NCBI GenBank assembly: GCA_016209525.1
Contig: JACQWK010000125.1
Coordinates: 377-64,376, forward strand
Direction: 5' to 3'
DNA: 64,000 nucleotides
Source of the DNA: Verrucomicrobiota bacterium
GTDB taxonomy: Bacteria > Verrucomicrobiota > Verrucomicrobiia > Limisphaerales > SIBE01
Part shown: piece by piece, positions 1-64,000 of the stretch
Layout: every line of letters starts with the position of its first letter
Position numbering within the stretch: position 1 is the first letter of the stretch
Notes under the pieces: generated by a model
Told to the model about the DNA's origin: nothing
Database searches by the model: none
What the model saw: only the letters and a program-made list of their open reading frames with translations
Program-made: the position numbers and the translations under genes

Positions 1-61
1 GCGAGCCCTTTTTGTATCCTGACCCCGTTGTCCCGGCTGTGGGTCAGCTTGGTCGTTCGCC

Positions 62-652
62 ATGAAGTCCTCAATGCCATTTCTGCTGGCAGCCCTACTC
101 TGTAGCGGCCTTTCCTTCAGCTTGTGGGCCGCGGAAGCTTTCTTTCCACCCAAGACTTTTGACGGCGATACCTCCCTTCAGGTGCTTGAGGGCATGTACG
201 CACATGTCCTGAAGAGTCTCGGCGAGCGTCCGCTTCCACCGCTCGCTGCTGAGAGGAAGCATCACGTTTATCGTTTCACTTGCGTGCCTAGCTTCGAGCC
301 TCAGTTCTGTCTCGTTCTCACCGTTCATCCCGACGGCTCGGCCCGACTTAAGAGATTGATCAGACGTGTCGGTTCGATGCCCCTAAGAGGCACGTGCCCG
401 CAGGGTGAGCTTGTGTTAGGGAGGCAGCCGGTGGATAGATTTGTGAAAATGGTGGAAGAGCAGCGGTTGTGGCTTCTCAAGGCGACCGAGCCAACGGAGG
501 GCCTCGACGGCTCCCACTGGCTGATTGAGGCGGTTCGGGACGGAAGGTACCACCTGGTTGAGAGGTGGAGCCCGCGATCTTCGACAGCTTTAGGGAGGAT
601 TGGGAGAGATTTCTCAGAGTTGGCTGAGTGGAAGGTGCCGGTCGTTGATTGA
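62..652 (+). CDS. hypothetical secreted protein (196 aa)
   Basis: ATG at 62. Signal-peptide-like N-terminus 'MKSSMPFLLAALLCSGLSFSLWAAEA'. Coding-like composition. No family recognised. Confidence 0.5.
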   Translation: MKSSMPFLLAALLCSGLSFSLWAAEAFFPPKTFDGDTSLQVLEGMYAHVLKSLGERPLPPLAAERKHHVYRFTCVPSFEPQFCLVLTVHPDGSARLKRLIRRVGSMPLRGTCPQGELVLGRQPVDRFVKMVEEQRLWLLKATEPTEGLDGSHWLIEAVRDGRYHLVERWSPRSSTALGRIGRDFSELAEWKVPVVD

Positions 653-1241
653 TGGCGAACCATGCGCTGGACCCAACAGCCGTGAGCGTCTCCGACTTCA
701 TGCGGTTTGATTTTACTGAGTCCTTCTCATATCGTGCCCGCGCTGTCCCGGCTGTGGGTCAGCTTGGTCGTTCGGCATCGAGAACATGAAGTCCCGTCGG
801 CAATTGATTGCGAGTCGTTGTATTCGATCCAGTTCAGATAACGGGTGCCCGTATGACAGTGGCGCTGGTTAGTTTTCCGCGTTCATCTCGGATATAATGT
901 TTAACTGGCTTTCAAAGATTCTTACGAGGCGTGAGCACAAAGATGTTGCCGCCTCTCGCCCGAGTCTTCCGCAGTCACGGTCGGAGCGTCTGCAAAGTGC
1001 ACCAGAGATCCCGAAGCTTCCGAAGAGGATCGGTCCGTTCGAATACCATCTGAAGCAAAGAAAGAACAACCCCCTTTTCCCTCATATCGCCGCGTGGCGG
1101 TGCCACTCAACCCATCATGACATCTGAACAGCCGCCAGCCGTGGCGCGAGCCCACGCGTCCGGGTTGCCGAACGTCGGATTGTCTGCCGACGTTCACCGC
1201 CGGGCGGCTGTCCGTGAGCTTGTCGTTCGCTGACGAGCGGT

Positions 1242-1790
1242 TTGATGCATACGCTTCTTACCAGAACAGTTGGAGTAGCCGTTTTGGCCATCGTCGGAGC
1301 GACCGTGGGTTGCGGCGGAGAACGCAATACTGCGGAGAGTCTGCCCCCCTCGCAACGCGGGCCGACGATTTCGGAGATCCAGAACCAGGCCACCATTGAG
1401 GATGTAAGCAAGACGGTCGCCTTCACTGTGGGCGATCCAGACACCCCTTTGGAACAACTACGGCTATCCGCGCTCTCGAGCAATCCAGCCGTGGTGGCTA
1501 CCAATAGCATCATTTTCGAGGGAGTTGGAGCCGAACGCAAGGCGCTTATTCAGCCGACGCTTTACGCGTTCGGCCGGACCACCATCACGATCAGGGTCAG
1601 CGATGGTTTAGGGGAAACGAATCGCAGTTTTCAATTCGTGGTCTCGCCGGTTACCGAGCCCCCGATCTTCAACTCCAACGCTGTTTGGCAAAAAGTGGAG
1701 TTCAGCGAACCAGACGGTGCAGCGAACCGGAGCCAGCCGACTGGCGCACAGACAAATCAAACGTCAGCGGCGGCTGGCTCCGGTCGCTGA
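1242..1790 (+). CDS. putative lipoprotein with one cadherin-like/Ig-like beta-sandwich domain
   Basis: Lipobox-like 'LAIVGATVGCGG'. The segment 'PTISEIQNQATIEDVSKTVAFTVGDPDTPLEQLRLSALSSNPAVV...TITIRVSDGLGETNRSFQFVV' has the same pattern as the N-terminal domain of the giant protein at 37155-42971. Confidence 0.6.
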   Translation: MMHTLLTRTVGVAVLAIVGATVGCGGERNTAESLPPSQRGPTISEIQNQATIEDVSKTVAFTVGDPDTPLEQLRLSALSSNPAVVATNSIIFEGVGAERKALIQPTLYAFGRTTITIRVSDGLGETNRSFQFVVSPVTEPPIFNSNAVWQKVEFSEPDGAANRSQPTGAQTNQTSAAAGSGR

Positions 1791-1844
1791 CCTCGGTCGT
1801 TCGGTGAATTGACCACGCGCACGCGGTTGGTCATGTTGTGAGCC

Positions 1845-2033
1845 GTGCAGGTTCGAGAAGTGATGGATCGATTACACCGCGAAGGCTGGAGAATTGCGCG
1901 ACAGCGGGGAAGCCACCGACAGTTCGTTCATCCTGATTACCCGGCGCGGCGTGTTACGGTTGCAGGCCACCCTCATTTGGACCTTCCCAAAGGGACGTTG
2001 AACAGTATCTTTAAGCAGGCTGGCTGGAAATAG
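1845..2033 (+). CDS. hicA: HicA-family mRNA interferase toxin
   Basis: 62 aa. 'VREVMDRLHREGW...RGSHRQFVHP...VTVAGHPHLDLPKGTLNSIFKQAG' matches the HicA/YcfA pattern. GTG start. Lies 3 nt upstream of hicB. Confidence 0.85.
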   Translation: MQVREVMDRLHREGWRIARQRGSHRQFVHPDYPARRVTVAGHPHLDLPKGTLNSIFKQAGWK

Positions 2034-2036
2034 TAT

Positions 2037-2243
2037 ATGCGATACGCAGTTGTGATTGAGAAAAGTGACACGGGTTACGGGGCTTATGTCCCTGATTTGC
2101 CGGGTTGTGTTGCTGTCGGCGAGACTGTCGAAGAGACGAGTCGATTGATTAAAGAGGCCATCGAGTTTCATCTAGAGGGCATGCGCGAGGACGGATTGGC
2201 CGCGCCCGAGCCGACTTCGGTCACCGATTACGTTGAGGTGTGA
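2037..2243 (+). CDS. hicB: HicB-family antitoxin (short form, UPF0150-like)
   Basis: 68 aa. 'YAVVIEKSDTGYGAYVPDLPGCVAVGETVEETSRLIKEAIEFHLEG' is the typical HicB N-terminal fold motif. Adjacent to hicA. Confidence 0.85.
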   Translation: MRYAVVIEKSDTGYGAYVPDLPGCVAVGETVEETSRLIKEAIEFHLEGMREDGLAAPEPTSVTDYVEV

Positions 2244-2716
2244 GTTTTTCACCGAACCAACGGGTCGAGCGAACCGCCGCTGGGTGCTTCGGTTTCGGAG
2301 TTGGCTGGAGAATTCGGAGAGTTACGGTGCTTGCGTGAGCCCGTCTCCAGCGGCGGTCGCTCACCCTTTGCCTTCTGACTATGACAATCACACGGTCCAG
2401 GGCCATTGGTCGCCGGCTGTGCAGCCGAGCCGGGCTGGCGTTTCCTAGCGCGGTGGAGAGGTCATTTCGCGCAGAGATGGCGTTGGTTCCAGCTAACATC
2501 CATGGCTTGTTTTGACTGCTGGCCTCGAGAGATTCGCGGGGCTCGGCTTCCCTCTATCGGACCCCAGAGCCCTTTCCGACCCTTTGGTCACGGCCTGTTC
2601 TCTGCTCACCCGGCGGCTCTTCCCGGTTACTTTGCCCATGTTAGGAGCCTGTTCTGAAACTCCGGGTCACGGCGTTAGGGTGATTTCGGTATTCCAGGGC
2701 GGGGCGCGGACAGCAA

Positions 2717-3388
2717 TTGACCGGATTCACACCCGGGCCCTCTGCGGCGCGTTCGCGCGTTTGGGCGCTCGGCTTGCGAAACCCGTATCGAATGGCGCTG
2801 CGTCCGGGCACGGGCAGCTTCAACCGCGCCGATGCGGAACCGGGGTCCTCTACATTGGCGATGTCGGCTGGAATACGTGGGAGGAGATCAATGTCGCGAC
2901 GCGCGGCGGAATGAACTTTGGGTGGCCGTCGTTCGAAGGGATGATGCCGTGGAGATCAGTGGACTTGGGTGAGCCTCGAACCTGCGCCTGATTCCGGAAA
3001 GGTGGCGCACCAATTTGCGATTGCCGCCGAGTTGCACTACCACTACTTCACGGGCGCCGCAACCCCGCTTGAGGTCCTTCCGGGCGACAGTCTGGTGACG
3101 TTCGTTCTTCTCGACCCCGCGAACCTTCCTCAGGAAGTGATGCCGCAATGGTATGATGGCAATTCATGGGCACACGCCGCGTACTGGGGCGCGAACCTGA
3201 TCGCACGGGGCGCGAATGACACCGTGAGCCGCCGGTCCATGGGGGCGTTGCCGTCCGCAGGCCAATGGACCAAATTGGAAGTGCCGGCTGGCTTGGTTGG
3301 ATTGGACGGCCGAAGCGTCTCCGGAATGAACTTCGTCTTGTATGGCGGCCGAGCGATTTGGGACAGCAGCGGCAAATCCAGTCCGTAG
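2717..3388 (+). pseudogene. remnant of a PQQ-dependent sugar (glucose/sorbosone) dehydrogenase-like gene, 5'-truncated and frameshifted
   Basis: Frame 2 reads 'RVWALGLRNPYRMALRPGTGSFNRADAEPG'. Frame 1 then reads 'VLYIGDVGWNTWEEINVATRGGMNFGWPSFEG'. The reading returns to frame 2 for a 139-aa C-terminal domain (2969-3388). The roughly 250 aa normally found before the GLRNP motif are absent. Confidence 0.5.
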
Positions 3389-3553
3389 CGGCGGGCGTCC
3401 GCGCCTGCCGCAGTGGGTGGCATTCTGCTGCCCGGAACCAGGGTTCGACCCACTCGCTCACGCCGAGACTTTCGACGGCTTTGGAAGAGCCGCAGCTTCG
3501 CTCCGCCGGGCGAGACGCCCGGCTTTACGGCAGGCGAGGACGCCCGCCGCTAC
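3385..3553. repeat. 169-bp hairpin-rich element bounded by perfect 16-bp inverted repeats (MITE/REP-like)
   Basis: 'gtagcggcgggcgtcc' at 3385-3400 and its exact reverse complement 'ggacgcccgccgctac' at 3538-3553. It fills the gap between two convergent gene ends. Confidence 0.6.
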
Positions 3554-3566
3554 CTAAAAGGCAGGT

Positions 3567-4937
3567 TCAATCTTGCGCCAGCTCTTGCCACAAATGGGCG
3601 CTCATGGCCATGCCTTTGGCGAACACTTCGAGGTCAAACTTCTCGTTGGGTGAGTGCGCGTTGTCATCGGGCAAAGCGAGACCGAGCATCAGGCTATCGG
3701 CGTTAAGGATTTTCTTGAAGGCGTTGACGATGGGAATCGAGCCGCCTTCCCGCATGAGAACGGGTTCGCGGCCGAAGGCCTTCTTCAAGGCTCGCAAACC
3801 CGCTTGCGCGCCGCGGCTCTGAGGTGCGATGACGTAAGGTTCTCCGCCATGTTCGGCCCTGAATTCAAGGCCCACGGTCGGGGGACAGATCTTGCGGATG
3901 CGCCGGACAAACAGTTCCCGCACGCGCTCCGGCTTTTGGTTTGGAACCAGCCGCATGGTGATCTTCGCGCTTGCCCACGCCGGAATGATCGTCTTGCTGC
4001 CTTCGCCCTGATACCCGCTGGTCAAGCCGTTGATTTCGAGAGTCGGCCGCGCGCAGCGCTGTTCCACGGGGCTAAAGCCGCGCTCGCCCAGCAGCTTGGG
4101 GACTCCCAAAAACTTGCGGTAGGCGCGCTCCTGAAACGGCAGCCGGGCCAGTTGTTTGCGTTCAAACGAGGTCAGCGGTTCCACGTCGTCATAAAAACCA
4201 GGGACCGCGACGCGCCCCTTCTTGTCCCTCAATTGCGCGAGCAGTTGGCACAGAACCATCGCGGGATTATCCACTGTTCCACCAAAAATGCCCGAGTGCA
4301 GATCGCGCGACGGACCCGTGAGCTTCAGTTCCAGGGCTGCGATCCCCCTCAAGCCGTAGGTCAATGTCGGATGTTTCTTGCTCACGAGTCCCGTGTCGGA
4401 AATGACGATCCCATCGCAACGCAGGCGCGAGCGCTTGTCTCTCAGGAAATCCGACAGATGTTTGCTGCCGACTTCCTCTTCGCCTTCGATCACAAAGGTC
4501 AAGTCGCAAGGAAGTTCGGACCCGGTTTTCAAATACGCTTCGACGGCATTGAGATGGGCCAGGTGCTGTCCCTTGTTGTCGCTTGCGCCCCGGCCAAACA
4601 ATGAATTTCCTTGGACGCGGGGTTCAAAAGGCGGCGATCTCCAGAGATCGAAGGGCTCTGGGGGCTGAACGTCGTAGTGCCCGTAAATGAGATGGTGCGG
4701 CTTGCGGGAGGAGTTGCGCCTTGGGGTCGATGCCAGAACGATAGGATTGCCCGCCGTCGGCTGAAGTTCGGCCTGCAGTCCGATCTTTTGGCAGTGCTGA
4801 AACAGCCAGCGCGCGCATGCTTCCAAATCTTTTCGGTGCACGGGTTGCGCAGAGACGCTTGGGAAACGGACGTAATCACAAAGCTCGCGGATGAAGCGGG
4901 CTTTGTTGTCTTTAAGGTAATTCAAGATGTTCTGCAT
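3567..4937 (-). CDS. M20-family metallopeptidase (dipeptidase, ArgE/DapE/CPG2-like)
   Basis: 456 aa. Motifs 'IYGHYDVQPPEP' and 'LFGRGASDNKGQ'. Starts 3 nt after the upstream AsmA-like gene stop. Confidence 0.85.
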   Translation of the reverse strand: MQNILNYLKDNKARFIRELCDYVRFPSVSAQPVHRKDLEACARWLFQHCQKIGLQAELQPTAGNPIVLASTPRRNSSRKPHHLIYGHYDVQPPEPFDLWRSPPFEPRVQGNSLFGRGASDNKGQHLAHLNAVEAYLKTGSELPCDLTFVIEGEEEVGSKHLSDFLRDKRSRLRCDGIVISDTGLVSKKHPTLTYGLRGIAALELKLTGPSRDLHSGIFGGTVDNPAMVLCQLLAQLRDKKGRVAVPGFYDDVEPLTSFERKQLARLPFQERAYRKFLGVPKLLGERGFSPVEQRCARPTLEINGLTSGYQGEGSKTIIPAWASAKITMRLVPNQKPERVRELFVRRIRKICPPTVGLEFRAEHGGEPYVIAPQSRGAQAGLRALKKAFGREPVLMREGGSIPIVNAFKKILNADSLMLGLALPDDNAHSPNEKFDLEVFAKGMAMSAHLWQELAQD

Positions 4938-4940
4938 TTT

Positions 4941-7900
4941 TCATTTCTTTTTTCGCGGAAGCAAATCGAGCAAATCGAGCGGGCTCACGCGCGGCGGTTT
5001 GTTGGCGGGCGATGCTGGAATAATGTTTGTGCCCGGCGGGAGATTCGTTCCCAGTGGTGGACGTTGTCCGCCCAACAGCTCACCCAATCCTTGCAGAAGG
5101 TTTCCCGTCTTTTCGCCGACCTTGGGAAGGCTGCCAGCCGTTTGCAGAAGCACCCCGGAGATGACGAGCTTGTCAATCTCGGTTTTGGGGTCGCCCAAGG
5201 TTCCCGCCAACTTCGCAAAGGTCGGCAATTGGACATACGCGGCGTTCGTGGGCGTGCCGGCCCCAACCAAGCGGGCCTTTTCCGCGAGAGAGCGGCGCAG
5301 CGCGAGGGCCACGGGGATATCCAGAGGAGAATTCGTCAAGTCCGGCGCGATCCGAATCGTGCCTTGACCCTGGGCGAAAAAGGCCGGACTGAAGACCGAA
5401 AACTGGCTGAGGTTGATTTTCCCCTGGCCTAAATCCGCTTTTGCGCTGACCCATTCCAACGGCGTGAGCGTCAACTCGGGCACGCGCAAAACGAGGGCGA
5501 TCGGGTCCAGCAATGCTTTGGTTTTTTTGCCGACGATTTCGAGGTTCAAGTTTGTGAGGTTAAGCGAAATCTGGCCGCTCAAGTTTCTTTGCAGACTGGC
5601 GCCAGTCACTCCCGCGCCTCGAAGTTGGGCATCAGCCAAAAGAACGCCCCGAATCGAGCCGGACGATTGAGTTCCGAAACCGCTGGCCAGAGGATCAAGC
5701 GGCACTCGATCGGCCTTGAGCGCCACATCATATTTGTAGCCAGGAACGCTCAGATCCAAGATGGCGCTGCCGCTCACGGGCGCGCCATTGAGCGCGAATT
5801 GCAACGGTTTGAGCGCGACCTCGCTTCGGTTGAGCTTGGCCGTTGCTTGCAGATTCGTCAGCGCCACATCGCGGAGGAAGCAGCGATTGACCTTGAGTTC
5901 AGCGGTCAATTGTTGGATGGGCAACGTGACCGGTGCGGGTTCACTCTCTCGGGGAACGGCCGACTGAGCGCCTGTCTGAATCCGTGGGGCAGAAATCTTG
6001 GCTGCCGGTTCGAGCGGCATCTTGCCGCTTGAACCACGGGGCAAGGATGCCCCTTGAACCGGCAGGCTGAAAGCCTGCCTCACGGCTCGCGGCTTTGCCC
6101 CCGTCGGATTCGTGCTCGTGGTTCCGGCGAACAGCTCGTAATAAGGCGTCAGGTCCAGCGAGTCCGCTTGGAGCGTGAGTTGGCTGGGTCCTGCGTTGGT
6201 CGGACTCAAGTCCAGCCGGCCCTGCAACAGCAATTGGTTCTGGGCGCGATCCGTGGGAGACAACTTGAGCGCGAACTGCCGCAGTTCGACGGTTTGCGCG
6301 CGCACCGAGCTGTCCAACTGCATTTCCGCGCTCAGCGGCGCCCGCGGCAGTTTCCTTTGGGGATCTTCGACGACTAGATTCGCGACTTTCAACTCGGCTT
6401 TCACAGCCGAGTCTCCTTTCGCATTGAAACTGGCCGAGCCATTGCCGCTGAGGGCGGCGGAGGCCAGGCGATTTTCACCGAGAGACGGTTGGAGCAGGAG
6501 GCCGAGAACTGTTTGGTCGAAATCTGAGATCGTGAAGGAACCTGACCCCGCGTAGTTGGTGAGATTGAACTTGCCCTGCACATCCGCGTGTCCGGCGCTC
6601 TTGACGCCCTGGCGTATGTCGAGAACCAACTGCCGGACGTCGATTTCCGGATGCCGGAAGGAACCTTGGACTTGCAGCCGCGCGTCGAATGGCACCTGCG
6701 GAAATCGATTCTCCGGACCGGCCATCACGAGATTGTCCAGTTTGATTTCGCCTTTCACCGACGACTCGCCGTTGGGACTGTGGCTTGCCTCGCCCTGAGC
6801 GTTCAGCAAAACCGTCACCAACCTGGTGTTACCCAGGAATGCGCCCAGGAACGGCGCCATCAGCGTCTGATTGAATTGCGAGATACTGAAGGTTGCCTGC
6901 CCGGCCATGTTCGTGAGGTTGTGGCGGCCGGAGATTTGCAGGCTGCCGCAAGGTTGTCCGCCCTGGCCGAAGTTCGCGACCGCGCGTTGGATTTGAACCG
7001 TATTCTGCGCGAGATCAAGGTCGTAGTCCACAGACGTCCGAAAATCTTTGAACGCATATTCGCTGTAGCTTCCGGAGAAGCCGTCCAATTCGAGTTGCCC
7101 CGACGCGGTGCGACGTTCGCCGCTCTGACTGATCGTGGCGCTGCTCTTGATGCGTCCACTCGATACACTTAATCCAGCCACTGGGAACGGCTTGAGAACC
7201 TCCGGCAAGGAGGCCTCAGAATCCGACTTCAGCTTGAGTTCCCCTTTCGAGAGATCAAGCTGGGCCGAGCCGCGGCTGCTGGCGGCCATTTGATTCTTAA
7301 GGAGCAGTTCGAACCGATAGGCGTCGAGATCAACCATTTTCAGGTCGGTCATTCGACCGCTCAGTTCGAATCGGGCTTGCGCTTGTTCGATTTGGTTAGT
7401 GCCAACGCGCGCGGCCAAGTCCTGAATGCTGCCAGTGAGTTTCGTCGCGAGTTTCTTACCGTTCTGCTGGGCTTGGACGCTCATTTGGAGATCGACACGT
7501 CCGCCCGGCGCATTGGTTCCGATGAGCGATTGCCAGGCGGGGATCGAAAAATCCTTCAGGGAGAGCTGCAGGGTGGAGTCGGGAATGCTTGCTTGAGCGG
7601 CGCCCCAATTGAGCGCCATCGGACGGTCCAGGCTCACTTGGAGAAGGTCCTTTTGGCTTTCTTTTCCTGTCAGGCTGAGCTTCTCGACCACGGCGGTTTT
7701 TTGATCCAGGTTGACTTGGGCTTGATACGCCAAGGTCAAATCCAGGGGCGGAGTCGCTCCGCTGCGCTGGCGAACGCCGACTCGGCTTCCGGTCATATTC
7801 CCGTTCGCCGCGATGACCGAGCCGTTCTGCGTGACCTCGACGTTGCCCGACGCGTTCAAGATCGAGTCGCCAAAATCCCACCCGTGCGCTGCCCCAAAAA

Positions 7901-8873
7901 GATTCAAGACCTGCCGATCGATGGATTGCACTTCGACTTTCAGGCGAGTTTCCCGCTTTTCGAGGTTGAAGGGGCCGCTGGCCTGGAGGTTGCCCAGACT
8001 TTTTCCGGCGCGCTCAAAATGAAGCGAGAATTGCCGGATCTCAGCAGGCGAAGCGTCGGCCAGAAGAGTTCCACCCAAGCCTGCTGCGTCCTTGAAAGCC
8101 CCGTCGGCTTGCGCGAGATTGAAACGAAGGGAGCCTTTGACCGAGGCCGGCGTCAACTGCGGATCCAAGCCCAACTCGAAGTCTCCGCTCAATTTCGCTT
8201 GGGCACGATCCGTCCCGCCATCCTTGGCGTTCCCAGGCGTCTGCTCGAATTTCAAATCGGCCGACACCTTGGCCGTACCGTGGCCGCCATTCCGCAATTG
8301 ATCGAGCGCCAGGGTCATATTCTCCGCTGCGATCACCTGGGTGGCGCCATCTTTCTGTTTGGTGATCATGCGGAGGTTGGCATTCTTGAGGCTTAGATTT
8401 CTCGCGTCCAACCGGATCGGCTCGACGGACTCGGCGGTTCGGCCAGGCTGGGAAAGCTCCCTCTTGAGCAGAGGATCCAAATTGCTCGTTCCGTCAGCCT
8501 CCGTCACGATGTGAACTTGCGGCCCGACCAGCGAGACTTCTTGCAACTTCAAATCACCGCGCAGGATTGCGAAAAGATCGTATCGGATGTTGGCCTCGTC
8601 CGCGGTCAAAAGCGGTTCTGTGCCTCGAGTGTGAACTCTTACGTTTTGCAGAATGACCTGAGAAAACGGACTGAGGGAAAGATTGGCCACGGTGAGGTCT
8701 GCGCCAAGCGCCTTCCCCACGCGAGGCAGAACGAAGGATTTGACGAATGCAGAACTCGTTGCGACGAAGTATAAGACCACGATCAGAAAGGCCAGGCTGC
8801 CCGCGACAACGGCCAACTTCCGGAGCCAAGAGGATCGCTTGTGGCCCGCGTTGGATTTTGCGACTTCTGTCAT
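4941..8873 (-). CDS. AsmA/TamB-like giant envelope protein (N-terminal membrane anchor)
   Basis: 1310 aa. N-terminal TM 'LAVVAGSLAFLIVVLYFVA', followed by long repetitive beta-rich sequence typical of the AsmA family (DUF748/AsmA_2-like). Confidence 0.7.
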   Translation of the reverse strand: MTEVAKSNAGHKRSSWLRKLAVVAGSLAFLIVVLYFVATSSAFVKSFVLPRVGKALGADLTVANLSLSPFSQVILQNVRVHTRGTEPLLTADEANIRYDLFAILRGDLKLQEVSLVGPQVHIVTEADGTSNLDPLLKRELSQPGRTAESVEPIRLDARNLSLKNANLRMITKQKDGATQVIAAENMTLALDQLRNGGHGTAKVSADLKFEQTPGNAKDGGTDRAQAKLSGDFELGLDPQLTPASVKGSLRFNLAQADGAFKDAAGLGGTLLADASPAEIRQFSLHFERAGKSLGNLQASGPFNLEKRETRLKVEVQSIDRQVLNLFGAAHGWDFGDSILNASGNVEVTQNGSVIAANGNMTGSRVGVRQRSGATPPLDLTLAYQAQVNLDQKTAVVEKLSLTGKESQKDLLQVSLDRPMALNWGAAQASIPDSTLQLSLKDFSIPAWQSLIGTNAPGGRVDLQMSVQAQQNGKKLATKLTGSIQDLAARVGTNQIEQAQARFELSGRMTDLKMVDLDAYRFELLLKNQMAASSRGSAQLDLSKGELKLKSDSEASLPEVLKPFPVAGLSVSSGRIKSSATISQSGERRTASGQLELDGFSGSYSEYAFKDFRTSVDYDLDLAQNTVQIQRAVANFGQGGQPCGSLQISGRHNLTNMAGQATFSISQFNQTLMAPFLGAFLGNTRLVTVLLNAQGEASHSPNGESSVKGEIKLDNLVMAGPENRFPQVPFDARLQVQGSFRHPEIDVRQLVLDIRQGVKSAGHADVQGKFNLTNYAGSGSFTISDFDQTVLGLLLQPSLGENRLASAALSGNGSASFNAKGDSAVKAELKVANLVVEDPQRKLPRAPLSAEMQLDSSVRAQTVELRQFALKLSPTDRAQNQLLLQGRLDLSPTNAGPSQLTLQADSLDLTPYYELFAGTTSTNPTGAKPRAVRQAFSLPVQGASLPRGSSGKMPLEPAAKISAPRIQTGAQSAVPRESEPAPVTLPIQQLTAELKVNRCFLRDVALTNLQATAKLNRSEVALKPLQFALNGAPVSGSAILDLSVPGYKYDVALKADRVPLDPLASGFGTQSSGSIRGVLLADAQLRGAGVTGASLQRNLSGQISLNLTNLNLEIVGKKTKALLDPIALVLRVPELTLTPLEWVSAKADLGQGKINLSQFSVFSPAFFAQGQGTIRIAPDLTNSPLDIPVALALRRSLAEKARLVGAGTPTNAAYVQLPTFAKLAGTLGDPKTEIDKLVISGVLLQTAGSLPKVGEKTGNLLQGLGELLGGQRPPLGTNLPPGTNIIPASPANKPPRVSPLDLLDLLPRKKK
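5988..6083 (-). repeat. 96-nt four-hairpin repeat embedded in frame in the AsmA-like CDS
   Basis: The reverse complement matches 48102-48197 at 84 of 96 positions by my manual alignment, with no indels. It encodes 'VRQAFSLPVQGASLPRGSSGKMPLEPAAKISA'. Confidence 0.75.
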
Positions 8874-8951
8874 ATCAAGAGTTCAAAAGTAAACGTGCGC
8901 CTCTCACCCGGCCTTCCGCCTTCGCCAGGCCTATGGCGGACAAGTCTGCCA

Positions 8952-8993
8952 CCCTCTCCCCGCATCCGATGAGGCGAGAGGGCAGGGAGAGGG
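8952..8993. repeat. 'ccctctccc...gggagaggg' hairpin repeat (family A)
   Basis: Inverted arms at 8952-8960 and 8985-8993. The same stem motif recurs at 10999-11025, about 16382-16470, 19622-19728 and 49921-50046. Confidence 0.5.
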
Positions 8994-9059
8994 GCTTCAT
9001 CTCGAGTCATTTGTGAATTGTTTGGAAACATCGAACCAAAAACGATGGATGGCAGCTTG

Positions 9060-9992
9060 TCAGCCTGTTTTCCGTCCTTCCAGGATCGCCACGTAATCCG
9101 CGATACCTGCCGCCGGCGAGTATTCCGGAGTAAACTTTAATTCATTTTTCGCCAAAGTCATGTCGGCCTCGGTGTGCGGCTGGTAAAAGCTGTAAGGATT
9201 CTCGAAGTATTCGGGCTCCAACCGCGTTCCCAGGTTCTTATTCAGCTCGGTGATGACTTCGTTAAACGAGAACGCCTGGCCAGTACCGCAGTTGTAAAAG
9301 GTGCTCTCCGGCGCCCCCAGCGCTTGGATCGTCATGCGCGCGGCATCTTTGACATAGACGAAATCGCGCTTTTGCTCGCCCGTGCGGAAGACCCTCGGCC
9401 GCCGCCCCGCCTTCATTTGCAGGTAAAGCTGGTAAATCATGCTGGCCGCCGCTTTCTTGTGCGCTTCGTGTGGACCGAAAACGTTGAAGTAGCGGACGCC
9501 GACAATCCTCCAGGACGCGTGGTTCCGGCAGTAGATCCGGGCCAAGTTGTCCAACTGGACCTTGGAAAACGCATAGACATTTGCAGGTGCCGGAGGTTGG
9601 TCCTCCTTCATACGGGCTGAGGCGATCCCGTAGGTCGCGGCGGACGAGGCATAGACCACAGGGGTATGGGTCGCCGACGCAAACTCGAGCAAGCGACGGA
9701 AGCCTTCGACGTTGTCATGCACCTGGAGAAACTGGTCATGGATGGTGGTATCGGTGATGGACGCTTCGTGGAAGATGGCGTCGAAGACGTCGTCCTTGAA
9801 CTGGGCTTGCCAATCGAGACGTGAGATATCGCCCGCCACGATATCGCCCCGGTAACCTTGCAGGTTCGCAAAGCTGCCGGATCGAAAATCATCCGTGACG
9901 ACCAACCTCGCGTCCGGATACTTCGCCTGCAAGGCCAGGGCCAGATTCGACCCAATAAATCCAGCGCCACCCGTGATCAAAATGTTTCGCAC
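9060..9992 (-). CDS. hldD: ADP-L-glycero-D-manno-heptose 6-epimerase-like NAD-dependent epimerase
   Basis: 310 aa. Motifs 'ILITGGAGFIGSN', 'YASSAATYG', 'RYFNVFGPHEAHKKAAASM', 'KRDFVYVKD' and 'YNCGTGQAFSFNEV' are collinear with HldD/RfaD. GTG start. Confidence 0.75.
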   Translation of the reverse strand: MRNILITGGAGFIGSNLALALQAKYPDARLVVTDDFRSGSFANLQGYRGDIVAGDISRLDWQAQFKDDVFDAIFHEASITDTTIHDQFLQVHDNVEGFRRLLEFASATHTPVVYASSAATYGIASARMKEDQPPAPANVYAFSKVQLDNLARIYCRNHASWRIVGVRYFNVFGPHEAHKKAAASMIYQLYLQMKAGRRPRVFRTGEQKRDFVYVKDAARMTIQALGAPESTFYNCGTGQAFSFNEVITELNKNLGTRLEPEYFENPYSFYQPHTEADMTLAKNELKFTPEYSPAAGIADYVAILEGRKTG

Positions 9993-10287
9993 GGCGAGAG
10001 ACTATGGCTTTTGTCCGGTTCGTCACTAAAAAATCGCCCACTCCAAGCGCTTCGCGACAGTCTGGCTCATTCGCATTCCGGACGGAACGAAATCCGATTC
10101 GGAGGCGGTTCCGGCTGTGTCTCGTCGGTCGAGGAGGCTACACACGTCAACAACGCGCGTTCAACTTGCCGGATGGCTTCCAAGTGTTCCTCCGACTTCT
10201 CCCCGGCATCGGAAACGGTTCTCAAGATTTCGATCAAACTGACTGCATATTTGATCTTAAGTTCCGTGATCCGCCTTGTATGCACAA

Positions 10288-10302
10288 TGCATATCATATG
10301 CA
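10288..10302. promoter_or_regulatory. perfect 15-bp palindrome, candidate operator in a divergent promoter region
   Basis: 'tgcatatcatatgca', flanked by further ATGCA repeats ('tatgcacaatgcatatcatatgcaatatgcacacagaatgca'). Lies between hldD (-) and the XRE gene (+). Confidence 0.3.
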
Positions 10303-10508
10303 ATATGCACACAGAATGCAACCGAAATTCCCATTTTGGCTCGCGTGGAATTCCGGCTGTAGGGGGGTTTTCACGCCCAGGTCGGGACTGAAGCCGGGAC
10401 TACAAGCGGGTCTCGGTCGCGCCTGCCGTCAAAATCAGAATGGCGGTGAGGGCAAGACGAAATCGAGCAAAATTGACTTCGGGCCGCAAATGTGTGTTCT
10501 CATTGGGG

Positions 10509-10944
10509 AATGAGCGAGTTGGGCAACAAGATTAAGGCCCTTCGAGGAGTGCAATCTCAAATCGAATTCGCCAAGCACACGAAGCTAAGCCTGAGAACGA
10601 TCTGCAAACTCGAAGCCGGCGACTTGGTTCGTCTCGCGACGGTCCAGCAAATTGCCAAGGCGTGCAAATTGTCGGAACCCGATCGGCTGGACCTGATCGT
10701 CGCCTGGCTTAAGCTGGAAATCGGCGAGGACATTCAGAATCTGCAGGTGGAAGTCCAAGGGCAACCGCTCGCGGCTCGCGACGCGGAATATTTGCCGGCC
10801 AAAATCCAGGCGCTGGTCAGCACGACTCCTCGCAAATATCAGGAGCAAATCTGCCTGGCCCTCCAGCGGCCTGAGGTCCTCCGGTGCCTGTCGGCGTTGA
10901 ACGAACTCTACGACTCTCTGCACAAGAGCCGCGTGGAAGATTAG
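10509..10944 (+). CDS. XRE-family helix-turn-helix transcriptional regulator
   Basis: 'LGNKIKALRGVQSQIEFAKHTKLSLRTICKLEAGD' is a Cro/C1-type HTH. ATG at 10509 is preferred over the alternative start at 10492. Confidence 0.7.
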
Positions 10945-10998
10945 TTGCATCGAATACTCCAGAAAGTAAACCGACATGGAACATGCCCCTCACCCCGG

Positions 10999-11025
10999 CC
11001 CTCTCCCCATCCGATGGGGAGAGGG
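10999..11025. repeat. perfect hairpin repeat (family A)
   Basis: 'ccctctcccca tccga tggggagaggg', with an 11-bp perfect stem. Confidence 0.6.
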
Positions 11026-11118
11026 TGGCCGAAGGCTGGGTGGGAAGTGTATGCTTGCTTTTGAACTCATTAATCAGTCGCGGCTCAGTTTCTCATAGCT
11101 TTGGAGCGAAACCGACCG

Positions 11119-12012
11119 ATGAAAATCGTGATCAGCGGATCAACCGGCCTGATCGGTTCCGCCCTGGTTGCGCACTTCCGCAAGACAGGTCACGAAGTCG
11201 TCCGGCTCGTGAGGACCAATTCCGGTTCAGAGACGGACGCCTTGCGTTGGGATCCGGTTTCCGGCGTGCTCGAGAGCTCGCGGATGGAGGAAGCCGACGC
11301 TGTGATCCACCTGGCAGGACGCAATCTGACGGTCGGGCGGTGGACGAAAACGATCAAAGCCCAGATTCGGCACAGCCGTGTGCATTCCACGCAGTTCTTG
11401 TCTGAGACGCTGGGCCGTTTGCGGCGGCCTCCGAAAGTTTTGGCGTCGGCTTCCGGGATTGGGATTTATGGCCATCGAAATGCAGAGATTCTCACTGAAG
11501 AAAGCGCTTCAGGAACGGGCTTCTTGGCCGAAGTCTGCCAGCAATGGGAATCGGCTACCGCGCCCGCGTCCGAAGCGGGCATTCGCGTGGCGCACCTGCG
11601 GTTTGGCGTTGTCCTGAGTTCGCAAGGGGGGGCTTTGGCCAAGATGCTGTTGCCTTTCAAGCTCGGACTCGGCGGGACCATAGGGACGGGCGGGCAATAT
11701 TGGAGCTGGGTCTCAATTAACGACACGATCCGGGCAATTCAACACGTTCTCCTCACCGAAAAAGTGTCTGGCGCGGTCAACGTGGTCTCGCCGGAAGCTG
11801 TGACCAATCACCAATTCACCCGAACCCTAGGCTTCGTGCTCCGACGCCCGACTCTCCTGAGCATGCCGGCTGCGGTGGCGCGGATCGCTTTCGGTGAGAT
11901 GGCGGAGGCCGCTTTGCTCGCGAGCACGCGGGTCGTGCCCAAGAAATTGCTGAGCACTGGTTTTGTTTTCGAGCACACCGACCTTGCGGAAGCGCTGCGT
12001 GCGCTCCTGTGA
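11119..12012 (+). CDS. TIGR01777/YfcH-type SDR epimerase-family protein (DUF1731 C-terminus)
   Basis: 'MKIVISGSTGLIGSALVAHFRKTGHEVVRLVR' and C-terminal 'VPKKLLSTGFVFEHTDLAEALRALL'. ATG at 11119 is preferred over TTG at 11101. Confidence 0.8.
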   Translation: MKIVISGSTGLIGSALVAHFRKTGHEVVRLVRTNSGSETDALRWDPVSGVLESSRMEEADAVIHLAGRNLTVGRWTKTIKAQIRHSRVHSTQFLSETLGRLRRPPKVLASASGIGIYGHRNAEILTEESASGTGFLAEVCQQWESATAPASEAGIRVAHLRFGVVLSSQGGALAKMLLPFKLGLGGTIGTGGQYWSWVSINDTIRAIQHVLLTEKVSGAVNVVSPEAVTNHQFTRTLGFVLRRPTLLSMPAAVARIAFGEMAEAALLASTRVVPKKLLSTGFVFEHTDLAEALRALL

Positions 12013-12030
12013 AAGTGACTCGGTCTTTTT

Positions 12031-12135
12031 CATGAACCAAGGATTGACCCGGATCGCGGGCGGCTCGCCCGCACTTTCGGACGAGGTTGAGAGACTTGCG
12101 GGCGAGCCGCCTGCGCTCCGATCAGGCGGTTCATG
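12031..12135. repeat. about 105-bp REP-like element
   Basis: Terminal 'catgaacc' / 'ggttcatg', plus two internal copies of the palindromic unit 'gcgggcggctcgcccgc' / 'gcgggcgagccgcc'. Confidence 0.5.
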
Positions 12136-12209
12136 CAACCAAAGGCGAGTAAGCTGTATTTGCCAGCGTTCCGAATATCGGTAAGCTAAGCGAGTTCTGC
12201 CACTGAGCA

Positions 12210-12776
12210 ATGAATACCGCGGCTACGACGGCGCCATCGGACCAATGGCTGAAAAGGATGGTCATTGGGAGGAACCCGCGCTGGACGTTGGTGCGGGTGG
12301 CTATTTTCGTCGTCACGGTCATCATTCTGTTCAAGTTCATCTTTATTCCGATTCAAGTCGTTGGGATCAGCATGGCTCCGAACTACATCGAAGGGAAGAT
12401 CCGGCTGGTCAACAAGCTCTCCTACCGCAACGCCAGACCTCAGAGAGGAGACGTCGTCGCGGTGCGGATGAAGAGCGAGCATGTTGTCCTGCTCAAGCGG
12501 ATCATCGCGCTGCCCGGCGAGCGGGTTCAGTTTGTCCGGGAAAAAGGCCGTGGGAGGGGCAAAGTCCGGATTCTGATCAACGGCCAACCTCTGGAAGAAC
12601 CCTACATCAAGCTGCCCATCCATCGGTCCTGGGGGGAGACGTGGCCAAGGGATTGGGTGCTTGTGATCCCTAAGGGCCAATACTATCTGATTGGTGACAA
12701 CCGGTCCATGCCCTTCGTGGACCACTACCGTTATCTGGCGGAAAGAGATGAGATTCTTGGCAAAGTGTTGCACTGA
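12210..12776 (+). CDS. lepB: signal peptidase I (S26)
   Basis: N-terminal TM. Ser box 'GISMAPN', Lys box 'LLKRIIALPGERV' and 'YYLIGDNRSMPFVDH'. Confidence 0.85.
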   Translation: MNTAATTAPSDQWLKRMVIGRNPRWTLVRVAIFVVTVIILFKFIFIPIQVVGISMAPNYIEGKIRLVNKLSYRNARPQRGDVVAVRMKSEHVVLLKRIIALPGERVQFVREKGRGRGKVRILINGQPLEEPYIKLPIHRSWGETWPRDWVLVIPKGQYYLIGDNRSMPFVDHYRYLAERDEILGKVLH

Positions 12777-13008
12777 AAATTCCGCTTGCATGCGGCTTGG
12801 CCGGGACTATTTTAACCGCTCGCCTGAACGCCGCGAGTGCGGACGTTCGCTGAGGCTGAGAAATGAAAGTCAACGTAGTAACCTAACCGTTAACCCTCCG
12901 TTGCCAACGCAACGCTCGGTCGTTAGGCAATGGAGTCTTCGTCCGGCACACAAGGCCGGGCAAGCCTCCCCAGTTCTCGACACCAATTAGTCCCGTTATC
13001 CCCCAATT

Positions 13009-14670
13009 ATGCTGACCATGGAAGAAGCCCTGAGGCAGAGCACTGTCCGCTTTGTCGCAGGCGAGATCGTCAAAGGCACAATCATCGAAGTTCGTCCTAA
13101 GGAAGTTCTTGTCGATATCGGTTACAAGAGTGAAGGCGTCATCTCCGCCAATGAATTCGAAGACATCAAGAAAGTCAAAGTCGGCGATGAGATCGACGTC
13201 TTGATCGAAAAACTGGAGGACAAAGAGGGCATGGTGGTCCTCTCCCGCGAAAAGGCTGAATTCAAGAAGAACTGGGACAAAATCCTCACGATTTGCAACG
13301 AGGGCGGCACGATCTCCGGCAAAGTCAAATCCGTGGTCAAAGGCGGTTTGCTGGTCAACATTGGCGTCGAGGCGTTTCTGCCCGCGTCGCAGATCGATAT
13401 TGTCCCGCCCAAGAACCTGGCTGCTTTCGTCAACAACATCTACGACTTCAAGGTCGTAAAAATCAATCAGGAGCGCCAGAATATCGTCCTTTCCCGACGC
13501 GAATTGATCGAACAGGAACGCACTGAGAAACGCGCCAAGCTCCTGGCCGAAATGGTGCCCGGCGACATTCGCAAAGGCACGGTCAAGAACATCACTGACT
13601 TCGGCGCCTTCATTGACCTCAATGGCATCGACGGCTTGCTGCACATCACCGACATGAGCTGGGGACGGATCGGGCACCCGTCTGAACTGCTCAAAGTCGG
13701 CCAGGACATCGATGTCGTCGTCCTGGATATCAACAAAGAGAAGGAACGCGTCAGCCTCGGCCTCAAGCAGAAGCTCGCCAATCCTTGGGACAGCATCGAG
13801 CAGAAGTATCCCATCAGCGCTCGCGTCAAGGGCCGAGTGGTCAATCTGGTGCCCTATGGCGCGTTCGTGGAACTGGAACCGGGTGTGGAAGGCCTGGTGC
13901 ACGTCACCGAATTGTCCTGGACCAAACGCATTGCCAAGCCCTCGGACGTGCTGAAAGCCGACCAGGAGATTGAGGCTGTCGTCCTTGGAATCAACCGGGA
14001 AGAACAGAAAATCTCCCTGGGCATCCGCCAGCTTGAAACCAATCCGTGGGACAGGGCCCTGGAGAAATATCCTCCGGGAAGCCGCGTCAAAGGCCGCATT
14101 CGCAATCTGACCAGTTACGGCGCATTCGTAGAACTGGAGGATGGCCTGGATGGCATGATTCACGTCTCGGACATTTCCTGGACGCGCAAGATCAATCACC
14201 CCTCCGAGGTGTTGAAGAAGGGCGAAGAAGTGGAGGCTGCCGTGCTGGAAATTGACAAGGCCAACCAGCGCATTTCTCTCGGCGTCAAACAGCTCAGCGA
14301 CGATCCCTGGAACAACATCGACAAATACTACAAGGTGGGTGATTTGGTCACGGGCAAGGTTACAAAACTGGCGAGCTTCGGCGCTTTCGTCGGATTGCAG
14401 CACGATATCGACGGGTTGGTCCATATTTCCCAGGTCAGCGAAGAGCGCGTCGATAAGATCAAGAACGTGCTGAAAGTGGACCAGGAAGTCACGGCTCGCG
14501 TCATCAAAATCGACAAGTCGGAACGCCGGATCGGCCTGTCCATCAAAGCCGCGAACTACTCGCAGGAACAACTCAAAGCCGAGCAAGCCATGCTCGATTC
14601 ACTCAAACCGGGCGAAGATTTGGTGGCATTGCAGCACGCATTCGATGCGGCGGACGAGGCGAAGCAGTAG
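13009..14670 (+). CDS. rpsA: 30S ribosomal protein S1
   Basis: 553 aa with six S1 repeats ('G.V..I..FGAF..L..GI.GL.HISE/D.SW'). Confidence 0.95.
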   Translation: MLTMEEALRQSTVRFVAGEIVKGTIIEVRPKEVLVDIGYKSEGVISANEFEDIKKVKVGDEIDVLIEKLEDKEGMVVLSREKAEFKKNWDKILTICNEGGTISGKVKSVVKGGLLVNIGVEAFLPASQIDIVPPKNLAAFVNNIYDFKVVKINQERQNIVLSRRELIEQERTEKRAKLLAEMVPGDIRKGTVKNITDFGAFIDLNGIDGLLHITDMSWGRIGHPSELLKVGQDIDVVVLDINKEKERVSLGLKQKLANPWDSIEQKYPISARVKGRVVNLVPYGAFVELEPGVEGLVHVTELSWTKRIAKPSDVLKADQEIEAVVLGINREEQKISLGIRQLETNPWDRALEKYPPGSRVKGRIRNLTSYGAFVELEDGLDGMIHVSDISWTRKINHPSEVLKKGEEVEAAVLEIDKANQRISLGVKQLSDDPWNNIDKYYKVGDLVTGKVTKLASFGAFVGLQHDIDGLVHISQVSEERVDKIKNVLKVDQEVTARVIKIDKSERRIGLSIKAANYSQEQLKAEQAMLDSLKPGEDLVALQHAFDAADEAKQ

Positions 14671-14699
14671 GATTAAGCACTGCTGCTGAGATTGCGATT

Positions 14700-14732
14700 G
14701 GGCAGGCTGACGATAGCCTGCCCGATTTTTTT
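14700..14732 (+). terminator. rho-independent terminator of rpsA
   Basis: Stem 'gggcaggct' / 'agcctgccc' with a 6-nt loop, followed by a T7 tract at 14726-14732. Confidence 0.8.
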
Positions 14733-14814
14733 GGATTCAGATTTGATTCGGACGACCGGATTCGGATTCAGGATTCCATCTCAAGACTCTTGCCCCCGAT
14801 AACACCCTTGCCCA

Positions 14815-16095
14815 ATGAACATTTTTGACGAATTGCAGTGGCGCGGCTTGATCGCCGATTGCACGGATGCGAGCGAACTCATCAAGCGTCTGAGTGGAGG
14901 GCCGGCGACCCTTTATTGCGGCTTTGATCCAACCGCGGACAGTCTCCATGTGGGAAGCTTGGTTCCGTTGCTCGCCCTGCGCCGGTTTCAACTGGCCGGC
15001 CATCATCCTATCGCAGTCGCAGGGGGTGCCACCGGTTCCATCGGCGATCCCAGCGGCAAAACGGCCGAACGCCAGCTCCTCGGCAAAGACGTCCTGGCCG
15101 CGAACATCGCCGGCATGAAGACGCAACTTGCCCGCTGGCTTGACTTCGAGACCAGGATCAACCCAGCGCGGCTCGTCGATAACGCGGATTGGACCGTGCC
15201 GGTCAGTTACCTCGACTTCCTTCGCGACGTTGGGAAACATTTTTCCGTGAACATGATGGTGGCCAAGGAGAGTGTCCGCGCCCGCATGGAAGATCGCGAA
15301 GCGGGCATCAGCTACACGGAGTTCAGCTACATGCTGCTCCAGGCTTTTGACTTCTACGTGCTCTGTCGCGATTACAACTGCGAGCTGCAGATCGGCGGGA
15401 GCGACCAATGGGGAAATATTACCGCCGGCATCGACTTGTGCCGCAAGAAGCTGGGGAAAACAGTCTATGGGTTGACCGTCCCGCTTATCGCCAATGCCGA
15501 TGGCACCAAGTTCGGCAAAACCGAGGCCGGGGCCGTCTGGCTCGATTCAAAAAGGACCAGCGTTTATAGGTTCTATCAGTTTTGGATTCGCACCGACGAC
15601 CGCGACGCCATTCGTTATCTGAAATACTTCACATTTCTTTCGCGGGACGAGATTGAGTCGCTGGAAAAACAGCATGCGGAAAAACCCGAAGCGCGGCTTG
15701 CTCACAAAGCGCTGGCCAAGGCCGTGACCAGCCTAATTCACGGCGAAAGCGCCATGGCGGAAGCGGTCCGCGCCAGCGAGATTCTCTTTGGCGGCGGCCT
15801 GGACGGCATTTCGGAAGAGACGTTCAACGAAATCGTCGGCGAGGTGCCGTCCAGAACCATTGAGCGGTCCAAGTTTGAAGGTCAGGGCACGCCGCTGATT
15901 GAATTGTTCGTTTTCGCCAGCCTTTGTTCGAGCAAAGGCCAGGCCCGAAAGGACGTCGAAGGCGGAGGAATTTACGTCAACAACGTCCGGGAAAGCAACC
16001 CGCAACGCGTGGTGACCACCCATGACTTGTTGTTCGGAAAGCACACACTCCTGCGGAAAGGCAAACGAAACTACGCGGTGGTGACGGCGGTGTAG
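14815..16095 (+). CDS. tyrS: tyrosine--tRNA ligase
   Basis: 'LYCGFDPTADSLHVGSLV' (HIGH-type motif), 'KFGKTE' (KMSKS-type motif) and a C-terminal S4-like domain. Confidence 0.95.
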   Translation: MNIFDELQWRGLIADCTDASELIKRLSGGPATLYCGFDPTADSLHVGSLVPLLALRRFQLAGHHPIAVAGGATGSIGDPSGKTAERQLLGKDVLAANIAGMKTQLARWLDFETRINPARLVDNADWTVPVSYLDFLRDVGKHFSVNMMVAKESVRARMEDREAGISYTEFSYMLLQAFDFYVLCRDYNCELQIGGSDQWGNITAGIDLCRKKLGKTVYGLTVPLIANADGTKFGKTEAGAVWLDSKRTSVYRFYQFWIRTDDRDAIRYLKYFTFLSRDEIESLEKQHAEKPEARLAHKALAKAVTSLIHGESAMAEAVRASEILFGGGLDGISEETFNEIVGEVPSRTIERSKFEGQGTPLIELFVFASLCSSKGQARKDVEGGGIYVNNVRESNPQRVVTTHDLLFGKHTLLRKGKRNYAVVTAV

Positions 16096-16159
16096 TTGGA
16101 CGGCGTGTTGCGCCATCCCAGCTCGGACCAAGAGCTTGGAGGCCTGTCAATGAGGCTAG

Positions 16160-16470
16160 CCACCGCGCGCCAGCGTTTGGAGTGCGTGTGCTTGAGCACC
16201 GCTTTGTTAAGGCACTGCTGGCACCCTCGGCCAATCTCGTGGCCTCCGCTCCATCGAAAGCGGCGATAAATCGACCGCACTCCAAGCGCTTCGCGGCTTC
16301 TGATGCCTTGAAGGAGTCCGATGATCGCTGCTCGAATCCTAGAAATGTCGCTGTCGGGTTAAAACCGATAATTTATCTTCTCCCTCTTCCAGCGAAGGGG
16401 GAGAGGGCTCACTGGCGTGGTTTCGACGGCCCTCCTCTCCCCGACCCTTTCCTCCCAGTTCAGGGGAGAG
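16160..16470. repeat. cluster of intergenic repeats (family C motif plus family A hairpins)
   Basis: 'actccaagcgcttcgcg' at 16277-16293 is also present at 10043-10059. A related inverted copy sits near 16165-16185. Family A hairpins lie at about 16382-16407 and 16434-16470. Confidence 0.45.
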
Positions 16471-16513
16471 AGATGTTCTGGATCAAGTTGTAGCCAGATG
16501 CATCGTAACGATT

Positions 16514-17482
16514 CTACCTCCTGTGCCAGTTTAGCCAACCCTTCGCGCGCCTCGGCCAGAATTCGAACAACTGGTCCGCGGCATCGACATAAGCCTTGAC
16601 GAGGCGGGCCCGACGGCAGGTGAGGGTTTCGCGGAAGGCACGGAGTGTCTCGGCCTCGACTTTTCTTTTGGCCGCCAGTTTGTCCAAAAATGCCATGAGC
16701 ACCTCCAAATCTTGAATGTTGCCCATCATCGCTTGGTAATCGTGCATCGACTGGAGTTGACGGCGTCCCACACCCGAGAGCACGGGGCGAAGAGATTCAA
16801 CCATGTAGCGGAATCTTTTGAACGCCACGCGGACCCGATGGATCGTCGTCGTGTCCACCGGATCGATCTGGCGTCGGAGCCGCACGACCTCCGCATGGGA
16901 GACATCCACGGCGCTCAGCACCAGCAAAAACTGGCGAGTGTTCTCCATAGGATCGCTGAAGAGCGCGGCCAACTCCTTGCGCAGGGCCGCCATGAGCTCG
17001 GCCAGTTTGTCCGCCTTGAACCGCTTGATGCTCTTGGCCAACCGTTTGATGAACCGGCGTTCCCGGCCCTTGAGCCTTTGATAGAGCGCTGTCAACTCGG
17101 GATACTCACGGAGCATTTCTCCAACTTGCAGCAACTGTACTTGTGTATCGCGCAGACTGTCGAATTCATCCAACCGTTTCTTCAGATTCCGTTCCGCCTT
17201 TTTCAGACAAGCGCCTTGGAGAAGCGCGCTAAGGAGGTCAACTTTCGACAACAACCGGCGAGTCTGGACGCGCAGGAGGTGAACTGATTCTTCGGAAAAG
17301 TCCCGCTGGCAACGCTTCAACTTCTTGCGGTAACCCCGCCAGAGTTCTTTGATCGAAGCCATCAGGTGGTCGCCCAAGGCCGGGGCGCCCCCCAGTGCCG
17401 CCTGGGAGTTTTCGCTCTGCCGATCCACGACGCTCGGTTTCAAAAAGAAAAGGCGATGGCTCGCTGTGTTGTCGTCGAACAT
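16514..17482 (-). CDS. CHAD domain-containing protein
   Basis: Helical and rich in conserved R/H. 'VHLLRVQTRRLLS' and 'IHRVRVAFKRFRYMVESL' are typical CHAD motifs. Confidence 0.7.
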   Translation of the reverse strand: MFDDNTASHRLFFLKPSVVDRQSENSQAALGGAPALGDHLMASIKELWRGYRKKLKRCQRDFSEESVHLLRVQTRRLLSKVDLLSALLQGACLKKAERNLKKRLDEFDSLRDTQVQLLQVGEMLREYPELTALYQRLKGRERRFIKRLAKSIKRFKADKLAELMAALRKELAALFSDPMENTRQFLLVLSAVDVSHAEVVRLRRQIDPVDTTTIHRVRVAFKRFRYMVESLRPVLSGVGRRQLQSMHDYQAMMGNIQDLEVLMAFLDKLAAKRKVEAETLRAFRETLTCRRARLVKAYVDAADQLFEFWPRRAKGWLNWHRR

Positions 17483-17634
17483 GCCTGCATCCCGAAGTTA
17501 AGTCGAGCCTCACGACGCGCGGCCGGAGGTTAGAGCGGCGACCCGGCGCAACCCGTCTCAAGCAACATTAAAGACCAATCGACTCCCCCGCGTCTTGATG
17601 CAGATCAAGGCGGGAGGCCTGAACCGTGTCCTAT

Positions 17635-17775
17635 GAGCGTGTTTTGAAAATGGGTGGAACGGGCTACCAGCCCGTTGCCGGCGGCAACCTGCCGCCGAAA
17701 ATGGCGGCAGGCTGGTAGCCTGCCGTAACAGGCCAGTGGCCTGTTCCACCCGAAAGGCATTTTCAAAACACGCTC
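17635..17775. repeat. 141-bp MITE-like element with about 26-bp terminal inverted repeats and nested hairpins
   Basis: Left arm 'gagcgtgttttgaaaatgggtggaac'. Right arm 'gttccaccc(gaaaggc)attttcaaaacacgctc'. Internal hairpins include 'ggcggcaacctgccgcc', 'ggcaggctggtagcctgcc' and 'acaggccagtggcctgt'. Confidence 0.7.
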
Positions 17776-17806
17776 TAAATGGCCCTAACGGAAAAATGCG
17801 ATATTT

Positions 17807-19414
17807 ATGAAACCGGTCCACATCACACTGATAATCCTCGCCGCTAGCCTCTGCCGCGGCGATCAATCCACCTCGGATCCGCCGCGCTGGGCGATGGCTG
17901 GAGTTGCTGACACAAGCGGTGCCTCCAAGGCCGTGAGCGCTTCGCGTGAGGAGGCGGTGATTCTTACCCCGCCGCCGCCGCGCGCCCCGCGGATCAACGG
18001 CGCCAAAATTTTCGGCGTTCGTCCAGGCTCGCCATTTCTTTTCACAATCCCTGCGACCGGCGACCGGCCCATGGTTTTCGCCGTGGAAAACCTCCCGGCC
18101 GGTTTGAAGATGGACGCCCAGACGGGGCAAATCAGCGGCGTCGTGAGCAGCCGTGGCGAGTACACCGTTACCTTCAAGGCCTCCAATGCGCTGGGCCGCG
18201 CCGAACGCAAATTCAAAATCGTCTGCGGCGACACGCTGGCGCTGACGCCTCACATGGGGTGGAACAGTTGGTATGTGTGGGAGAATCATGTCACGGACAA
18301 AATCATGAGGGAGGCGGCCGATGCCATGGTCGCCAGCGGCATGATCAATCACGGCTACATGTACGTGAACATCGACGATTGCTGGTCGGTCAAGCCTGGC
18401 TCCAAAGATCCCAGCCTGGGCGGTGAACTTCGCGATGCTCAAGGCAAGGTCAACTCAAACCGCCGCTTCCCGGATATGAAGGCGTTGACGGACTACATCC
18501 ACTCAAAGGGTCTCAAAGCCGGCATCTACACATCGCCCGGACCGCTGACCTGCGCCGGGCATGTCGGCGCGTACGGACATGAAATTCAGGACGCGGAGCG
18601 ATTCGCCGAATGGGGTTTCGACTTCCTTAAGTACGACTGGTGTTCCTACGGGAAAATCGCGAAGAACAAGAGCCGCGGGGAACTGGAGAAACCTTATCGG
18701 CTGATCGGCGACATCCTCAAAAAACAGCCGCGGGACATCGTTTTGAACTTGTGCCAATACGGCATGGGCAGCGTCTGGGAATGGGGACAAGAGGTGGGCG
18801 GGCATAGCTGGCGCACGGCGGGCGATCTCGGCCTCTCCTTTGAAGGAATTGCCACGGCGCTGTTCCGAGACGGCTTCGATGTTTATTCGCGGAACGAGCT
18901 CCACAAGTTCGGCGGACCTGGCGCGTGGAATGATCCCGATTATCTTTTGCTCGGTTATCTCAGCAATTGGAAAGGCGCGACCGCGCCCACGCCGCTGACC
19001 CCGAACGAACAATACACTCACGTGTCGCTTTGGTGTCTTCTGGCGGCGCCGTTGATCTTCAGCGGCGACATCACCCGGCTCGACGCGTTCACTCTGAGCC
19101 TCCTTACCAACGACGAAGTCATCGAAGTCGATCAGGACCCGCTCGGCAAACCCGGACGCCGCGCGGCGAAGGAAGACAACCTTGAAGTCTGGGCCAAGGA
19201 AATGGAAGACGGCTCGAAAGCGGTCGGTCTGTTCAATCGCGGTGAAGTCGAAGCGAGGGTCACTGTGAAATGGCCGGACTTGGGGCTACGAGGCAAACAG
19301 ACGGTCCGCGACCTCTGGCGTCAGAAAGACCTCGGTACATTTGAAGGTCAATTCCAAACCTCAGTTCCCCGCCACGGGGTCGTCCTGGTGAAGATGGCGG
19401 CGCTCGCGCACTGA
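17807..19414 (+). CDS. GH27 alpha-galactosidase-like glycoside hydrolase with an N-terminal Ig/cadherin-like domain
   Basis: Signal peptide. 'HMGWNSWYVWENHV...GYMYVNIDDCW' and 'FLKYDWC' are GH27 hallmarks. Confidence 0.85.
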   Translation: MKPVHITLIILAASLCRGDQSTSDPPRWAMAGVADTSGASKAVSASREEAVILTPPPPRAPRINGAKIFGVRPGSPFLFTIPATGDRPMVFAVENLPAGLKMDAQTGQISGVVSSRGEYTVTFKASNALGRAERKFKIVCGDTLALTPHMGWNSWYVWENHVTDKIMREAADAMVASGMINHGYMYVNIDDCWSVKPGSKDPSLGGELRDAQGKVNSNRRFPDMKALTDYIHSKGLKAGIYTSPGPLTCAGHVGAYGHEIQDAERFAEWGFDFLKYDWCSYGKIAKNKSRGELEKPYRLIGDILKKQPRDIVLNLCQYGMGSVWEWGQEVGGHSWRTAGDLGLSFEGIATALFRDGFDVYSRNELHKFGGPGAWNDPDYLLLGYLSNWKGATAPTPLTPNEQYTHVSLWCLLAAPLIFSGDITRLDAFTLSLLTNDEVIEVDQDPLGKPGRRAAKEDNLEVWAKEMEDGSKAVGLFNRGEVEARVTVKWPDLGLRGKQTVRDLWRQKDLGTFEGQFQTSVPRHGVVLVKMAALAH

Positions 19415-19434
19415 TCGTAAGTATCCAAACGGAA

Positions 19435-19582
19435 ATGGGGAGCACACGCGCCTTCGCGTGTTCCGATCGGCGCCTCGCCGGTCGGAATGAGGGAGCGATT
19501 CACGCTTCCAACGATGACCTCTTTCTAAACTCGAGAGTGGCCGGCGGGGGCGCCGACCGCGGCAAGCGCGTGTGCTCCCCAT
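19435..19582. repeat. 148-bp MITE-like element with perfect 17-bp terminal inverted repeats
   Basis: 'atggggagcacacgcgc' at 19435-19451 and 'gcgcgtgtgctccccat' at 19566-19582. Confidence 0.7.
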
Positions 19583-19621
19583 CTGAACAGAATGCTTCCG
19601 CAGGGCTGCATCAAGCTCTCC

Positions 19622-19728
19622 ATCCTCTCCCCGCGAGGAACGAGTGGGGAGAGGATCGAGGAGAGGGGGAACCAACAAATACGCGCCTCCTCTCTCCAGC
19701 CCTCTCCTCCATCAGATGGAGGAGAGGG
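19622..19728. repeat. two family A hairpins in tandem
   Basis: 'atcctctcccc...ggggagaggat' at about 19622-19656 and 'ccctctcctccatcagatggaggagaggg' at 19700-19728. Confidence 0.6.
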
Positions 19729-19857
19729 AGGATTTCGCGAGCTTGATGCAGCCTTGATGCCTCCGGCTCAAAAAGAATTCTGTCGTGCGCCCTCAGGCGC
19801 GGAATGGTTCCCTTTCCTCTCGGTTCCGCCTCAGCAAACGTTTAAACTGCGGTTCTT

Positions 19858-20650
19858 ATGCAAGCCCGGTTCTGGTTTCCTCTACTCTGCGCCCTGAGCG
19901 CTCGCGGAGCCGATCTGTCCACCGCAAGCAACAGTTTCACGTTCGCCCTTTCGCCGCCGGCTGCCCCGAGCCTGCTTCTCCCCGACTCTCCGTTCGGCAT
20001 CAACACCGCCTTCAATCCCAGCGCATCCGATCTCGAGGCGCGCCTCCAGGCCATGCAGCAGGCCGGCCTCAAGTGGGGCCGGCAGGATTTCACGTGGCGG
20101 CGGATCGAGAAGACTCTGTTTCAACACGCACATCCATCCCTACGGCGTCTCGGAGTTGCGCCAGGCCGATCTGCTCGTGCGCTTTTACGTGCAGGCCATC
20201 GCGTCGCGAAAGATCGACAAGATTTTTTGGTGGACGCTCAAGGACGGCGGCGGCCAGCAGTTTGACGCGGCCGAAATGGTGGGCCTGATGCGTGCCGACC
20301 TCACCCCCAAATATGCTTACCAAGCTTACGCCGTGATGACTCGCATGCTCGAAGGCAAGAAATGGGTGCGCAATGACGCCTTTGGGCCGGACGTGTTCGC
20401 CTGCGTCTTCACGGACGAGGCGAAGGGCGAGGACACGATTGTGGCGTGGGCGAACAAGCCTTACGCCTACGCCCGGATCAATAATACCGAGCGCGGCCTG
20501 ACCCAATACGACGTGTTCGGCACCAAGCGAGTGGTCACCTACAACAAAGTGCGCACGGGCGCGAATCCGTTCCCGTTCGGCGAAAGCCCCATCTATATCG
20601 TGGGACCGAAAGGATTGAAGGTGAACGTGCACCCGGATCCCGGGTGGTAG
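19858..20650 (+). pseudogene. TIM-barrel glycoside hydrolase (GH39/GH5-like) with its catalytic core deleted
   Basis: Frame 1 encodes a signal peptide plus 'SPFGINTAF...AGLKWGRQDFTWRRIEK' and then degenerates. Frame 2 resumes at 'GVSELRQADLLVRFYVQAI...' and continues to the C-terminus. Only about 250 codons of recognisable sequence remain. Confidence 0.6.
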
Positions 20651-21457
20651 GCGCAGACTTCCTGGACCCGTGGAAAAGGAGTGATCCTCGGCCCGCAGAA
20701 TGCGCCGAACCCCCAGAAAACTTTTCGGCGTTATTCAGCGTATTCTGCGGCGTCTCAGACACGTTCCAGCGTTGAGAGACTTGTCAGCGCCCTGCCGATT
20801 AAAAATCGGCGATACGGCAGATTGGAAATTCGTTTTTTGCACTTTTCTGGGCCTTTCATTCGGTTTCTTCAGTACTCACCATTGCATGGATTCTATTGAT
20901 CTAAAAGGTCTTGTGGCCCGTCTATGTTGGCATTCCAAGAATTCCTCGAAAGTGGCACAATTTGTGGCACAAGCATCCCTGCCCCCGCCGACTGACGCTG
21001 CCGCTTCAACCGTTCTTTCCGCTTTCTTCTCATTCCGCGAATTGGTCCGGAGCCATCAGTTCTTCCCGTTAGAAGATGCTTTCCGATCCGTTCGAGATTG
21101 ACGAGACCTCTCACGAATTGATTGGGCCAGGCACAGCCCACAGCCTCGATTTGTTAAACCGAAAGACCGAGGCTTCTCAGTTTGTCCCGCCGTTCTGGAC
21201 TGTCCGACTGCTCCCTTGTAAGAGCAATACCAGGCCAGGCTGCCCGGATCACATTCATGACCGACCGATAATCCTCGACCTTCGTCCCAAGTTGAAATCG
21301 GGCCAATGGTGAACGTCTTCCCCAACACGGCGGCGCCGTCTCGTCGTTTTTGCCCCAGATTCGTCTTCACAGATTGCCTAATCGATTCGCCACGTCAGGG
21401 TCGGACCGATGCGTTTCAGCAGTGATGCGCTCAAACAATCCCAATCACTGATCCTTG

Positions 21458-23698
21458 TCACCGAGCGATGCGGTACTGGGGCAATCGGCGAAGAACCCAC
21501 CTGACAAAACTTGAACGAGGTTGAAGCTCTCTGATTACCCATTTTACGATGTCGGCGTGATTCGCGTGCTCGTATTTTCGATGATGGTAGTTCATCAACT
21601 TCTTTAGTTCGTTCGGGAGATTCCTCTCCTCAAGCAAGGGTTCCGTGACTGCGTTGACGATAATGATCGTACGGTCCGTGGCGAACGCCTGATTGATTTC
21701 CTGCCGTACCCAGTCCTCCGGATCGTGAAGCCGCTGGACTGCGTTGCCGGTCAACAGCAAGAGGAAATTCGGAGCATCTTGAATCTCGTGAAGCAAACGC
21801 TCAGGAAACTGCTCCGCCCCGATTTCCTTGTCCATTGATGCAGCCTTGCCTGCCAGTGCCAACTCAGCGTGGAAGGCATTGGCGAGCGCGCCGCCACTCG
21901 TGTGATGGTAGCTGATAAAGACGACCGGCCAACCAAGTTCGCGCCGGTTGATCCAGATCGCGGTTAACGTCGTCGCGAGCACGGGGAACTCCCAGACGGC
22001 GAGCCAATTGAACCAGACACCTAGCCATCGGTGTGTAAGCAGTCCGATAGCGACTCCCCCCAAACCGAGTGCGGCGCCGATCAGGAAAGCACATCCGGAT
22101 CGAAAACAGCAAAGGCTGAGAGCAAAGACCCCACCCGAGATGATTCCCAAAACGGTTTCCGTGTTTTTTCCTGGCCGGGAGAGCCAATCACCGCAAAGAA
22201 TATTGTCAAAGGCGGTCGCATGAATCTCGACGCCGGGCATGCGTTTCCCTCCGAACCTTGTCCACGGATTGCCGAAGATATCCATCGTCGCCCCCACCAC
22301 ACCAAGCGTACTATCGCCACCGACGAAAACTACTTTTCCCTGAAGCTCATCAATGTGGTTGGTGATCTCATGGAGGGCGACCTTCCTGAACACATCCCCG
22401 GGTCTACCCCGATAGTTCAGCCAAAGAGTGCCCGCTTGACTGGCTCTCTCCACCTTATTGCCGTCGAAAAACCTTGCCGCTTTCCAAATCAGAGTTGTGC
22501 GATCGGGAAGATCAACTACCGAGTCTTGATCAAATTCGATAAGCTTCCCGAACGTGCGGATTACGAAGTCGGGATCGATGGGCCTGAATGCGATCAGCCC
22601 AACTTGGTTGGATGGGATGCTGAGCGACGGAGACGGTGGCAGTGAGACGACTCGGATTGGGGGATCGCTCGCAGTTGGCGTTTCAATGTAGCCAGCACCC
22701 ACGAAGACTTCGCCCTGCCGGATCAACTCTCCCAATTTCCGATCAGTGTCCGCGTCTTGTATCTTGCTCGCGAGGACCAAGTCCATCACCACCAATTTCG
22801 GCTTTGCTTTCTCCAACGTATCCAACAAATGGACGAAATGCTTGCGGTCCAAGGTGCCATCGGGACCACGGTTGTAGTTGGGCTGTCGAAAGGTCTCGTC
22901 ATTTACGACCACTAATGCTATCTCATCGACCTTGACCGGCTGAGAGGTGACAAAAGGAAGATCGTAGCAGAACCTGGCAAGAATACTATCGTAGTTGGCC
23001 CACACAAAGCCCCCGGCGAAAACCGACAAAATCACGGCCGGCCAGTAGGCTTTCTGCAATCGACGTTCTAGTGCCAGTTTAAGACGCCTTCGCCGGTGGC
23101 CCAATTTCACCAGCCATGCCGCCACCTGCGAGAGTATGCTCTTGTCCTTGAGCACTTCAGATATCCGAGCTTCAACCACGCCAAGCTCTCTTAGGCGACC
23201 GGCGTCAAATGCATTCAGCAGCCGTTCAGCGTTGTCTGGGTCGACTTCCCAGCTCGGCGACGAACTCGTGGCCTCTTGTTCGTACCGACTGACTTTGGAC
23301 CCCGGACGGCAAAATGCCTTTAGAAAGTCCGATATTCTATTTTCATCTTCATCGGAAAAACTGGCTCGATCGCCCGATAGCTCTAGAGTTAGTCTTGCCA
23401 AAGGTTCCGAGTAGCGATTGAGCCGTTTGACCAGCTCGGTCCGAGCATGCCGAACCTCCTCCTCCGTAATGCCCTTAGCTTGTCGTGTTATCGAGTCGTA
23501 CTGATTATGATGACGCAAACAGAGAAAAACGAGGTTGTCTTCCGAGGCATTCGAAGGATCGTCATCGATGTGGGCGATCTGGCCGTCCTTTTGAGATTCG
23601 TCTCGTTCCAAGTGCGCGCACAGACAACATCTTCGCCGACAGGAAATGAGGACTCTGGCCTCCACAGCCTTAGGAATTGGCTTCCTTGGTTTTGGCAT
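21458..23698 (-). CDS. membrane protein: N-terminal HNH-like nuclease/zinc-finger domain, TM, periplasmic CHASE2 sensor, three TMs, C-terminal TIR domain
   Basis: 746 aa. HNH-like region at aa 20-67 ('CRRRCCLCAH...GQIAHIDDDPSNASEDNLVFLCLRHHNQYD'). CHASE2-like region at aa ~255-510 ('IALVVVNDETF...KLVVMDLVLAS...GVEIHATAFDNIL'). Three hydrophobic helices at aa ~515-585. TIR-like region at aa 592-746 ('VVFISYHH...FLLLLTGNAVQRLHDPEDWVRQEINQA'). SD-like 'GAAGGAA' upstream of the ATG. Confidence 0.8.
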   Translation of the reverse strand: MPKPRKPIPKAVEARVLISCRRRCCLCAHLERDESQKDGQIAHIDDDPSNASEDNLVFLCLRHHNQYDSITRQAKGITEEEVRHARTELVKRLNRYSEPLARLTLELSGDRASFSDEDENRISDFLKAFCRPGSKVSRYEQEATSSSPSWEVDPDNAERLLNAFDAGRLRELGVVEARISEVLKDKSILSQVAAWLVKLGHRRRRLKLALERRLQKAYWPAVILSVFAGGFVWANYDSILARFCYDLPFVTSQPVKVDEIALVVVNDETFRQPNYNRGPDGTLDRKHFVHLLDTLEKAKPKLVVMDLVLASKIQDADTDRKLGELIRQGEVFVGAGYIETPTASDPPIRVVSLPPSPSLSIPSNQVGLIAFRPIDPDFVIRTFGKLIEFDQDSVVDLPDRTTLIWKAARFFDGNKVERASQAGTLWLNYRGRPGDVFRKVALHEITNHIDELQGKVVFVGGDSTLGVVGATMDIFGNPWTRFGGKRMPGVEIHATAFDNILCGDWLSRPGKNTETVLGIISGGVFALSLCCFRSGCAFLIGAALGLGGVAIGLLTHRWLGVWFNWLAVWEFPVLATTLTAIWINRRELGWPVVFISYHHTSGGALANAFHAELALAGKAASMDKEIGAEQFPERLLHEIQDAPNFLLLLTGNAVQRLHDPEDWVRQEINQAFATDRTIIIVNAVTEPLLEERNLPNELKKLMNYHHRKYEHANHADIVKWVIRELQPRSSFVRWVLRRLPQYRIAR

Positions 23699-23726
23699 GG
23701 TTCTTATTCCTTCGAGAATTCGGCAT

Positions 23727-26700
23727 TCACAGATTCAGCCGAAGGCGCACGAAGAATACACGCTCGCGCGGCAGTTCCGACACGGCGCTCAAAGGCGCAA
23801 GTCTGTAGTCGTCGTCGAGCAGGTTCATCACTCCAAGCGAGAGTTCTCCGTATTGCCGAGGAAAGCGCCAACCGGCTTCGAGATCGAACTGCGCATGTTG
23901 TTCGTCGTGTTCCGCTGCAATCCGGGCGACTCCGTTGATCTCTCCCGAATCCTTCTGCCACCACCACAAAGCCATGGCCCGTCCGAACCAGCCGTTGGCC
24001 GCGTTGAACAACGCCTGCAAGCGCAGCGTGTGCATGTCGGCTTCCTCGGCCGACGTGAACGTCATCGACGGTATGTCTCGATCCAGTTGAGCGCGGCTGA
24101 GCTCGTACTTCCCGCCGAAAGACCAGTTTGCGCCGACCAGTTGATTGACTGTGAACTGGATCGCCTGTTCCTCGTATCGTAAGAATTCGATCGTCTGACC
24201 GGGTTGCCCAGGAGGGGCCCAACTGAAACTGGGGTCGAACTCGAACAGACCTAACGTCCGATCCACAGCCGACCGTGTGATGGTCGCTTGCGCGCCAAGG
24301 AAAGTCCGCGTCGGCAGCTTCACGTCGAGCGCCAGACCGCCAAGATCGAGCCGATGCCCGCTGACCGAACCGACGATTGACTCCGGAATCACCGTGCGAA
24401 ACGCCTGGCTGAAGCCGGCCAGTTGCACGGGTTCGAGTCGGTAGCTTTCGTCGAAGCTCACGCCACCGAGCGACTGAGCGAACATGCCGCGCACCGACAG
24501 TGAGTCCGTCGGACGCCAGATCAGCGCCGCCTTGGGCAGAAGACGCGACTGATCGACGCTGCCTCCGCTGATGGGGGGATGCCTGAAGTTCCGAGGTGAA
24601 TCGAGCGTATCATATTGAAGTCCCGCAGTGAACGATAGCCGTTCCAGTGCTTGCCAGGTGTCATAGGCGTACAAGGAAAGTCGCGAGAATTCCTCGCCGA
24701 TCACGGCGTCATGAAACACGCCGGTGCCCGCCGTATCACCGAAAAAAGAGGAAACCCTGGGATCGCCTGTGAGCCGGTCGCTGGTGGTGAACTCCCCTAC
24801 CTGAACGCGCCCACCCGCAACCAGCGTATTACTATTGAATTGGGCAATGTGGTTGAGTTCACCCATGTAGGTTTCGAAGCGCCCTCGATAAGCGAGGTCG
24901 AGGAGCAGGTCCTGTGGATTTGCCGGGCTGCCAACGAGCACCGTCTTCGTTGTCCCGAGATCCCGAAAGCGCTGGTCATTTTCAAGCCGGCCAGCCAGCG
25001 CCAACGTCTGGTGACCGGGCGACCACTCATGACGCCATATCCCGATGGCAATAGGTTCTTGCCTTTCATCAAATCGGAAGTGCGGCCGGGGGTTGGCGGG
25101 GTCGCGATACTGAAAATTGTCGCCCGATTCATAATCCTGGAACTTCGTCAGCAGGAGTGCCGTATCCGTTCGTGAGATCTGCTGTTTGATTTGCGCATAA
25201 ACCTCAATGCGCTCGAGATCGTTGTTCGGACGCACTCCATCGTTGTGCTGGAAATCCAGATCGACCGCGTAGGCCGAACGGCCAAACACTCCGCTTTGCG
25301 TGGCCAACTGACGAAACTGCCCGTCACTCCGAGCCTCGCCGAATGACGACAAAAAGAAGCCGTCACGCGCGAACAACCGGGTGTATTCCTGGTGCGTCAA
25401 GCCGGGGGATAGGATGCCGGAATCGACGGGTGCCAGCGCATTGGCCAGGAGCAGCTCGTTGAACCACGCGGTTTCGTAGCGCAGATTAAAGCGGGTTGGG
25501 TCACGAAGTGCGTTGAAACTATCCGCCAGAAAGAGATGCGCGGACGGATTCGCGTAGTCGTAAGACACGGCATGAGCGGCCTCGCGCAGCGCGACTTCGG
25601 GCATGCCTGCCCGCAGATAAAGCCGGGCAAGGCTTGTGGCACGGACGGCGCGGTCTTGATCCAGCAGCAACTGAGAACGGTAAACCGCGCGATTGTCGTT
25701 GAGCTTAAGCGAACGCTCCAGGTCAGCGATAGCCTCGTTGACTCGATTCTGCGCGTATAGATCAAGGGCAGAGTAAAGCCACGGAGTCGGATCATTTGGA
25801 TCCAATCCCCGGGCCAACTCAAGCTGCGCCTGGGCGTGCTTGATGTCGTAAGTTTCCGCAAAGGCCTTGCCGAGATAACTGCGCAAAAGAGATCGGTTGC
25901 CTCCCACCAGCGCAGCCGCCTGAATATCATCCAACCCCGCGCGCTTTTCCCCCGCGCGAAACCAGAGCAGTCCGCTCCCGAGCCAGCCTTCCGGCAGCAT
26001 GGGATCGAGGTCGCGCGCCTTATCGAAGCTCAGGCGCGCTTCGTCGATTCGGTTCTCCGCCGCCAACACGAAACCGCGCATCGCGTAAGCAGCGGCGTGC
26101 TCAGGGCTATTGGCCAAGGCTTTGTCCAGGGCCTCGCGCGCCCGACGCAGCCTACCGAGGCTGAATTCCAGCTCGGCGAGCCGAGCCAGGGCAAGGCCAT
26201 TGGTCGGCGAGTAGGCGACAGCCTGAAGCGCAGCGTCTCGAGCCAGTTCAAGGCGATTGGTCATGCCCGTTCGGGCCTGCAACCAAAACGACCGTCCCAG
26301 CCAGGCAGTCGCCGATTTTCCAGGGTCATTTGTGACCATGTCGGTGTGTGCCACCACGGCGATCAGCTCTCTCAGACCTCGGACCGTTGGAGAGTCCGCC
26401 TGCACTTGATTGAGGAGCGCCGAGGCGTCACCTGCCTCCCCGGCGGCCAGGCGCAACGCTGCGTAATAAGTCCTGCCGGCGTCCGTCAATTGGGGGAGAG
26501 TCGTGGGAAACTCTCGCCCTGCGGCACGCAGGTTGCCCCGCCGCCATGCGTCCAACGATTGGGCGAAGTTCGCCGCCTCATCCGGTGAAAACTGAAGTTC
26601 CCGCGTGTCGAGGATGGCCGGATAGTAAAGCCACCACTGGACTCGGTTCGTGGCCAGGAGTGCAAACTGCGGAGAAACTTGGTTGGTCTCCAGAATCCGT

Positions 26701-27137
26701 GGCGTTTGACCCTCTTCGGCAATCCCGACTTGGCCCGAGGCAACTTCCACCGTTCCGTTCGTATTCCACAGTCTCACCGTGCCATCAAAGACCCTCACCA
26801 GCGTCCGGCGTGGTCCATTGGATTCCACCAGAACTTCATACTCCGTGTTGATCGCTCCGGCGTTAGCGTAAGGAGTTTGAACCTGTGTGCCCGGCCTTCC
26901 CGTGGCAAACAAACTGACCGCCCCCCAAAACAATTCCATGAAGCTCGGCTTCTTGCGATCGGGCTTGTAGGAGCTTTGCTCGCGCACAACCGCAACAACA
27001 CGGTTCGTAGCCACCAGAACCTCGCGCTCTCCTATCCTGGTTTCCTGCTTGACCTCTTGTGAAACCACATCCAGGGAGATTACGAAGGAAATCACACAGG
27101 CGAAACGAGGCCACCCGAGGATGAATCGCGTCTTCAT
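23727..27137 (-). CDS. outer-membrane protein: signal peptide, FecR-like domain, TPR array, TonB-dependent-receptor-like beta-barrel
   Basis: 1136 aa. FecR-like region at aa ~80-145 ('TLVRVFDGTVRLWNTNGTVEVASGQVG'). About 350 aa of TPR-like helices. C-terminal barrel motifs ('LSFTAGLQYDTLDS', 'LPKAALIWRPTDSLSVRGMFAQS', terminal 'FFVRLRLNL'). The start codon overlaps the upstream stop as ATGA at 27134-27137. Confidence 0.75.
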   Translation of the reverse strand: MKTRFILGWPRFACVISFVISLDVVSQEVKQETRIGEREVLVATNRVVAVVREQSSYKPDRKKPSFMELFWGAVSLFATGRPGTQVQTPYANAGAINTEYEVLVESNGPRRTLVRVFDGTVRLWNTNGTVEVASGQVGIAEEGQTPRILETNQVSPQFALLATNRVQWWLYYPAILDTRELQFSPDEAANFAQSLDAWRRGNLRAAGREFPTTLPQLTDAGRTYYAALRLAAGEAGDASALLNQVQADSPTVRGLRELIAVVAHTDMVTNDPGKSATAWLGRSFWLQARTGMTNRLELARDAALQAVAYSPTNGLALARLAELEFSLGRLRRAREALDKALANSPEHAAAYAMRGFVLAAENRIDEARLSFDKARDLDPMLPEGWLGSGLLWFRAGEKRAGLDDIQAAALVGGNRSLLRSYLGKAFAETYDIKHAQAQLELARGLDPNDPTPWLYSALDLYAQNRVNEAIADLERSLKLNDNRAVYRSQLLLDQDRAVRATSLARLYLRAGMPEVALREAAHAVSYDYANPSAHLFLADSFNALRDPTRFNLRYETAWFNELLLANALAPVDSGILSPGLTHQEYTRLFARDGFFLSSFGEARSDGQFRQLATQSGVFGRSAYAVDLDFQHNDGVRPNNDLERIEVYAQIKQQISRTDTALLLTKFQDYESGDNFQYRDPANPRPHFRFDERQEPIAIGIWRHEWSPGHQTLALAGRLENDQRFRDLGTTKTVLVGSPANPQDLLLDLAYRGRFETYMGELNHIAQFNSNTLVAGGRVQVGEFTTSDRLTGDPRVSSFFGDTAGTGVFHDAVIGEEFSRLSLYAYDTWQALERLSFTAGLQYDTLDSPRNFRHPPISGGSVDQSRLLPKAALIWRPTDSLSVRGMFAQSLGGVSFDESYRLEPVQLAGFSQAFRTVIPESIVGSVSGHRLDLGGLALDVKLPTRTFLGAQATITRSAVDRTLGLFEFDPSFSWAPPGQPGQTIEFLRYEEQAIQFTVNQLVGANWSFGGKYELSRAQLDRDIPSMTFTSAEEADMHTLRLQALFNAANGWFGRAMALWWWQKDSGEINGVARIAAEHDEQHAQFDLEAGWRFPRQYGELSLGVMNLLDDDYRLAPLSAVSELPRERVFFVRLRLNL

Positions 27138-30100
27138 TCGGGAGGCAGGAGAATCGCACGTAAGAACGCCTGACCGGCGAGTTCTTGCACCGTCAAGGGG
27201 ACGGTCTGCGGGCTATTGGTCAGTGTCAGCGTACGCAGCGTCCGCCACGGTTCGGCCAACTCCAGCGAGTGCCGAATCTCGATTGCGTATTTCCAATCCA
27301 GAGCGCCCAAAAGCTCCAAGCTCTGCGCGGGGTTGAAACGCAAAATGGGCGGCCAGCCGTAACTCGCTCGGTAGGCCTGATCCTGTCCTGCGACCAAGTT
27401 AATCGTCGTGGTTTTTGGTGTCTGGTAGCCAGGCACTGGTTTGAACTCCAGGCTGTAGTCCACGCCAGTGGGCAGAATCCGGCTGGCTTGCACGGCATTC
27501 GTGAATTCCATCGACGGGATTTCTTTGAGATGCCAGGCAGCGCCAGCGGTTACCGCGGCAGCAGGTTCCAGTGTCACGCTTAGCGTCTGGAAGCCAAACG
27601 TGGCGGCACCAACAATCGGTGAATTGAAGACAAATACTCCGCCGCCCGTGAAGTTAGTTCCCAAATCGGCCGATGAGGCCGCCCGGTTGATCAGATCGGC
27701 GACCCGGCTGTCAATCGCACGAACCGTGGATCGTCCGTCGTGGGAACCGAGATAAACGGCCGCGGGGAAATACGTGCGATTGGTTGCGGGGAACGGGAGC
27801 ACGAAGAGCGGGCCTCCGCTGTTGCCCGGAAAACTGAGGAAATCCGCTGTTGAATAAAGGCATCCCCCTTCAGGAACAAAACCGTAGTTGCGAGCCTCCG
27901 TCTCAAACATACGTCCGTCAGCTTCGCCCGTGAGAGGATAACCTGCGAGGAACTTCTCTCCGGAGACGCCCTCTGGTCCCAACAACCATTCGTTTATCTC
28001 CGCATCAGATAATAAGAAGCCGCTTTCACCGTCGCGTGCCACGGGCTGGTCAAAATAAATCGCGGCGATATCCCATTGTTGTGAGGCTCGTGAGGAAACG
28101 CCAGGTTTCAACCCTTGTTCCCGCTCCTTCCGGCGCTCGATCAGATACTGGTCCATCACATACCATCCGAGCCCCCTCATTGGCCGGGATTCATAGTCAC
28201 CAGCGTGCCGTTCGTGGAACCACTCGACCGATGTCACGAAGTTCGTAGTCGAATCGTCAAAAAGAACGTGTGTTGCGGTGAGCACGACCTTCTTCCGAAC
28301 GGCAATGCCGCTTCCCCAGCCGAGAGGTGTTCGAAGCTGGCCAACCAACGGCAACGGACGCTTAAGCGTGGTCCTGGTCGCGAGCGCATCCTCAATCTCG
28401 GCGTAGCTGAGTACAGGCCGTGCGGTGCGCCTCCCTGGAGGAGGTGCAGGCTCATAATCCACACGGACGATATTGTCCACACCGGAAACGAGCGTGACCA
28501 GCCGAGCAGGTGGAGTCAGCCAGTCTCTCACCGGGCGACATTCGATAATGTTGGTGGCACCCGCTGGCAGTCCGGTCCACGGGTACCCACTGGGCAGATA
28601 GCCCAGCTCGCCTCGGAGCCGCCAACCTGCGTCCAACCTGTGCACCTCTGGGGGCTCAATCATGACGATCAGGGAGCCGCTATCCCGCGCCAGCCTACTG
28701 GCGTAGCGCGCGATGCGGCCTGTCACCTCTTTATTTAGGACCGGAATAATCGCAGCAGGTGGTTCGTCAAATCCGGCAATAGGGCGAAATTGAATCGCAT
28801 AATTCCCGACGTCGAGATTGCCGAGAGTCTGGCCGCTGGAATGCCACACCAGCTCCCACGGCAACCTCCAGCCCCCGCGTTCTGCTGCCGGAGCCTCGAT
28901 AGTCACCCTCAATGCGCCGCTTGCGGTGCGTGCATTCGGCGGCACGAGCCTCATGAACGATGTCGGCATCGCCGGCACTTCGTCGTCCGTGATGGAGACC
29001 GTGGCGATGCTTGGCGCGCCCAGCATCGCGCCGTTTGAAGGAGAACTAAGTGAAATCGTCAGTTCTCTGGTGCGATCAAGCACAAAGTTATCAAGCAGCC
29101 TGATTCGAATCTCCTTAGTGTCTTCGTTTCTGGCAAAATCCAAGCGGCCCGGCTCCAGGAGATAATCACGCCCGGGAACGGCAGTTCGGTCGCTCACAGC
29201 ATAACTCACACTGGCAACCGAGTTGCCGGTTCTCAGCACCGGGATTTTGAGCACACCCGCACTCTCGTTGGTTTGAAAGGAATCCTGACTGAAGCGAACA
29301 ATAACTGGATCGTTCACCTCCAGCTTCGCATCGGTGCTCGCGGCTGATCCGACCAGATTGCTTACAACTACACCATAGGTGCCACTCTCTGGTTTCTGCA
29401 CCTTCTTCAGCACGAGTGTCGAATTTGTCGCTCCGATGATGTCAACTCGGTCCCTTCGCCACTGATAGCTCAAAGGCAGCGTGCCGGTAGCCGCTACCGA
29501 GAAGGTAACATCCGAGTCCACCAGGACAGTTTGGCTTTGAGGCTGGACGGTAATTGAAACTGGAACCGCGTAATCTCCCAAGAGGCTGATGACATACGGA
29601 GATTGCGCCCAGTCGTTCGGCGTCTGCGCACCGATGCCGTAAAGCCGACCGTCGAGCTCCACAACGGAACTAAATCCGTGGGCCATTTGGAACGGGCTCT
29701 CTATCTTTCCTTCCGATGCTGGAAACATGCGGATCACTCCATTCCAGAGAGAGAGGAAGTAAGCCCGGCCTGTTTGAGAAAAGTAGTCCGAGCGGCCCGC
29801 GACGCCTTTTGATCCCCGCGGGTCAACGAAAGGAAGAGTCCAGTCCACGCCGTTGGTTGTGCTCCAAAGGCCCAACGACACCACGACCCGATCTGGAATC
29901 ATGACGGATGAAGCGTACAGATAGTCCTGCGTTGGTACAAAACCTTGGAGGGCGAATGGCTGAAAACCTCGAACCAAGCTCCAATTGATTCCATCGACCG
30001 TTCTAAAAAGCTCGGATGATCTGGAGATTTCCTCACTAGTCGCAACGTACAAATGCCCCTTCCACTCGGTCATCGCGACAATTAGTTTGTTTGGGCCACC

Positions 30101-32104
30101 GGAATCGATAGCTGTGTTGAACCGAAATTGGTACCCGTCTGAGGATTCATAAATTCTGCCGGCGCTGGTGCCGAAATACATCTTTCCGTTGAACTGAGCC
30201 ATAGCACGCACGTAGTTGCTGGGATTAAACGGCGTTGCTCTGACCGGTGTGAAGATGGTGCCATCATACTTCCAAATAACGCCGTCCGAATGGGACACAA
30301 ACAACTGACCTCCCATGGACGAGAGCGCCAAGAATTGCCCTGCTAGCTCAGTTAGCCCCGGGACATTGTTTGTCGTCGTTGGGTCGAAGCTATAGACTTT
30401 GGCGGGTCTTTCGCTTCCATCGCTGGAGATGGAATAGAAAATCCGGCCTGCATAAGCTTGCGCCAATGAAGTGCGGCCTTCTGCGGCGTGAATGCCGTTT
30501 CCTGTCACTAATACCGTGTCATAACGACTGGGATCAAAGGTCCCAAGGAGCTTCGACACCACGTTCAGCATTAGGGTGGCGTTGGAACTGGTCACACCGC
30601 CTGCCGCGTTGCTCACGAGCACGCTGTAGCTGCCAGCATCGCTCGATTGGACGTTGTCGAAGGTTAGGGTTTCGTTCGTGGCACCTTCGATACGAGCAAC
30701 GTTTTTCCGCCACTCGTAAATGAGCGGAGGAGAACCTGTCGCTTTGACAGTGAATGTGACGGTTGTACCCATAGTCACCATCTGGCTCTGAGGTTGGCTT
30801 ATGATCGTCGGTCCAATTACAGGAATGCCCTTTCGAATCGTGTTGTTACCGGTATCCGCAACATAGAGATTTCCAATGCTGTCCACTGCAACACCGTACG
30901 GCCGATTGAACCGCGCTGCATTTCCTGTCCCATCAGCGCTGCCGATTTCCCCCGCCCAACCTGCCACGGTGCTTACCTCGCCTCGTGGTGTGATCATCCG
31001 GATTGTATGGTTGAGAAGATCCGCCACATATAAGTTGCCCGTAGTGTCAACTGCTAGCCCCCACGGGGAATTGAACCGGGTCGCACTTCCAGTGCCGTCC
31101 ACGGGGCCAGATACGCCTTCCAGCCCTGCCAGTGTCCCGACCACTCCAACCGGCGTGATTCGTCGGATCGTATGGTTCGCATTATCCCCGACATAAACGT
31201 TCCCTTGGCTGTCCACCACCACACCACCTGGAAGGAAGAATCGTGCCTCACTCCCTGTCCCGTCCGAAAAACCTTGAACTGATCCTGCCAACGTGCTCAC
31301 AACTCCGTCGGGCGTGAGTTTGCGAATCCGGTTGTTGTTCAAATCGGCCACGAATACGTTTCCCGCACCATCCAGTGACACATCGCTCGGTAAATCGAAC
31401 CGTGCGGCGATTCCCGGTCCGTCAGTAATACCGTTAACTCCCGCTGAACCAGCCAGTGTGCTCACGGCTCCGCCCAGCGTGATTTTCCGAATTGTGTGAT
31501 TCCCCCCATCGGCGACATACACATTTCCTGCGCCATCCGCGGCCACGCCCGACGGGGAACGAAATCGCGCCACGCTCCCTGGACCATCCACACTGCCAGG
31601 GTTGCCCGCCAAGCCGGCCACCGTACTCACTACTCCGCCCGACGTGATCATACGAATTGTGTGGTTGAAGAGATCCGCGACATATACATTTCCACCACTG
31701 TCCACAGCCACGCCATCCGGTTTGTCGAACCGCGCCAGGGTCCCTATCCCGTCCGCACTGCCGGGCTGCCCCGCAACTCCTGCGAAAGTGGAGAATCTGT
31801 AAACGGTATCGGCTAAAGTCTGGAATGGTGAGTGGATCGCACCGATCACAAGCCAGACCCAGGACATCGTAAAGCACAGTCGTCGCGTCATTCGGTAGCT
31901 CATCACTCTCGACCGCTCGTAGGCTTGGTGAACACCCGAAGGGGTCGAGTGAATTTCATCTGCTCGCCACTGGTTGTGCTTTAAGCAATCGGGGCGCGTT
32001 CGCCTCGCTCCCTGACATTCGCGTAGTCCGGTCGCTGCCTGGAAGGCGCGCGAGTGTATCGCTCGGCTGTCACGTGCATTCCGGTTAGTTGCGAAAGTCT
32101 TCAT
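27134..32104 (-). CDS. giant secreted protein P1: NHL-repeat propeller, Ig I-set, second propeller-like region, Ig I-set, then the shared C-terminal module (Calx-beta, two beta-sandwich repeats, trypsin-like serine protease, beta-sandwich, C-terminal domain)
   Basis: NHL repeats ('NHTIRMIT..G.VSTVAG..G..GS.DG.G..ARF..P.GVA.D..GN.YVAD'). I-set domains ('QPQSQ.V..G..VTF.V.A.G..PL.Y.WR'). Calx-beta ('VRFSQDSFQTNESAGVLKIPVLRTG...VSYAV...GRDY'). Catalytic triad context 'LTATHVLF', 'QWDIAAIYF' and 'FPGNSGGPLFV'. The true start is probably M68 at 31903, which precedes a signal peptide ('MSYRMTRRLCFTMSWVWLVIGAI'). Confidence 0.85.
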   Translation of the reverse strand: MKTFATNRNARDSRAIHSRAFQAATGLRECQGARRTRPDCLKHNQWRADEIHSTPSGVHQAYERSRVMSYRMTRRLCFTMSWVWLVIGAIHSPFQTLADTVYRFSTFAGVAGQPGSADGIGTLARFDKPDGVAVDSGGNVYVADLFNHTIRMITSGGVVSTVAGLAGNPGSVDGPGSVARFRSPSGVAADGAGNVYVADGGNHTIRKITLGGAVSTLAGSAGVNGITDGPGIAARFDLPSDVSLDGAGNVFVADLNNNRIRKLTPDGVVSTLAGSVQGFSDGTGSEARFFLPGGVVVDSQGNVYVGDNANHTIRRITPVGVVGTLAGLEGVSGPVDGTGSATRFNSPWGLAVDTTGNLYVADLLNHTIRMITPRGEVSTVAGWAGEIGSADGTGNAARFNRPYGVAVDSIGNLYVADTGNNTIRKGIPVIGPTIISQPQSQMVTMGTTVTFTVKATGSPPLIYEWRKNVARIEGATNETLTFDNVQSSDAGSYSVLVSNAAGGVTSSNATLMLNVVSKLLGTFDPSRYDTVLVTGNGIHAAEGRTSLAQAYAGRIFYSISSDGSERPAKVYSFDPTTTNNVPGLTELAGQFLALSSMGGQLFVSHSDGVIWKYDGTIFTPVRATPFNPSNYVRAMAQFNGKMYFGTSAGRIYESSDGYQFRFNTAIDSGGPNKLIVAMTEWKGHLYVATSEEISRSSELFRTVDGINWSLVRGFQPFALQGFVPTQDYLYASSVMIPDRVVVSLGLWSTTNGVDWTLPFVDPRGSKGVAGRSDYFSQTGRAYFLSLWNGVIRMFPASEGKIESPFQMAHGFSSVVELDGRLYGIGAQTPNDWAQSPYVISLLGDYAVPVSITVQPQSQTVLVDSDVTFSVAATGTLPLSYQWRRDRVDIIGATNSTLVLKKVQKPESGTYGVVVSNLVGSAASTDAKLEVNDPVIVRFSQDSFQTNESAGVLKIPVLRTGNSVASVSYAVSDRTAVPGRDYLLEPGRLDFARNEDTKEIRIRLLDNFVLDRTRELTISLSSPSNGAMLGAPSIATVSITDDEVPAMPTSFMRLVPPNARTASGALRVTIEAPAAERGGWRLPWELVWHSSGQTLGNLDVGNYAIQFRPIAGFDEPPAAIIPVLNKEVTGRIARYASRLARDSGSLIVMIEPPEVHRLDAGWRLRGELGYLPSGYPWTGLPAGATNIIECRPVRDWLTPPARLVTLVSGVDNIVRVDYEPAPPPGRRTARPVLSYAEIEDALATRTTLKRPLPLVGQLRTPLGWGSGIAVRKKVVLTATHVLFDDSTTNFVTSVEWFHERHAGDYESRPMRGLGWYVMDQYLIERRKEREQGLKPGVSSRASQQWDIAAIYFDQPVARDGESGFLLSDAEINEWLLGPEGVSGEKFLAGYPLTGEADGRMFETEARNYGFVPEGGCLYSTADFLSFPGNSGGPLFVLPFPATNRTYFPAAVYLGSHDGRSTVRAIDSRVADLINRAASSADLGTNFTGGGVFVFNSPIVGAATFGFQTLSVTLEPAAAVTAGAAWHLKEIPSMEFTNAVQASRILPTGVDYSLEFKPVPGYQTPKTTTINLVAGQDQAYRASYGWPPILRFNPAQSLELLGALDWKYAIEIRHSLELAEPWRTLRTLTLTNSPQTVPLTVQELAGQAFLRAILLPPE

Positions 32105-32151
32105 CTCATGTTCTCTCTCATCTGGTGCCGGACTAGGCCGTCAGCGGCGAC

Positions 32152-35100
32152 TTATTGCTGCCATTTGGCTCGATAGTATCCGGCTGAGTCGGTCGGCCAA
32201 GGTGGACCAATCGCGAGGACCGGGTTCACCTCCAACGTAACCGTCTGGACTTTCGTCCATGCCGCCGCTGGACCTAGCACCGGCGTAAACTCAATCTCTA
32301 CGACTTTACCGACTGGACCGGAAACGAATATGCCGTTCCCTGTCGCCGTCAGAACCGGCGTGGTGCTTTCGTAGGTTACGGTTAGACCCGCGTCTTGCCC
32401 TTCGGGCAGATTGACCGGGAAATTCGTCGGCGTTAGCCAGCCGGGCACCGATTTGAATTCCACTGTGTAATTGGTGCCTGAAACCAGGTCCGTCGTTGCT
32501 TCGGGCAAACTGGTGAACGCGCCGCCTTTCTCACTGACTCGCCAGCCCGCGCCTGCAGCGACCGCCTCTTGTGGTTCCAGCCGGACGGTCAATTTCTGAA
32601 TCCCAAATCGGGCACCCGCCACCGCCGTGTTGAACACGAGCACGCCGCCGCCGGTAAAGTTTGTGCCGAGATCAGCCGATGAGGCGGCGCGCATGATCAG
32701 TTCAGCGGCCTGGCTATCGATGCTTCTGAAGACCGACAGTTTATCTGCGGTTCCCAGATAGACTGCGGCTGGGAAGTAGGTGAGTGAATTGGTGTAGAGA
32801 ACGCACAAAGGACCGCCGCTGTTGCCAGGAAAACTGCTGATTTCGGACGTCGAGAAGAGCTGGTTGCCGTCGTTAACGAACCGGTACTGGCGAGCCTCGG
32901 TGACGAAGAGTTTCCCGTCCTCATTTCTGCCCATTGGATAACCGGCCAGAAGCTTTTCGGAGTTACCTAGAATCCACTCGTTATCCAACGCGTCCGACAG
33001 AAGGAAGCCACTCCCGCCGTTTCGAGCAATCTGTTGGTCAAAGTAAATGGCTGCAATATCCCATTGCTGCGAGGCGCGAGTAGCAACCCATGAAGGTTTT
33101 CCCTCTTCTCGCTCCAATCGCCGTTGGCGCAGGTATTTTTCAAATACGTACCAGCCTTGGGCACGAATCGGGCGCGATTCATACTCCCCGACATGCAATT
33201 CAGGCAACCAATCAACCGACTCGACGAAATTGGTCGTCTCTTCGTCAAAAAGGACGTGCGCCGCCGTCAAGACAACCTTTTTTCGCACTGCGATTCCGCT
33301 GCCGAATCCAGCCTTGGAGCGAAGCTGTCCCACAAAGACAAGCGGTCGCCGAAGCGTCTCGTTCAGCGCTTCTCCTATTTCGACAAATCTCGGCACTGTT
33401 TGGGGAATGCGAGTCCCTGGTGCTAACGGAGAGGCGGGTTCATAAAACGCGGTCACGACGTTTTCCGCGTTGGGAAGAATAGTAACAAACCGTGGGGCAG
33501 GAGTGTACCAACCGTTCGTGGAGCGGAATTCCAAGATGTGATTAGTTCCGGAGAGCAAATCCGCAAGGCGAAAGCCGCTCGCTTGAAATTCGCTGTCGCC
33601 GCGTAAACGCCATCCCACTCCCGGCAACGCCTCATCTGGACCGAGACGGACGATCAGATTCCCTGTGGTCACTGCAGACAGAGCGCTAGTGTAGCGGACA
33701 GTTCGGCTCGTCGTTAATCTATCTTGAACAGGTGCTATAATCGCATTCGGCTGAACAAAGTTGGCGACCGCACGGAATTGAATTACGTAGAGCCCAACGT
33801 CGAGATTCGAAAGCGTGTGGCCACTCGAATGCCACGATAAATCCCAAGGCAGCCGCCACGCGGCCCCCGGTAATCCATTCGGCTCGATGGACACTCGAAC
33901 TGCGCCCAAACCGGATCGCGGTAGGGGCTCCCGAAGCATTGCAAATGACGTTGGAGTTAATGGCTCTTCATCGTCGCGAATCTCGATGATCGTCCTGTTT
34001 GGGGTGCCCAAAGTTGTTCCATTTGAAGGCAAACTCAGTTCGATCGTGAGTTGTCTGGGGCCGTCGAGAACAAGGTCATCCAGAAGCTTGACCTGAATCT
34101 CCCGGCTCTCTTCCTTGGCAGCAAAGTCCATGCGACCTTGTTCGAGGAGATAATCACGGCCCGGCTCGGCGGTTCCGCCGGTCACAGAATAACTCACGCT
34201 GGCTGGCTTGGCACCGGATTTCAGCACAGGAATTCTTAGCACGTGTGCATTTTCGTCAGCTCGAAATAAATCCTGGCTGAAGCGAAAGACATCTTCTGGA
34301 TTCGGTTTGGAACTGAGTGCGATGGTGCTAGAGGCTGTTCCAGCTCCCGCAGCCGTGTCGTTCACGGCGGAGACAACGGTGACGGAACCGTTGGCGGCCG
34401 TCAGATCGAAACGTAATCCGGCTTCACCTTGGGCGACCGTGATGAAGCTGCCTGCCGCGACTGGCAATTGACCATTCCCCAAGAACAAGTTGACATTGTT
34501 CGGTGCCCTAATGCGGAAGTGTGTCACTTCAAAACCATCGCGGGGATTTCGCCGAATAGTCAATGTGGATGATGTGTCGTGACTCGCGACCGGGGCGGCG
34601 ACGGTGGGAAGGAAAGCGAAGCTTGTTAGCGGGAGGCCACCAATCCTCACAGGGTAGCCGCTGTCTTCCCTTTCTTCCCCAAGGTGGTTACCGATCGTGG
34701 TGAAACTGCCCCCTGCATAGAGATCATCCCCGACGACGAGTAGGGCGGTCACACCAGAATCGGCCGTATTCGCAGTACCGGCGGGATGCGGGGCAAACGA
34801 CGGGTCGTAAGAACCATCGGTCTTGCTGAGCCTAATCAAGCCTCCACCTTCATTCTGAAGTTCGTAGCCCCCGATGAAGACATTTGTTTCGTTCACACCT
34901 AGTGCATAGATCAAATTAAGGGTGACGTTAGGTGCGAAGAGAGGGTCCGCCTCACCCGCCCCAAACTTATTGAGCTTGGCGATCGCCCTCCGCTGTTGTC
35001 CTCCGATGACGTCGAACGAACCTGCGCAAAAGACATAGTTCTCGCCGACTACCAACGAATAGACATGGCCTGCACTATCTCGGAACAGATCCCAAGGCCG

Positions 35101-37161
35101 GGGATCCCACATTGGATCAACCGCAATAGGTGCGGAAATACTAATTCTGGCGAGGTTGGTGCGGGGAACGCCCCCAATCGACTCAAAGAAGCCACCGACG
35201 TAGAGGTTCGTTCCATCCACGGCGAGTGCGCTTGCTGCCGAGCCACCACCAGTCATCGGGGTCCACAACGGATCAGCGCTGCCATTCCCCTCTGTGTTGA
35301 TCTTTACCAATTCTCCCAAGTTCATTCCACCAACGGTGCCAAGACTTCCGGCGATGAACAGGTTAGTGCCACTCAATGCAATGCTAAGAATTTCAAATTC
35401 CGACATTCGCCTTGAGATTTTAGGGTTCCAGGCAGGGTCGGAACGATCTGATACGAGCGAATCGAATTTCGCGACCGCGTTTCTCGAATTGCCGCCGATT
35501 GTAGCAAACGCTCCGGCTACAAAGAATGCCGATTCATTGCCGACAATGGCGGTGACAACACCGTTGGGATCTGGTCGCCAGTTGGAATCGAGCCTCCCGT
35601 CAGTATTGATTCGCGCGAGATGAAGGCGTTTCAGACCTTGGGCACTAAGGAAATCACCCCCGACTACAATCTTGCCGTCGGGTTGTCTATAGATCGCGTT
35701 CACTCTCCCCGGAGACTCTACTTGGGTTGGAAATGACGAATCATACCTGCCGGTGACGGAATCCAGCTTCGCGAACCCTAGCACTTGCAGATCGTCCACC
35801 TCCGTAAACTGTCCCCCAGCAGCTATTAACGAGCCACTGGACGCGATCGTCTGAACGCCGGACAGTCTCGGCATCCACTTGTCGTCTGCAACTCCTGAGC
35901 CTGTGGTGCCGATTCGTGCGATGTTGGTCAGGCTCCGCCCGCCGATTTGAACATAGTTACCGATTACAATCAGATTTGTCCCTGAAATGGAGAGGAGCCA
36001 CACATCTCCGGTAGAACGATATTCATCCTTTGGCTGGGGATCCCAGGCGGAATCGAGTGAACCGCTGCCGGTGGTCGAGACCTTTGCAAGATTTCGACGG
36101 TTCTGCCCGGCAATGCTCCCAAAATACCCCGCGACATATAGATTGTCCGCATCCGATGCAATGGAATTGACCTCATGGTAGAATCCTCCTGGAGTGAATG
36201 GATTTGGTACCCAAAGAATGTCAGCAGCCCCGGTACCTCCAGCACTCAGCTTGGCAAGGTTCGTTCGAGCTCTTCCACCGATGAAGTCGAAATTCCCTCC
36301 AACGAAAAGGTTCGAGCCAACGAGAGCGAGCGAGTTGATTCTGGGAATTACATATCCGCTTTCACCTGGCTTGGAAAAGACGGCTGGATTTGGTTTCCAG
36401 ATAGGATCGGTAGCTCCGACACCTTGCAAGGCCACTTTGGCGAGGTTTGTGACAGAATTCTGACCTCCGATTTCCAAGAAATACCCGCCCACGTAGAGGG
36501 AGTCTTTGTCGGCGATCATGCAGTAAATCTCAGCCGATGCAGGTTGCCCTCCGATTGGATTCGGTGCCCAGTTCGGATCTGACTCTCCACGGCCCCCGAT
36601 GGAGACTTTGGCCAACCCATTACGGATTGCACCCTGAACGCTTCGAAAACTGCCTCCCACGTAAAGATTGGTGCTGACTAGGGCCATGCAATTCACCGTC
36701 CCACTGCCACCCCCGCCCGAAATGCCACTAAGGCCCGGATCCCACGTAGCGTCCATGGAACCATCCTGATTGAGGCGCGCCAGATTACGGCGCGGCACGC
36801 CACTCACGGTAAAGAAATCGCCACCAATGATCATCTGCCCATCGGGTTGAATCACGATGGCCTTCACGACCCCGCCTTTGGACAGATTCAGATTCGGTAA
36901 CGTTGATGGATGTGTTTGTGCCGAAGCGGCTCCGTTCGAGAATATGAACCACGCAACGAGGGTCAATCGAACTGCGTGCAACGCCAACGCGCGAAAGCAC
37001 GCGAGTTGTGACCGCGCAATCCGTTTACCGACCGCAAGGTAGCTTAACGTGGATCCTAGACGAATTGAGCAACTGGCCGAATCTCGAGGTAATGCTCTCA
37101 TTTCACTGTCCCCTTTGGGTTGCCGTGGCTGGACACGAGTTGTGATGCTCATTCTCACCAT
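32152..37161 (-). CDS. giant secreted protein P2: delta-60/DUF5122-type beta-propeller repeats plus the shared Calx-beta / beta-sandwich / serine-protease C-terminal module
   Basis: Repeats such as 'GGDFFTVSGVPRRNLARLNQDGSMDATWDP'. Same C-terminal module as P1 and P3 ('LTAAHVLF', 'QWDIAAIYF', 'FPGNSGGPLCV'). Candidate starts at 37161 (overlaps the P3 stop), 37152 or 37101. The hydrophobic signal region is 'LTLVAWFIFSNGAASA'. Confidence 0.85.
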   Translation of the reverse strand: MVRMSITTRVQPRQPKGDSEMRALPRDSASCSIRLGSTLSYLAVGKRIARSQLACFRALALHAVRLTLVAWFIFSNGAASAQTHPSTLPNLNLSKGGVVKAIVIQPDGQMIIGGDFFTVSGVPRRNLARLNQDGSMDATWDPGLSGISGGGGSGTVNCMALVSTNLYVGGSFRSVQGAIRNGLAKVSIGGRGESDPNWAPNPIGGQPASAEIYCMIADKDSLYVGGYFLEIGGQNSVTNLAKVALQGVGATDPIWKPNPAVFSKPGESGYVIPRINSLALVGSNLFVGGNFDFIGGRARTNLAKLSAGGTGAADILWVPNPFTPGGFYHEVNSIASDADNLYVAGYFGSIAGQNRRNLAKVSTTGSGSLDSAWDPQPKDEYRSTGDVWLLSISGTNLIVIGNYVQIGGRSLTNIARIGTTGSGVADDKWMPRLSGVQTIASSGSLIAAGGQFTEVDDLQVLGFAKLDSVTGRYDSSFPTQVESPGRVNAIYRQPDGKIVVGGDFLSAQGLKRLHLARINTDGRLDSNWRPDPNGVVTAIVGNESAFFVAGAFATIGGNSRNAVAKFDSLVSDRSDPAWNPKISRRMSEFEILSIALSGTNLFIAGSLGTVGGMNLGELVKINTEGNGSADPLWTPMTGGGSAASALAVDGTNLYVGGFFESIGGVPRTNLARISISAPIAVDPMWDPRPWDLFRDSAGHVYSLVVGENYVFCAGSFDVIGGQQRRAIAKLNKFGAGEADPLFAPNVTLNLIYALGVNETNVFIGGYELQNEGGGLIRLSKTDGSYDPSFAPHPAGTANTADSGVTALLVVGDDLYAGGSFTTIGNHLGEEREDSGYPVRIGGLPLTSFAFLPTVAAPVASHDTSSTLTIRRNPRDGFEVTHFRIRAPNNVNLFLGNGQLPVAAGSFITVAQGEAGLRFDLTAANGSVTVVSAVNDTAAGAGTASSTIALSSKPNPEDVFRFSQDLFRADENAHVLRIPVLKSGAKPASVSYSVTGGTAEPGRDYLLEQGRMDFAAKEESREIQVKLLDDLVLDGPRQLTIELSLPSNGTTLGTPNRTIIEIRDDEEPLTPTSFAMLREPLPRSGLGAVRVSIEPNGLPGAAWRLPWDLSWHSSGHTLSNLDVGLYVIQFRAVANFVQPNAIIAPVQDRLTTSRTVRYTSALSAVTTGNLIVRLGPDEALPGVGWRLRGDSEFQASGFRLADLLSGTNHILEFRSTNGWYTPAPRFVTILPNAENVVTAFYEPASPLAPGTRIPQTVPRFVEIGEALNETLRRPLVFVGQLRSKAGFGSGIAVRKKVVLTAAHVLFDEETTNFVESVDWLPELHVGEYESRPIRAQGWYVFEKYLRQRRLEREEGKPSWVATRASQQWDIAAIYFDQQIARNGGSGFLLSDALDNEWILGNSEKLLAGYPMGRNEDGKLFVTEARQYRFVNDGNQLFSTSEISSFPGNSGGPLCVLYTNSLTYFPAAVYLGTADKLSVFRSIDSQAAELIMRAASSADLGTNFTGGGVLVFNTAVAGARFGIQKLTVRLEPQEAVAAGAGWRVSEKGGAFTSLPEATTDLVSGTNYTVEFKSVPGWLTPTNFPVNLPEGQDAGLTVTYESTTPVLTATGNGIFVSGPVGKVVEIEFTPVLGPAAAWTKVQTVTLEVNPVLAIGPPWPTDSAGYYRAKWQQ

Positions 37162-40100
37162 TTGGCTCGGTAGTATCCGGCTGGGTTGGGCGTCCAAGGC
37201 GGCCCGATGACGAAAACAGGGTTTGCTTCCAGCGTAACCGTCCGGACTTTCGTCCATGACGCCAGCGCACCCAGAGCTGGGGTAAACTCAATGTCCACCA
37301 CTATACCGACCGCACCGGAAACAAAAAGGCCGGATGAAGAAGCAATCCATCGGACGGGCAGTGCTGACGGGTCGCGTTCGTACGTCACCGTCAGTTCGGC
37401 ATCCTGGCCCTCAGGCAAATTTACGCTGAAATTCGTGGGAATTAGCCATCCGGGGACCGATTTGAATTCCACGGTGTAATTGACGCCGGATACCAGGTCT
37501 GTTGTCGCCTCGGGCATACCGGTGAATGCGCCGCCTTTCTCACTGACTCGCCACCCAGCGCCCGCGGCGACTGCCTCTCGAGGTTGCAGGCGGATGGTCA
37601 ATTTCTGAACCCCAAACCGCACACCCGGCACCGGCGGGTTGAGCACAAGCACACCGCCACCGGTGAAGTTCGTGCCGAGTTCCGCTGAAGAAGCGGCACG
37701 ATTGATCAGTTGCGCCACCTCGCTGTCGATGGCGCGAACGACGGATCTGTCATCCAAGTTCCCAAGATAGACGGCCGCTGGGTAAAATGTGGGATCACCC
37801 ACTGGCCCCGCGAGCACGCAGAGCGGTCCGCCGCTGTTGCCCGGATAGCTGACAAATTGAGAAGATGAAAACAAGCGGCCACTCGCGCGGGCAAACAGGT
37901 ACTTACGCGACTCGATTGCATGAAGCCGGTTGTCCGCTTGTCCAGTGAGCGGATAGCCTCCGAGGAAACTGACCTTCGCGGTGGCCAGCCATTCGTTGTC
38001 GGTCGTGTCCGAGAGCAGGAAACCGCTTTCGCCGTGCAGAGCGATATCCTGGCCGAAGTAAATTGCGGCGACGTCCCATTGTTGCGAAGCTGGAGTGGGC
38101 CCGCTCGGAGGAATCCGTTCGCGTTCCGACCGGCGCTGCTTGAGGTACTCCTCAAACACAGCCCATCCTATCGCGCGAATAGGACGTGGATCGTAGTCGC
38201 CTGCGTGGAGTTCGTGGTGCCAAGTGATTTCGGAAACGAGATTCGTCGTGCTTTCATCGAAGAGCACATGGGCAGCCGTAAGAACGACTCGCTTCCGCAC
38301 GGCGATGCCGCTGCCATAACCGGCGGCAGACCTTAGCTGTCCCATCAGTGACAGCGGACGGCGCAACGGCTCACTCACACCATCCTCGATGGCCTGGTAG
38401 GTGCGGAGAGGGACTGGCTGGTACACTTCAGGGGCGACCGGCTGCGCGGGGGAATAGGTGGCGGTGACCACGTTGTCTAGATTCGCCAGCACGGTAACGA
38501 GCCGTGCGGGTGGAGTGGTCCAGTCTCTCACGGCCTGGAACTCCAAAATGTAATTCGTGCCCGGTGGAAGATTCCCTAGCCGGTAGGCGTTCGTGAAAAA
38601 GCTTCTTTCGCCGCGAAGCCGCCAACCTGGGCCGGGCACGGGCGCGTGCAGGACTTCCGGTGGGCCGATGCGAACCACCAAGCTACCCGATGGCCGCGCC
38701 GCGTCGCGCCGGTAAAGGAATGTGCGGACCGTGGGATCACGCTGGTTGAGCACCGGAATTTCCTCGCTGATCTCCGGCTCACGATAGTCTGCGATGGGCC
38801 GGAATTCGAGCGGGTAATTGCCTACATCGAGGTTGCCAAGGATTTCGCCGCTTTCGTGCCAAACCAGTTCCCAAGGCAACCGCCACGCGGCATTGGTGGC
38901 GACTGTGGGCTCAAGATAAACCTGTAATCGGCCAGTTGCCTTCCGGTCCTCGGGGAGAATCAACTGGGCAAACAATGTCGGCGTCACAGGCTTTTCGTCG
39001 TCGATGATGAAAATGGTGGCGACATACGGCATGCCCAGCGTGGCGCCATTCGAAGGTGAGGTAAGCGTGATGGTCAGTTGCTTTGTCCCGTCGAGGATGA
39101 AGTCATCAAGGAGCGTGAGCAGAATATCCCGGCTCTCTTCATTGGCGCCGAAGTTCAGCCGCCCCGGTTCGAGGCGATAGTCGCGGCCAGGTTCAGCGGT
39201 CCCGATGGTCACCGAGTAACTGACCGCGGCCACCGCAGCACCGACCTTGTGCACGGGGATTCTGAGCAAGCTTGCGTCTTCAGTTGTTTCCAGCACGTCC
39301 TGACTGAAGCGAAAAACAACATTCACCTCCAAGCTCGCGTCGGCGCTTGTGACTTGCCCTGCGGAATTGCTAACAACGACGCTGTAATTGCCGGCGTCCG
39401 TTTTCTGTACGCTCGGCAATATGAGTGTCGCGCTCCTCGCGTCTGGAATATTGACCCCGTCCTTGCGCCACTGGTAGCTCAATGGCAGCGCGCTCGTAGC
39501 CGTGACAGTGAGCGTGACATTGGTTCCCGCAGGAACCATCTTGCCTTGCGGCTGGGCCGTGATCGTCGGTGGCCCGAAAACTGTAATCGAGATCGGAGCT
39601 GATGTTCTGGTCACGCCAGAATCATCCGTTGCCGCCACCGTCAAAGTGTGAGAACCAGCCGGCGCATTAGTCCAGGCATTGGTGTAAGTGCCGCTCACAC
39701 TTGCGTTGGTCGCGATGCTAATCAGATTGGACGTGGAATTGGTCGCAGCGAAGAATTCGACTCGCGTAACTCTCCCGTCGGAATCTGAGGCGGACGCGGC
39801 GATGGGAATCGCTTGTCCGACGAAGAAGGTCTCGCCATTCGTGGGTGCGACAATGCGGACGATCGGGGCCAAGTTGGTCGGCCACGCTGGCACCGCGGGT
39901 CCAATCAGCCGCCAGGTTCCCTCCACCGTCAACGGTTTCGACCCCGCCCGGATAACCAGATTCGTTCCCTCCAGAAATCGAAACTCCACTGATTGGTCCG
40001 AGCGCTGCACCACCAAGTCCATCTTCTTATCTCCGTCCATGTCCAACGGTCGAACCACCTGCCAATTCCCATCCGCCGCCTCCACGGGCTTCAACCAGAT

Positions 40101-42971
40101 ACTCTCCACCCACTTTGTCCCCTCCATCCTCCAAATCGCCAAGCTCCGGTCTTTGCCCGCCAACAAAATGTCGTCCCGGCCATCTCCACTGAAATCCGCC
40201 ACCCCCACTGCAATCAGCCCCGCCTCTGGAACGCTCGGATTGGTCAGGGTCGCATTCGTGAGCGTCATCCCTTCCATTAGCCACACCGCCAAAGTCCCGT
40301 CCTCATGCTGAAACAGCAGGTCGGTCTTGCTGTCCAGATTGAAATCCCCCGTCCCTGCCACCCGCCAACGCTGGTCCCCTGGATTCCGGGGCTCTATCAG
40401 CCCGCCCGTCCTCTGCCTCGTCTGATTCATCAACCATATCGCCAACGTCCCCTCCTCATCCTGAAACAGCAAGTCCGGCCGCAAATCCTGGTTGAAGTCT
40501 CCCGTCCCCACCAGCCGATAGCTCGCATCGCTCTTGTCCGGCACAAGGAACCCTCCTGAAGCCCGATTGGTCCCGTTCATCAGCCAGACCCCAAGGTAAT
40601 TCTCCGCATCTTGAAATACCAAATCCGACAACCCGTCCAGGTTGAAATCGTCTTTGGTTTCCGAATTGACTTTCAACTCAAACGCACTGCTCGCCTTCGC
40701 AAGCCCGTCGCTCACGGTAACGGTAATCCTGACAGTGCCCTTCTGCTGGGGAGCCGGATTGATGATCATCGTCCGGTTGGTCCCGTTCCCCAGCACAACG
40801 ATGTTCGTGCTCGGGACAAGCTGCGGGTTGGAGGATATGCTCGCCACGACCAGGTTGGTGACCGGCGTGTCTGCGTCGGCCACGGTAAAGCCAATCTCTT
40901 TCGTCGCTTTGTCCACATAGGTAATCTGATCTGGGATGAAGGAAATCCTCGGCCAAACATTGGTCGGAAAAGCCGGTCCAATCAGCCGCCAGGTTCCCTC
41001 CACCGTCAGCGGTTTCGACCCCGGTCGGCTAACCAGGTTCGTTCCTTCCAGAAATCGAAACTCCAGCGATTGGTCCGAGCGCTGCACGACTAAGTCCGTC
41101 TTCTTGTCTCCGTCCATGTCCAACGGTCGAACCACCTGCCAATCCCCATCCCCCGCCGCCACGGGCTTCAGCCATACAGTCCCTACCCGGTTGGTCCCCT
41201 CCATCTTCCAAATCGCCATGCTCCGGTCTTTTCCCGCCAACAGAATCTCGTCCCGGCTCTCCCCGGTAAAATCACCCACCCCGACCGCAAACAAACTCTC
41301 CTCCGGAATGCTCGGATTGGTCAATGATGCATTCGTGAGCTTCGTCCCGTCCATGAACCACACCGCCAGCGTCCCGTCCTCATGCTGAAATAGCAGATCC
41401 GTCTTGCTGTCCAGATCGAAATCCCCTGTCCCCGCCACCCGCCAACGCTGGTCCCCAGGGTTGCCTGGCGCCAGAAATGATCGACTCATCCGGTTGGTTC
41501 CCTGCATGAACCAGACCTCCAGAGTTCCGTCTCCAAGGTGCAAGAGAAGGTCGGGCTGTAGATCCTGGTTGAAGTCTCCCGTCCCCACCAGCCGATAGCT
41601 CGCATCGCTCTTGTCCGGCACAAGGAACCCTCCTGAAGCCCGATTGGTCCTGTTCATCAGCCAGACCCCAAGGTAATTCTCCGCATCTTGAAATACTAAA
41701 TCCGACAACCCGTCCAGGTTGAAATCGTCTTTCGGACCAGGAACAATCGTAAGCTTCGCAGCTTGGCTCATGGCTCCTCCGGCGTTATTCCTAACACTCA
41801 CAATGTAATCACCCGAGTCCGCCTTCTTCACCCCCGTCATGGTCAGTATGGAGTTCGTCGCTCCAGGGACATCGCTACCATTGAATTGCCACTGATAGCC
41901 CAAAGGCGGCAAGCCCAAGGCCGTCACGTACAAAGTCACGTTTGCTCCCCGGACAGCGGTCTGGCTTTCCGGTTGAAAAGAGATTGTCGGCGATTGCGCG
42001 GATACGCTCACAGCGTAAACTGTCGCGCCAAAGTTCGCTGGCGTGCCGCCGTCAATCACGATCAGGGACGCTGACCAGGTGCCGTCGATCTTGCGGATCC
42101 AAAAATCATCAGGGCTTGATCCGGTTGCAGGAGTGCTAGCGAGGAGCAGGCCCATGTCCTCGTTGGTATCGATGCCAGTAAACACGACCGTCCAAGTGAA
42201 CGTGTCTGGCACCGTCAGCGAAAGTCCCGCCGCACGTTCGGAGGAGAAGCCCTTTTTCAGCGAGAACGCACTGCTTTTGTAGATCGGCGCGGAACCTGGT
42301 CTCCCATCAGGGCCATCGTTTGGATAGATTCGAAGTTCGCCGCGTTCGTCACCATTGGCGTTGTCGCTGAGGTAGTAATCGAAGAGAAAGTCGGTAACTC
42401 GCCACCGCCCAGTCCCCTTACCCGAAAGGAAGACTTGATCTCCAAATTCGAAGCCGTTCCCCAGAGAAAAGTAGTTCTTAGGTGGGATGCTCTGGTTCTC
42501 ATAAACGACCTGGGGACCAATCGGGGGTCTTTCGACTATCGTAACCTCAAAACTGACATTGGTACTCAGAGATCCGTCTGAGACTGAAACCATGATCTTC
42601 GCCGAGCCGGTTTGGCGCGGGGCGGGGACGATGGTGATGGTTCGATAGGTGCCCAAACCACCGAACGTGATGTTGCCATCGGGAATCATGTTAGGATTCG
42701 AGGATGTGCCGCTTAAAGTCAGTTCCTGCGGCGGAGTCGCATCGTCGCCGACTCTTACCAGTGCGACCGCAATGTCATCTACGGTGATGACTTTATCTGC
42801 GACAGGAGTGATCGTCGGCGGAGAGTTATTTCTGGAGGCGCCACGACTCGGCAGGCATAGGTTTTGAAGGACGATCAGGGCGATGATCAGACCAAACAAA
42901 GCTAGCCTTCTGGCAGTATCCGGCCAGTCTCTGGCCCGAACCACAACCGTGTGTGATGAGTCCCTTCTCAT
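37155..42971 (-). CDS. giant secreted protein P3: cadherin-like domains, Ig, two FG-GAP/VCBS-type repeat blocks, Ig I-set, plus the shared Calx-beta / beta-sandwich / serine-protease C-terminal module
   Basis: 1938 aa. N-terminal anchor or signal 'RRLALFGLIIALIVLQNL'. FG-GAP-like repeats ('DFNLDGLSDLVFQD..G.L.VW'). Protease triad context 'LTAAHVLF', 'QWDVAAIYF' and 'YPGNSGGPLCV'. SD-like 'TGAGGC' about 9 nt upstream of the ATG. Confidence 0.85.
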   Translation of the reverse strand: MRRDSSHTVVVRARDWPDTARRLALFGLIIALIVLQNLCLPSRGASRNNSPPTITPVADKVITVDDIAVALVRVGDDATPPQELTLSGTSSNPNMIPDGNITFGGLGTYRTITIVPAPRQTGSAKIMVSVSDGSLSTNVSFEVTIVERPPIGPQVVYENQSIPPKNYFSLGNGFEFGDQVFLSGKGTGRWRVTDFLFDYYLSDNANGDERGELRIYPNDGPDGRPGSAPIYKSSAFSLKKGFSSERAAGLSLTVPDTFTWTVVFTGIDTNEDMGLLLASTPATGSSPDDFWIRKIDGTWSASLIVIDGGTPANFGATVYAVSVSAQSPTISFQPESQTAVRGANVTLYVTALGLPPLGYQWQFNGSDVPGATNSILTMTGVKKADSGDYIVSVRNNAGGAMSQAAKLTIVPGPKDDFNLDGLSDLVFQDAENYLGVWLMNRTNRASGGFLVPDKSDASYRLVGTGDFNQDLQPDLLLHLGDGTLEVWFMQGTNRMSRSFLAPGNPGDQRWRVAGTGDFDLDSKTDLLFQHEDGTLAVWFMDGTKLTNASLTNPSIPEESLFAVGVGDFTGESRDEILLAGKDRSMAIWKMEGTNRVGTVWLKPVAAGDGDWQVVRPLDMDGDKKTDLVVQRSDQSLEFRFLEGTNLVSRPGSKPLTVEGTWRLIGPAFPTNVWPRISFIPDQITYVDKATKEIGFTVADADTPVTNLVVASISSNPQLVPSTNIVVLGNGTNRTMIINPAPQQKGTVRITVTVSDGLAKASSAFELKVNSETKDDFNLDGLSDLVFQDAENYLGVWLMNGTNRASGGFLVPDKSDASYRLVGTGDFNQDLRPDLLFQDEEGTLAIWLMNQTRQRTGGLIEPRNPGDQRWRVAGTGDFNLDSKTDLLFQHEDGTLAVWLMEGMTLTNATLTNPSVPEAGLIAVGVADFSGDGRDDILLAGKDRSLAIWRMEGTKWVESIWLKPVEAADGNWQVVRPLDMDGDKKMDLVVQRSDQSVEFRFLEGTNLVIRAGSKPLTVEGTWRLIGPAVPAWPTNLAPIVRIVAPTNGETFFVGQAIPIAASASDSDGRVTRVEFFAATNSTSNLISIATNASVSGTYTNAWTNAPAGSHTLTVAATDDSGVTRTSAPISITVFGPPTITAQPQGKMVPAGTNVTLTVTATSALPLSYQWRKDGVNIPDARSATLILPSVQKTDAGNYSVVVSNSAGQVTSADASLEVNVVFRFSQDVLETTEDASLLRIPVHKVGAAVAAVSYSVTIGTAEPGRDYRLEPGRLNFGANEESRDILLTLLDDFILDGTKQLTITLTSPSNGATLGMPYVATIFIIDDEKPVTPTLFAQLILPEDRKATGRLQVYLEPTVATNAAWRLPWELVWHESGEILGNLDVGNYPLEFRPIADYREPEISEEIPVLNQRDPTVRTFLYRRDAARPSGSLVVRIGPPEVLHAPVPGPGWRLRGERSFFTNAYRLGNLPPGTNYILEFQAVRDWTTPPARLVTVLANLDNVVTATYSPAQPVAPEVYQPVPLRTYQAIEDGVSEPLRRPLSLMGQLRSAAGYGSGIAVRKRVVLTAAHVLFDESTTNLVSEITWHHELHAGDYDPRPIRAIGWAVFEEYLKQRRSERERIPPSGPTPASQQWDVAAIYFGQDIALHGESGFLLSDTTDNEWLATAKVSFLGGYPLTGQADNRLHAIESRKYLFARASGRLFSSSQFVSYPGNSGGPLCVLAGPVGDPTFYPAAVYLGNLDDRSVVRAIDSEVAQLINRAASSAELGTNFTGGGVLVLNPPVPGVRFGVQKLTIRLQPREAVAAGAGWRVSEKGGAFTGMPEATTDLVSGVNYTVEFKSVPGWLIPTNFSVNLPEGQDAELTVTYERDPSALPVRWIASSSGLFVSGAVGIVVDIEFTPALGALASWTKVRTVTLEANPVFVIGPPWTPNPAGYYRAKW
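39870..41733 (-). repeat. internal tandem duplication inside P3 (two FG-GAP blocks of about 780 bp, period about 1078 bp)
   Basis: Blocks at about 39870-40655 and 40951-41733. Stretches such as 40560-40655 and 41639-41733 are nearly identical by eye. Confidence 0.7.
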
Positions 42972-43700
42972 TGATTCGCCTCAATTTAGGACCCGTCCAA
43001 GAGCAGGGGGGGCCGTCGGTTTATCGTGAGGAGTCGCTGTGGGAGTGCACTCTCCGGGGAAGCGACTTTCGCGCCACGCCGCCAATTCAGGGACGAAGTG
43101 GACTCGATCACACCGCAAGGGGTTTTGCCTGATCTGCCGGGCGGGAGTGGTGCCCAGAACAAGGGGCTGTGGGTTAAGTCTTGCGTGGACGAAGGGTATC
43201 CCTCCCTGCAACCGTGAATTGTTGGATCCCTTCTTCGCATCGCTCCAGACCTCTTACGCACGACTATGCCTCGAATGGCGTCTTTATATCAAAGACGCCA
43301 AGATAGGCAAAAAGAAAACTCGATGGCGGCGCGGCCGAACCTCCAGCGAACTTGGAGCGAGGACGGCCTCATCTCCCTGCGGGTTTCGCGAACCGCGCTC
43401 TGGTTCCCGTTCGTTCCGCCATGACACGAACAAGCGATGTTTGAGTCAGTCGCTAATGATTCCAATGCTTGCAGCTCCAATCGGGTCAGGTAAATTGAGA
43501 CGACGACATAATTCCAGTACGAACTTTGGCGGCAACGGCGGAAGACTTTTCATGAAGCGTGCGACCGAACCTAACCATACGTGTTTGAGATTCTACCTGA
43601 CCGACCGCGCTTGTGAGGTGCGATTGTCGGGACGATCCGCGGCTGTCACTTCCACGGTCAACGGACCACTCTCAGGCGCTTCGCTGGTCGTTCGATATTG

Positions 43701-44120
43701 CTATTCCCCACGGTCCGGGGCGAATTGAGCTGCCATGCCAGCTTCGATCAGACGGCCCGCAGCATCCTTGATCTTTACCTCGACCTGTACCACCTCGAAA
43801 TCGTCGGAGGCGCGAATCTGGATTTTTTCGCCGGCTCGTTCCGAATAGCCCGACAGATCAATGTCGTCCACGGTCGGAGAATGGCAGAAGTCGCTGATGA
43901 GCACGGCGAACAGCGTGCGCGATTGCGCGGTGGCCCGGGCCATGTAAGCGGTCTTCGTTTCGGGGTCAGCCAAGGCGGTCTTCCCGTAGGCGATGGCCTC
44001 CGCAAAGCGCTGGCACTGCGCCCTCTGTCCTCCACTCAGTTCACTTGCTAGGGAGAGCAGTACTGATGAGCCCTGCAAGTCATCGAACCCGGTCTGGCGC
44101 TGTACACACTGACTCTTCAA
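43701..44120 (-). CDS. hypothetical protein, possibly frameshifted (Ig-like C-terminal part continues in another frame to about 43590)
   Basis: 'IQIRASDDFEVVQVEVKIKDAAGRLIEAGMAAQ' is followed, in a different frame, by 'SGPLTVEVTAADRPDNRTSQ'. The start is uncertain (TTG at 44120). Confidence 0.3.
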   Translation of the reverse strand: MKSQCVQRQTGFDDLQGSSVLLSLASELSGGQRAQCQRFAEAIAYGKTALADPETKTAYMARATAQSRTLFAVLISDFCHSPTVDDIDLSGYSERAGEKIQIRASDDFEVVQVEVKIKDAAGRLIEAGMAAQFAPDRGE

Positions 44121-44135
44121 GCAACCCCGCGGGGC

Positions 44136-44167
44136 CAGGGTGGGGCGCGCGCGCGCGCCCCACCCTG
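44136..44167. repeat. perfect 32-bp GC-rich palindrome
   Basis: 'cagggtggggcgcgcgcgcgcgccccaccctg', flanked by 'ccccgcgggg' and 'ccccgccgggg'. Confidence 0.85.
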
Positions 44168-44345
44168 ACCCCGCCGGGGACCCCTCTTGTTTCACACCGC
44201 GTCCGGACATGCAAGCTGGCCATGCCAGCTCCGTCGGCCCTCGCTCCGCAGCGTTTCCGGGAAGAACCTTCCCTTCTATCCGCAGGAGGTTCGGACTCCT
44301 GCCTTGGCTGTTTCGCATTCCTGCCGTCTTTTCAGTGTGTCAGGC

Positions 44346-44855
44346 TCAACAGTGTCTCAGCACAACGATCCGCCGACCCCCTACCACACGAGCGAGCGAA
44401 TTACTGAGCGTCACCTCGGCCCCTCGGAGAGCGAATTTGGAGCCTTCGTAAAAGTTTCCCCCCAGGCCGTCACCCAGTGCCGATCCTGACAAACACTTCG
44501 TGACATATTCGACCCCGTTTAACCGGGGATCAGACTGATGATTCCTGGAGAACCCGCACTTGGGCAGACGGTCCCAAAGGGCATTAAGCCGGAACATGTC
44601 CGCCAACGTCGGGTTCCACTCTTCCGCGCCGATCAACCAATGGTAGTGCTCGCGTCCGGTCTTTTCGCCAACCTCGTGCCGCGTAGCCCACACGAGACGA
44701 CGGAACGGGATACCTGCCATTTTTGCTGTCTCATACAGGAACGCGAACAGCAGCTTGCGCTGTTGATTCGGGCCAGGCACAACGGGGGAACACCACGTTC
44801 CGGTCCCAAAAACTCGCCAGCACCGATAACGGCTCAGGATTATGGATTCAGGTAA
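44346..44855 (-). CDS. HUH-superfamily rolling-circle replication initiator (Rep), start unclear
   Basis: Motif I-like 'FGTGTW', motif II 'REHYHWLIG' and motif III 'VEYVTKCL'. Context 'RRLVWATRHEVGEKTGREHYH'. Motif I lies upstream of the only GTG start (44780), and no ATG is available. Confidence 0.6.
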   Translation of the reverse strand, partial: LPESIILSRYRCWRVFGTGTWCSPVVPGPNQQRKLLFAFLYETAKMAGIPFRRLVWATRHEVGEKTGREHYHWLIGAEEWNPTLADMFRLNALWDRLPKCGFSRNHQSDPRLNGVEYVTKCLSGSALGDGLGGNFYEGSKFALRGAEVTLSNSLARVVGGRRIVVLRHC

Positions 44856-44992
44856 TCAAACGTCTGCTTGAGCTTCAAGCCCTCGTGCGCCCCACGATCC
44901 AGGCAATTGAGCAAGGTGACTTGCCGCTCATCGCGGCTGCCGCGAAACCACACGTCCCGAAAGACGCCGGCGACATGGATTTCCATTTTCAT
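44840..44992 (-). CDS. small ORF (50 aa) coupled to the upstream HTH gene
   Basis: The ATG at 44992 overlaps the upstream stop as ATGA (44989-44992). Sequence 'MKMEIHVAGVFRDVWFRGSRDERQVTLLNCL...'. It may be the displaced N-terminus of Rep. Confidence 0.35.
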   Translation of the reverse strand: MKMEIHVAGVFRDVWFRGSRDERQVTLLNCLDRGAHEGLKLKQTFDYLNP

Positions 44993-45315
44993 TTCCGGCT
45001 CCTTTCCATTTCTTCGTCCCGGCCAGCCGTGGGCCGTTGTCCCGCCCATGCTGAACCTCTCCTTGGCCCTTTGGCTTCAGGTGTGAATTCACCCCGCTGG
45101 GCGCGCGCGTTGAACTCGGCGATGGCTTCCTGGCTCAGATACAATCGGCCGTAGATGTTCGTGACGCGGAGCATGCCTCTTTTCCGCCAGCGCCAGACGG
45201 TGCAGGCGCCCACGCCCATTTGTTCCATCCACCACGAGAGACTGACCATCGGCGAGGCCCGATACGGTGTCGCTGAGCCTGCTTCTGGCCCCATTTGGCT
45301 TGGTTCAGTTTTCAT
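44989..45315 (-). CDS. excisionase/AlpA/MerR-like helix-turn-helix protein
   Basis: 'SWWMEQMGVGACTVWRWRKRGMLRVTNIYGRLYLSQEAIAEF'. The start is taken at M84 of the 191-aa ORF. Confidence 0.55.
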   Translation of the reverse strand: MKTEPSQMGPEAGSATPYRASPMVSLSWWMEQMGVGACTVWRWRKRGMLRVTNIYGRLYLSQEAIAEFNARAQRGEFTPEAKGPRRGSAWAGQRPTAGRDEEMERSRK

Positions 45316-46196
45316 GGCCGGAACCTTGCCCAACGATTGGCCGCGAAAACAGTTGAGGATAGCCAACGTTTTCCACCCAGCCCCGATTCCTGTCGCTTCG
45401 CAAAACTTGTCATGCCGACACCATGCCCGAAGCCCACGACTCAAAAAAGTTGGAGCTTGATAACAATTACTCAGGATCACGCAGGACCAGTTCAGTTCTC
45501 GCGGGGCATGGTCCAGAGCACTCGCCAATTCCGGATCACACTTCGCGAAGGCTTCGGTTTGCATGGCCGAAAGCTAGCCCCGGACCACCGCAGCTTCCAC
45601 GATGGAACTCGTCCTGACTGCACTTTTTAGGACAATTGTGTCCTATGCCTCGCCGAGCCGCCAGAACCCATCGGTTGTGCGACTTTCCCAACTCGCTGTT
45701 CGCAATGTGAAAAGGCTGGTCGAAGAACTCACCACCGTTCCCCGCGCTCCGATGCGTGTGCGTCAAGACGCCTGCTGAACCAAGGCCAGGCCACTTGCCG
45801 CACTCCCAGCGTCGCGCCCCAACATCAGTCTTACCGTCCGGCGCTGATTGTCCGCTGCGGTCCGTTCCGGCGACCCTCATAAGCACCGACACCTTCACTG
45901 CCCTTCGCAGACTCCACACCGGACCGTAAGAATTCCCACCACCGCTCACGCTGACTTTAGTCAGTGTCGTTTTCAGGTCCTTTCTCTGCCTCGGCTTTCA
46001 CTCTCTCGCCCTCACCAGCCCGGCTTCATAGGGGACCGGACGCGGTGCCCTCTGAAGATCACTCCCGTTGGCCGCCCGGTTGCGCGGGCTTTTTGGGTGA
46101 AGGGCGAGAGACCGAAACCGAACAGCAGAGCACAAAAAAAAAAGACCATGAAAACAACAAGACAGAATTCGAAACTCTGCCCTACGAAGAATTCTG

Positions 46197-46370
46197 CCCT
46201 GCGCCTTGGACTTGAGCGGGGTCAAAGCCGAGCTGGCTGGACGCTGGTTCAATCCCCACGATGGCACTTCGGACGAATGGTTCATGGCGGCGGACGGCGG
46301 GCCAGCTAAGTTCAAGCCTCCGGATGCCGCCGACTGGGTGCCGGAGTTGCGCGTGCGCGCCAAATCGTAG
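46197..46370 (+). pseudogene. 3'-terminal remnant of a DUF4038/collagen-binding-domain-type glycosidase gene
   Basis: 'LDLSGVKAELAGRWFNPHDGTSDEWFMAADGGPAKFKPPDAADWVPELRVRAKS*' resembles the C-terminal region of the partial gene at 62279-64000 ('SEWFRAHDGVIQAG...'). No upstream coding sequence and no start codon. Confidence 0.5.
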
Positions 46371-46381
46371 GAGCCGTTTGT

Positions 46382-46431
46382 AGTCCCGGCTTTAGCCGGC
46401 TTTCTCGTGCCAGCCGGCTAAAGCCGGGACT
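46382..46431. repeat. perfect 20-bp inverted repeat with a 10-nt loop (REP/terminator-like)
   Basis: 'agtcccggctttagccggct' at 46382-46401 and 'agccggctaaagccgggact' at 46412-46431. A related 'gggactgaagccgggactacaagcggg' motif occurs near 10383-10410. Confidence 0.8.
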
Positions 46432-46514
46432 CCGTACGCCCCGAGTGAGAATTGCTGGATCCGGCTTGGAGTTAGGATTCGGCAGAATCGGCCTCAGCGT
46501 CCGCAAGCACTGTT

Positions 46515-49500
46515 ATGAATGCAAACCTGCTTCCGCCTGCGATTACGATCCGCCGAGCTATCGCCAGAGTCTGGCCGGCAGCTCTTCTCTGCACGCTGCC
46601 CTTAAGCCCCTCCGGCCCCGCCGCAGAACCGCTTCAACCGCTCTGGCAGATTGGCCAAAGCGACAACCGCGCCGCCGAGTTTGCCTTGGCCCCAACCAAC
46701 CACGCGCAGTTCCTGTTGCACTTCGGCAGCCCGGATCACGCCTACTACGTCGGTCTCTCGAAGCCGGAGAGCGATTGGCCTTACGTGTTGCCCGGGCCTT
46801 TCGATGAGTGGGCCGGCAGCGGACAAGGCGGACGCTGGGACCAGATGAATACGCTGCCGATTGGGTTTGTCCTGGAACAAGTTTCGGCCAGCGGCCAGTG
46901 CGCGCTTACGCTGGACCTCTGCGACACCCACCCGCAGCGCCCGCCCCGGCTGCGGGTCACGGTCAACGGCGCCAACTTCGAGCGCGATCTGGACAAAGGC
47001 GCGAGCGATGACTCGATGCGTGGCAATTGGGCGTCAGGAAAGGAGCAGGTGGTGCGCGTGGAGTTCCCAGCCTTGATGTTGCGCCCCGGCTACAACGAGA
47101 TCGCGCTGCGCAACACCCGCGGGAGCTGGCTGGTGTTTGACGCGCTTCGATTGGAAGTGCCGCGCGGAGTGAAGCTGGCTGCGCCGGCCAACACTGTCAT
47201 CCGCTCAGTGTCGTCGGCGCCGTACGCCGTCTCTTCGAGCAGGAGAACGCCAGCGACAGTCCGAGTGGAGGTCTTCCGCGCCGGTTCGCCAGGAAAACTG
47301 AACGTAGAAATTGAACCGGGTGGAAGCCGAGAACTGATGATCCAACCCGGCGTGCAAGTGTTCGAAATCGCCGCCCCGGCCTCGCCCGCGAACAAGACCA
47401 CGCACATTCGTCTCAGCGCCGATGGACGGCTGCTCTACGAAACGCGGCTGAGCTTGCGACCGTCTCCGCTCGCGACCCCGGCCGATTACGTGGACGTCTT
47501 CAAGGGGACGGCGCATTCCCGCTGGATGATCGCGCCCGGACCTTGGATGCCCTTCAGCATGGTGAAGATTTCGCCGGACAACCAGACACAAGGCTGGTGC
47601 GCCGGCTACGACTACACCATCGAGGCCATTGACTGCTTCAGCCACATCCACGAATGGACCATGGCCGGCTTGGGCATGATGCCCACGATCGGCCCGCTCC
47701 GCACCAAGCCTGGCCTGGACGGCGCGGGCTACAGCTCGCGGTTCGACAAGGCCACCGAGCGCGGCGGCATCGGCTTTTACGAAGTGTTGCTGAAAGACAG
47801 CGGCATCAAGGTGGAACTGGCCGCCACGACGCGCGCGAGTTTGCAGCGCTACACCTTTCCGGCCAGCGACCCGGCGCGCGTGTTGTTCGATTTCCTGCTG
47901 CCGACTGAGTATGCCATGAAGGTGCTCGGCGCGAAGGTGCGGCGCACAGGGCCTGCCGAGATCGACGGCACCGTCGAGACGCATCACCCCGAACTTCATT
48001 ACAATGGCGACCAGCGGTACGATCTGCACTTCGTCGTCCAGTTCAACAGGCCCTTTGATACGCTCGGTGGTTGGCAGGGCGAGCAAATCGTGTCTGCCAA
48101 CGTTAGGCAGGCTTCCAGCCTTCCGGTTAGCGGGGCATCCTCGCCCCGTGGTTCAGGCGGCAGGATGCCGCCCGAACCGGCAGACAAGATGTCTGCCCCA
48201 CAGACTTCTGCCCAACAGATCGCCGTGTCAGGCGATTGTGGCACTTTCGTGGAATTCAAGACGCGCGCGGGCGAGACGATTCTGGTTCGCGCGGGCATCT
48301 CGTTGGTCAGCGTCGCCAACGCGCGGCTGAATCTGGAACGCGAACTGGCGAGGCCGTTCCAATGGAACTTCGACGCGGTCGTCCAAAACCAGCGGCGCGT
48401 GTGGAACGAATTGTTGAGTCGCGTGGAAATCGAGACACCCGACGCCCGCGAGAAAACTCGTTTCTATTCGAACCTCTACCGCGCTTTGGTGGGCCGGAAC
48501 ATTTGGAGCGACGTCAACGGCGAGTGGATCGACCCTGAAGAGCGCCTCCAGAAGTTGGCCGACCCTGACGTGGTCATGCTCGGTTGCGACGCGTTTTGGA
48601 ACACGTTCTGGAACTTGAACCAAGTGATGAACCTCCTGGCGCCCGAATGGTCGGCGCGCTGGGTGAAATCGCAGTTGGCGATGTACGACAAAGGCGGCTG
48701 GCTGTCGAAGGGTCCGGCCGGGTTGGAATACATCAGCGTCATGGTCGCCGAGCATGAGATCGCGTTGCTTGTTGCCGCGCACCAGCACGGCGTGAAAGGA
48801 CTCGACGCGGCAAAAATCCTGGAAGCCATCGTCAAGATGCAGACGGCCCTTCCCCGGAAACATCCCGGCGGCGGCTGGGTGGGCAACGAAAACCTGGAGA
48901 ATTATCTCAAACACGGTTACGTGGCGTCGGACGGCTCAACCGTGGGCCAAGGCACGAAGGCGGAATGGCGCGCCGCGTTGACCTCGAACACCTTTGAGTA
49001 TGCGTATGACGATTGGTGTGTCGCCCAGATGGCGCTGGCTCTCGGACGCAAGGACCTCGCCGAGCAGTTCCTCAAACGCTCACAGAGCTGGCGGAACGTG
49101 TTCGATGCCGGCACTGGCTTCGCGCGCCCGCGCAAGGCCAACGGCGAATGGGTCAGCCCCTTTGACCCGTTTCACACGCGAGGCTTTGTCGAGGGCAACG
49201 CCTGGCAATACACTTGGTTCGTGCCGCAAGATGTGCCGGGCCTGGTCAACGCGATGGGCCGCGAGCGTTTTTTGAGCCGGCTCAACGAGGCATTCGAGAA
49301 ATCGGCGCCGACGCGTTTCAACGCCGCCGGTGAGCGCATGGACCTGTTTCCGATCAATCACGGCAACCAGCCCAGCATGCAGGCATCCTGGCTGTTCAAT
49401 TGGGCCGGCCAGCCATCGCTGAGCCAGAAGTGGGTCCGCGACATCCTCGACGCCTACTACGGCCACAACCCTGCCGACGCGTACTTGGGCGACGAAGATC

Positions 49501-49838
49501 AGGGCCAAATGAGCGCGTGGTTCATCATGTCCGCCTTGGGTTTGTTCCAGACGGATGGCGGCTGCCGCGTGAATCCGATCTACGAACTGGGCAGTCCGCT
49601 TTATCCGAAAATCGTCCTGCATCTCTCCAAGGAACATTACGGCGGCAAGACCTTCACAATCGAAACGCGCAACGCTTCGCGCGAAAACCGCTACATCCAG
49701 TCGGCGAAACTCAACGGCCAGGCGCTGGACCGTTGGTGGCTCCGGCAAAAGGAGATCGTCAAGGGCGGACGCCTGGAAGTCGAACTTGGTCCCGTGCCGA
49801 ATCACGAATGGGCACGAGGATGTTCCCTGCCACAGTGA
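46515..49838 (+). CDS. GH92 alpha-mannosidase-like glycoside hydrolase with an N-terminal accessory (CBM/lyase-like) domain
   Basis: 1107 aa with a signal peptide. 'FPINHGNQPSMQASWLFNWAGQPSLSQKWVRDIL' is a GH92-type motif. Confidence 0.8.
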   Translation: MNANLLPPAITIRRAIARVWPAALLCTLPLSPSGPAAEPLQPLWQIGQSDNRAAEFALAPTNHAQFLLHFGSPDHAYYVGLSKPESDWPYVLPGPFDEWAGSGQGGRWDQMNTLPIGFVLEQVSASGQCALTLDLCDTHPQRPPRLRVTVNGANFERDLDKGASDDSMRGNWASGKEQVVRVEFPALMLRPGYNEIALRNTRGSWLVFDALRLEVPRGVKLAAPANTVIRSVSSAPYAVSSSRRTPATVRVEVFRAGSPGKLNVEIEPGGSRELMIQPGVQVFEIAAPASPANKTTHIRLSADGRLLYETRLSLRPSPLATPADYVDVFKGTAHSRWMIAPGPWMPFSMVKISPDNQTQGWCAGYDYTIEAIDCFSHIHEWTMAGLGMMPTIGPLRTKPGLDGAGYSSRFDKATERGGIGFYEVLLKDSGIKVELAATTRASLQRYTFPASDPARVLFDFLLPTEYAMKVLGAKVRRTGPAEIDGTVETHHPELHYNGDQRYDLHFVVQFNRPFDTLGGWQGEQIVSANVRQASSLPVSGASSPRGSGGRMPPEPADKMSAPQTSAQQIAVSGDCGTFVEFKTRAGETILVRAGISLVSVANARLNLERELARPFQWNFDAVVQNQRRVWNELLSRVEIETPDAREKTRFYSNLYRALVGRNIWSDVNGEWIDPEERLQKLADPDVVMLGCDAFWNTFWNLNQVMNLLAPEWSARWVKSQLAMYDKGGWLSKGPAGLEYISVMVAEHEIALLVAAHQHGVKGLDAAKILEAIVKMQTALPRKHPGGGWVGNENLENYLKHGYVASDGSTVGQGTKAEWRAALTSNTFEYAYDDWCVAQMALALGRKDLAEQFLKRSQSWRNVFDAGTGFARPRKANGEWVSPFDPFHTRGFVEGNAWQYTWFVPQDVPGLVNAMGRERFLSRLNEAFEKSAPTRFNAAGERMDLFPINHGNQPSMQASWLFNWAGQPSLSQKWVRDILDAYYGHNPADAYLGDEDQGQMSAWFIMSALGLFQTDGGCRVNPIYELGSPLYPKIVLHLSKEHYGGKTFTIETRNASRENRYIQSAKLNGQALDRWWLRQKEIVKGGRLEVELGPVPNHEWARGCSLPQ
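48102..48197 (+). repeat. 96-nt four-hairpin repeat embedded in frame in the GH92 CDS
   Basis: Exactly 32 codons, 'VRQASSLPVSGASSPRGSGGRMPPEPADKMSA'. Matches the reverse complement of 5988-6083 at 84 of 96 positions. Confidence 0.75.
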
Positions 49839-49920
49839 GCAAACTCGATTTCTACTGTTTTGAATGGCCGACGCATCTCTCACTTGCCAGGCCAACTGGC
49901 CGATGTTCGCTCCCTTTCCT

Positions 49921-50046
49921 CTCACCCCGGCCCTCTCCCCAAGGAGAGGGAATTACGCATGACGTTGCGGACAAATCTAGCGCGGGAATTGTACGCCGAC
50001 GCGGGAGACGGTTCTCCCTCTCCCCAAGGGAGAGGGTCGGGGTGAG
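49921..50046. repeat. 126-bp element with about 30-bp terminal inverted repeats (family A hairpin at each end)
   Basis: 'ctcaccccggccctctccccaaggagaggg' at 49921-49950 and 'ccctctccccaagggagagggtcggggtgag' at 50016-50046. Confidence 0.7.
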
Positions 50047-50074
50047 AATTCACCGACCTAAGCTCATGCTTTGT

Positions 50075-50140
50075 CCCCATGAACCGACCGTCGGTGGGGC
50101 AAACCTGCAGGTTTGCCCTACCGACGGTCGGTTCATGGGG
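50075..50140. repeat. 66-bp near-perfect palindrome
   Basis: 'ccccatgaaccgaccgtcggtggggcaaacctgcaggtttgccctaccgacggtcggttcatgggg'. Confidence 0.8.
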
Positions 50141-50211
50141 AGGGGAAACAGCGCGTTCGAACTTCCACGACGCAGCCACTGGAAGTAGCGAAGAACCAAA
50201 CGAGAACTATT

Positions 50212-51418
50212 ATGCGAAACAACTCCATCACTCTGCTGTGTTGCGCCGTTGTCGCCGTGGGCTTTGGCGCGAGGTCGCTGGACGCCCAGACAGCGCGGAG
50301 CCCGGCCGGCAAAATCGTCAACCATGCGCGGCCCGTCGAACCCGCAGTCAAGACCGCATTCCTGCCGCTGCCGCCCGGCGCCGTCGAACCGGCGGGTTGG
50401 TTGCGCGACTGGGCGTTGGCCGCGCGCCACGGCATCACGGGACACCTGGACGAATGGCATCCGACTTTCGCGGACGGCTGGAAAGGCATTCCGATCAAGG
50501 CGCCGGGCGCGAACACGAACGCCACCGGCTGGCCCATCGAACAGAGCTCCTATTGGCTGGACGGCGCGCTGCGGCTCGGCTTGGTCCTGCACGACGAAAG
50601 CCTGATCAAGAAAATCCGCGCCCGGCTCGATCCTGTGGTGGAGGGCGTGAACAAAACGCCGTTCGGCACTTCGTTCATCCATTGGAGACAGGGATACAAG
50701 CCCCAGGGATTCGACAGTTGGGCTCATTCGCAGATGGGCCGCGCGCTGGTGGCGCTTTACGAGGGCACGGGCGACGAGCGTGTGCTCGAGGCGCTGGTCA
50801 AGGTGTATGCCGATTATCCGGTGCCGATGGGGCACGTGAGTTTTTCCGATGTGACCGGGCTGTGCAACCTTGACCCGATGCTCGAAACCTATTCCTACAG
50901 CGGTGACGAGCGCATCTTCCAGCGCGCGATGCAGGCAATCGCTCAACCCGATGTGGCCAGGGACATCCAAGCTTGGAGCGAAGGCCGCCTCGCCCCTGGC
51001 CACATGGTCATCACTTACGAGAACATCCGCCTGCCCGCGGTGGTGTACCCGTGGTCCGGCAATCCGCACCATCTCCAGGCCACATTGGGCGCCTTCAGAT
51101 GGCTGGACGAACATCATACGCTTCCCTATGGCGTGGCCTCCGGCGAAGAATACGCCTCGGGCATCGGCGCCTTTCGCAAGACCGAAACGTGCGACGTTAC
51201 GGCCATGCTCCTGGCCGCCTCGTGGATGTACCGCATCCTGGGCGATAACGATTGGGGCGACCGCATGGAGCGCGCTTTCTTCAACGCCGGTAACGGGAAG
51301 CGCGCCCGAAATCGTTCGCCTCGTGCCTTACGGTTGCGCTAAGTTTCGAATCTCGATGTTCCCCGTGACAGCCCGCGCCTGGGCGCAGGTCAGCCGGCCT
51401 GAAGGGCGAACGAACTGA
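50212..51418 (+). pseudogene. (alpha/alpha)6 glycoside hydrolase, GH127/GH146 (DUF1680)-like, with an internal out-of-frame deletion
   Basis: Signal peptide and 'LPLPPGAVEPAGWLRDWALAARHGITGHLDEW...' continue to 'MERAFFNAG', then junk and a stop at 51342. A different frame carries the family-typical extreme C-terminus 'EIVRLVPYGCAKFRISMFPVT', ending at 51418. Confidence 0.55.
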
Positions 51419-51443
51419 CCCGACTGAATTCAGGAGAACAACT

Positions 51444-52772
51444 ATGCAAAGCAGAACCACGAACGCATTGCGCAATTCAAGACCGAACCGGATTGGCCGT
51501 CGGCTGTTCCTCGCCCGCTTGGCCGCTGTGGGTGGAGCTACCGCGTCGGTTCCGGGGCTAGACTTCATCTTTGCCGCTGAACCGCTGCCGAATTCTGGAT
51601 CCTCCCCAACCACTCCGGCCGCACGAAACCGGGGCAAGGTCCAGAAAGTCGGCAACGAAATCAAAGAGTACAAAGATCCCAAGACCGGCGCGCGCGTTCG
51701 CCGGCTAACCGGCGACGGCTCGAACAACGTGCATCCCTACTTCACCTCGTGGGCTTTCGTGGGCGACAGCGCCGATCACACCATTTTCGTCTCCAACCGC
51801 ACTGGAGCTTACCAGTGGCACCTGCTGGACATTCCCGCCGCGCGCCTGGTGCAACTGACGGACGGCGAGAAGATCTCAGCCAACATGGCCTGCGTGGCGC
51901 GGAGTGGTCGGCTGTTCTACTTCGACGGCCCGTCGCTCCGTTCGATCAAGACAGACACGCTCGAAGACCGCGAGCTTTACCGCGTGCCGCCCGGCTTCAA
52001 ACCGGCTCTGCCCACCTGCACCGCCGATGGCCGCTACGTGGCCTTCGCCTATTGCCAGGAGACGGCGCTCAGCACGGAGACCGGCCGCATCTACTCCTCG
52101 ATGCACGAGCGCTATTACCAACACCCGCACTCGGTCGTCATGCGCATCGACACTGAGAGCGGCGAAGCGGTGGCAGGCTGGGGCGAAGCCGCGTGGATCA
52201 GCCATGTCTTGATCCATCCCACCCAGCCCAACCTGATTCTCTTCTGCCACGAAGGCGGCGGAACGTGCGTCAAGCAGCGGATGTGGATCGTTAACCTGGA
52301 CGACAAGCAAATGCGGCAAGCCGTGCCGCTCTATCCGCAGCGGCCGGGCGAGTCGTGCGTCCACGAATATTTCACGCAGCAAGGCGACGTGGGATTTCAG
52401 TATTCGCTCGACCGCGGGAAGGCGCGCGAGGAGTACAACGCTTTCATCCGCCCCGACGGAACGTGGATTCGCCAATACCTCTTTCCCGGCCCGCGCCCCG
52501 GCCATATCCAGTCGAACTCGGGCAACACTTTGCTGGTCGGTGATCGGGCGCACCTCAGTCCCGACGACAAGGAAGGCGGCCAGTATATTGGTCTGATGAC
52601 GCACATCAATGGTCGCGTGCAAATCCGCCGCCTGGCGTGGCATGGCACGTCCTGGCGCACGCAAGCGAGCCACGGCCACCCGAGCTTCAGCCCGGACGAC
52701 CGCTGGGTGATCTATAACTCCGACGCCGAGAAGAGCGACAACGTGTACATGGCGGAGGTGCCAAGCATCTGA
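51444..52772 (+). CDS. oligogalacturonide lyase (PL22)-like / TolB-like beta-propeller protein with a Tat-type signal
   Basis: 'RRLFLARLAAVGGATA' twin-arginine leader. 'KEYKDPKTGARVRRLTGDGSNNVHPYFTS', 'HEGGG' and 'HPSFSPDDRWVIYNSD'. AGGAG SD at 51432-51436. Confidence 0.65.
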   Translation: MQSRTTNALRNSRPNRIGRRLFLARLAAVGGATASVPGLDFIFAAEPLPNSGSSPTTPAARNRGKVQKVGNEIKEYKDPKTGARVRRLTGDGSNNVHPYFTSWAFVGDSADHTIFVSNRTGAYQWHLLDIPAARLVQLTDGEKISANMACVARSGRLFYFDGPSLRSIKTDTLEDRELYRVPPGFKPALPTCTADGRYVAFAYCQETALSTETGRIYSSMHERYYQHPHSVVMRIDTESGEAVAGWGEAAWISHVLIHPTQPNLILFCHEGGGTCVKQRMWIVNLDDKQMRQAVPLYPQRPGESCVHEYFTQQGDVGFQYSLDRGKAREEYNAFIRPDGTWIRQYLFPGPRPGHIQSNSGNTLLVGDRAHLSPDDKEGGQYIGLMTHINGRVQIRRLAWHGTSWRTQASHGHPSFSPDDRWVIYNSDAEKSDNVYMAEVPSI

Positions 52773-53210
52773 CTTCGGTCTCTCGGGCAAGTTGGCGGTC
52801 TGCGAGGCCAGGCATGCCTTCTACTCGGTCGGCAGCGAGCTTCTTGCCGGTGAATCTCGAATTGTCTCGCATGGATCAATTGCGATTCGAAGAAACCCAT
52901 TACTCCTGTAGTAATTGTGCGCTCTGCTCGCGATCGGATTCGGCGCGACGGCCCTGCTTGCCCAAAGCGCTCCGTCGGAAACCCATTGCCGCCGTTTGCC
53001 CACGTTCGGTAGGCTACCGAAGAAACCGATGCCAAGCCGCCGTTCTGTCAAAGCCGACGTCAGCTTCCATCAGCGGCCCCTTCGCCAGCGACAACGGCTG
53101 CGTCTTCCCGTCGGACCTCATCCAGACGACCGAGAGCAAGTCCGAGAACTATGGAACGTGGTTCGCAATCTTCTCGCTTCGGCGACCCGGAAATGTAATG
53201 CTCATCGCAC

Positions 53211-53879
53211 ATGGACCTCAAAGACATCTCCCAGAGGATTGAAAGCGAGCTGACTGAGCTGTTTGAGGAACTCCGCTCTGGGATTTCCGCGAGGGAAGAT
53301 TCGCGCGCTTTCGGGGCCCTGATCGAACACCGGATCAAGCAGAACTGGGAGGCCATCTGTTCTCGATGCGGTTTTGTGCCCGTTGACCTACCTGGCCGCA
53401 GAACAATATTCGACTTCGGTTTCAAAATTGAGGAACGGATCGTGGGCATCGACGTCAAGACCAAGGACCTCGACACGACGAAATATTCCGACGGCGGCAT
53501 TTGCGCGGTCGGGAATCTCCTGAAGTTCCTCGCCAACGACCGCGGCCAGTTCATCATCGCGGAGTATGGCCACAACCAGTCGTCAACCGATTCTGGAGCG
53601 AGGGATCTCGAGTACATCCGAGTGGCTCCATTCACTTGTCTGCCCGTAAACGCTTACCGGATCGAGAACCTTGGCACCGGCCAGGTCCGCCTCAACTACA
53701 CGATCAATCAGGTCTGGGAGGAGATCGATTGGGAGCGGGACAATAACCGGTTCTACGATTACTTCACCGACCTCGCCATCCAGCACTACCAGCGCGTAGG
53801 CCGTGACGCGCAGCGGCGACTCCAAGCGATTCAAGCCTTCCGACAGGGCGGATATGCGCACTTCCAATTCATACGCTAG
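53211..53879 (+). CDS. putative type II restriction endonuclease (PD-(D/E)xK)
   Basis: 'RTIFDFGFKIEERIVGIDVKTKD' fits the D...(D/E)xK pattern. The 3' end overlaps the methyltransferase gene by 26 nt. Confidence 0.55.
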   Translation: MDLKDISQRIESELTELFEELRSGISAREDSRAFGALIEHRIKQNWEAICSRCGFVPVDLPGRRTIFDFGFKIEERIVGIDVKTKDLDTTKYSDGGICAVGNLLKFLANDRGQFIIAEYGHNQSSTDSGARDLEYIRVAPFTCLPVNAYRIENLGTGQVRLNYTINQVWEEIDWERDNNRFYDYFTDLAIQHYQRVGRDAQRRLQAIQAFRQGGYAHFQFIR

Positions 53880-55383
53880 GCCGCTTGGCGCTGTCTTCAC
53901 ACCGCTCCGCTGGGCCAAGTGGCTGGTGCGTGAATTTGGTTTGGCTCAGAAGTGGATGCGCGGTGCGACGGTCTGTGACCCGACGGCCGGCGAGGGTGTG
54001 TTCATCCATGCGCTCATGGACGTAATTGTGGAGATGGACATCGCGGTTGATGACCAGATGCTCTCCCGCCTGTTCGTCATCGAGCGCGAAACCGCGTTTC
54101 TCCAAGCTTTCCATGCATCATTCCGCTTGAAATACAGCCGTGAATTCCCGCGCGAAAACAGCCTTTGCGCTGACGTGGTTCTGCGGAACCCCGGAATCAA
54201 GTTTGACGTGCTTCTTGGCAACCCACCGTGGGCCAACTTCAACGACCTGCCTGCGCCCTACAAGGAAACGCTGAAGAGCGCGTTCCTCGAATTCGGACTG
54301 GTGGAGGATCCCCAATCCTTGCTGCTAGGGCGGGCACGGGTGGATTTTTCCGCCTTGGTGGTTTCCGTCGTCCTCAACCGGAATCTCGCTCCGCACGGCG
54401 AGGCCATTTTCTTCCTCCCACTCTCCCTCTTCCTGAACGACGGGGCGCACTCCGGTTTCCGGCGGTACTCGCTCAATGACTCGACGTTCCAACTCGCCGA
54501 ACTTTGGGACTTCAAACAGACGCGGATCTTCCCGGATATCGCGACGCGCTTCGGTGTAGCCCGCTTTCAGCGTGACGCCCAAACGCAGTTCCCGATTCCC
54601 TATCGCATCGAAACCACGAACGGATGGATTTCCCGCATGGCGGCTCCGGTCGGCGAACCTTCCGCCCCGCTCTCCGTCTTCGATTCGCAGGCGGAGTACG
54701 CGGAACTCACCCGCCCTGTCGCCATCGAAGTGCGTGAGAACCAGAAACCGCGCCAGGGCGTGAACACATGTGGCGCCAACCGAGTCTTCATCTTCGATTC
54801 CCTGCCTGAAGGTCTGCCCGGCGAATTCCTCTTTCCGCTCATCACCAGCGAGTGCTTCCGCAACGGCGACACCTCGCCGCGGCGACACGTCCTACTGCCC
54901 TACGACACCACCACCGGCAAGCCGCTGACCGAAACAGCCCTCTGTCACCACCCCGCGCTCTGGACCTACCTGCTCGCCCACAGGGACGAACTGCTGGCCC
55001 GCAAAGGCACGATGCTGAACACATGGCTCAAGCGCGGCCTCTGGTGGGCGCTCCTCGGCGTCGGCGACTACAGCTTCGCCCCCTTCAAAGTCGTCTGGGA
55101 AGCGTACGGCAAAGACACGTTCAACCCGCGCGTCTTCTCCGCCCACAACGGCAAACCGTGGCAAGCCAACCAGGCGATGCACGCCTTCATCCCGTGCGCG
55201 ACGCGCGCCGAGGCTGAACGGCTCCTGGACCAACTGGCCAGTTCCAGGATCGAACGCTACCTCCGGTCCATGAGCATGGAAGGCACCTGCAACTGGGCGC
55301 AACCCGGGCGGATCAAACGATTCTTGAAGTTTGTGAAGTCTGGCGACTCCCCTGCGTGCGAGTTGCCGCTGTTCGCTAGCTGA
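53854..55383 (+). CDS. N6-adenine DNA methyltransferase (gamma-class, TaqI/Eco57I-like)
   Basis: 'LGAVFTP', motif I 'VCDPTAGEGVF' and motif IV 'LLGNPPWANF'. Confidence 0.85.
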   Translation: MRTSNSYARPLGAVFTPLRWAKWLVREFGLAQKWMRGATVCDPTAGEGVFIHALMDVIVEMDIAVDDQMLSRLFVIERETAFLQAFHASFRLKYSREFPRENSLCADVVLRNPGIKFDVLLGNPPWANFNDLPAPYKETLKSAFLEFGLVEDPQSLLLGRARVDFSALVVSVVLNRNLAPHGEAIFFLPLSLFLNDGAHSGFRRYSLNDSTFQLAELWDFKQTRIFPDIATRFGVARFQRDAQTQFPIPYRIETTNGWISRMAAPVGEPSAPLSVFDSQAEYAELTRPVAIEVRENQKPRQGVNTCGANRVFIFDSLPEGLPGEFLFPLITSECFRNGDTSPRRHVLLPYDTTTGKPLTETALCHHPALWTYLLAHRDELLARKGTMLNTWLKRGLWWALLGVGDYSFAPFKVVWEAYGKDTFNPRVFSAHNGKPWQANQAMHAFIPCATRAEAERLLDQLASSRIERYLRSMSMEGTCNWAQPGRIKRFLKFVKSGDSPACELPLFAS

Positions 55384-55388
55384 ATCGG

Positions 55389-56114
55389 GTGCCAACGGAA
55401 AACTATAACTCACCTGGACGCCCATGTGATTTTTCGCATGATCGCTCTATGAATTCGCCGGCAACACCATCCGCGGCATCGGGTGCTGGATCAGCTCAAT
55501 CAACTCCGACGGTCACCAAGTCTGACTTTCTGGCGGCAGAAGAGATCAAGGGAATCCTGCAAGGTCGGGAGAAAGCCGAACAGGAGAGAATAATCCGGTG
55601 GGTAACCGAGAGCCTCGGCTTGATGATCATGGCTCCCGAAGCCAGCGCGCACGCTGCTACCCGGCCAGCGCCGACACCGGCCCAGTCATTCGTGCATCTC
55701 GGAGAATCTTCTGCTCCAACGCCGGCAAGTGCCAAGAACATCAAGTCGTTCGTTGGAGAAAGGAAACCAAAGAGCGATATGCAGTTTGCGGCTGTCGCAG
55801 CCTACTTTCATCGCTTTGAGTCGCCAGATCGTAAAGACACAATTAATGCTGCCGACTTGCAGGAGGCGTCTCGTCTTGCGCGAGGCTACGGATTCAAGAA
55901 ACCTTTGGTGACGCTGAACAACTCAGTCCGTCAAGGGTATTTTGATCGCGCAAGCCGAGGACAGTTCAGGCTAAATGCAGTTGGGGAAAACTTAGTAGCG
56001 ATGGCGCTTCCGGGCACGGGTGGAGAGCTGCCGCCAAATACTACGCGCCGATCGGGGCGAAATCAGGCAAGGAAACGTCGGAAGATGCAAAGCAAGAAAA
56101 CGAATGTATCCTGA
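55389..56114 (+). CDS. hypothetical protein (disordered Ala/Pro/Ser-rich centre, possible winged-helix C-terminal domain, basic tail)
   Basis: Starts 6 nt after the methyltransferase stop (GTG 55389, alternative ATG 55449). 'FAAVAAYFHRFESPDRKDTINAADLQEASRLARGYGF...GYFDRASRGQFRLN'. Confidence 0.5.
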   Translation: MPTENYNSPGRPCDFSHDRSMNSPATPSAASGAGSAQSTPTVTKSDFLAAEEIKGILQGREKAEQERIIRWVTESLGLMIMAPEASAHAATRPAPTPAQSFVHLGESSAPTPASAKNIKSFVGERKPKSDMQFAAVAAYFHRFESPDRKDTINAADLQEASRLARGYGFKKPLVTLNNSVRQGYFDRASRGQFRLNAVGENLVAMALPGTGGELPPNTTRRSGRNQARKRRKMQSKKTNVS

Positions 56115-56117
56115 CGT

Positions 56118-56957
56118 ATGGACGATGCGTGCGCGGAGATCGACGCCTCGATTGTCGAGGTTACAAAGGCACGCCAAGCGGTCGCCAGAGGGAAGTCCAA
56201 GCAGGTTTACTTGGCTGATGAGATCGATCGGCTAAAGGCTGTGGCCTACGCGTGGTTCCAAACACACCGGCCCCGTGTTCTGCCCCATCCGTCACGGCCG
56301 GATCTTCAAGAAGTCGATGCCGCCTACCAAACCGTGTTGCAAGCGACCGGGCGGCACGCTGCAAGGAGCACCTATGCGCTGGCCCTTCTACGGGCTAAGC
56401 GTTCTCTGGTGGCTCTGCGGAGCCTCGTCGCGGCAATGCCCGCTACACTCTCCACACAAATGGCTTCCCCCGCTCCCCTCCCGAACTCCGATGCACCGCC
56501 AAGTTTCGCGCCGTTGGCGCCTGATTTGAAAATGCAGGAAATAATGGCGCAGCGCTGGAGCGAAGTTCAGCAATGCATTGGATCACATGCCCACCTTGCA
56601 GCCACGGTGATGATGGGTGGTCTTCTGGAATCACTTCTCCTCGCGCGGATCAACTCTAGTCCAAACCAGCGTGCTGTGTTTACGGCGGCCAATGCTCCAC
56701 GTGATAGGACTCGGCGAACGCTGCCGTTGGCCGAATGGAAACTAGTCAAGATGGTCGAGGTCGCTCACGAACTCGGCTGGATCTCGAGATCGGCAAAGGA
56801 CGTTGGGAATGTGCTACGGGATTTCCGCAACTACATCCATCCGCACAAGGAATACACCGATGGCGTTGCGATCTCCCAAGACGATGCTTGCATGTTCTGG
56901 GAGGTCACAAAGGCGATCAGTCGTCAAGTGCTCACTTCTGTAGGGAAGTCTCCTTGA
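56118..56957 (+). CDS. hypothetical protein with a HEPN-like C-terminal domain
   Basis: Starts 4 nt after the upstream stop. Helical C-terminal domain 'LAATVMMGGLLESLLLARI...MVEVAHELGWIS...VLRDFRNYIHPHKE' fits the Rx4-6H HEPN signature. Confidence 0.5.
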   Translation: MDDACAEIDASIVEVTKARQAVARGKSKQVYLADEIDRLKAVAYAWFQTHRPRVLPHPSRPDLQEVDAAYQTVLQATGRHAARSTYALALLRAKRSLVALRSLVAAMPATLSTQMASPAPLPNSDAPPSFAPLAPDLKMQEIMAQRWSEVQQCIGSHAHLAATVMMGGLLESLLLARINSSPNQRAVFTAANAPRDRTRRTLPLAEWKLVKMVEVAHELGWISRSAKDVGNVLRDFRNYIHPHKEYTDGVAISQDDACMFWEVTKAISRQVLTSVGKSP

Positions 56958-57110
56958 CTGTTCACCGGTGTTCATTCGGCGACCATAACAGCGGTGACTG
57001 TCACAGCGACGTCTCTCTCCAGCGCCTTGGCAGTGACCGAGATAGTCATCCTGGTGGAACCGCCCCTGTAGGTTCTGCCCAACGCGCAGTCTCGCGCCAG
57101 TCATTCTCGG

Positions 57111-57833
57111 TTATTTCCTGGAACGGGCCGGCGATACGCGGTGCTTGATCTGAGACGGCGCGGATATTTTCCGGTCGCGGAGGTACGGCACCAGATGGCT
57201 GCTGGGGTACGACAGGAACCCAGGGCGCTGGTGATGCAGAATTCCGTGCAGGCAGGCCATCAGGAACTGGTTGCCGGGCCGACGACGGATCGACGCGAAA
57301 TTCAACACCTCGCGGAGCGTGTCGGGATGGTAAAACCGGCGAACCCAAGGCGGAACCTCACGCAAATCCGGTTTGGCGAAGCACCCCGCTTCTGCCAACG
57401 CTCGTTCAGCGAGGCTCAAAGCAGCGCCCAAGGAACGGGGCGCGGCCAATTTGGCTTTCGACAGAATTCGCGCGTACGGACTGATGTCAGCAGCCAAGAC
57501 CCGTCGGCCCCGCGAGGCAGCCTCAAAGGGAATCGTCCCTGCGCCGGCGAACGGATCCACTACCAACTCGCCTGGTTTCGAGAACCGCTCGACTAACTCG
57601 ACGGCAATGCTGTTCTTCATCTTGCCGATGTACGGCGACAACTGGTGCAGGGAGCAGTCGGTGCTTGCGCAAGGCTGCTTCCAGCGCGCGGGAGCCGACT
57701 CAACCGCGACGCCGGCAAACGACCATCCATCGGCTTTCCTCGTTTTCAACGCGGTGCAGGCGTTTTCACTTCTCCGGCAACTCCTCCAATCGCACGAATG
57801 CTTCGCGGTGGGCCTGCCGCCTCGATTCCGCAA
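57111..57833 (-). pseudogene. 3'-truncated SAM-dependent DNA methyltransferase-like gene
   Basis: 'SLHQLSPYIGKMKNSIAVELVERFSKPGELVVDPFAGAGTIPFEAASRGRRVLAADISP' covers motifs X and I. No (D/N)PPY/W motif appears before the stop. The ORF ends where the convergent HEPN-like gene ends. Confidence 0.45.
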
Positions 57834-58014
57834 TGCGCTTCAGGAACCGCTCGTCGTGTTCCAGCCGATAGTCAAACCAGTCGTCTTCATCCGCGAAGCC
57901 AATCAGGATAGCCGCGGGTTTGCCGTGCCGGGTGATGAGCACTTCGTCTTTCGCCGCTTTCTTCACGTAATCAGAAAGCGCATCCTTCACTTCTGCCAAG
58001 GGGACTTTAATCAT
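57766..58014 (-). CDS. Phd/YefM-family antitoxin
   Basis: 82 aa. 'MIKVPLAEVKDALSDYVKKAAKDEVLITRHGKPAAILIGF'. ATG at 58014. Confidence 0.8.
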   Translation of the reverse strand: MIKVPLAEVKDALSDYVKKAAKDEVLITRHGKPAAILIGFADEDDWFDYRLEHDERFLKRIAESRRQAHREAFVRLEELPEK

Positions 58015-58037
58015 AACTCTTCTCCGTATCGGGCCAG

Positions 58038-58304
58038 TCATTCGTCGGCGCGGTCTTTCGGCACGATTCCGAGCACGTTCACATGGTCGCCTTCGATGTC
58101 GTAATAGACCCGAATGTCCGCCACGCGGAGCCGGTACTGCGGCTGACGCAGGCCGCGCAGTCGCTTGAGGCGGCTCTTGCTTTCCTTCGCCGGTCCGTGG
58201 CGCAGGTTCGTCTCCATCGTGGCCTTGACCGCCGACCGCCAGCGTGCGTCCAGGGCCGAGAGATCGTCTCGCGCGTTGTCGGTGACCCGGATTTCGCAGG
58301 CCAT
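58038..58304 (-). CDS. RelE/ParE-family toxin
   Basis: 88 aa. 'RLKRLRGLRQPQYRLRVADIRVYYDIEGDHVNVLGIV' is typical of this family. Confidence 0.7.
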   Translation of the reverse strand: MACEIRVTDNARDDLSALDARWRSAVKATMETNLRHGPAKESKSRLKRLRGLRQPQYRLRVADIRVYYDIEGDHVNVLGIVPKDRADE

Positions 58305-58499
58305 TTCTGGCCAGAATATGGCCAGAGCGCAACCTGGCTGTCAACGCACGAAACAGCCGCGCGATGAGCCACCTGCTCACGAGCCAATCGTGAGGCTGCC
58401 ATTGGAGGCGTAGGCGCCATTCTGCAAGATCTTTCTCTCGTCTTCAGTGAAGCCGCAGCTCCCACAGGCGCTTCGGACGTGCTTCAGACATTTTCTCGG

Positions 58500-58788
58500 T
58501 TACGGCGCCAGGTGCCGCGAGAGGTTTGTGGGCAGCCGGCGATGTCGCTCCGGCGAGATCGAGCCGATGCGGCCCATGATTTTCCGCAACGGTACGGTCT
58601 GCGGAACCCCAACCGGATGACGGAAGCCTGCACGAGACCGCTGCTGGCGAAGTCCGGTCGCCGCTGGCAAGCGTCTCGTCGAAGCCGGGAACACACTGGT
58701 GCGACTGCGTGCTGATGCCGCAGACCAGCCAGTCGCCGAAACCGGGCAACTCACGGAGCACGACGGCTGGGCGCGGATGGCAATGAAG
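58500..58788 (-). pseudogene. MazF/PemK-family toxin remnant (5'-truncated, at least two frameshifts)
   Basis: Three frames carry successive pieces: 'HPRPAVVLRELPGFGDWLVCGISTQS...', then 'GLVQASVIRLGF', then 'LRKIMGRIGSISPERHRRL'. These are collinear with MazF ('HRPAVVLSP...CVPCTTQS...'). Confidence 0.5.
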
Positions 58789-58985
58789 CTATGTTGAGTG
58801 AGTTGGTTCTTATCGGCGTGATCCGCGTAATCCGCGGTCTCTTAGGTTGCGGTTTTCCCGCGCTGTGCTCTGTTCGGCCGCCGCGGCTGATCTCTTCGTC
58901 CATCCCGGCACAGGAGCCAAGCCACTCGCCACGATCCAGAAGAGATGAACCTGAAGTGAACCCGCAAGAATTCGTCTAAGTCCAT

Positions 58986-60269
58986 ATGAGAAAATGCCTG
59001 AACCCGGTATTCCGGATCGTTTTGATGTCTGCCCTGCCTCTCGTGGACAATGCCCCTGCGGCGGAGACGATCGTGAAATCAACGCACGCTCCCCCAGACA
59101 CGCCGGAAATTGCTGCGATTTATTTCCCTGGCTTTCATCGCGACCGCCACATGGACCAATGGCTCGGCGAGGGCTTCACCGAGTGGAAGCTGCTCCTGGA
59201 CGCCAAACCGCGCTTTCCCGGCCATCGGCTCTTCCGGCCGGAATGGGGGCCGTTTGATGAAGCCGACCCGGTGTGGATGGAGAGACAGATTGACCTCGCC
59301 GCCGCGCACGGCATCCGCGTGTTCGTGTTTGATTGGTATTGGTATGACGGCGTGAAGATTCTTTACCGCCCGCTGGAAGAAGGTTTCCTCAAGGCGCGCA
59401 ATCGCGCGAAGCTGAAGTACGCGTTGATGTGGGCCAACCACGATTGGCGCAATTGTTTTCCCGCGCCGCTTGACAACCAGCAGACGGTCTGGCTGCCGAG
59501 CCGCGCCACGCCGCAAGATTTCGAACGGCTCATCGCGCACTGCATCACGACCCACTTCAACCGATCCAATTACTGGCGCGTGGATGGCGGGCTGTATTTC
59601 AGCGTGTTTGCGGCGGAGGCCTTCGTGAAACAACTGGGTGGGCCGAAGCAGGCAAAGCTTTTGACGGAAGCAGCGCGGAGGCAGGTCGAAGCCGCCAGCC
59701 TCGGACGGTTGCACCTCGCCGCCTTTACCGGCTCGCCGACTGCGGTCAATGACCTGCACGCCGCCGGCTTCGACAGTCTGACGACCTACAACGTGACCGC
59801 CAGCGGCAAGGCCCGGCTCCCGGATAATCCGCTTGACGAATACTCAGACCTGATTGCGCGCCACGAGGCGTTCTGGAAAGAGATGGACACCGGCATCCTG
59901 CCCTATGCGCCGGTCGTCACCGTGGGCTGGGATTGCACGCCGCGCTGGGCCAAGGATGGCCCGTGGCCGCCATCGCCGAGCCTGGGCTATCCCTACACCC
60001 CCGTCGTCGTGAACAACACGCCGGAGTTGTTCGGCGAGTTGTGCCGCAAGGCGCGGCGGCGCGTCGAGTCCAGCAAACTGCGCCCGGCGATGATCCTGAT
60101 CAATGCCTGGAACGAGTGGACCGAAGGCAGTGCCTTGCTGCCCGAGCGCGAATACGAGACGCGTTTCTTGGAGGAAGCCCAAAAGGCGTTCTCGTCCGAG
60201 GCGATTTCAAAACCTCGAAGCCGCGTCTCCCCAAGAGGAGATCGTCAAGGGCGGACGCCTGGAAACTGA
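58986..60269 (+). CDS. WbsX-family / GH99-like domain protein
   Basis: Signal peptide. 'IAAIYFPGFH...EGFTEW', 'GIRVFVFDWYWYDG' and 'INAWNEWTEGSALLPE'. The last roughly 12 codons read out of frame through a foreign gene remnant. Confidence 0.75.
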   Translation: MRKCLNPVFRIVLMSALPLVDNAPAAETIVKSTHAPPDTPEIAAIYFPGFHRDRHMDQWLGEGFTEWKLLLDAKPRFPGHRLFRPEWGPFDEADPVWMERQIDLAAAHGIRVFVFDWYWYDGVKILYRPLEEGFLKARNRAKLKYALMWANHDWRNCFPAPLDNQQTVWLPSRATPQDFERLIAHCITTHFNRSNYWRVDGGLYFSVFAAEAFVKQLGGPKQAKLLTEAARRQVEAASLGRLHLAAFTGSPTAVNDLHAAGFDSLTTYNVTASGKARLPDNPLDEYSDLIARHEAFWKEMDTGILPYAPVVTVGWDCTPRWAKDGPWPPSPSLGYPYTPVVVNNTPELFGELCRKARRRVESSKLRPAMILINAWNEWTEGSALLPEREYETRFLEEAQKAFSSEAISKPRSRVSPRGDRQGRTPGN

Positions 60270-60315
60270 ACTTGGCCCAACGCCGAACGAACGCTGGGCG
60301 GAAAACTGCGCGTGA
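60232..60315 (+). pseudogene. 3'-terminal remnant of a GH92 paralog
   Basis: 'QEEIVKGGRLETELGPTPNERWAENCA*' versus the GH92 C-terminus 'QKEIVKGGRLEVELGPVPNHEWARGCSLPQ*'. The DNA shares the 28-nt identical run 'ggagatcgtcaagggcggacgcctggaa' with 49751-49778. Confidence 0.6.
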
Positions 60316-60413
60316 CCCGAGTGGAGAACGTCAGCGCGAGACAAGAGCCGATGATACGACGGTGGATCCTAACGTTGCACACAATGAGCATGTGCTCTTC
60401 CCATGGACCGCAA

Positions 60414-60489
60414 GGTAGGGCGCGTCACTCCGTGCGTGCCGCTTCCTTCGTGAACCAGACCCGGCGCGCGCGGAGTGACGCGCCCTACC
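60414..60489. repeat. 76-bp element with perfect 19-bp inverted repeats
   Basis: 'ggtagggcgcgtcactccg' at 60414-60432 and 'cggagtgacgcgccctacc' at 60471-60489. Confidence 0.8.
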
Positions 60490-60524
60490 TGGTTCATGGG
60501 CTCAAAGACGATTCTGGAAACATT

Positions 60525-62156
60525 ATGAGGACGATTTCGCTATCATGCCTGGCCGCTTTCGCCGCGCTTTGCGCGACAGGCGCGATGGGCGATCGGCACA
60601 TGGCCGCCGCAGCCACCCCGCCGGCGCCGACACGCATTGGACCGGCGCTCGGTTCGCAGCTCGGCTCCGTTGTGCTTCGAATCGACTTTGAGGACTCTGC
60701 CGAACGCGCCAAGTGGTCTCAAACCCCACGAACACGATGGGTGAACGAGGGTCACGGAGGCGGCACAGCGTTGCGCGTCGAGGCGCCGGCGACGGAAAAG
60801 AGCCCCACGGCCATGGTTAGTCGGGCGTTGGACCTGACGGCCTACCGCGGGATGCAACTGCATTTCACTTGCAAGGCCAAGGCGGAGAAAGTCACCCAGC
60901 CGCCCGAGCCTTACAACGGCGTGAAGTTCATGCTGCACTTCAAATCTCCATCGCTCGGCCCGCGTTGGTGCAACGTCAGCCAGGTCCACGGGACGTTCGA
61001 CTGGAAAGAGCTATCGTTTGTCGCCGCGATCTCCGACGATGCCGAGGATGGGGAGCTCGATCTGGGCTTGCAGAACTCGACCGGCACGGTGTGGTTCGAC
61101 GACATTGCAGGGGTCGTGGCGCGCGGCGCGCCGCCCCGGCGACCAGCCCCAATGGCCAACGCACCGCCGCCGTTCAAAGGCCACGAGCTGCCCCGGCTGC
61201 GCGGCGTAATGTCGCCGAACACATTTCGAGACGAGGACCTGCGTGTGCTTGGCGTCGAATGGCGCGCCAACCTGATCCGATGGCAGATCACACGGAATTG
61301 GGGGAAGCCCAACACGGACCTGGACCTCGCCGACTACGATCGGTGGATCGAGAGTGAGTTGGCCGACCTCGACCAAGCTCTCGCGGCGTGCGGCCGCTAT
61401 GGAATCAAAGCGGTCGTGGACCTCCACTCGCCTCCCGGCGGACGCTATGAAGACAACAGCGTGCGGATGTTTCACGAGGCGCTTTACCAGGAACATTTCG
61501 TGCAGGTCTGGGAGAAGATTGCGCGCCGCTATAAAGGCCACGCTGCGGTCTGGGGCTACGACCTCGTCAACGAGCCCGTTCAAGGGGCGCCATCGCCGCC
61601 GGGCATCGCCGACTGGCTTGGCGCACAGGTCAAGGCCGCCAAAGCGATACGCGCGATTGACCGCGAAACACCGATCATCATCGAGGCCGACGACTGGGAC
61701 TCGCCCGCTGGTTTCCGGTACCTCATGCCGGTGGACGTGCCGCGGGTCATCTATCAGGTCCACATGTACTGGCCTCACAGCTTCACGCACCAAGGCGTGC
61801 ATGGCTCGCGGACAGGCATTGCGTATCCGGGCGTGATCGATGGCCGGCCGTGCGACCGGGAGGCCTTGCGTCGATACCTCCAGCCCGTGCGCGAGTTTCA
61901 ACTCGCCTATAACGCGCACATTTATTGCGGAGAGTTCAGCGCCATTCGCTGGGCGCCCGGCGCCGCGCAATACCTGAAGGACTGCATTGATCTGTTCGAA
62001 CGATACGATTGGGATTGGTCGTATCATGCCTACCGCGAATGGGACGGCTGGAGTCTCGAGCACGGTCCAGACCCGAAGGATCACAGGCCCACGGCCACGC
62101 CGACCGACCGGAAGGGGCTGTTATTGGACTGGTTCGCAAAGAACAAGAAACCGTGA
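60525..62156 (+). CDS. GH5 glycoside hydrolase (cellulase family) with an N-terminal CBM-like domain
   Basis: Signal peptide from the ATG at 60525. 'AVWGYDLVNEP' (acid/base Glu) and 'IYCGEFSA' (nucleophile Glu). Confidence 0.8.
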   Translation: MRTISLSCLAAFAALCATGAMGDRHMAAAATPPAPTRIGPALGSQLGSVVLRIDFEDSAERAKWSQTPRTRWVNEGHGGGTALRVEAPATEKSPTAMVSRALDLTAYRGMQLHFTCKAKAEKVTQPPEPYNGVKFMLHFKSPSLGPRWCNVSQVHGTFDWKELSFVAAISDDAEDGELDLGLQNSTGTVWFDDIAGVVARGAPPRRPAPMANAPPPFKGHELPRLRGVMSPNTFRDEDLRVLGVEWRANLIRWQITRNWGKPNTDLDLADYDRWIESELADLDQALAACGRYGIKAVVDLHSPPGGRYEDNSVRMFHEALYQEHFVQVWEKIARRYKGHAAVWGYDLVNEPVQGAPSPPGIADWLGAQVKAAKAIRAIDRETPIIIEADDWDSPAGFRYLMPVDVPRVIYQVHMYWPHSFTHQGVHGSRTGIAYPGVIDGRPCDREALRRYLQPVREFQLAYNAHIYCGEFSAIRWAPGAAQYLKDCIDLFERYDWDWSYHAYREWDGWSLEHGPDPKDHRPTATPTDRKGLLLDWFAKNKKP

Positions 62157-62278
62157 GTAGGCACACGATTTTCCGGCCCATCCGGGACGGGAATATCTCG
62201 TGACTCGGGGTATTCTCTTTTCAGACCGTGCGAAAGATGAATTGTGCCAAGCCGGCCCTTTTTTTTATTATTCGTGCC

Positions 62279-64000
62279 ATGAAACGGTTGACTCTCTCGC
62301 CTAACCTCTTCATCGCCTGCACTCTCGTGTTTGCCAGCAGCCGCTGCTTTGCCCAGCAGCCGACTCAATCAACGCCGGCGCCATCGCCGAATTTCTCAAC
62401 GGGCTCAGCGCCCGCCGCCAAGTTCGGCGTGCATGAGATCGTTTTGAGCGGCAACGGCGCGGTTGTGAGTCCATTCGACACGATTGCGACGGTGAAGTTC
62501 GTTCCGCCTTCGGGCGAGACGCACGCGAAGATCGTCCATGCTTTCTATGATGGCGGGAACACCTGGCGCGCTCGACTCTATGTTTCGGAGTCCGGGAAAT
62601 GGATGTGGTCCTCGCAGTCGGAAAACGACTCGGCGTTGCACGGGCAGACAGGGACTTTCCTCTCCAAAGAGTCGCTCCTGCGCGGGATGCTCCGCCCCCA
62701 CCGGTCGAATCCGCGCGCGTGGATGACCGACGACGGTCGCTGGTTCTGCAACGTCAGCGACACCGCTTACCGGCTCTTCCACGCGAAGCATGCGAGCCTG
62801 TGGCAGGATTTCGTGCGCGAGGATGCGGGCCTTGGCATCACCTGCCTGCGCGCGGCAGCGCTGGGAGGCTGGGGTGGAACGCCTGGCGCGGCGCGTGACG
62901 ACAACAACACGTGGATCTGGAACGACCCTTGGCTCGGCGGCGCTACGCCTGACCCTTCGCGCTTCGATCTCGACAAGTTCCGCAACACCGAGGAAAGGCT
63001 GATTTGGATCTTGAACCGATACCCGGAACTTTACCTCCAGATGATCCTCTTCAGTTTCAAAGGTTACGGCACCGAGGGGACCGGGAAGCATTGGTTCGCG
63101 CTCCCGGAAGGCGCCCGGAGGCGCACCATGCAATACATGATCGCGCGCTGGGCTGCTTTCCCAAACGTATTCTGGCTCATCGTGAACGACATGCATTCCG
63201 ACGAGAAATTCCCGAACAACCGTGCTTTCGTGCGCGAGGTGGGAAACTTTTTCGCGACTAATGATCCGTGGAACCACCTCCTCTCCACGGGGCCGAACCG
63301 ACGCGCGGGATTCGCCTTCACCGGCTCGGACGACCTGAGATGGTGCAGCTACATCTACATCGAGGACGCCTATACTTTGGGAGCGGACGAGATCCCGAAA
63401 TACGGCTTCGACAAAATTCCCCGCCACGTCTGGATGGGCGAAGATTACTACGAGCAAGACCACGGACGTTGGACCAACCCGCGCTATTTCTACAGGTGGC
63501 TCTTCTGGTCTTGGCTCCTGTCCGGCGGTTCGGCAAACTACTGCGGCCGCTGGGGTCCGATCCATCCCTACTCTCAAACGAGCCGGCCAGACTTGTTCTG
63601 GAAAGGAATCGACCGCAAGACGGATTACACGGGCGAGGCCTTGGTCGGGCTCGATTCGGTGCGATACATCTGGCCGTACCTTCGGGACCGCAGGATAGAC
63701 CTCGCGCTGTTCCAGCCCAATGACACCCGAGTGCAGGACCTGGACGGTCGAAGTGGACGGCTGCGCCCCAAGCTCATGGAACGCGGCCACGAGGAATTTC
63801 TGCTCTACCATCCCAACGCTTCTGCTGAAGGCAAAACCGCGCAAGTGGACGCCGCAAGAACGGCCCGGCTGCGCATCGATCTCTCCCAGGCGCCGGGGAC
63901 TTTTGAGTCGGAATGGTTCCGCGCCCACGACGGCGTCATCCAAGCCGGTCCGGAGGTCACGGGCGGCGCTTCACGCGACCTGTCCGCGCCGTGGCCGGGC
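62279..64000 (+). CDS. DUF5060 + DUF4038 (GH140-like) glycosidase, 3'-partial at the window edge
   Basis: Not in the supplied ORF track because it has no stop in the window. My own translation from the ATG at 62279 gives 'MKRLTLSPNLFIACTLVFASSRCFAQQ...AKFGVHEIVLSG...HAFYDGGNTWRARLYVSESGKWMW...'. The frame is open for 574 codons to position 64000. Confidence 0.75.
   Translation, partial: MKRLTLSPNLFIACTLVFASSRCFAQQPTQSTPAPSPNFSTGSAPAAKFGVHEIVLSGNGAVVSPFDTIATVKFVPPSGETHAKIVHAFYDGGNTWRARLYVSESGKWMWSSQSENDSALHGQTGTFLSKESLLRGMLRPHRSNPRAWMTDDGRWFCNVSDTAYRLFHAKHASLWQDFVREDAGLGITCLRAAALGGWGGTPGAARDDNNTWIWNDPWLGGATPDPSRFDLDKFRNTEERLIWILNRYPELYLQMILFSFKGYGTEGTGKHWFALPEGARRRTMQYMIARWAAFPNVFWLIVNDMHSDEKFPNNRAFVREVGNFFATNDPWNHLLSTGPNRRAGFAFTGSDDLRWCSYIYIEDAYTLGADEIPKYGFDKIPRHVWMGEDYYEQDHGRWTNPRYFYRWLFWSWLLSGGSANYCGRWGPIHPYSQTSRPDLFWKGIDRKTDYTGEALVGLDSVRYIWPYLRDRRIDLALFQPNDTRVQDLDGRSGRLRPKLMERGHEEFLLYHPNASAEGKTAQVDAARTARLRIDLSQAPGTFESEWFRAHDGVIQAGPEVTGGASRDLSAPWPG

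Follow-up and report, generated by a model that had tools for sequence, protein, structure and literature searches.

An old in-frame copy of a probable MITE-type element of Verrucomicrobiota in an AsmA-family gene

A palindromic segment of 96 nt at positions 5988-6083 of a 64,000-nt stretch of Verrucomicrobiota DNA (the window) is, with good probability, the conserved core of one old member of a family of non-autonomous, MITE-type transposable elements of Verrucomicrobiota. This copy lies in frame within a gene of the DUF748/AsmA family, and a second copy lies in frame within a GH92 gene. All examined orthologues of both proteins lack the segment, and both copies are therefore lineage-specific insertions. 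They are probably fossils that are no longer mobile, since their termini are eroded and in-frame deletions have shortened them by 9 nt and 24 nt. The in-frame insertion of palindromic DNA is a known phenomenon; the element family and the phylum are new. Rickettsia provides the best-documented case of in-frame selfish DNA, and a 2024 review considered its occurrence outside Rickettsia, in other prokaryotes, conceivable and still unexplored (PMC10969869). The family described here is well defined and comes from an under-studied, mostly uncultured phylum. It provides a concrete system for studying how bacterial proteins gain loops and what load of palindromic DNA is tolerable in coding sequence.

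Two copies within unrelated host genes

The first host gene (4941-8873, minus strand) is intact and encodes a DUF748/AsmA-family protein of 1310 aa, as established by Pfam matches to DUF748 and AsmA and by orthologue alignment. The second (46515-49838, plus strand) is also intact and encodes a protein of 1107 aa with CBM-like, GH92N and GH92 regions, a member of the alpha-mannosidase family according to Pfam and predicted structure. The initial annotation had aligned the reverse complement of 5988-6083 to 48102-48197 without gaps and counted 84 identities; MAFFT reproduced this match (84 of 96 ungapped columns), and the similarity thus survives proper alignment. A repeat finder extended the match to 104 nt (5981-6084 versus 48101-48204; 91/104, 88%), beyond which the flanking sequences of the two copies are unrelated. 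A 24-nt core of the repeat has two occurrences in the window, where shuffled sequences lead one to expect 0.00. As had been claimed, the 96-nt core has the same orientation and reading phase relative to its host gene in both cases, both within long ORFs, and adds the quoted Ser/Pro/Gly-rich peptides to two unrelated proteins; with n=2, the shared phase is statistically unremarkable (about 1 in 3). The four stem-loops described in the repeat were also recovered, and either strand folds with far greater stability than shuffled sequence (z -5.3 to -6.7). What had to be revised was the size of the element, given as exactly 32 codons: these represent the well-conserved core only, within inserts of about 42 codons (AsmA) and 37 codons (GH92).

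The decayed AsmA copy spans 5966-6091 (minus strand, 42 codons) and contains the segment 5988-6083. It is delimited by a covariance model, by orthologues and by a codon-level comparison with the empty site in locus L019. The covariance-model match (113.3 bits) covers model positions 1-135 except for a 9-nt gap; the left terminus carries a 9-nt deletion and the right terminus (…TTCAGACAGGCGCTC) is retained. An alignment of orthologues had been proposed to tell insertion from ancestral sequence, and it revealed that the segment is absent from 31/31 AsmA orthologues and from 38/38 GH92 orthologues examined, the latter being 79-42% identical, which identifies both segments as insertions. The AsmA insert sits in a Pro/Ala-rich linker that has the conserved blocks SLDLTPYYxLFAG and EPxPVxLPxQQLTAxLK on either side and that is variable, also in length, in the alignment of orthologues.

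The decayed GH92 copy (48093-48203, plus strand, 37 codons, aa 527-563) was delimited by the covariance model, orthologues and codon comparison with locus L020. The model match extends over 48085-48219 (110.1 bits). The left terminus is still recognisable (GTGTCTGCCAACGT versus consensus GTGTCTGAAAACGT), and erosion or deletion of the right terminus leaves the copy a net 24 nt short of 135. A direct repeat of 9-10 nt beside the copy (TCTGCCAAC / TCTGCCCAAC) might be taken for a duplication, but its left copy fits the element terminus better (12/14). The insert is positioned in a loop of the N-terminal beta-sandwich domain. The AlphaFold2 model of the protein has an overall pLDDT of 83.7 and a pTM of 0.88 and matches solved GH92 structures with TM scores of 0.85-0.90 (normalised to target); in this model residues 529-562 have pLDDT <50 and form a coil between two beta-strands. 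Structural modelling, which had been suggested for the insert site, places the GH92 insert in a loop predicted to be disordered. A search of the window for a second GH92 paralogue returned none, a 56-nt match at 60232-60287 being the end of a WbsX-like gene.

Distribution and anatomy of the element family

We searched 1.84e9 representative proteins with an index-free procedure and a 34-aa profile of the encoded peptide, and obtained 36 matches at E<=1e-3, including the AsmA protein of the window itself (P0121), with 14 at E<=1e-10; the weakest few of the 36 cover part of the profile only. A word-indexed peptide search of a 5.8e9-cluster database came back blank and missed even the window proteins P0001 and P0121, which are present there, and was therefore uninformative. 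At the DNA level, eight more copies, 80-90% identical to those of the window, were recovered from seven unrelated metagenome or MAG contigs (ENA, JGI, NCBI), for a total of ten copies on eight contigs plus one sibling in the window. Copies with this level of identity reside on other Verrucomicrobiota contigs, some within unrelated genes and some between genes. Carriers of the family include assembly GCA_027452545.1, the MAG that encodes MBI4661796/MBI4658257, and JGI Ga0562382_00016. According to Pfam, the domain-bearing hosts include AsmA/DUF748, GH92, GDSL+DUF7133 (two copies), VWA/YfbK_C, FG-GAP/UnbV_ASPIC, Glyoxalase (a call that places 182 residues on 121 model positions) and DUF6057, and at least seven unrelated protein families host the element. 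Intergenic copies were found in loci L017 and L018, the latter with two copies inverted relative to each other about 460 nt apart, and at the window sibling.

The sibling (17636-17776, strand unassigned) is an intact intergenic element of 141 nt that matches the covariance model with 50.9 bits (E 2e-10) and lies between an ORF that ends at 17482 and another that starts at 17807. Its termini (GAGCGTGTTTTGAAAAT … ATTTTCAAAACACGCTC) are those of the family, and alignment to the family consensus revealed the family layout of four hairpins within an outer stem, with a diverged interior. Its flanks are TAT / TAA, and its DNA folds at -61.2 kcal/mol (z -11.6). The AsmA and GH92 copies share four derived bases that have no counterpart in other copies, which places them in a subfamily specific to their lineage. 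No element copy occurs in 43.7 kb of DNA from the two closest relatives, viral contigs gave no match to exact consensus probes, and plasmids and phages gave no match with blastn. A 20-mer common to both window copies (GCCCCGTGGTTCANGCGGCA) returned only chance matches of 20-22 nt among genome and metagenome contigs; this probe is subfamily-specific and was too narrow, because its stretch includes a window-specific G (consensus column 67).

All five copies that retain both termini have a length of exactly 132 nt, within the size range of MITEs (about 50-500 bp), and hold no transposase ORF. A terminal inverted repeat of ~26 nt that starts with GAG (GAGCGTGTCTGAAAAYGTGGGGCAG …) encloses four GC-rich hairpins; the consensus ends AGAGCGTGTCTGAAAACGTGGGGCAG and CTGCCCCACATTTTCAGACGGGCTCT are mutually complementary, the end motif is GAGCGTGTCTGAAAA, and the consensus is self-complementary at 98/134 positions. 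Pairing of the outer stem reaches 74% over the 10 copies, and 7 of its pairs have changed on both sides. The structure as a whole is retained: 84.4% of the cells scored are paired, compared to 35-41% in slid controls, and 12 pairs are changed on both sides, a number reached by 6/500 shuffles. Compensatory changes are seen in hairpins 1-3. The flanking triplets are TNA in 10/13 cases, against a background of 3.9% (P about 2e-12). They are direct rather than inverted, and were read from the flanks of filled sites only. Two of six flank pairs are identical (TAA/TAA and TGA/TGA; P=0.0035) and three further pairs are one base apart, while the termini of the two in-frame window copies are too eroded to reveal a target-site duplication.

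Reading frame and the nature of the element

The sense frame used by the hosts is free of stops; its translation is a Ser/Pro/Gly/Ala-rich peptide, …SENVGQASSLPVxGASxPRVSGGxMPPEPADKMSAPHFQTGS. All domain-bearing hosts seen use this frame, which is open in 10/10 copies. Note that searching with the translated peptide, in this one frame, supplied most of the family copies, and the statistics of frame and orientation are therefore biased. It is also not the only open frame, an explanation of the shared phase that can be discarded: three of the six frames of the consensus are open, the other two encoding the peptides RACLKTWGRLPACRFAGHPCPVFQAARCRPNRQTRCLPHIFRRA and SPSENVGQTSCLPVRAASCRLKHGARMPREPAGWKPAPRFQTRS. 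Variable columns fall on codon positions 1, 2 and 3 in numbers of 11, 11 and 13, and the share of synonymous changes (32%) is close to the random expectation of 27%. The even spread of substitutions over codon positions indicates that conservation operates at the DNA level.

The initial annotation had compared the repeat to intergenic REP/MITE elements of the genome. The comparison with MITEs stands, given the intergenic sibling and the MITE-like anatomy of a unit that measures 132 rather than 96 nt, while the comparison with REPs does not. That the copies are REP/REPIN-type sequences, i.e., clustered extragenic palindromes mobilised by a RAYT (HUH tyrosine) transposase and not MITEs with terminal inverted repeats and target-site duplications, is improbable. 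The conserved stems of the GC-rich hairpins and the inverted arrangement in L018 would fit such an origin, and REPs are on record in Verrucomicrobia (Opitutus terrae; PMC3733652). However, REPs are defined as single palindromes of 20-40 bp that are tagged at one end with GTAG or CGTC (PMC3733652), whereas the present unit is a compound palindrome of fixed length, has a terminal inverted repeat of 26 nt and is flanked by T-N-A triplets. Its consensus hairpin ends (GTGGGGCAG, CGGGGCA, GGCGGCA, GGCAGAC) carry neither tag, and no RAYT gene appears in the Pfam listings of the retrieved loci.

We give even less credence to the proposal that a structured RNA, either an sRNA or a cis-acting mRNA element, explains the hairpins and makes coding compatibility secondary. 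The folds are very stable (z -5 to -11), compensatory changes accompany them, and a sense-oriented element is necessarily part of two mRNAs. However, the two strands fold about equally, as a DNA palindrome should, and intergenic copies occur in either orientation. Furthermore, the whole window has no Rfam 15 match at gathering thresholds (matches at E<=1 being generic hairpins far below cut-off), and a terminal inverted repeat with flanking triplets has no RNA rationale. The least plausible account is that selection acts on the peptide as a protein module, a linker or motif that recombination has spread, and that the palindromy of the DNA is incidental. The single, always open frame of the hosts would be expected of such a module, but the family-finding search covered this frame alone. 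Flat substitution across codon positions, a near-random synonymous share, DNA identities of 80-90% among copies whose host genes are unrelated and belong to different organisms, the existence of intergenic copies and the predicted disorder of the peptide all argue against it.

Proposed mechanism and related systems

As a MITE-type element, the family would be mobilised in trans by a DDE transposase, possibly of the IS1031 type of the IS5 family, and the T-N-A flanks would represent a 3-bp target-site duplication. Since 132 + 3 = 135 nt, or 45 codons, insertion would never shift the downstream frame. Copies that land in protein loops or linkers in an open phase may be tolerated and persist as additional disordered loops, conservation presumably acting on the DNA (palindrome and termini) and not on the peptide. 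It is possible, though doubtful, that the family is built for frame-neutral insertion and has repeatedly, across the phylum, supplied Verrucomicrobiota proteins with new surface loops and linkers. Three of the four possible in-ORF insertion modes at TAA/TGA are open, and its preference in orientation and phase would then exceed the constraint imposed by stop codons. Such a preference would imply that insertion is targeted or that the encoded peptide is under selection.

Ends of the IS1031 type start with GAG (ISfinder tables). The TNA flanks and GAG start of the element fit this group, and IS1031 prefers TNA targets, generating 3-bp TNA duplications (PMC1676026); PIF/Harbinger elements, eukaryotic relatives that include Tourist MITEs, generate 3-bp TWA duplications (PMC4482050). 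The link to IS1031 is drawn from flank pattern and termini, as the ~230 kb examined held no autonomous element with matching termini and the terminus motif was found on the elements themselves only. The only transposase seen, in locus L014 (DDE_Tnp_1_4/DDE_Tnp_1, 484 aa), is not bounded by element termini and was rejected as the parent IS. Inverted repeats of 42 nt at 8879-8920 and 11027-11068 were likewise rejected as IS ends, since what lies between them is an epimerase gene and an HTH gene.

The Correia elements of Neisseria (NEMIS) are 100-155 bp long, have terminal inverted repeats of ~26 bp, are co-transcribed and fold into long hairpins. They are mainly intergenic and regulatory, duplicate TA, and are not characteristically in frame within ORFs. 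The present element resembles them in size, terminal inverted repeat and putative short AT-containing duplication, but differs in residing in frame within ORFs. Intragenic MITEs have been described in other bacteria, including QMITE1 of Coxiella, MITEb/e of Anabaena, RU-1/ERIC of enterobacteria and BOX of pneumococci (PMC10969869, PMC5896051, PMC2759123); QMITE2, a second MITE of Coxiella treated in the same review as QMITE1, has direct repeats of 7-9 bp. Like the present family, these are small and non-coding, have terminal inverted repeats and a strong secondary structure, are flanked by direct repeats (putative ones in the present family) and are occasionally fused in frame to ORFs. They differ in sequence, host phylum and flank type, the Verrucomicrobiota element being a four-hairpin nested palindrome of exactly 45 codons with its putative duplication.

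Rickettsia palindromic elements (RPEs; RPE-1 to RPE-10) are, in the summaries of Ogata et al. (2000, 2002) given by two later articles, palindromic repeats of about 100-150 bp that lie in frame in many unrelated and apparently functional genes (PMC10969869, PMC3733652). The parallel that the initial annotation drew with RPEs in a different lineage holds: in both cases unrelated ORFs contain a palindrome in frame, the proteins gain an extra peptide that is conserved within each family, and intergenic copies also exist. However, RPEs inhabit an obligate intracellular alphaproteobacterium and the present family free-living or environmental Verrucomicrobiota. Since orthologues assign the host to Verrucomicrobiota, we claim the link as an analogy only. 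Moreover, the clear and long terminal inverted repeat and the T-N-A flanks allow a transposase-type mechanism to be proposed for the present family.

The family also bears on annotation. Many of the short 'hypothetical proteins' that contain the peptide in metagenome catalogues are probably spurious ORFs over intergenic copies, and host proteins that carry the insert may be mis-aligned.

An in-frame palindromic insert in two unrelated genes

The reverse complement of 5988-6083 and the segment 48102-48197 were identical at 84 of 96 positions in an ungapped alignment, exactly as the initial annotation had counted by hand. A repeat finder extended the pair to 104 nt (5981-6084 and 48101-48204, 88% identity) within unrelated flanks, and a 24-nt core occurred exactly twice in the window against 0.00 occurrences expected from shuffles. 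The first copy lies in a minus-strand gene (4941..8873, 1310 aa) with the Pfam domains DUF748 and AsmA, and the second in a plus-strand gene (46515..49838, 1107 aa) encoding CBM-like, GH92 N-terminal and GH92 catalytic domains (Pfam). Translation within these ORFs bore out the earlier reading that orientation and phase relative to the host are the same in both genes, and reproduced the peptides quoted for them. Both strands of the element folded far more stably than shuffled controls (z -5.3 to -6.7).

The segment was absent from all 38 aligned GH92 orthologues (from Verrucomicrobiota/Limisphaerales, best identity 79%), which establishes a net 37 extra residues in the window protein, and from all 31 aligned AsmA-family orthologues. 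The region initially described as 32 codons is therefore an insertion in both genes. Its supposed exact length did not hold: codon comparison with the DNA of the closest relatives (L019 for AsmA, L020 for GH92) bounded the inserts at 5966-6091 (42 codons) and 48093-48203 (37 codons), respectively. Apart from the insert, the host ORFs are complete and remain conserved further downstream, so neither gene looks like a pseudogene.

The AlphaFold2 model of the GH92 protein (pLDDT 83.7, pTM 0.88) matched the solved structures of GH92 mannosidases (target-normalised TM 0.85-0.90). Placement of the insert in a loop, entertained at the outset, accords with this model, in which residues 529-562, with pLDDT <50 and devoid of secondary structure, separate two beta-strands of the N-terminal domain. 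The AsmA insert occupies a Pro/Ala-rich linker, already variable in length between orthologues, with conserved blocks on either side. Ser, Pro, Gly and Ala make up 52% of the consensus peptide. In both hosts the element has thus persisted at a place where an added floppy loop is probably harmless.

A dispersed family conserved as DNA

An index-free profile search with the 34-aa element peptide against 1.84 billion representative proteins recovered 36 proteins at E<=1e-3, one of them being the AsmA protein of the window (P0121); 14 passed E<=1e-10. The word-indexed peptide search gave no matches and was uninformative, since its database includes the window's own proteins, which it missed: no candidate came up for a 45-aa query present verbatim in two proteins there, and short, low-complexity queries may yield false negatives in such searches. 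The consensus of the matched proteins, SLSENVGQASSLPVHGASSPRVSGGRMPPEPADKMSAPHFQTGSK, is longer than the window peptides. Several of the matched proteins carry domains unrelated to AsmA or GH92. They comprise a GDSL lipase + DUF7133 protein in which the element occurs twice, proteins with VWA/YfbK_C and with FG-GAP/UnbV_ASPIC domains, a DUF6057 membrane protein, and a protein of the glyoxalase fold, where the domain stretches over 182 residues against 121 positions of the model. Many others are ORFs of 60-160 aa devoid of any domain, probably gene calls over intergenic copies.

In the DNA of seven such loci the copies shared 80-90% identity with those of the window across the core, and the element is thus conserved as DNA. 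Variable columns of the 96-nt core were spread over codon positions 1, 2 and 3 as 11, 11 and 13, and the synonymous share of single-difference codon pairs was 32% against 27% expected by random mutation; consequently, purifying selection on the peptide is not detectable. Conservation resides in the palindrome. The frame in use lacked stops in all ten copies, most of which were found through that very peptide. Three of the six consensus frames are open, so stop codons do not impose the phase that the two window genes have in common, and two cases are too few to make it statistically notable.

The consensus measures 134 nt (AGAGCG to CGCTCT) and is 73% self-complementary. All five copies with both termini intact are exactly 132 nt long, from GAGC to GCTC, with a terminal inverted repeat of ~26 nt enclosing four hairpins. 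Under a model of four hairpins plus outer stem, 84.4% of cells in ten copies were standard pairs, against 35-41% with slid partners; 12 pairs had changed on both sides, as many being reached in only 6 of 500 shuffles.

The family has a patchy distribution: neither the 43.7 kb surrounding the closest AsmA and GH92 orthologues nor annotated plasmids, phages or viral contigs yielded a copy. The genome and metagenome scans used a 20-mer probe with a base specific to the window copies and have no bearing on the wider family. Upstream of an NRPS gene, locus L018 carries two oppositely oriented copies. Locus L017 (1-10300 of JGI Ga0562382_00016, a 1.1-Mb contig) has a single copy, which sits in a gene-poor gap and adjoins a serine recombinase gene, a TrwB/DUF87 ATPase gene and a nucleotide-modification block (HMUDK_hel, thymidylate synthase, thymidylate kinase, TylF methyltransferase); the region resembles an integrated mobile element or the remnant of a prophage. 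Two of the matched proteins, P0150 (259 aa) and P0139 (1124 aa), contain tandem arrays, with 4 and 16 units respectively, whose match is confined to the beginning of the element peptide (VGQASGLPVKGAS…; …SLSVSGCSTPTGRKM…). They probably result from translation of different DNA repeats, tandem or palindromic, that share the first hairpins. The variant peptide VGQASSLPVRAASLPPK.SAGRMPAEPAAKMAALR of P0147 and P0149 suggests a further related subfamily with altered middle hairpins.

Termini, flanks and putative mobilization

The five intact copies are flanked by the triplets TAA/TAA, TGA/TGA, TGA/TAA, TGA/GGA and GGA/TCA; the second L018 copy, truncated where the contig stops, shows a left triplet only, TAA, and an intergenic sibling in the window has TAT/TAA. 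T-N-A occurs in 10 of these 13 flanks against a background of 3.9% (P about 2e-12), and the triplets are direct, not inverted, repeats. The flanks of the intact copies suggest a 3-bp target-site duplication, in which case insertion would add 132+3 = 135 nt, or exactly 45 codons. This exact footprint and the phylum-wide spread are the element's most attractive features.

The element is probably a non-autonomous DNA transposon, presumably moved in trans by a DDE transposase, a reading that fits its fixed length, long terminal inverted repeat, GAG-starting termini and T-N-A flanks. Ends of the IS1031 type start with GAG in the ISfinder tables, which is a lead rather than a test. The IS1031 group (IS5 family) has a reported preference for TNA targets (PMC1676026), and TWA duplications are known from its eukaryotic relatives, the PIF/Harbinger elements (PMC4482050). 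No autonomous element with the family termini was found in the ~230 kb of DNA searched; the only transposase gene near a copy, in locus L014, is not bounded by element termini.

In-frame palindromic or MITE insertions are already known, the Rickettsia RPEs being the classic case and ERIC/RU, Coxiella QMITE1, Anabaena MITEs and pneumococcal BOX further intragenic ones (PMC10969869, PMC3733652, PMC2759123). The parallel drawn initially with Rickettsia, in another lineage, stands insofar as the element works like an RPE; this is a likeness only, and membership in the RPE families is not claimed. Identity with REPs failed on size and on the end tag, and no Rfam family matched. Our literature search found no account of this family or of in-frame MITEs in Verrucomicrobia, for which only the GTAG REPs of Opitutus terrae are mentioned (PMC3733652).

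A covariance model built on seven copies scored the genic window copies at 113 and 110 bits and picked up one more element in the window (17644-17767; 50.9 bits, E 2e-10). This intergenic sibling (17636-17776, 141 nt) carries the family termini (GAGCGTGTTTTGAAAAT … ATTTTCAAAACACGCTC) and the four-hairpin layout around a diverged interior, and forms a near-perfect palindrome (z -11.6 for the DNA fold), giving substance to the early comparison with intergenic repeats of this genome. Common termini with differing interiors are the usual pattern of MITE families served by one transposase. Both genic copies have eroded ends, with a 9-nt deletion at the left terminus in AsmA and a shortfall of 24 nt, mostly at the right end, in GH92; they are probably immobile fossils. 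Four derived bases shared by these two copies and absent from the other eight mark a subfamily specific to this lineage. Directly before the GH92 core stands TCTGCCAAC (48093-48101), and shortly after it TCTGCCCAAC (48207-48216). The left one of the pair agrees with the terminus of the element itself, GTGTCTGAAAACGT; its likeness to downstream host sequence might be the trace of a microhomology-mediated loss of the right terminus.

Other repeats in the window

Further GC-rich intergenic palindromes lie at 50074-50141, 46375-46438, 60413-60490, 3385-3553, 44125-44178, 12050-12120 and 19432-19584; one of them, ~240 nt past the GH92 stop, is a spacerless 34+34-nt palindrome with 97% complementarity, and another is a hairpin that closely precedes the GH92 start. 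Their weak element-model scores (14-32 bits) are probably due only to their being long hairpins. A short hairpin motif, CCCTCTCCCC…GGGGAGAGGG (repeat family D17), recurs at three intergenic sites (8954-8982, 10999-11027, 50016-50044). Inverted repeats of 42 nt (8879-8920 and 11027-11068, 79% complementary, starting GAGTTCAAAAG) enclose 2.1 kb directly 5' of the AsmA gene, with an NAD-dependent epimerase-like gene, an HTH gene and no transposase between them; they probably represent a further intergenic repeat, present here as an inverted pair.

Large direct repeats with a period of ~5.0 kb occupy 27600-42000 (e.g., 29008/33996/39023 and 27605/32611/37620), together with 165-nt tandem units (30908-31756) and repeats spaced 1077 nt (39895-41732). 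This arrangement has the appearance of several giant paralogous genes with internal repeats. Finally, 56 nt at the 3' ends of the GH92 gene (49746-49801) and of an unrelated WbsX-like gene (58986-60269; repeat at 60232-60287) are 86% identical and encode a common C-terminal tail, …EIVKGGRLE.ELGP.PN, which could reflect gene conversion or a shared small module.

What the first reader, a model, noticed from the sequence alone, without database searches (positions are those of the whole stretch)
21458..42971. Five-gene 21.5-kb operon: three giant secreted propeller/protease paralogs, a FecR-TPR-barrel OMP and an HNH-CHASE2-TIR membrane sensor
All five genes lie on the minus strand with operon-type junctions:
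- The P3 stop (37155-37157) is overlapped or immediately followed by candidate P2 starts at 37161 and 37152.
- The P1 stop and the OMP start overlap as ATGA (27134-27137).
- The OMP stop is followed 28 nt later by the ATG of the CHASE2-TIR gene, with a GAAGGAA SD between them.

The combination is three secreted, catalytically intact trypsin-like proteases on variable binding scaffolds, an outer-membrane barrel with periplasmic FecR and TPR parts, and an inner-membrane protein. That last protein has a periplasmic CHASE2 sensor flanked by two cytoplasmic domains of the kind used as effectors in defence systems (HNH-like and TIR).

I cannot assign this to any described secretion, signalling or defence system. 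My working hypothesis is an envelope or cell-surface surveillance module whose output is NAD+ cleavage, nucleotide signalling or DNA cleavage. Alternatives are a surface-protease export and quality-control system, or a trans-envelope signalling pathway analogous to FecA/FecR.
Basis: partly seen in the sequence, partly recalled or inferred. Interest (0 to 1): 0.92.

Follow-up and report, generated by a model that had tools for sequence, protein, structure and literature searches.

The report
Envelope sensor with proteases and TIR output
A real, conserved gene cluster of Verrucomicrobia couples giant exported proteases and an NsrA-like outer-membrane protein to an inner-membrane CHASE2 sensor that here ends in a SARM1-like NAD-cleaving TIR domain and starts with an HNH nuclease module, so an ordinary signalling pathway appears rewired to a cell-death-type output.

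Summary
Five minus-strand ORFs (21458-42971) with operon-type junctions encode three paralogous giant proteins, a FecR-TPR-barrel outer-membrane protein (OMP) and a CHASE2 membrane protein.

- **Giant proteins:** variable propeller/Ig N-termini, plus a constant ~720-aa C-terminal module at 50-60% identity with an intact His/Asp/Ser triad.
- **Sensor:** cytoplasmic HNH-like plus TRADD-N-like N-terminus and a SARM1-like TIR C-terminus with the catalytic Glu conserved.
- **Co-conservation:** in 59 genome loci found through the protease module (nearly all Verrucomicrobiota MAGs), the OMP is next door in 31 and a CHASE2 gene in 18. Where at least 2 kb of flank exists on both sides, the counts are 18/22 and 7/22.
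- **Outputs:** sensor outputs in these clusters are interchangeable: 8 Ser/Thr kinase, 8 cyclase, 4 TIR besides the window's own.

The OMP is a full-length homologue (hhalign 99.6%) of the rhizobial FecR-domain OMP that precedes a CHASE2 cyclase, the NsrA/CyaK-type arrangement. FecR-OMP/TPR/CHASE2 clusters are also reported in Campylobacterota.

I found no description of the protease partners, the TIR output or the HNH/TRADD-N fusion. The fusion is so far unique to this window.

Verdict: new variant of a known kind. The mechanism is inferred, not shown.

The parts
37155..42971 (-). P3: 1938-aa exported giant protein. It has a signal peptide, Ig/Big domains and an FG-GAP propeller, followed by the constant C-terminal module.
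   Evidence: ORF; Pfam FG-GAP_3, Ig_3, Big_7, Calx-beta, Trypsin_2; N-terminal hydrophobic leader.
37158..39311 (-). P3 constant module: Calx-beta, two unassigned beta-rich repeats, trypsin-like protease (37653-38342; His 38268-38270, Ser 37833-37835), a third repeat, and a C-terminal domain ending YYRAKW.
   Evidence: 50-60% identity to the P1 and P2 modules; triad motifs; no Pfam family for the repeats or the C-terminal domain.
32152..37161 (-). P2: about 1650-1670-aa exported giant protein (start candidates 37161, 37152, 37101). DUF5122/delta-60 propeller plus the constant module (32155-34284; protease 32644-33330).
27134..32104 (-). P1: giant exported protein (first ATG 32104; signal-peptide Met at 31903). 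NHL propeller and Ig domains plus the constant module (27137-29296; protease 27638-28342).
   Evidence: No Trypsin_2 hit of its own, but His1279, Asp1345 and Ser1429 motifs are present.
23727..27137 (-). OMP: signal peptide (27060-27137), FecR domain (26772-27041), TPR region (25683-26258), and a C-terminal TonB-receptor-type barrel without plug (23730-25370). It is the hub gene of the cluster.
   Evidence: Pfam; full-length homology to the rhizobial NsrA-type protein, hhalign 99.6%, E=1.5e-24, 1016 columns; adjacent to protease genes in 31/59 loci.
21458..23698 (-). Sensor/effector: 746-aa inner-membrane protein.
   Evidence: ORF. Topology: N-terminus inside, one TM, periplasmic CHASE2, three TMs, C-terminus inside (AF2 helices 219-250, 511-531, 534-559, 565-587; hydrophobicity).
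23414..23698 (-). HNH-like zinc-ribbon nuclease domain (residues 1-95; His43 at 23570-23572).
   Evidence: 2023 representative clusters share it, almost always N-terminal. Invariant C24, C27, H43, C60, D68. HNH_3 sub-threshold. AF2 pLDDT about 97. Foldseek top hit is the CBASS Cap5 HNH effector.
23144..23401 (-). TRADD-N-like beta-alpha-beta-beta-alpha-beta domain (residues ~100-185).
   Evidence: 12 of 25 aligned family members hit PF20694 TRADD-like_N, best E=3e-7. The window's own segment does not hit. The AF2 model is confident.
22160..23002 (-). Periplasmic CHASE2 domain (residues 233-513).
   Evidence: Pfam E=3.3e-28; AF2 pLDDT 80-97.
21494..21931 (-). SARM1-like TIR domain (residues 590-735; catalytic Glu667 at 21698-21700).
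   Evidence: phmmer against PDB SARM1/TIR-1, E=2e-13. The Glu aligns with SARM1 E642 and is kept in all five CHASE2-TIR proteins. TIR_2 is precomputed on P0001.

Best explanation
This is an envelope-spanning sensory pathway of the NsrA/CHASE2 type whose input arm and output arm have both been changed.

Input (inferred): the three Sec-exported giant proteins use different propeller/Ig scaffolds to bind proteinaceous or surface targets. Their shared trypsin-like module cleaves those targets. The product, or the engaged protease itself, is detected by the outer-membrane FecR-TPR-barrel protein.

Relay (inferred by analogy): the periplasmic FecR/TPR part of the OMP contacts the periplasmic CHASE2 domain of the inner-membrane protein.

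Output (domain identities shown, activity inferred): sister clusters carry a cyclase or a Ser/Thr kinase at this position. This sensor instead carries a SARM1-like TIR domain with its catalytic Glu, plus an N-terminal HNH nuclease with a TRADD-N adaptor. A signal-induced rearrangement or oligomerisation would therefore switch on NAD+ cleavage and possibly DNA cutting. The result would be growth arrest or altruistic death, or production of an NAD-derived signal, in response to an extracellular cue.
For: - Same-strand, tightly packed genes.
- Independent co-conservation. Loci retrieved through the protease module carry the OMP in 31/59 and a CHASE2 gene in 18/59. With adequate flank the counts are 18/22 and 7/22. 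Gene order varies and genes are often overlapping or adjacent.
- Loci retrieved through CHASE2 relatives carry the OMP next door (L001, L072, L074).
- All five CHASE2-TIR loci carry protease-module genes, and four of them carry the OMP.
- The OMP is a full-length homologue of the rhizobial FecR-domain OMP that is translationally coupled to a CHASE2 cyclase.
- Published genetics show that NsrA plus the CHASE2 cyclases perceive an extracellular, protease-sensitive protein signal (PMC7529298, PMC13001267).
- Sensor outputs are interchangeable: 8 kinase, 8 cyclase, 4 TIR besides the window's own.
- The TIR matches SARM1 (E=2e-13) with the catalytic Glu conserved.
- The HNH motif is invariant across the family. 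Its fusion partners are TRADD-N, TIR and STAND NTPases, which is conflict-system vocabulary (PMC8195603).
- The protease triad is conserved family-wide, on N-termini ranging from about 650 to over 4000 aa, with the module always C-terminal.
Against: - There is no experimental data on any component.
- The direction of information flow and the role of the proteases are pure inference.
- About two thirds of well-flanked protease-OMP loci have no adjacent CHASE2 gene, and OMP-CHASE2 pairs exist without proteases. The three parts are therefore separable.
- Most sister sensors have ordinary signalling outputs, so the ancestral role is regulation, not death.
- No known OM-secretion signal was recognised on the proteases, so surface or extracellular location is unproven.
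- PADLOC and NCBIfam give no defence-system assignment.
- The HNH-TRADD-N fusion was found only in this window.
Confidence: 0.45

Rival explanations
1. Protein-foraging regulon. The giant proteases are secreted or periplasmic nutrient-acquiring enzymes of a polymer-degrading verrucomicrobium. The OMP senses or admits peptides. The CHASE2 protein simply regulates expression or metabolism. Its TIR makes a signalling nucleotide (cADPR-like) rather than killing the cell, and the HNH-TRADD-N part is an evolutionary add-on.
For: 16 of 21 cluster-associated CHASE2 sensors have cyclase or kinase outputs. The window is a chromosomal region rich in glycoside hydrolases and housekeeping genes. NsrA-type systems are regulatory in rhizobia (PMC13001267).
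Against: The HNH, TRADD-N and SARM1-like TIR domains are typical effector or adaptor domains of conflict systems (PMC8195603). No receptor for a TIR-made signal was found nearby. Highly variable scaffolds on a constant module fit recognition better than bulk digestion.
Confidence: 0.25
2. Export or anchoring device. The FecR-TPR-barrel protein is a dedicated outer-membrane translocator or anchor for the constant C-terminal module of the proteases. The CHASE2 protein monitors secretion or envelope stress.
For: The tightest linkage is OMP with protease (18/22), stronger than with CHASE2 (7/22). The P1 stop and OMP start overlap as ATGA. The proteases carry Sec leaders but no recognised OM-secretion signal, and they share an unassigned conserved C-terminal domain. 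The barrel has no Plug hit.
Against: The same OMP family occurs in full length in rhizobia and in other loci without any such protease, paired only with CHASE2 sensors. NsrA is genetically a signal-perception component (PMC7529298). FecR domains are known as signal-relay domains.
Confidence: 0.15
3. There is no functional unit. Large surface-protein genes, an OMP gene and a sensor gene merely lie side by side.
For: There is no transcript evidence. Promoter and terminator scans are uninformative. A gap of about 250 nt is possible before P1.
Against: The association recurs in dozens of distantly related genomes (25-43% identity) with shuffled gene order. Coding regions overlap or abut.
Confidence: 0.05

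Closest known systems
NsrA / CyaK (CyaD1, CyaD2) signalling of Sinorhizobium meliloti: an outer-membrane beta-barrel receptor plus inner-membrane CHASE2 adenylate cyclases
   Same: An OMP of about 1100-1220 aa with signal peptide, FecR, TPR and a C-terminal barrel, followed immediately by a gene for a TM-CHASE2-TM sensor. Homology covers the full length (hhalign 99.6%; BLASTP E=2e-8). The Ensifer pair also has a stop/start overlap. The published signal is an extracellular protein (PMC7529298).
   Different: The output here is TIR plus HNH-TRADD-N instead of a class III cyclase. Giant proteases are attached to the cluster. The phylum is different. I identified the rhizobial protein as NsrA from its position on pSymB, its size and its partner gene, not from a locus tag.
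Campylobacterota CHASE2 cyclase / FecR-domain OMP / TPR protein / phosphodiesterase cluster (PMC9239204) and the Burkholderia BiofilmReg operon (LysM-FecR protein plus CHASE2 histidine kinase; PMC5192318)
   Same: Recurrent linkage of a FecR-domain envelope protein, with TPR, to a CHASE2 sensor.
   Different: Those clusters have cyclase or histidine-kinase outputs, no protease genes and no TIR or HNH. In Campylobacterota the TPR is a separate protein.
Bacterial TRADD-N proteins (Kaur, Iyer, Burroughs, Aravind 2021; PMC8195603)
   Same: An N-terminal enzymatic effector (HNH is listed), then TRADD-N, then a variable C-terminal sensor region. Family partners include TIR, STAND NTPases and TPR.
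   Different: The C-terminal region here is a membrane-embedded periplasmic CHASE2 sensor followed by a second effector (TIR). The paper mentions CHASE2 only on a separate caspase-EACC2 partner protein.
SARM1 / TIR-1 NAD+ hydrolase
   Same: Best sequence match of the C-terminal domain (E=2e-13), with the catalytic Glu aligned.
   Different: There are no ARM or SAM domains. Regulation would come from a periplasmic sensor rather than from the NMN/NAD+ ratio.
FecA-FecR-FecI cell-surface signalling
   Same: A barrel OMP and a FecR domain relaying a signal across the periplasm.
   Different: Here the FecR domain is on the OMP itself. There are no Plug or STN hits. No ECF sigma or anti-sigma factor was found in the window. 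The inner-membrane partner is CHASE2.
CBASS Cap5 (HNH-SAVED effector)
   Same: Fold-level similarity of the HNH domain (Foldseek E=5e-3, prob 1.0).
   Different: No SAVED domain and no cyclase partner. The similarity covers about 95 residues only.

Membership tests
NsrA/CHASE2-type trans-envelope signalling pair | Large OMP with signal peptide, FecR domain, TPR region and C-terminal beta-barrel | tested here: met
   Pfam; full-length profile-profile match to the rhizobial protein.
NsrA/CHASE2-type trans-envelope signalling pair | Adjacent gene for an inner-membrane protein with a periplasmic CHASE2 domain between TM helices | tested here: met
   28-nt gap; CHASE2 E=3e-28; TM helices.
NsrA/CHASE2-type trans-envelope signalling pair | Cytoplasmic class III adenylate/guanylate cyclase output | tested here: not met
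   No Guanylate_cyc hit; TIR instead. Sister clusters do carry cyclases.
NsrA/CHASE2-type trans-envelope signalling pair | OMP-dependent response to an extracellular protein signal | not testable with these tools
   Needs genetics or biochemistry.
TIR-domain NAD+ hydrolases (SARM1-like) | TIR domain recognisable by sequence | tested here: met
   SARM1 TIR E=2e-13; TIR_2 on P0001.
TIR-domain NAD+ hydrolases (SARM1-like) | Catalytic glutamate (SARM1 E642 position) | tested here: met
   Glu667 aligned and conserved in 5/5 CHASE2-TIR proteins.
TIR-domain NAD+ hydrolases (SARM1-like) | NADase activity | not testable with these tools
   Enzyme assay needed.
Bacterial TRADD-N proteins | TRADD-N domain | tested here: inconclusive
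   The window segment has no Pfam hit of its own. 12/25 aligned homologues hit PF20694 (best E=3e-7). The model has a beta-alpha-beta-beta-alpha-beta fold. There is no TRADD hit in PDB searches.
Bacterial TRADD-N proteins | Variable N-terminal effector (for example HNH) preceding TRADD-N | tested here: met
   HNH motif and family.
HNH (beta-beta-alpha-Me) nucleases | CxxC...H...N...CxxH zinc/catalytic motif | tested here: met
   C24, C27, H43, N55, C60, H63/H64 are invariant or nearly so. The Pfam HNH_3 hit is only sub-threshold (E=0.012).
S1/chymotrypsin-fold serine peptidases (Trypsin_2) | His-Asp-Ser triad in that order with the GxSGG motif | tested here: met
S1/chymotrypsin-fold serine peptidases (Trypsin_2) | Pfam score above the gathering threshold | tested here: not met
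   25.4 and 22.8 bits against a 27.6 cut-off; P1 has no hit. Several homologues do carry PF13365 or PF00089.
Fec-type cell-surface signalling | TonB-dependent transducer with plug and N-terminal signalling domain, plus an ECF sigma / anti-sigma pair | tested here: not met
   No Plug or STN hit. No sigma factor among the flanking ORFs scanned.
Catalogued anti-phage defence systems (PADLOC, NCBIfam Thoeris etc.) | Significant match to a system component | tested here: not met
   Only noise-level ThsB or endonuclease hits, E 0.003-0.06.

The most novel reading that the evidence does not exclude
This is a bacterial outside-in 'death receptor'. Diversified bait-proteases on the cell surface report an attack or a foreign protein (phage, predator, competitor, or lysed kin) to an outer-membrane relay. 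The relay activates, through a periplasmic CHASE2 domain, a SARM1-type TIR NADase and an HNH nuclease held by a TRADD-N adaptor. This would link extracellular recognition directly to programmed cell death or dormancy, and would give the first ligand-generating mechanism for a CHASE2 sensor.
Probability: 0.25. Interest if true: 0.88.

Novelty: new variant of a known kind. Interest (0 to 1): 0.68.

Why it matters
CHASE2 is one of the commonest bacterial extracytoplasmic sensor domains, yet its ligands and activation mechanism remain essentially unknown. The NsrA/CyaK work is the only functional lead I found in the papers searched here.

This cluster family offers a natural experiment. One OMP-CHASE2 relay is coupled to kinase, cyclase or TIR outputs, and is attached to proteases that could generate or capture the signal.

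The window's version places two death-type effectors (a SARM1-like TIR and HNH-TRADD-N) under control of a periplasmic sensor. If that is functional, TIR/TRADD-N immunity-like modules in bacteria can be driven by extracellular cues, not only by intracellular infection signals.

It also defines an unannotated ~720-aa protease module specific to Verrucomicrobiota, and a very large HNH-like N-terminal domain family (about 2000 representative clusters at 50% identity) that Pfam does not model adequately.

Tried and rejected
- PADLOC and NCBIfam scans of all five proteins gave no system-level hit.
- A look-up of the window's own called product found nothing on record.
- The whole-sensor AF2 model with a 25-row alignment was good only for CHASE2 and the TRADD-N-like part. 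It was useless for HNH and TIR. I replaced it with a deep NTD alignment model and a sequence match to SARM1.
- A PDB profile search with the protease module found only Calx-beta and marginal cathepsin G hits.
- A Pfam scan of the beta-rich repeats and the C-terminal domain of the module found nothing.
- A PDB profile search for the TRADD-N-like segment found nothing.
The single-protein scan found only one NTD relative and no second HNH-TRADD-N-CHASE2-TIR protein.
- Promoter and terminator scans were no better than shuffles. There are no tandem repeats and no tRNA.
- I considered and rejected T9SS, PEP-CTERM, autotransporter and T1SS sorting signals on the proteases. Nothing of that kind appeared in Pfam or NCBIfam, and this is partly judgement from the sequence.
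- I considered Fec-type signalling and rejected it: no plug or STN domain and no sigma factor.
- The third homologous-protein search (on the OMP) was not spent, because hhalign and the locus scans had already answered the question.
Full report

Yes. The window has five long minus-strand ORFs exactly where stated: 21458-23698, 23727-27137, 27134-32104, 32152-37257 and 37155-42971. I read the junctions off the sequence.

- The P1 stop and the OMP start share ATGA.
- 28 nt with GAAGGAA separate the OMP stop from the last gene's ATG.
- Two ATGs (37161, 37152) flank the P3 stop.

Two cautions apply. The Met codons that directly precede the hydrophobic leaders of P2 and P1 lie at 37101 and 31903. 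The true P2-P1 spacer may therefore be about 250 nt. Consensus promoter and terminator scans are no better than shuffled sequence. Co-transcription is plausible but not shown.

The surrounding genes are ordinary chromosomal ones: TyrRS, ribosomal protein S1, epimerases, GH92, GH5, alpha-galactosidase and an AsmA-like protein.

**2. Anatomy of the three giant proteins**

P1, P2 and P3 have unrelated N-terminal scaffolds:

- P1: NHL propeller plus Ig domains.
- P2: DUF5122/delta-60 propeller.
- P3: Big/Ig domains plus FG-GAP propeller.

They share a C-terminal module of about 720-750 aa at 50-60% identity. The module consists of:

- a Calx-beta domain;
- two beta-rich repeats with a GWRLPWE...SG...NL..GNY..EF.PV.G motif;
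- a trypsin-like domain (VVLTAxHV, DxAAIYF, GNSGGPL);
- a third repeat;
- a domain of about 90 aa ending [FY]YRA.

In a 27-member alignment the catalytic His and Asp are invariant and the Ser is kept in at least 90% of members. The Pfam Trypsin_2 scores of the window proteins are just below threshold. The repeats and the C-terminal domain match no Pfam family. A PDB profile search recognises only the Calx-beta part. All three proteins and the OMP have N-terminal leader-like sequences.

**3. Anatomy of the OMP and the sensor**

The OMP has a weak FecR hit, a TPR block and a TonB-receptor-type barrel without a plug.

The last gene encodes a 746-aa protein.

- *Residues 1-95* form an HNH-type zinc-ribbon domain.
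  - It occurs in about 2000 representative clusters, nearly always at the extreme N-terminus.
  - C24, C27, H43, C60 and D68 are invariant.
  - HNH_3 hits are sub-threshold.
  - The AF2 model is confident (pLDDT about 97), and its best PDB match is the HNH effector Cap5.
- *Residues ~100-185* form a beta-alpha-beta-beta-alpha-beta domain. 12 of 25 aligned homologues hit Pfam TRADD-like_N. The window segment alone does not hit.
- *The membrane part* follows: one TM helix, a periplasmic CHASE2 domain (E=3e-28), then three TM helices.
- *The C-terminus* is a TIR domain whose best PDB relatives are SARM1 and TIR-1 (E=2e-13). Glu667 aligns with the catalytic E642.

With 1+3 TM helices, both enzymatic ends face the cytoplasm.

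The gene caller's product is only 573 aa and starts inside the TRADD-N-like domain. Homology at 35-45% identity from residue 1 supports the long ORF.

**4. Is the gene set conserved together?**

Yes.

*Metagenomic look-ups.*

- A distant CHASE2-TIR protein (27% identity) sits next to a 1199-aa FecR-TPR-barrel gene and a giant Calx-beta protein that carries the protease module.
- Homologues of the protease module are rare (39 hits, all unnamed).
- On long contigs they lie beside FecR-barrel OMPs and/or CHASE2 sensors.

*Genome scan.* A scan of species-representative genomes with the module alignment returned 59 loci, almost all labelled Verrucomicrobiota. I scanned them with HMMs built here.

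| Loci | OMP present | CHASE2 gene present |
|---|---|---|
| All 59 | 31 | 18 |
| 22 with at least 2 kb on both sides | 18 | 7 |

Gene order varies: OMP-protease-sensor, sensor divergent from OMP-protease, and protease-OMP-sensor as in the window. Genes are usually packed end to end. Protease paralogs number one or two per locus; one locus (L042) shows nine ORF pieces, some frameshifted fragments. The constant module is always C-terminal, in ORFs of about 650 to over 4000 aa.

*Reciprocal test.* Loci found through CHASE2 relatives carry the OMP but no protease (L072, L074).

The OMP is therefore the hub. It pairs with CHASE2 sensors, with proteases, or with both.

**5. Sensor outputs**

Of 21 cluster-associated CHASE2 proteins, 8 end in a Ser/Thr kinase, 8 in a class III cyclase and 4 in TIR_2, plus the window's own TIR. 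The TIR therefore occupies the slot of a conventional signalling output. The HNH-TRADD-N N-terminus occurs only in the window's protein among all loci examined. It has no close relative in the metagenome scan. The nearest relative of the N-terminal module is fused directly to a TIR domain (P0065).

**6. Comparison with what is known**

- *Rhizobial pair.*
  - tblastn led to an Ensifer chromid. There a 1222-aa FecR+TPR protein overlaps the start of a CHASE2 cyclase gene.
  - Its 67%-identical orthologue lies on S. meliloti pSymB.
  - A profile of 26 verrucomicrobial OMPs aligns to these proteins over 1016 columns (hhalign 99.6%, E=1.5e-24).
- *Match to published NsrA.*
  - NsrA is described as a protein of about 1200 aa with the barrel in residues 600-1200. 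It is required, together with the CHASE2 cyclases, to perceive an extracellular protease-sensitive protein signal, uL2 (PMC7529298, PMC13001267).
  - I could not read the original NsrA paper. The equation with NsrA therefore rests on size, replicon and partner gene.
- *Other reported clusters.* FecR-OMP/TPR/CHASE2-cyclase clusters are noted in Campylobacterota (PMC9239204). A FecR/CHASE2-kinase operon is noted in Burkholderia (PMC5192318).
- *TRADD-N proteins.*
  - The HNH-TRADD-N-variable-C-terminus layout is a described class of bacterial TRADD-N proteins (PMC8195603).
  - That paper mentions CHASE2 only on a different partner protein.
- *Literature searches.* Searches combining CHASE2 with TIR, TRADD-N, trypsin or Verrucomicrobia found nothing describing the present cluster.

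**7. How it most likely works**

Shown:

- the domain identities;
- the conserved catalytic residues;
- the topology;
- the recurrent linkage with the OMP as hub;
- the interchangeability of outputs.

Inferred:

- the proteases act outside the cytoplasm as the input arm, with variable scaffolds for recognition and a constant protease/docking module;
- the OMP relays through its FecR/TPR part to CHASE2;
- the sensor then activates the TIR NADase and perhaps the HNH nuclease, for example by oligomerisation, as established for SARM1 and Cap5-type effectors (general knowledge).

I put this at 0.45.

Rivals:

- A foraging/regulatory system with TIR as signal generator (0.25).
- The OMP as export or anchor device for the proteases (0.15).
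- No functional unit (0.05).

The remaining probability is unassigned.

**8. Novelty and score**

The OMP-CHASE2 core belongs to a known, though barely characterised, kind. The verrucomicrobial protease partnership, the TIR output and especially the HNH-TRADD-N/CHASE2/TIR fusion appear undescribed. I rate it a new variant of a known kind, with interest 0.68. It makes the old question of what CHASE2 domains sense, and how, experimentally approachable. It also hints at extracellularly triggered TIR/TRADD-N signalling in bacteria. Every mechanistic step is still inference.

Noticed in passing
window 43000-46500: A stretch of about 3.5 kb between the P3 start and the GH92 gene has no Pfam-recognisable gene. 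Minus-strand ORFs include 44989-45564 (weak PHROG HTH/excisionase hits, E about 0.005-0.01) and 44346-44780 (a 'GREHYHWLIG' motif reminiscent of Rep/HUH proteins). GC skew is -0.15 here, and there is no tRNA in the window. It may be a remnant of a small mobile element.
   Followed up: partly
window 19858-20650 (+): Two overlapping ORFs lie in different frames. The first has a signal peptide and the second looks like the C-terminal part of a glycosidase. This may be a frameshifted pseudogene just downstream of the sensor gene. About 800 bp below 21458 has no convincing gene.
   Followed up: no
L001-L004 (about 11600-19230 in L001): The other well-sampled CHASE2-TIR locus also encodes a SLATT_1 protein (555 aa), a TIR_2-TPR protein (1255 aa) and a MAP3K_TRAF_bd/TPR-S/cyclase protein next to the sensor. 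This conflict-system vocabulary could include downstream effectors of a TIR signal.
   Followed up: no
L042 3-20248: Nine consecutive ORF pieces match the protease module, several apparently frameshifted, ending at a CHASE2-TIR gene. This suggests paralog expansion and decay.
   Followed up: no
window 23414-23698 and proteins P0065-P0214: The HNH-like N-terminal domain defines a very large family: 2023 representative clusters at E<=1e-3, with 50-63% identity over about 90 aa. Pfam detects it only sub-threshold as HNH_3. It is fused to TRADD-N, TIR, STAND NTPases, TPR, Metallophos, ResIII and others.
   Followed up: partly
L027, L058, L059, L060, L062, L043, L057: Contigs carrying this Verrucomicrobia-type cluster are labelled Bifidobacteriaceae, Bifidobacterium, Klebsiella, Candidatus Acidoferrum or Proteobacteria in their MAG records. 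These are probably binning or labelling errors.
   Followed up: no
window 40001-42000: There is a strong negative GC skew (-0.24) inside the N-terminal Ig/Big-repeat part of P3. No tandem DNA repeat was detected.
   Followed up: no
L008 2770-6217: In one locus the OMP-protease pair is preceded by a Sigma70_r2 protein and a Ser/Thr kinase-WD40 protein instead of a CHASE2 sensor. L073 pairs a CHASE2 kinase with a Sigma70_r2 gene. A sigma-factor branch of these pathways may exist.
   Followed up: no

Follow-up and report, generated by a model that had tools for sequence, protein, structure and literature searches.

A predicted CHASE2 receptor carrying cytoplasmic TIR and HNH–TRADD-N modules in a Verrucomicrobiota bacterium

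A single gene of a Verrucomicrobiota bacterium encodes a predicted inner-membrane receptor in which a periplasmic CHASE2 sensor is placed between two cytoplasmic effector-type modules, an N-terminal HNH nuclease domain joined to a TRADD-N-like domain, and a C-terminal TIR domain of the SARM1 type. The gene lies in the window, by which we mean the whole 64,000-nucleotide stretch of DNA that was analyzed. Our best reading, to which we assign a probability of roughly 45%, is that the product is a trans-envelope receptor whose NAD+ cleavage, possibly accompanied by DNA cleavage, would lead to growth arrest or cell death. Full-text literature searches yielded no paper tying CHASE2 to a TIR output and no published description of a CHASE2 sensor between TIR and HNH enzymes.

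The 746-aa reading frame is uninterrupted and starts with an ATG located about 9 nt downstream of a Shine-Dalgarno-like AAGGA (Table 1). In alignment, its Met1 pairs with Met1 of a homolog of the HNH family (P0002). The public gene call (P0001), 573 aa long, begins at a GTG within the frame (V174), leaving the HNH part out. A first-pass annotation had proposed a polypeptide of three parts, HNH, CHASE2 and TIR (the last at aa 592–746, with a Glu at the position used by bacterial TIR NADases), having one transmembrane (TM) helix before CHASE2, three after it and both termini in the cytoplasm. The frame is real and lies on the minus strand, and every peptide quoted in that annotation is present in the translation. 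All three domains, the topology and the catalytic Glu find support in profile, structure-database and fold evidence, the profile support for HNH coming chiefly from homologs; what had been overlooked is the TRADD-N-like domain in the interval between HNH and TM1.

Table 1. Coordinates of the receptor gene, its predicted domains and the adjoining cluster genes in the window
Feature	Residues (aa)	Position	Strand	Basis
Whole gene, HNH–TRADD-N–TM1–CHASE2–TM2-4–TIR		21458..23698	minus	uninterrupted ORF
HNH nuclease domain, catalytic H43 (codon 23570-23572)	1-95	23414..23698	minus	32-sequence alignment A1, AF2
Diverged TRADD-N-like beta-alpha-beta-beta-alpha-beta adaptor domain	96-185	23144..23413	minus	phmmer links, AF2
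Basic juxtamembrane helix and TM1	186-236	22991..23143	minus	hydropathy, AF2 helix 188-213
Periplasmic CHASE2 sensor domain (predicted)	233-513	22160..23002	minus	PF05226
Three TM helices	~511-585	21944..22168	minus	hydropathy, AF2 helices
SARM1-type TIR, putative catalytic E667 (codon 21698-21700)	590-730	21509..21931	minus	phmmer, Foldseek
FecR-TPR-barrel partner, 1136 aa		23727..27137	minus	Pfam FecR, TPR, TonB_dep_Rec_b-barrel
Giant protein 3: NHL propeller, Ig, Calx-beta, C-terminal S1-like peptidase; 1656 aa		27134..32104	minus	Pfam
Giant protein 2: DUF5122 propeller, Calx-beta, Trypsin_2; about 1666 aa		32152..37152	minus	Pfam, paralogy
Giant protein 1: FG-GAP propeller, Ig, Big_7, Calx-beta, Trypsin_2; 1938 aa		37155..42971	minus	Pfam, paralogy

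The sensor assignment is far above threshold, with a Pfam scan giving E=3.3e-28 and 99.4 bits for CHASE2 versus a cut-off of 26.3. Hydropathy places TM helices at aa ~218–236, 515–531, 535–553 and 560–583, and AF2 predicts helices following CHASE2 at 511–529, 534–559 and 565–585 with pLDDT >90; the first half of CHASE2 itself was poorly modeled. Nine Lys or Arg occur within the 20 residues preceding TM1. Hydropathy, the positive-inside rule and the AF2 helices agree on a CHASE2 domain with one TM helix before it and three after it, the arrangement of the first-pass annotation, and both termini are accordingly predicted to be cytoplasmic. Other outputs of CHASE2 homologs recovered in our searches were cyclase, His-kinase, Ser/Thr kinase, GGDEF/EAL and HD-GYP domains. 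None of these classical output enzymes is found in the 746-aa protein, whose output is a TIR domain, and its closest CHASE2 relatives by sequence are adenylate cyclases.

In phmmer searches against the PDB, the TIR sequence matched the SARM1 TIR with E=1e-12 and 29% identity, and SARM1 and TIR-1 were the only solved structures matched. Foldseek aligned the TIR model with SARM1 TIR crystal structures at TM-scores of 0.84–0.87 and an rmsd of ~2.5 Å. DWVRQE667 pairs with DWVHKE642 of SARM1, which places a Glu at the NADase position as had been claimed; this Glu is present in 33 of 34 members of the CHASE2–TIR family, and retention extends to W663, D623 and F631. After a conserved Tyr, His-His stands in place of SARM1 R569/R570 (family consensus RR), and the BB-loop Gly of SARM1 (G601) pairs with a Glu. 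TIR_2 (PF13676) is precomputed by the database for P0001; hmmscan of the 746-aa protein itself did not list it at E<=1. By sequence, the domain is a putative SARM1-type NAD+ glycohydrolase that has the DWV..E catalytic motif and the FISY strand in common with SARM1 and TIR-1. The ARM and SAM domains of SARM1 are absent, and whereas SARM1 is regulated by NMN/NAD+ binding, the CHASE2–TIR protein would be regulated by a transmembrane CHASE2 receptor.

At the other end of the polypeptide, a CxxC...H...N...CxxH-H pattern at aa 24–64 bears out the HNH motif of the first-pass annotation and supplies all zinc ligands (C24, C27, C60 and H63) and catalytic residues (H43, N55 and H64). Across 32 homologs (alignment A1), C24, C25, C27, H43, N55, C60, H64 and D68 are invariant or nearly so, and position 63 is His or Cys. 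Pfam HNH_3 scored the 746-aa protein alone at E 0.012–0.049 (13.7–15.7 bits versus a cut-off of 24.8) and was matched by 17 of the 32 homologs (best 4e-5); 16 matched an IscB HNH model (best 7e-7), 10 matched YajD, and several are named ‘HNH endonuclease’ by NCBI. AF2 modeled the N-terminal region with a pLDDT of 86, and the HNH domain itself with >90. The best PDB fold match of the N-terminal domain was the HNH of Cap5 (8fm1_F; probability 1.0, E=3e-3), at 24% identity over 91 columns. Cap5 is an HNH nuclease that acts as a defense effector in CBASS and is switched on by oligomerization; the fold resemblance is confined to the ~90-aa HNH core, and the SAVED sensor domain of Cap5 is absent from the HNH–TRADD-N–CHASE2–TIR protein.

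The segment following the HNH domain matched P0089, P0116, P0095 and P0104 when searched alone with phmmer. Pfam TRADD-like_N (PF20694) was matched by 19 of 35 homologous segments (best E=3e-8), and the match in P0104 (aa 129–184) falls within the region aligned to our segment. The gene's own segment has lost a conserved GS motif and gave no direct Pfam match; AF2 modeled it as a ferredoxin-like fold (pLDDT ~85–95). PDB profile searches with the HNH–TRADD-N alignment (A1) and a TRADD-N alignment (A7) returned nothing meaningful.

Judged by its relatives, the HNH–TRADD-N module probably belongs to the TRADD-N conflict proteins of bacteria, a class already described (Kaur, Iyer, Burroughs and Aravind 2021, eLife; PMC8195603), in which a variable effector, TRADD-N and a C-terminal sensing or regulatory region follow one another in the same order as here. 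The N-terminal effectors listed for the class include HNH, TIR and related domains. Relatives of the module carry STAND NTPase with TPR, TIR, PAS or phosphoesterase, as described for the class: we found it joined to TIR_2 (P0089), to NACHT/STAND+TPR proteins (P0144, P0146) and to a metallophosphoesterase (P0002), and one member of alignment A1, presumably P0002, matched an anti-phage phosphoesterase model. These fusions, the effectors listed for the class and a homolog beside a Qat anti-phage system on Agrobacterium pAtC58 speak for an effector character of the module. The protein departs from the class in a TRADD-N segment too diverged for direct detection and in its C-terminal part, a membrane CHASE2 receptor plus a second effector (TIR), which is unlisted in PMC8195603; CHASE2 was found there only on EACC2-caspase proteins.

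The receptor gene is the last of five co-directional genes spaced by -4 to 47 nt. The gene preceding it, which ends 28 nt upstream, encodes a protein with a signal peptide, a FecR domain, TPR repeats and a TonB-receptor-like beta-barrel in which no plug was detected. Full-length orthologs of this partner, 40–56% identical, adjoin CHASE2–TIR genes at L001, L007, L088, L089 and L090, and a FecR-TPR-barrel neighbor was thus present at six of six loci examined, the window included. Further upstream are three giant proteins, each with a different propeller and all with an S1 peptidase end. The C-terminal ~750 aa of giant protein 3 are 50% identical to its two paralogs and contain the motifs TAAHV / D / GNSGGP; its gene overlaps that of the FecR protein by 4 nt (ATGA). 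For giant protein 2 we took the ATG at 37152 as the start, the reading frame as listed being 32152..37257 (1701 aa). Giant protein 1 shows 30–34% identity to giant proteins of L090 and L001, and giant proteins with conserved Calx-beta and an intact S1 end occur in at least three loci (window, L001 and L090). From these motifs the S1 peptidase ends appear to be active, and the propellers are predicted binding modules; the giant proteins are predicted to be secreted and the partner to reside in the outer membrane. Within the window, no defense genes were recognizable beside the cluster (PADLOC run on three cluster proteins), Rfam and tRNA scans gave nothing, and a promoter/terminator scan gave nothing above chance.

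CHASE2 proteins with outer-membrane or FecR partners have precedents (PMC13001267, PMC9239204, PMC5192318). The CHASE2-cyclase receptors of the NsrA pathway have the same sensor domain and 1+3 TM topology as the CHASE2–TIR protein, and the receptor gene directly follows that of a FecR-domain envelope partner (TPR, barrel), a likeness known here from architecture and synteny. They differ from the present system in that the output here is a TIR plus an N-terminal HNH–TRADD-N rather than a cyclase or kinase, that FecR, TPR and barrel are united in one 1136-aa protein, and that giant S1-peptidase proteins are added to the cluster. A plasmid search for an NsrA homolog gave weak TPR-level matches plus one collinear ORF from Ensifer; on that plasmid, a 1222-aa FecR-TPR protein 22% identical to the partner is followed directly by a CHASE2-like ORF.

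The first-pass annotation was aware of no TIR or HNH output for CHASE2 and suggested that the arrangement would be a new logic for TIR proteins. This survives as far as description is concerned, with nothing in the literature and only generic automatic names in the databases, but the CHASE2–TIR_2 core recurs in at least 31 clusters (counted at the 50% identity level), all metagenome- or MAG-derived. All 34 aligned relatives match CHASE2 and 31 match TIR_2, and a profile homolog search with alignment A2 gave only CHASE2 cyclases and kinases already found. The core is thereby not unique, though it is rare and has gone undescribed.

Under our best reading, the giant proteases would capture a surface cue, probably a protein or proteolytic product, or would themselves generate it. 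The FecR-TPR-barrel partner may relay this cue to CHASE2, by analogy with the path from NsrA to a CHASE2-cyclase in Sinorhizobium; the signal of the S. meliloti CHASE2 system is thought to be a protein (PMC13001267). Rearrangement or clustering of the receptor by ligand could assemble the TIRs into an active NADase, and the HNH nuclease would perhaps be released or activated through TRADD-N-mediated association. With NAD+ lost and DNA damaged, the cell that senses the cue would then stop growing or kill itself, in the manner of abortive or apoptosis-like conflict systems. We infer these steps, and the gating of both effectors by the sensor, from the domain identities, the intact catalytic motifs, the predicted topology, the operon layout and the conserved partner genes. 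That an HNH effector shares the polypeptide with the TIR points to a self-contained killer and counts against the second-messenger alternative taken up next.

The main rival to this reading is that the TIR generates a signal, ADPR or a cyclic-ADPR-type nucleotide, which separate receptors or effectors would read to give regulation or effector-mediated killing rather than direct NAD+ depletion. The TIR would then be an NAD-based counterpart of cyclase and GGDEF outputs, and the nearest CHASE2 relatives, the adenylate cyclases, are signal generators. Neighboring genes point the same way at three loci. L090 has RyR and DUF4231, which we take to be a SLATT-clan family, immediately downstream of the CHASE2–TIR gene; L001 carries SLATT_1 along with a second TIR_2-TPR protein; and L007 encodes one protein of RelA_SpoT-LSDAT(SLOG)-RyR and another of TrkA_N-RyR architecture. 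The occurrence of SLATT, RyR or SLOG genes near CHASE2–TIR at these other loci favors a signaling role for the TIR and speaks against the death reading, and systems in which a TIR acts through cADPR on a SLATT effector have been reported in a preprint (10.64898/2025.12.03.692087). The association is, however, anecdotal, and by Pfam and tblastx/tblastn neither SLATT, SLOG, RyR nor Macro genes were found beside the window cluster, nor any effector with a TIR-product-binding domain (SLOG, Macro, SLATT) in the flanking ORFs. The 2 kb downstream holds no convincing gene, and tblastx of this region versus the other loci gave nothing. Two downstream minus-strand ORFs considered as RyR- or SLATT-like partners (21056-21370 and 20090-20632) were rejected, having low-complexity translations, no Pfam match and no similarity to neighbors at other loci. 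We consider the second-messenger alternative possible but somewhat doubtful.

A Thoeris identity was rejected because an effector gene is absent and matches to the ThsB and ThcB4 models are only weak (E 0.003–0.05). The likeness to Thoeris lies in the TIR as responding enzyme and in SLATT-type genes near some CHASE2–TIR relatives; the difference is that a separate ThsA-like effector gene was not found in the window.

A bolder reading, which we advance tentatively and regard as rather unlikely, is that of an immune or death pathway with Toll-like logic. Giant proteases with interchangeable propellers would detect foreign proteins, e.g. from phage, predators or competitors, and the FecR-TPR-barrel protein would signal through CHASE2 to TIR-mediated NAD signaling or depletion, with HNH–TRADD-N adding DNA cleavage in this lineage. 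The comparison with animal Toll-like receptors is an analogy of logic only: in both, a sensor outside the cytoplasm is connected across the membrane to a TIR inside it, but the ectodomain is an LRR there and a CHASE2 here. If true, this would be the first extracytoplasmic sensor directly controlling a bacterial TIR enzyme.

Bacterial TIR enzymes in the literature examined are cytoplasmic and answer to events inside the cell. Control through a periplasmic CHASE2 and an outer-membrane partner would, if true, make NAD+-based killing or signaling triggerable from outside, offer a conceptual parallel to animal Toll-like receptors and SARM1 regulation, and add a new kind of output to those of CHASE2, a sensor for which few ligands are known. 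The three-part protease-barrel-receptor cassette, being conserved and genetically tractable, could provide a route to what CHASE2 senses, and the HNH–TRADD-N fusion ties the CHASE2–TIR family to those apoptosis-like conflict systems that have been proposed in bacteria of complex lifestyle.

Among the relatives found, HNH–TRADD-N is fused to CHASE2–TIR in this contig only. The module is missing from the closest relative (P0083, 44% identity) and from the five other loci that we inspected, and a metagenome scan returned an HNH fragment and no ortholog of the fused gene. The functional protein might therefore be CHASE2–TIR alone (about 550–573 aa), with HNH–TRADD-N an accidental, functionless in-frame graft of a truncated mobile defense gene, or even an assembly chimera. 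GC3 is 0.52–0.56 in the N-terminal part and 0.63–0.66 in the remainder of the gene, which suggests that the graft is recent. The database gene call leaves the module out, its TRADD-N domain is degenerate, and neither genome-collection nor metagenome scans supplied an ortholog with which to test for purifying selection. Genes of the HNH family are also mobile: one sits within a phage structural module, and a homolog on Agrobacterium pAtC58 adjoins a Qat anti-phage system, an integrase and VapBC in a plasmid defense island. Against a functionless graft, the frame runs uninterrupted from an AAGGA-preceded ATG whose Met1 pairs with that of homologs, all HNH zinc and catalytic residues are intact in a domain modeled at pLDDT >90, and fusions of HNH–TRADD-N with TIR recur independently (P0089). 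Starting at GTG174 would, in the AF2 model, deprive the TRADD-N fold of its last strand. A chimera is unlikely in view of the clean in-frame junction right before the native basic juxtamembrane helix, and we consider this explanation as a whole improbable. The single-contig fusion, the gene call from V174, the diverged TRADD-N, the lower GC3, the His-His for RR, the poor model of the first CHASE2 half and the failure to find recognizable defense genes beside the cluster likewise weigh against our best reading, that of a receptor leading to arrest or death.

Adaptor functions are known for some TIR domains, and the His-His at the SARM1 R569/R570 position would suit a non-enzymatic scaffold that recruits partners as in animal TLR/MyD88, but this is very improbable for a domain that retains W663, D623 and F631, belongs to a family nearly uniform in its catalytic Glu and matches by sequence only solved structures that are NADases.

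Direct tool evidence from sequence, profiles, fold and synteny supports both the domain architecture of the receptor and the cassette in which it is encoded. The gene, preceded by AAGGA ~9 nt 5' of its ATG, encodes one polypeptide, as the first-pass annotation had claimed, and every peptide cited there was found. In the public protein collection the receptor exists only as P0001, a 573-aa entry; because this call begins at V174, its pre-computed annotation contains CHASE2 and TIR_2 only. The P0001 start hides the HNH–TRADD-N region, and further "CHASE2+TIR" entries could be similarly shortened. No hidden extension of this type was found at the five CHASE2-TIR loci checked.

Features of the window and of other inspected DNA loci (L-numbers)
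Feature	Location	Strand	Description
Receptor gene	window 21458-23698	minus	single ORF, ATG start, 746 codons
Internal GTG start of P0001	window 23177-23179	minus	V174 of the ORF
Receptor cluster		minus	three giant paralogues of 1656-1938 aa, 1136-aa partner, receptor
Three giants	window 27134-42971	minus	in tandem
Overlapping ORF pair	window 19858-20650	plus	
Chromosomal surroundings	window 13009-16095, 16514-19414, 46515-62156		
RyR/SLATT/SLOG-type neighbours	L090 9390-10858; L007 7862-13461; L001 11619-19231		
~360-aa protein	L007 5995-7074; L001 4949-6055		
P0026	L006 8001-8834	opposite	277 aa, HNH–TRADD-N family
ATU_RS24035	L093 (NC_003064.2) 17669-18334		221-aa "hypothetical protein"
Ensifer FecR–TPR and CHASE2-motif ORFs	L092 4629-10303		

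CHASE2 (PF05226) was assigned by Pfam to aa 233–513 (E=3.3e-28, 99 bits versus a cut-off of 26), confirming the original reading. A phmmer search of all PDB sequences gave significant matches (E 4e-11 or better) only to SARM1 and Caenorhabditis elegans TIR-1, the best with E=1e-12 over aa 590–730. In the full-length AlphaFold2 (AF2) model the TIR domain has pLDDT >90, and SARM1 TIR crystal structures rank first in Foldseek (TM-score 0.84–0.87, rmsd ~2.5 A, 29% identity), so the proposed TIR domain is upheld. The same holds for the Glu noted at the position used by bacterial NADases: DWVRQE667 aligns with DWVHKE642 of SARM1, and E667 is retained in 33 of 34 aligned family members, as are F594, S596, Y597 and A671 in 32–33 each. 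SARM1 and the family consensus have RR after the Tyr, whereas the window protein has HH. Hydrophobic segments (aa 218–236, 515–531, 535–553 and 560–583), a Lys/Arg bias around TM1 (nine in the 20 residues before versus two after) and confident AF2 helices for TM2–4 together predict, as proposed, that both termini are cytoplasmic, the location that nuclease and NADase alike require.

The Pfam HNH_3 match to the window sequence itself falls below threshold. The HNH-type motif is nonetheless substantiated by an alignment of 32 homologues, which displays a complete CxxC...H...N...CxxH/C-H signature: C24, C25, C27, H43, C60, H64 and D68 are invariant, N55 is nearly so, and position 63 is His or Cys. 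Among these homologues, 17 match HNH_3, 16 the IscB HNH model and 10 YajD; several are named "HNH endonuclease" by NCBI. The best PDB match to the AF2 model of aa 1–215 (pLDDT 86) is the CBASS Cap5 HNH nuclease. A fourth domain, TRADD-N-like, had been overlooked; it occupies aa ~96–185 and is modeled as a beta-alpha-beta-beta-alpha-beta unit. This segment alone retrieved P0089, P0116, P0095 and P0104 by phmmer, and 19 of 35 homologous segments match TRADD-like_N (PF20694; best E=3e-8), although the window copy has diverged beyond direct recognition by Pfam.

HMMER, run exhaustively against 1.84 billion cluster representatives, yielded 4029 matches. Novelty of the CHASE2-TIR combination, as first proposed, holds for the literature searched, where full-text queries found no publication connecting CHASE2 with a TIR domain and the single paper naming both draws no link between them, but the core itself recurs: among the best 150 matches, ~30 proteins of 514–570 aa align across residues ~210 to ~720. 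In the 34-sequence set CHASE2 is present in all and TIR_2 in 31. These relatives originate from metagenomes or MAGs, form clusters of 1–3 sequences, and are unnamed or called "CHASE2 domain-containing sensor protein".

The receptor gene is last in five co-directional genes spaced by -4 to 47 nt. Its partner carries a signal peptide, FecR, TPR and a TonB-receptor-type barrel. A full-length partner orthologue (40–56% identity) adjoins the CHASE2-TIR gene in all six loci inspected (window, L001-4, L007, L088, L089 and L090/91). The giants differ in their N-terminal propellers (FG-GAP, DUF5122 and NHL); Ig and Calx-beta domains are common to them, as is a C-terminal region of ~720–810 aa (50–60% mutual identity), which includes a trypsin-like (S1-like peptidase) domain whose His/Asp/Ser motifs (TAAHV, D and GNSGGP) are intact. 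Giants with the same Calx-beta end (30–34% identity) lie upstream of the CHASE2-TIR gene in L001 and L090, with similarity in L090 reaching through the S1-peptidase region. The window giants have a cassette-like layout, in which the end is constant and the head varies. Within the first giant gene, at 40–42 kb, the GC skew is strongly negative.

CHASE2 signaling through envelope partners has precedents. Sinorhizobium meliloti CHASE2 cyclases signal via the outer-membrane barrel protein NsrA, triggered by a plant protein (PMC13001267), and a Burkholderia CHASE2 kinase operon contains a LysM-FecR protein (PMC5192318). On an unannotated 1.79-Mb plasmid of Ensifer sp. PDNC004, a gene for a 1222-aa FecR–TPR protein, collinear with the window partner (22% identity), comes directly before a 668-aa ORF that bears CHASE2 motifs; the two may form an nsrA–cyaK-type pair. 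Each domain, the CHASE2–FecR partnership and the HNH–TRADD-N module are of known kinds. As far as our searches show, a CHASE2 receptor that has TIR as its output and is encoded in a conserved protease–barrel–receptor cassette is undescribed, as is the double-effector fusion; periplasmic or FecR-linked TIRs are not mentioned in a recent systematic survey of TIR signaling systems from bacteria.

We favor, with a probability of roughly 0.45, a trans-envelope sensor that would drive a TIR NADase, joined in this lineage by an HNH nuclease. The giant proteases would feed the outer-membrane partner, which would activate CHASE2 and thereby promote assembly of the active NADase; the nuclease would also be activated in the window lineage, and the cell would cease growth or die. 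The main alternative, rather less probable, is that TIR acts as a second-messenger synthase, an NAD-based analogue of cyclase outputs, as suggested by SLATT, RyR and SLOG neighbors at other loci that could act downstream of TIR, as receptors or effectors of its product. Some loci encode SLATT_1, DUF4231, RyR, an LSDAT(SLOG)–RelA_SpoT protein or a helical membrane protein of ~360 aa, all of which are absent from the window. The table coordinates for such neighbors cover RyR-domain proteins, DUF4231 and SLATT_1 membrane proteins, a RelA_SpoT–TPR–LSDAT(SLOG)–RyR protein, a second TIR_2–TPR protein and a cyclase with MAP3K_TRAF_bd/TPR-S domains. The ~360-aa protein, 47% identical between two distant CHASE2-TIR cassettes, has a single TM helix at its N-terminus and a helical body, and matches no Pfam family.

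No CHASE2-TIR relative carries the HNH–TRADD-N extension, and genome-collection and metagenome scans found no orthologue of the fused gene. At the five other loci the upstream gene stops 1–91 nt before the CHASE2-TIR start or is divergent, therefore leaving no space for it. That the HNH–TRADD-N part is a recent in-frame graft without function, as its single occurrence, lower GC3 and degenerate TRADD-N might imply, is improbable given an intact HNH motif, the proper start of a 746-codon ORF and independently recurring HNH–TRADD-N–TIR fusions.

The module occurs widely in the form of small proteins (about 220–400 aa) and is also fused to TIR_2 (P0089), NACHT/STAND+TPR (P0144, P0146), PAS, sigma-70 region 4 and metallophosphoesterase (P0002); a model of anti-phage phosphoesterases is matched by one aligned homologue, presumably P0002. 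It fits the published layout of bacterial TRADD-N proteins, in which a variable N-terminal effector (including TIR, HNH, REase and calcineurin-like phosphoesterase) precedes TRADD-N and a C-terminal sensing region (PMC8195603).

The window context is typical of polysaccharide-degrading Verrucomicrobiota. Its ribosomal protein S1 is 94% identical to that of Verrucomicrobiota MAGs of Limisphaerales/Pedosphaera type, and the surroundings also encode TyrRS and a CHAD-domain protein, together with numerous glycoside hydrolases and lyases (GH92, alpha-galactosidase, GH5 cellulase, oligogalacturonate lyase). No mobile-element genes were seen adjoining the cassette. Two overlapping ORFs in different frames resemble both ends of a secreted glycoside hydrolase: a signal peptide and the string "...FGINTAF...DFTWRRIE" mark the first, "...IFWWTLKDGG...YAYQAY..." the second. 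They probably represent one pseudogene, either frameshifted or truncated. Otherwise, the 2 kb downstream of the TIR gene contain no convincing gene. Elsewhere, P0026 is encoded within a phage/prophage structural module, flanked by capsid and tape-measure genes. On plasmid At (pAtC58) of Agrobacterium fabrum C58, ATU_RS24035, 47% identical to the HNH domain, directly follows qatC, qatD and a DUF2971 gene, with an integrase and VapBC close by, and so sits in a defense island of a model organism, adjoining the Qat anti-phage system.
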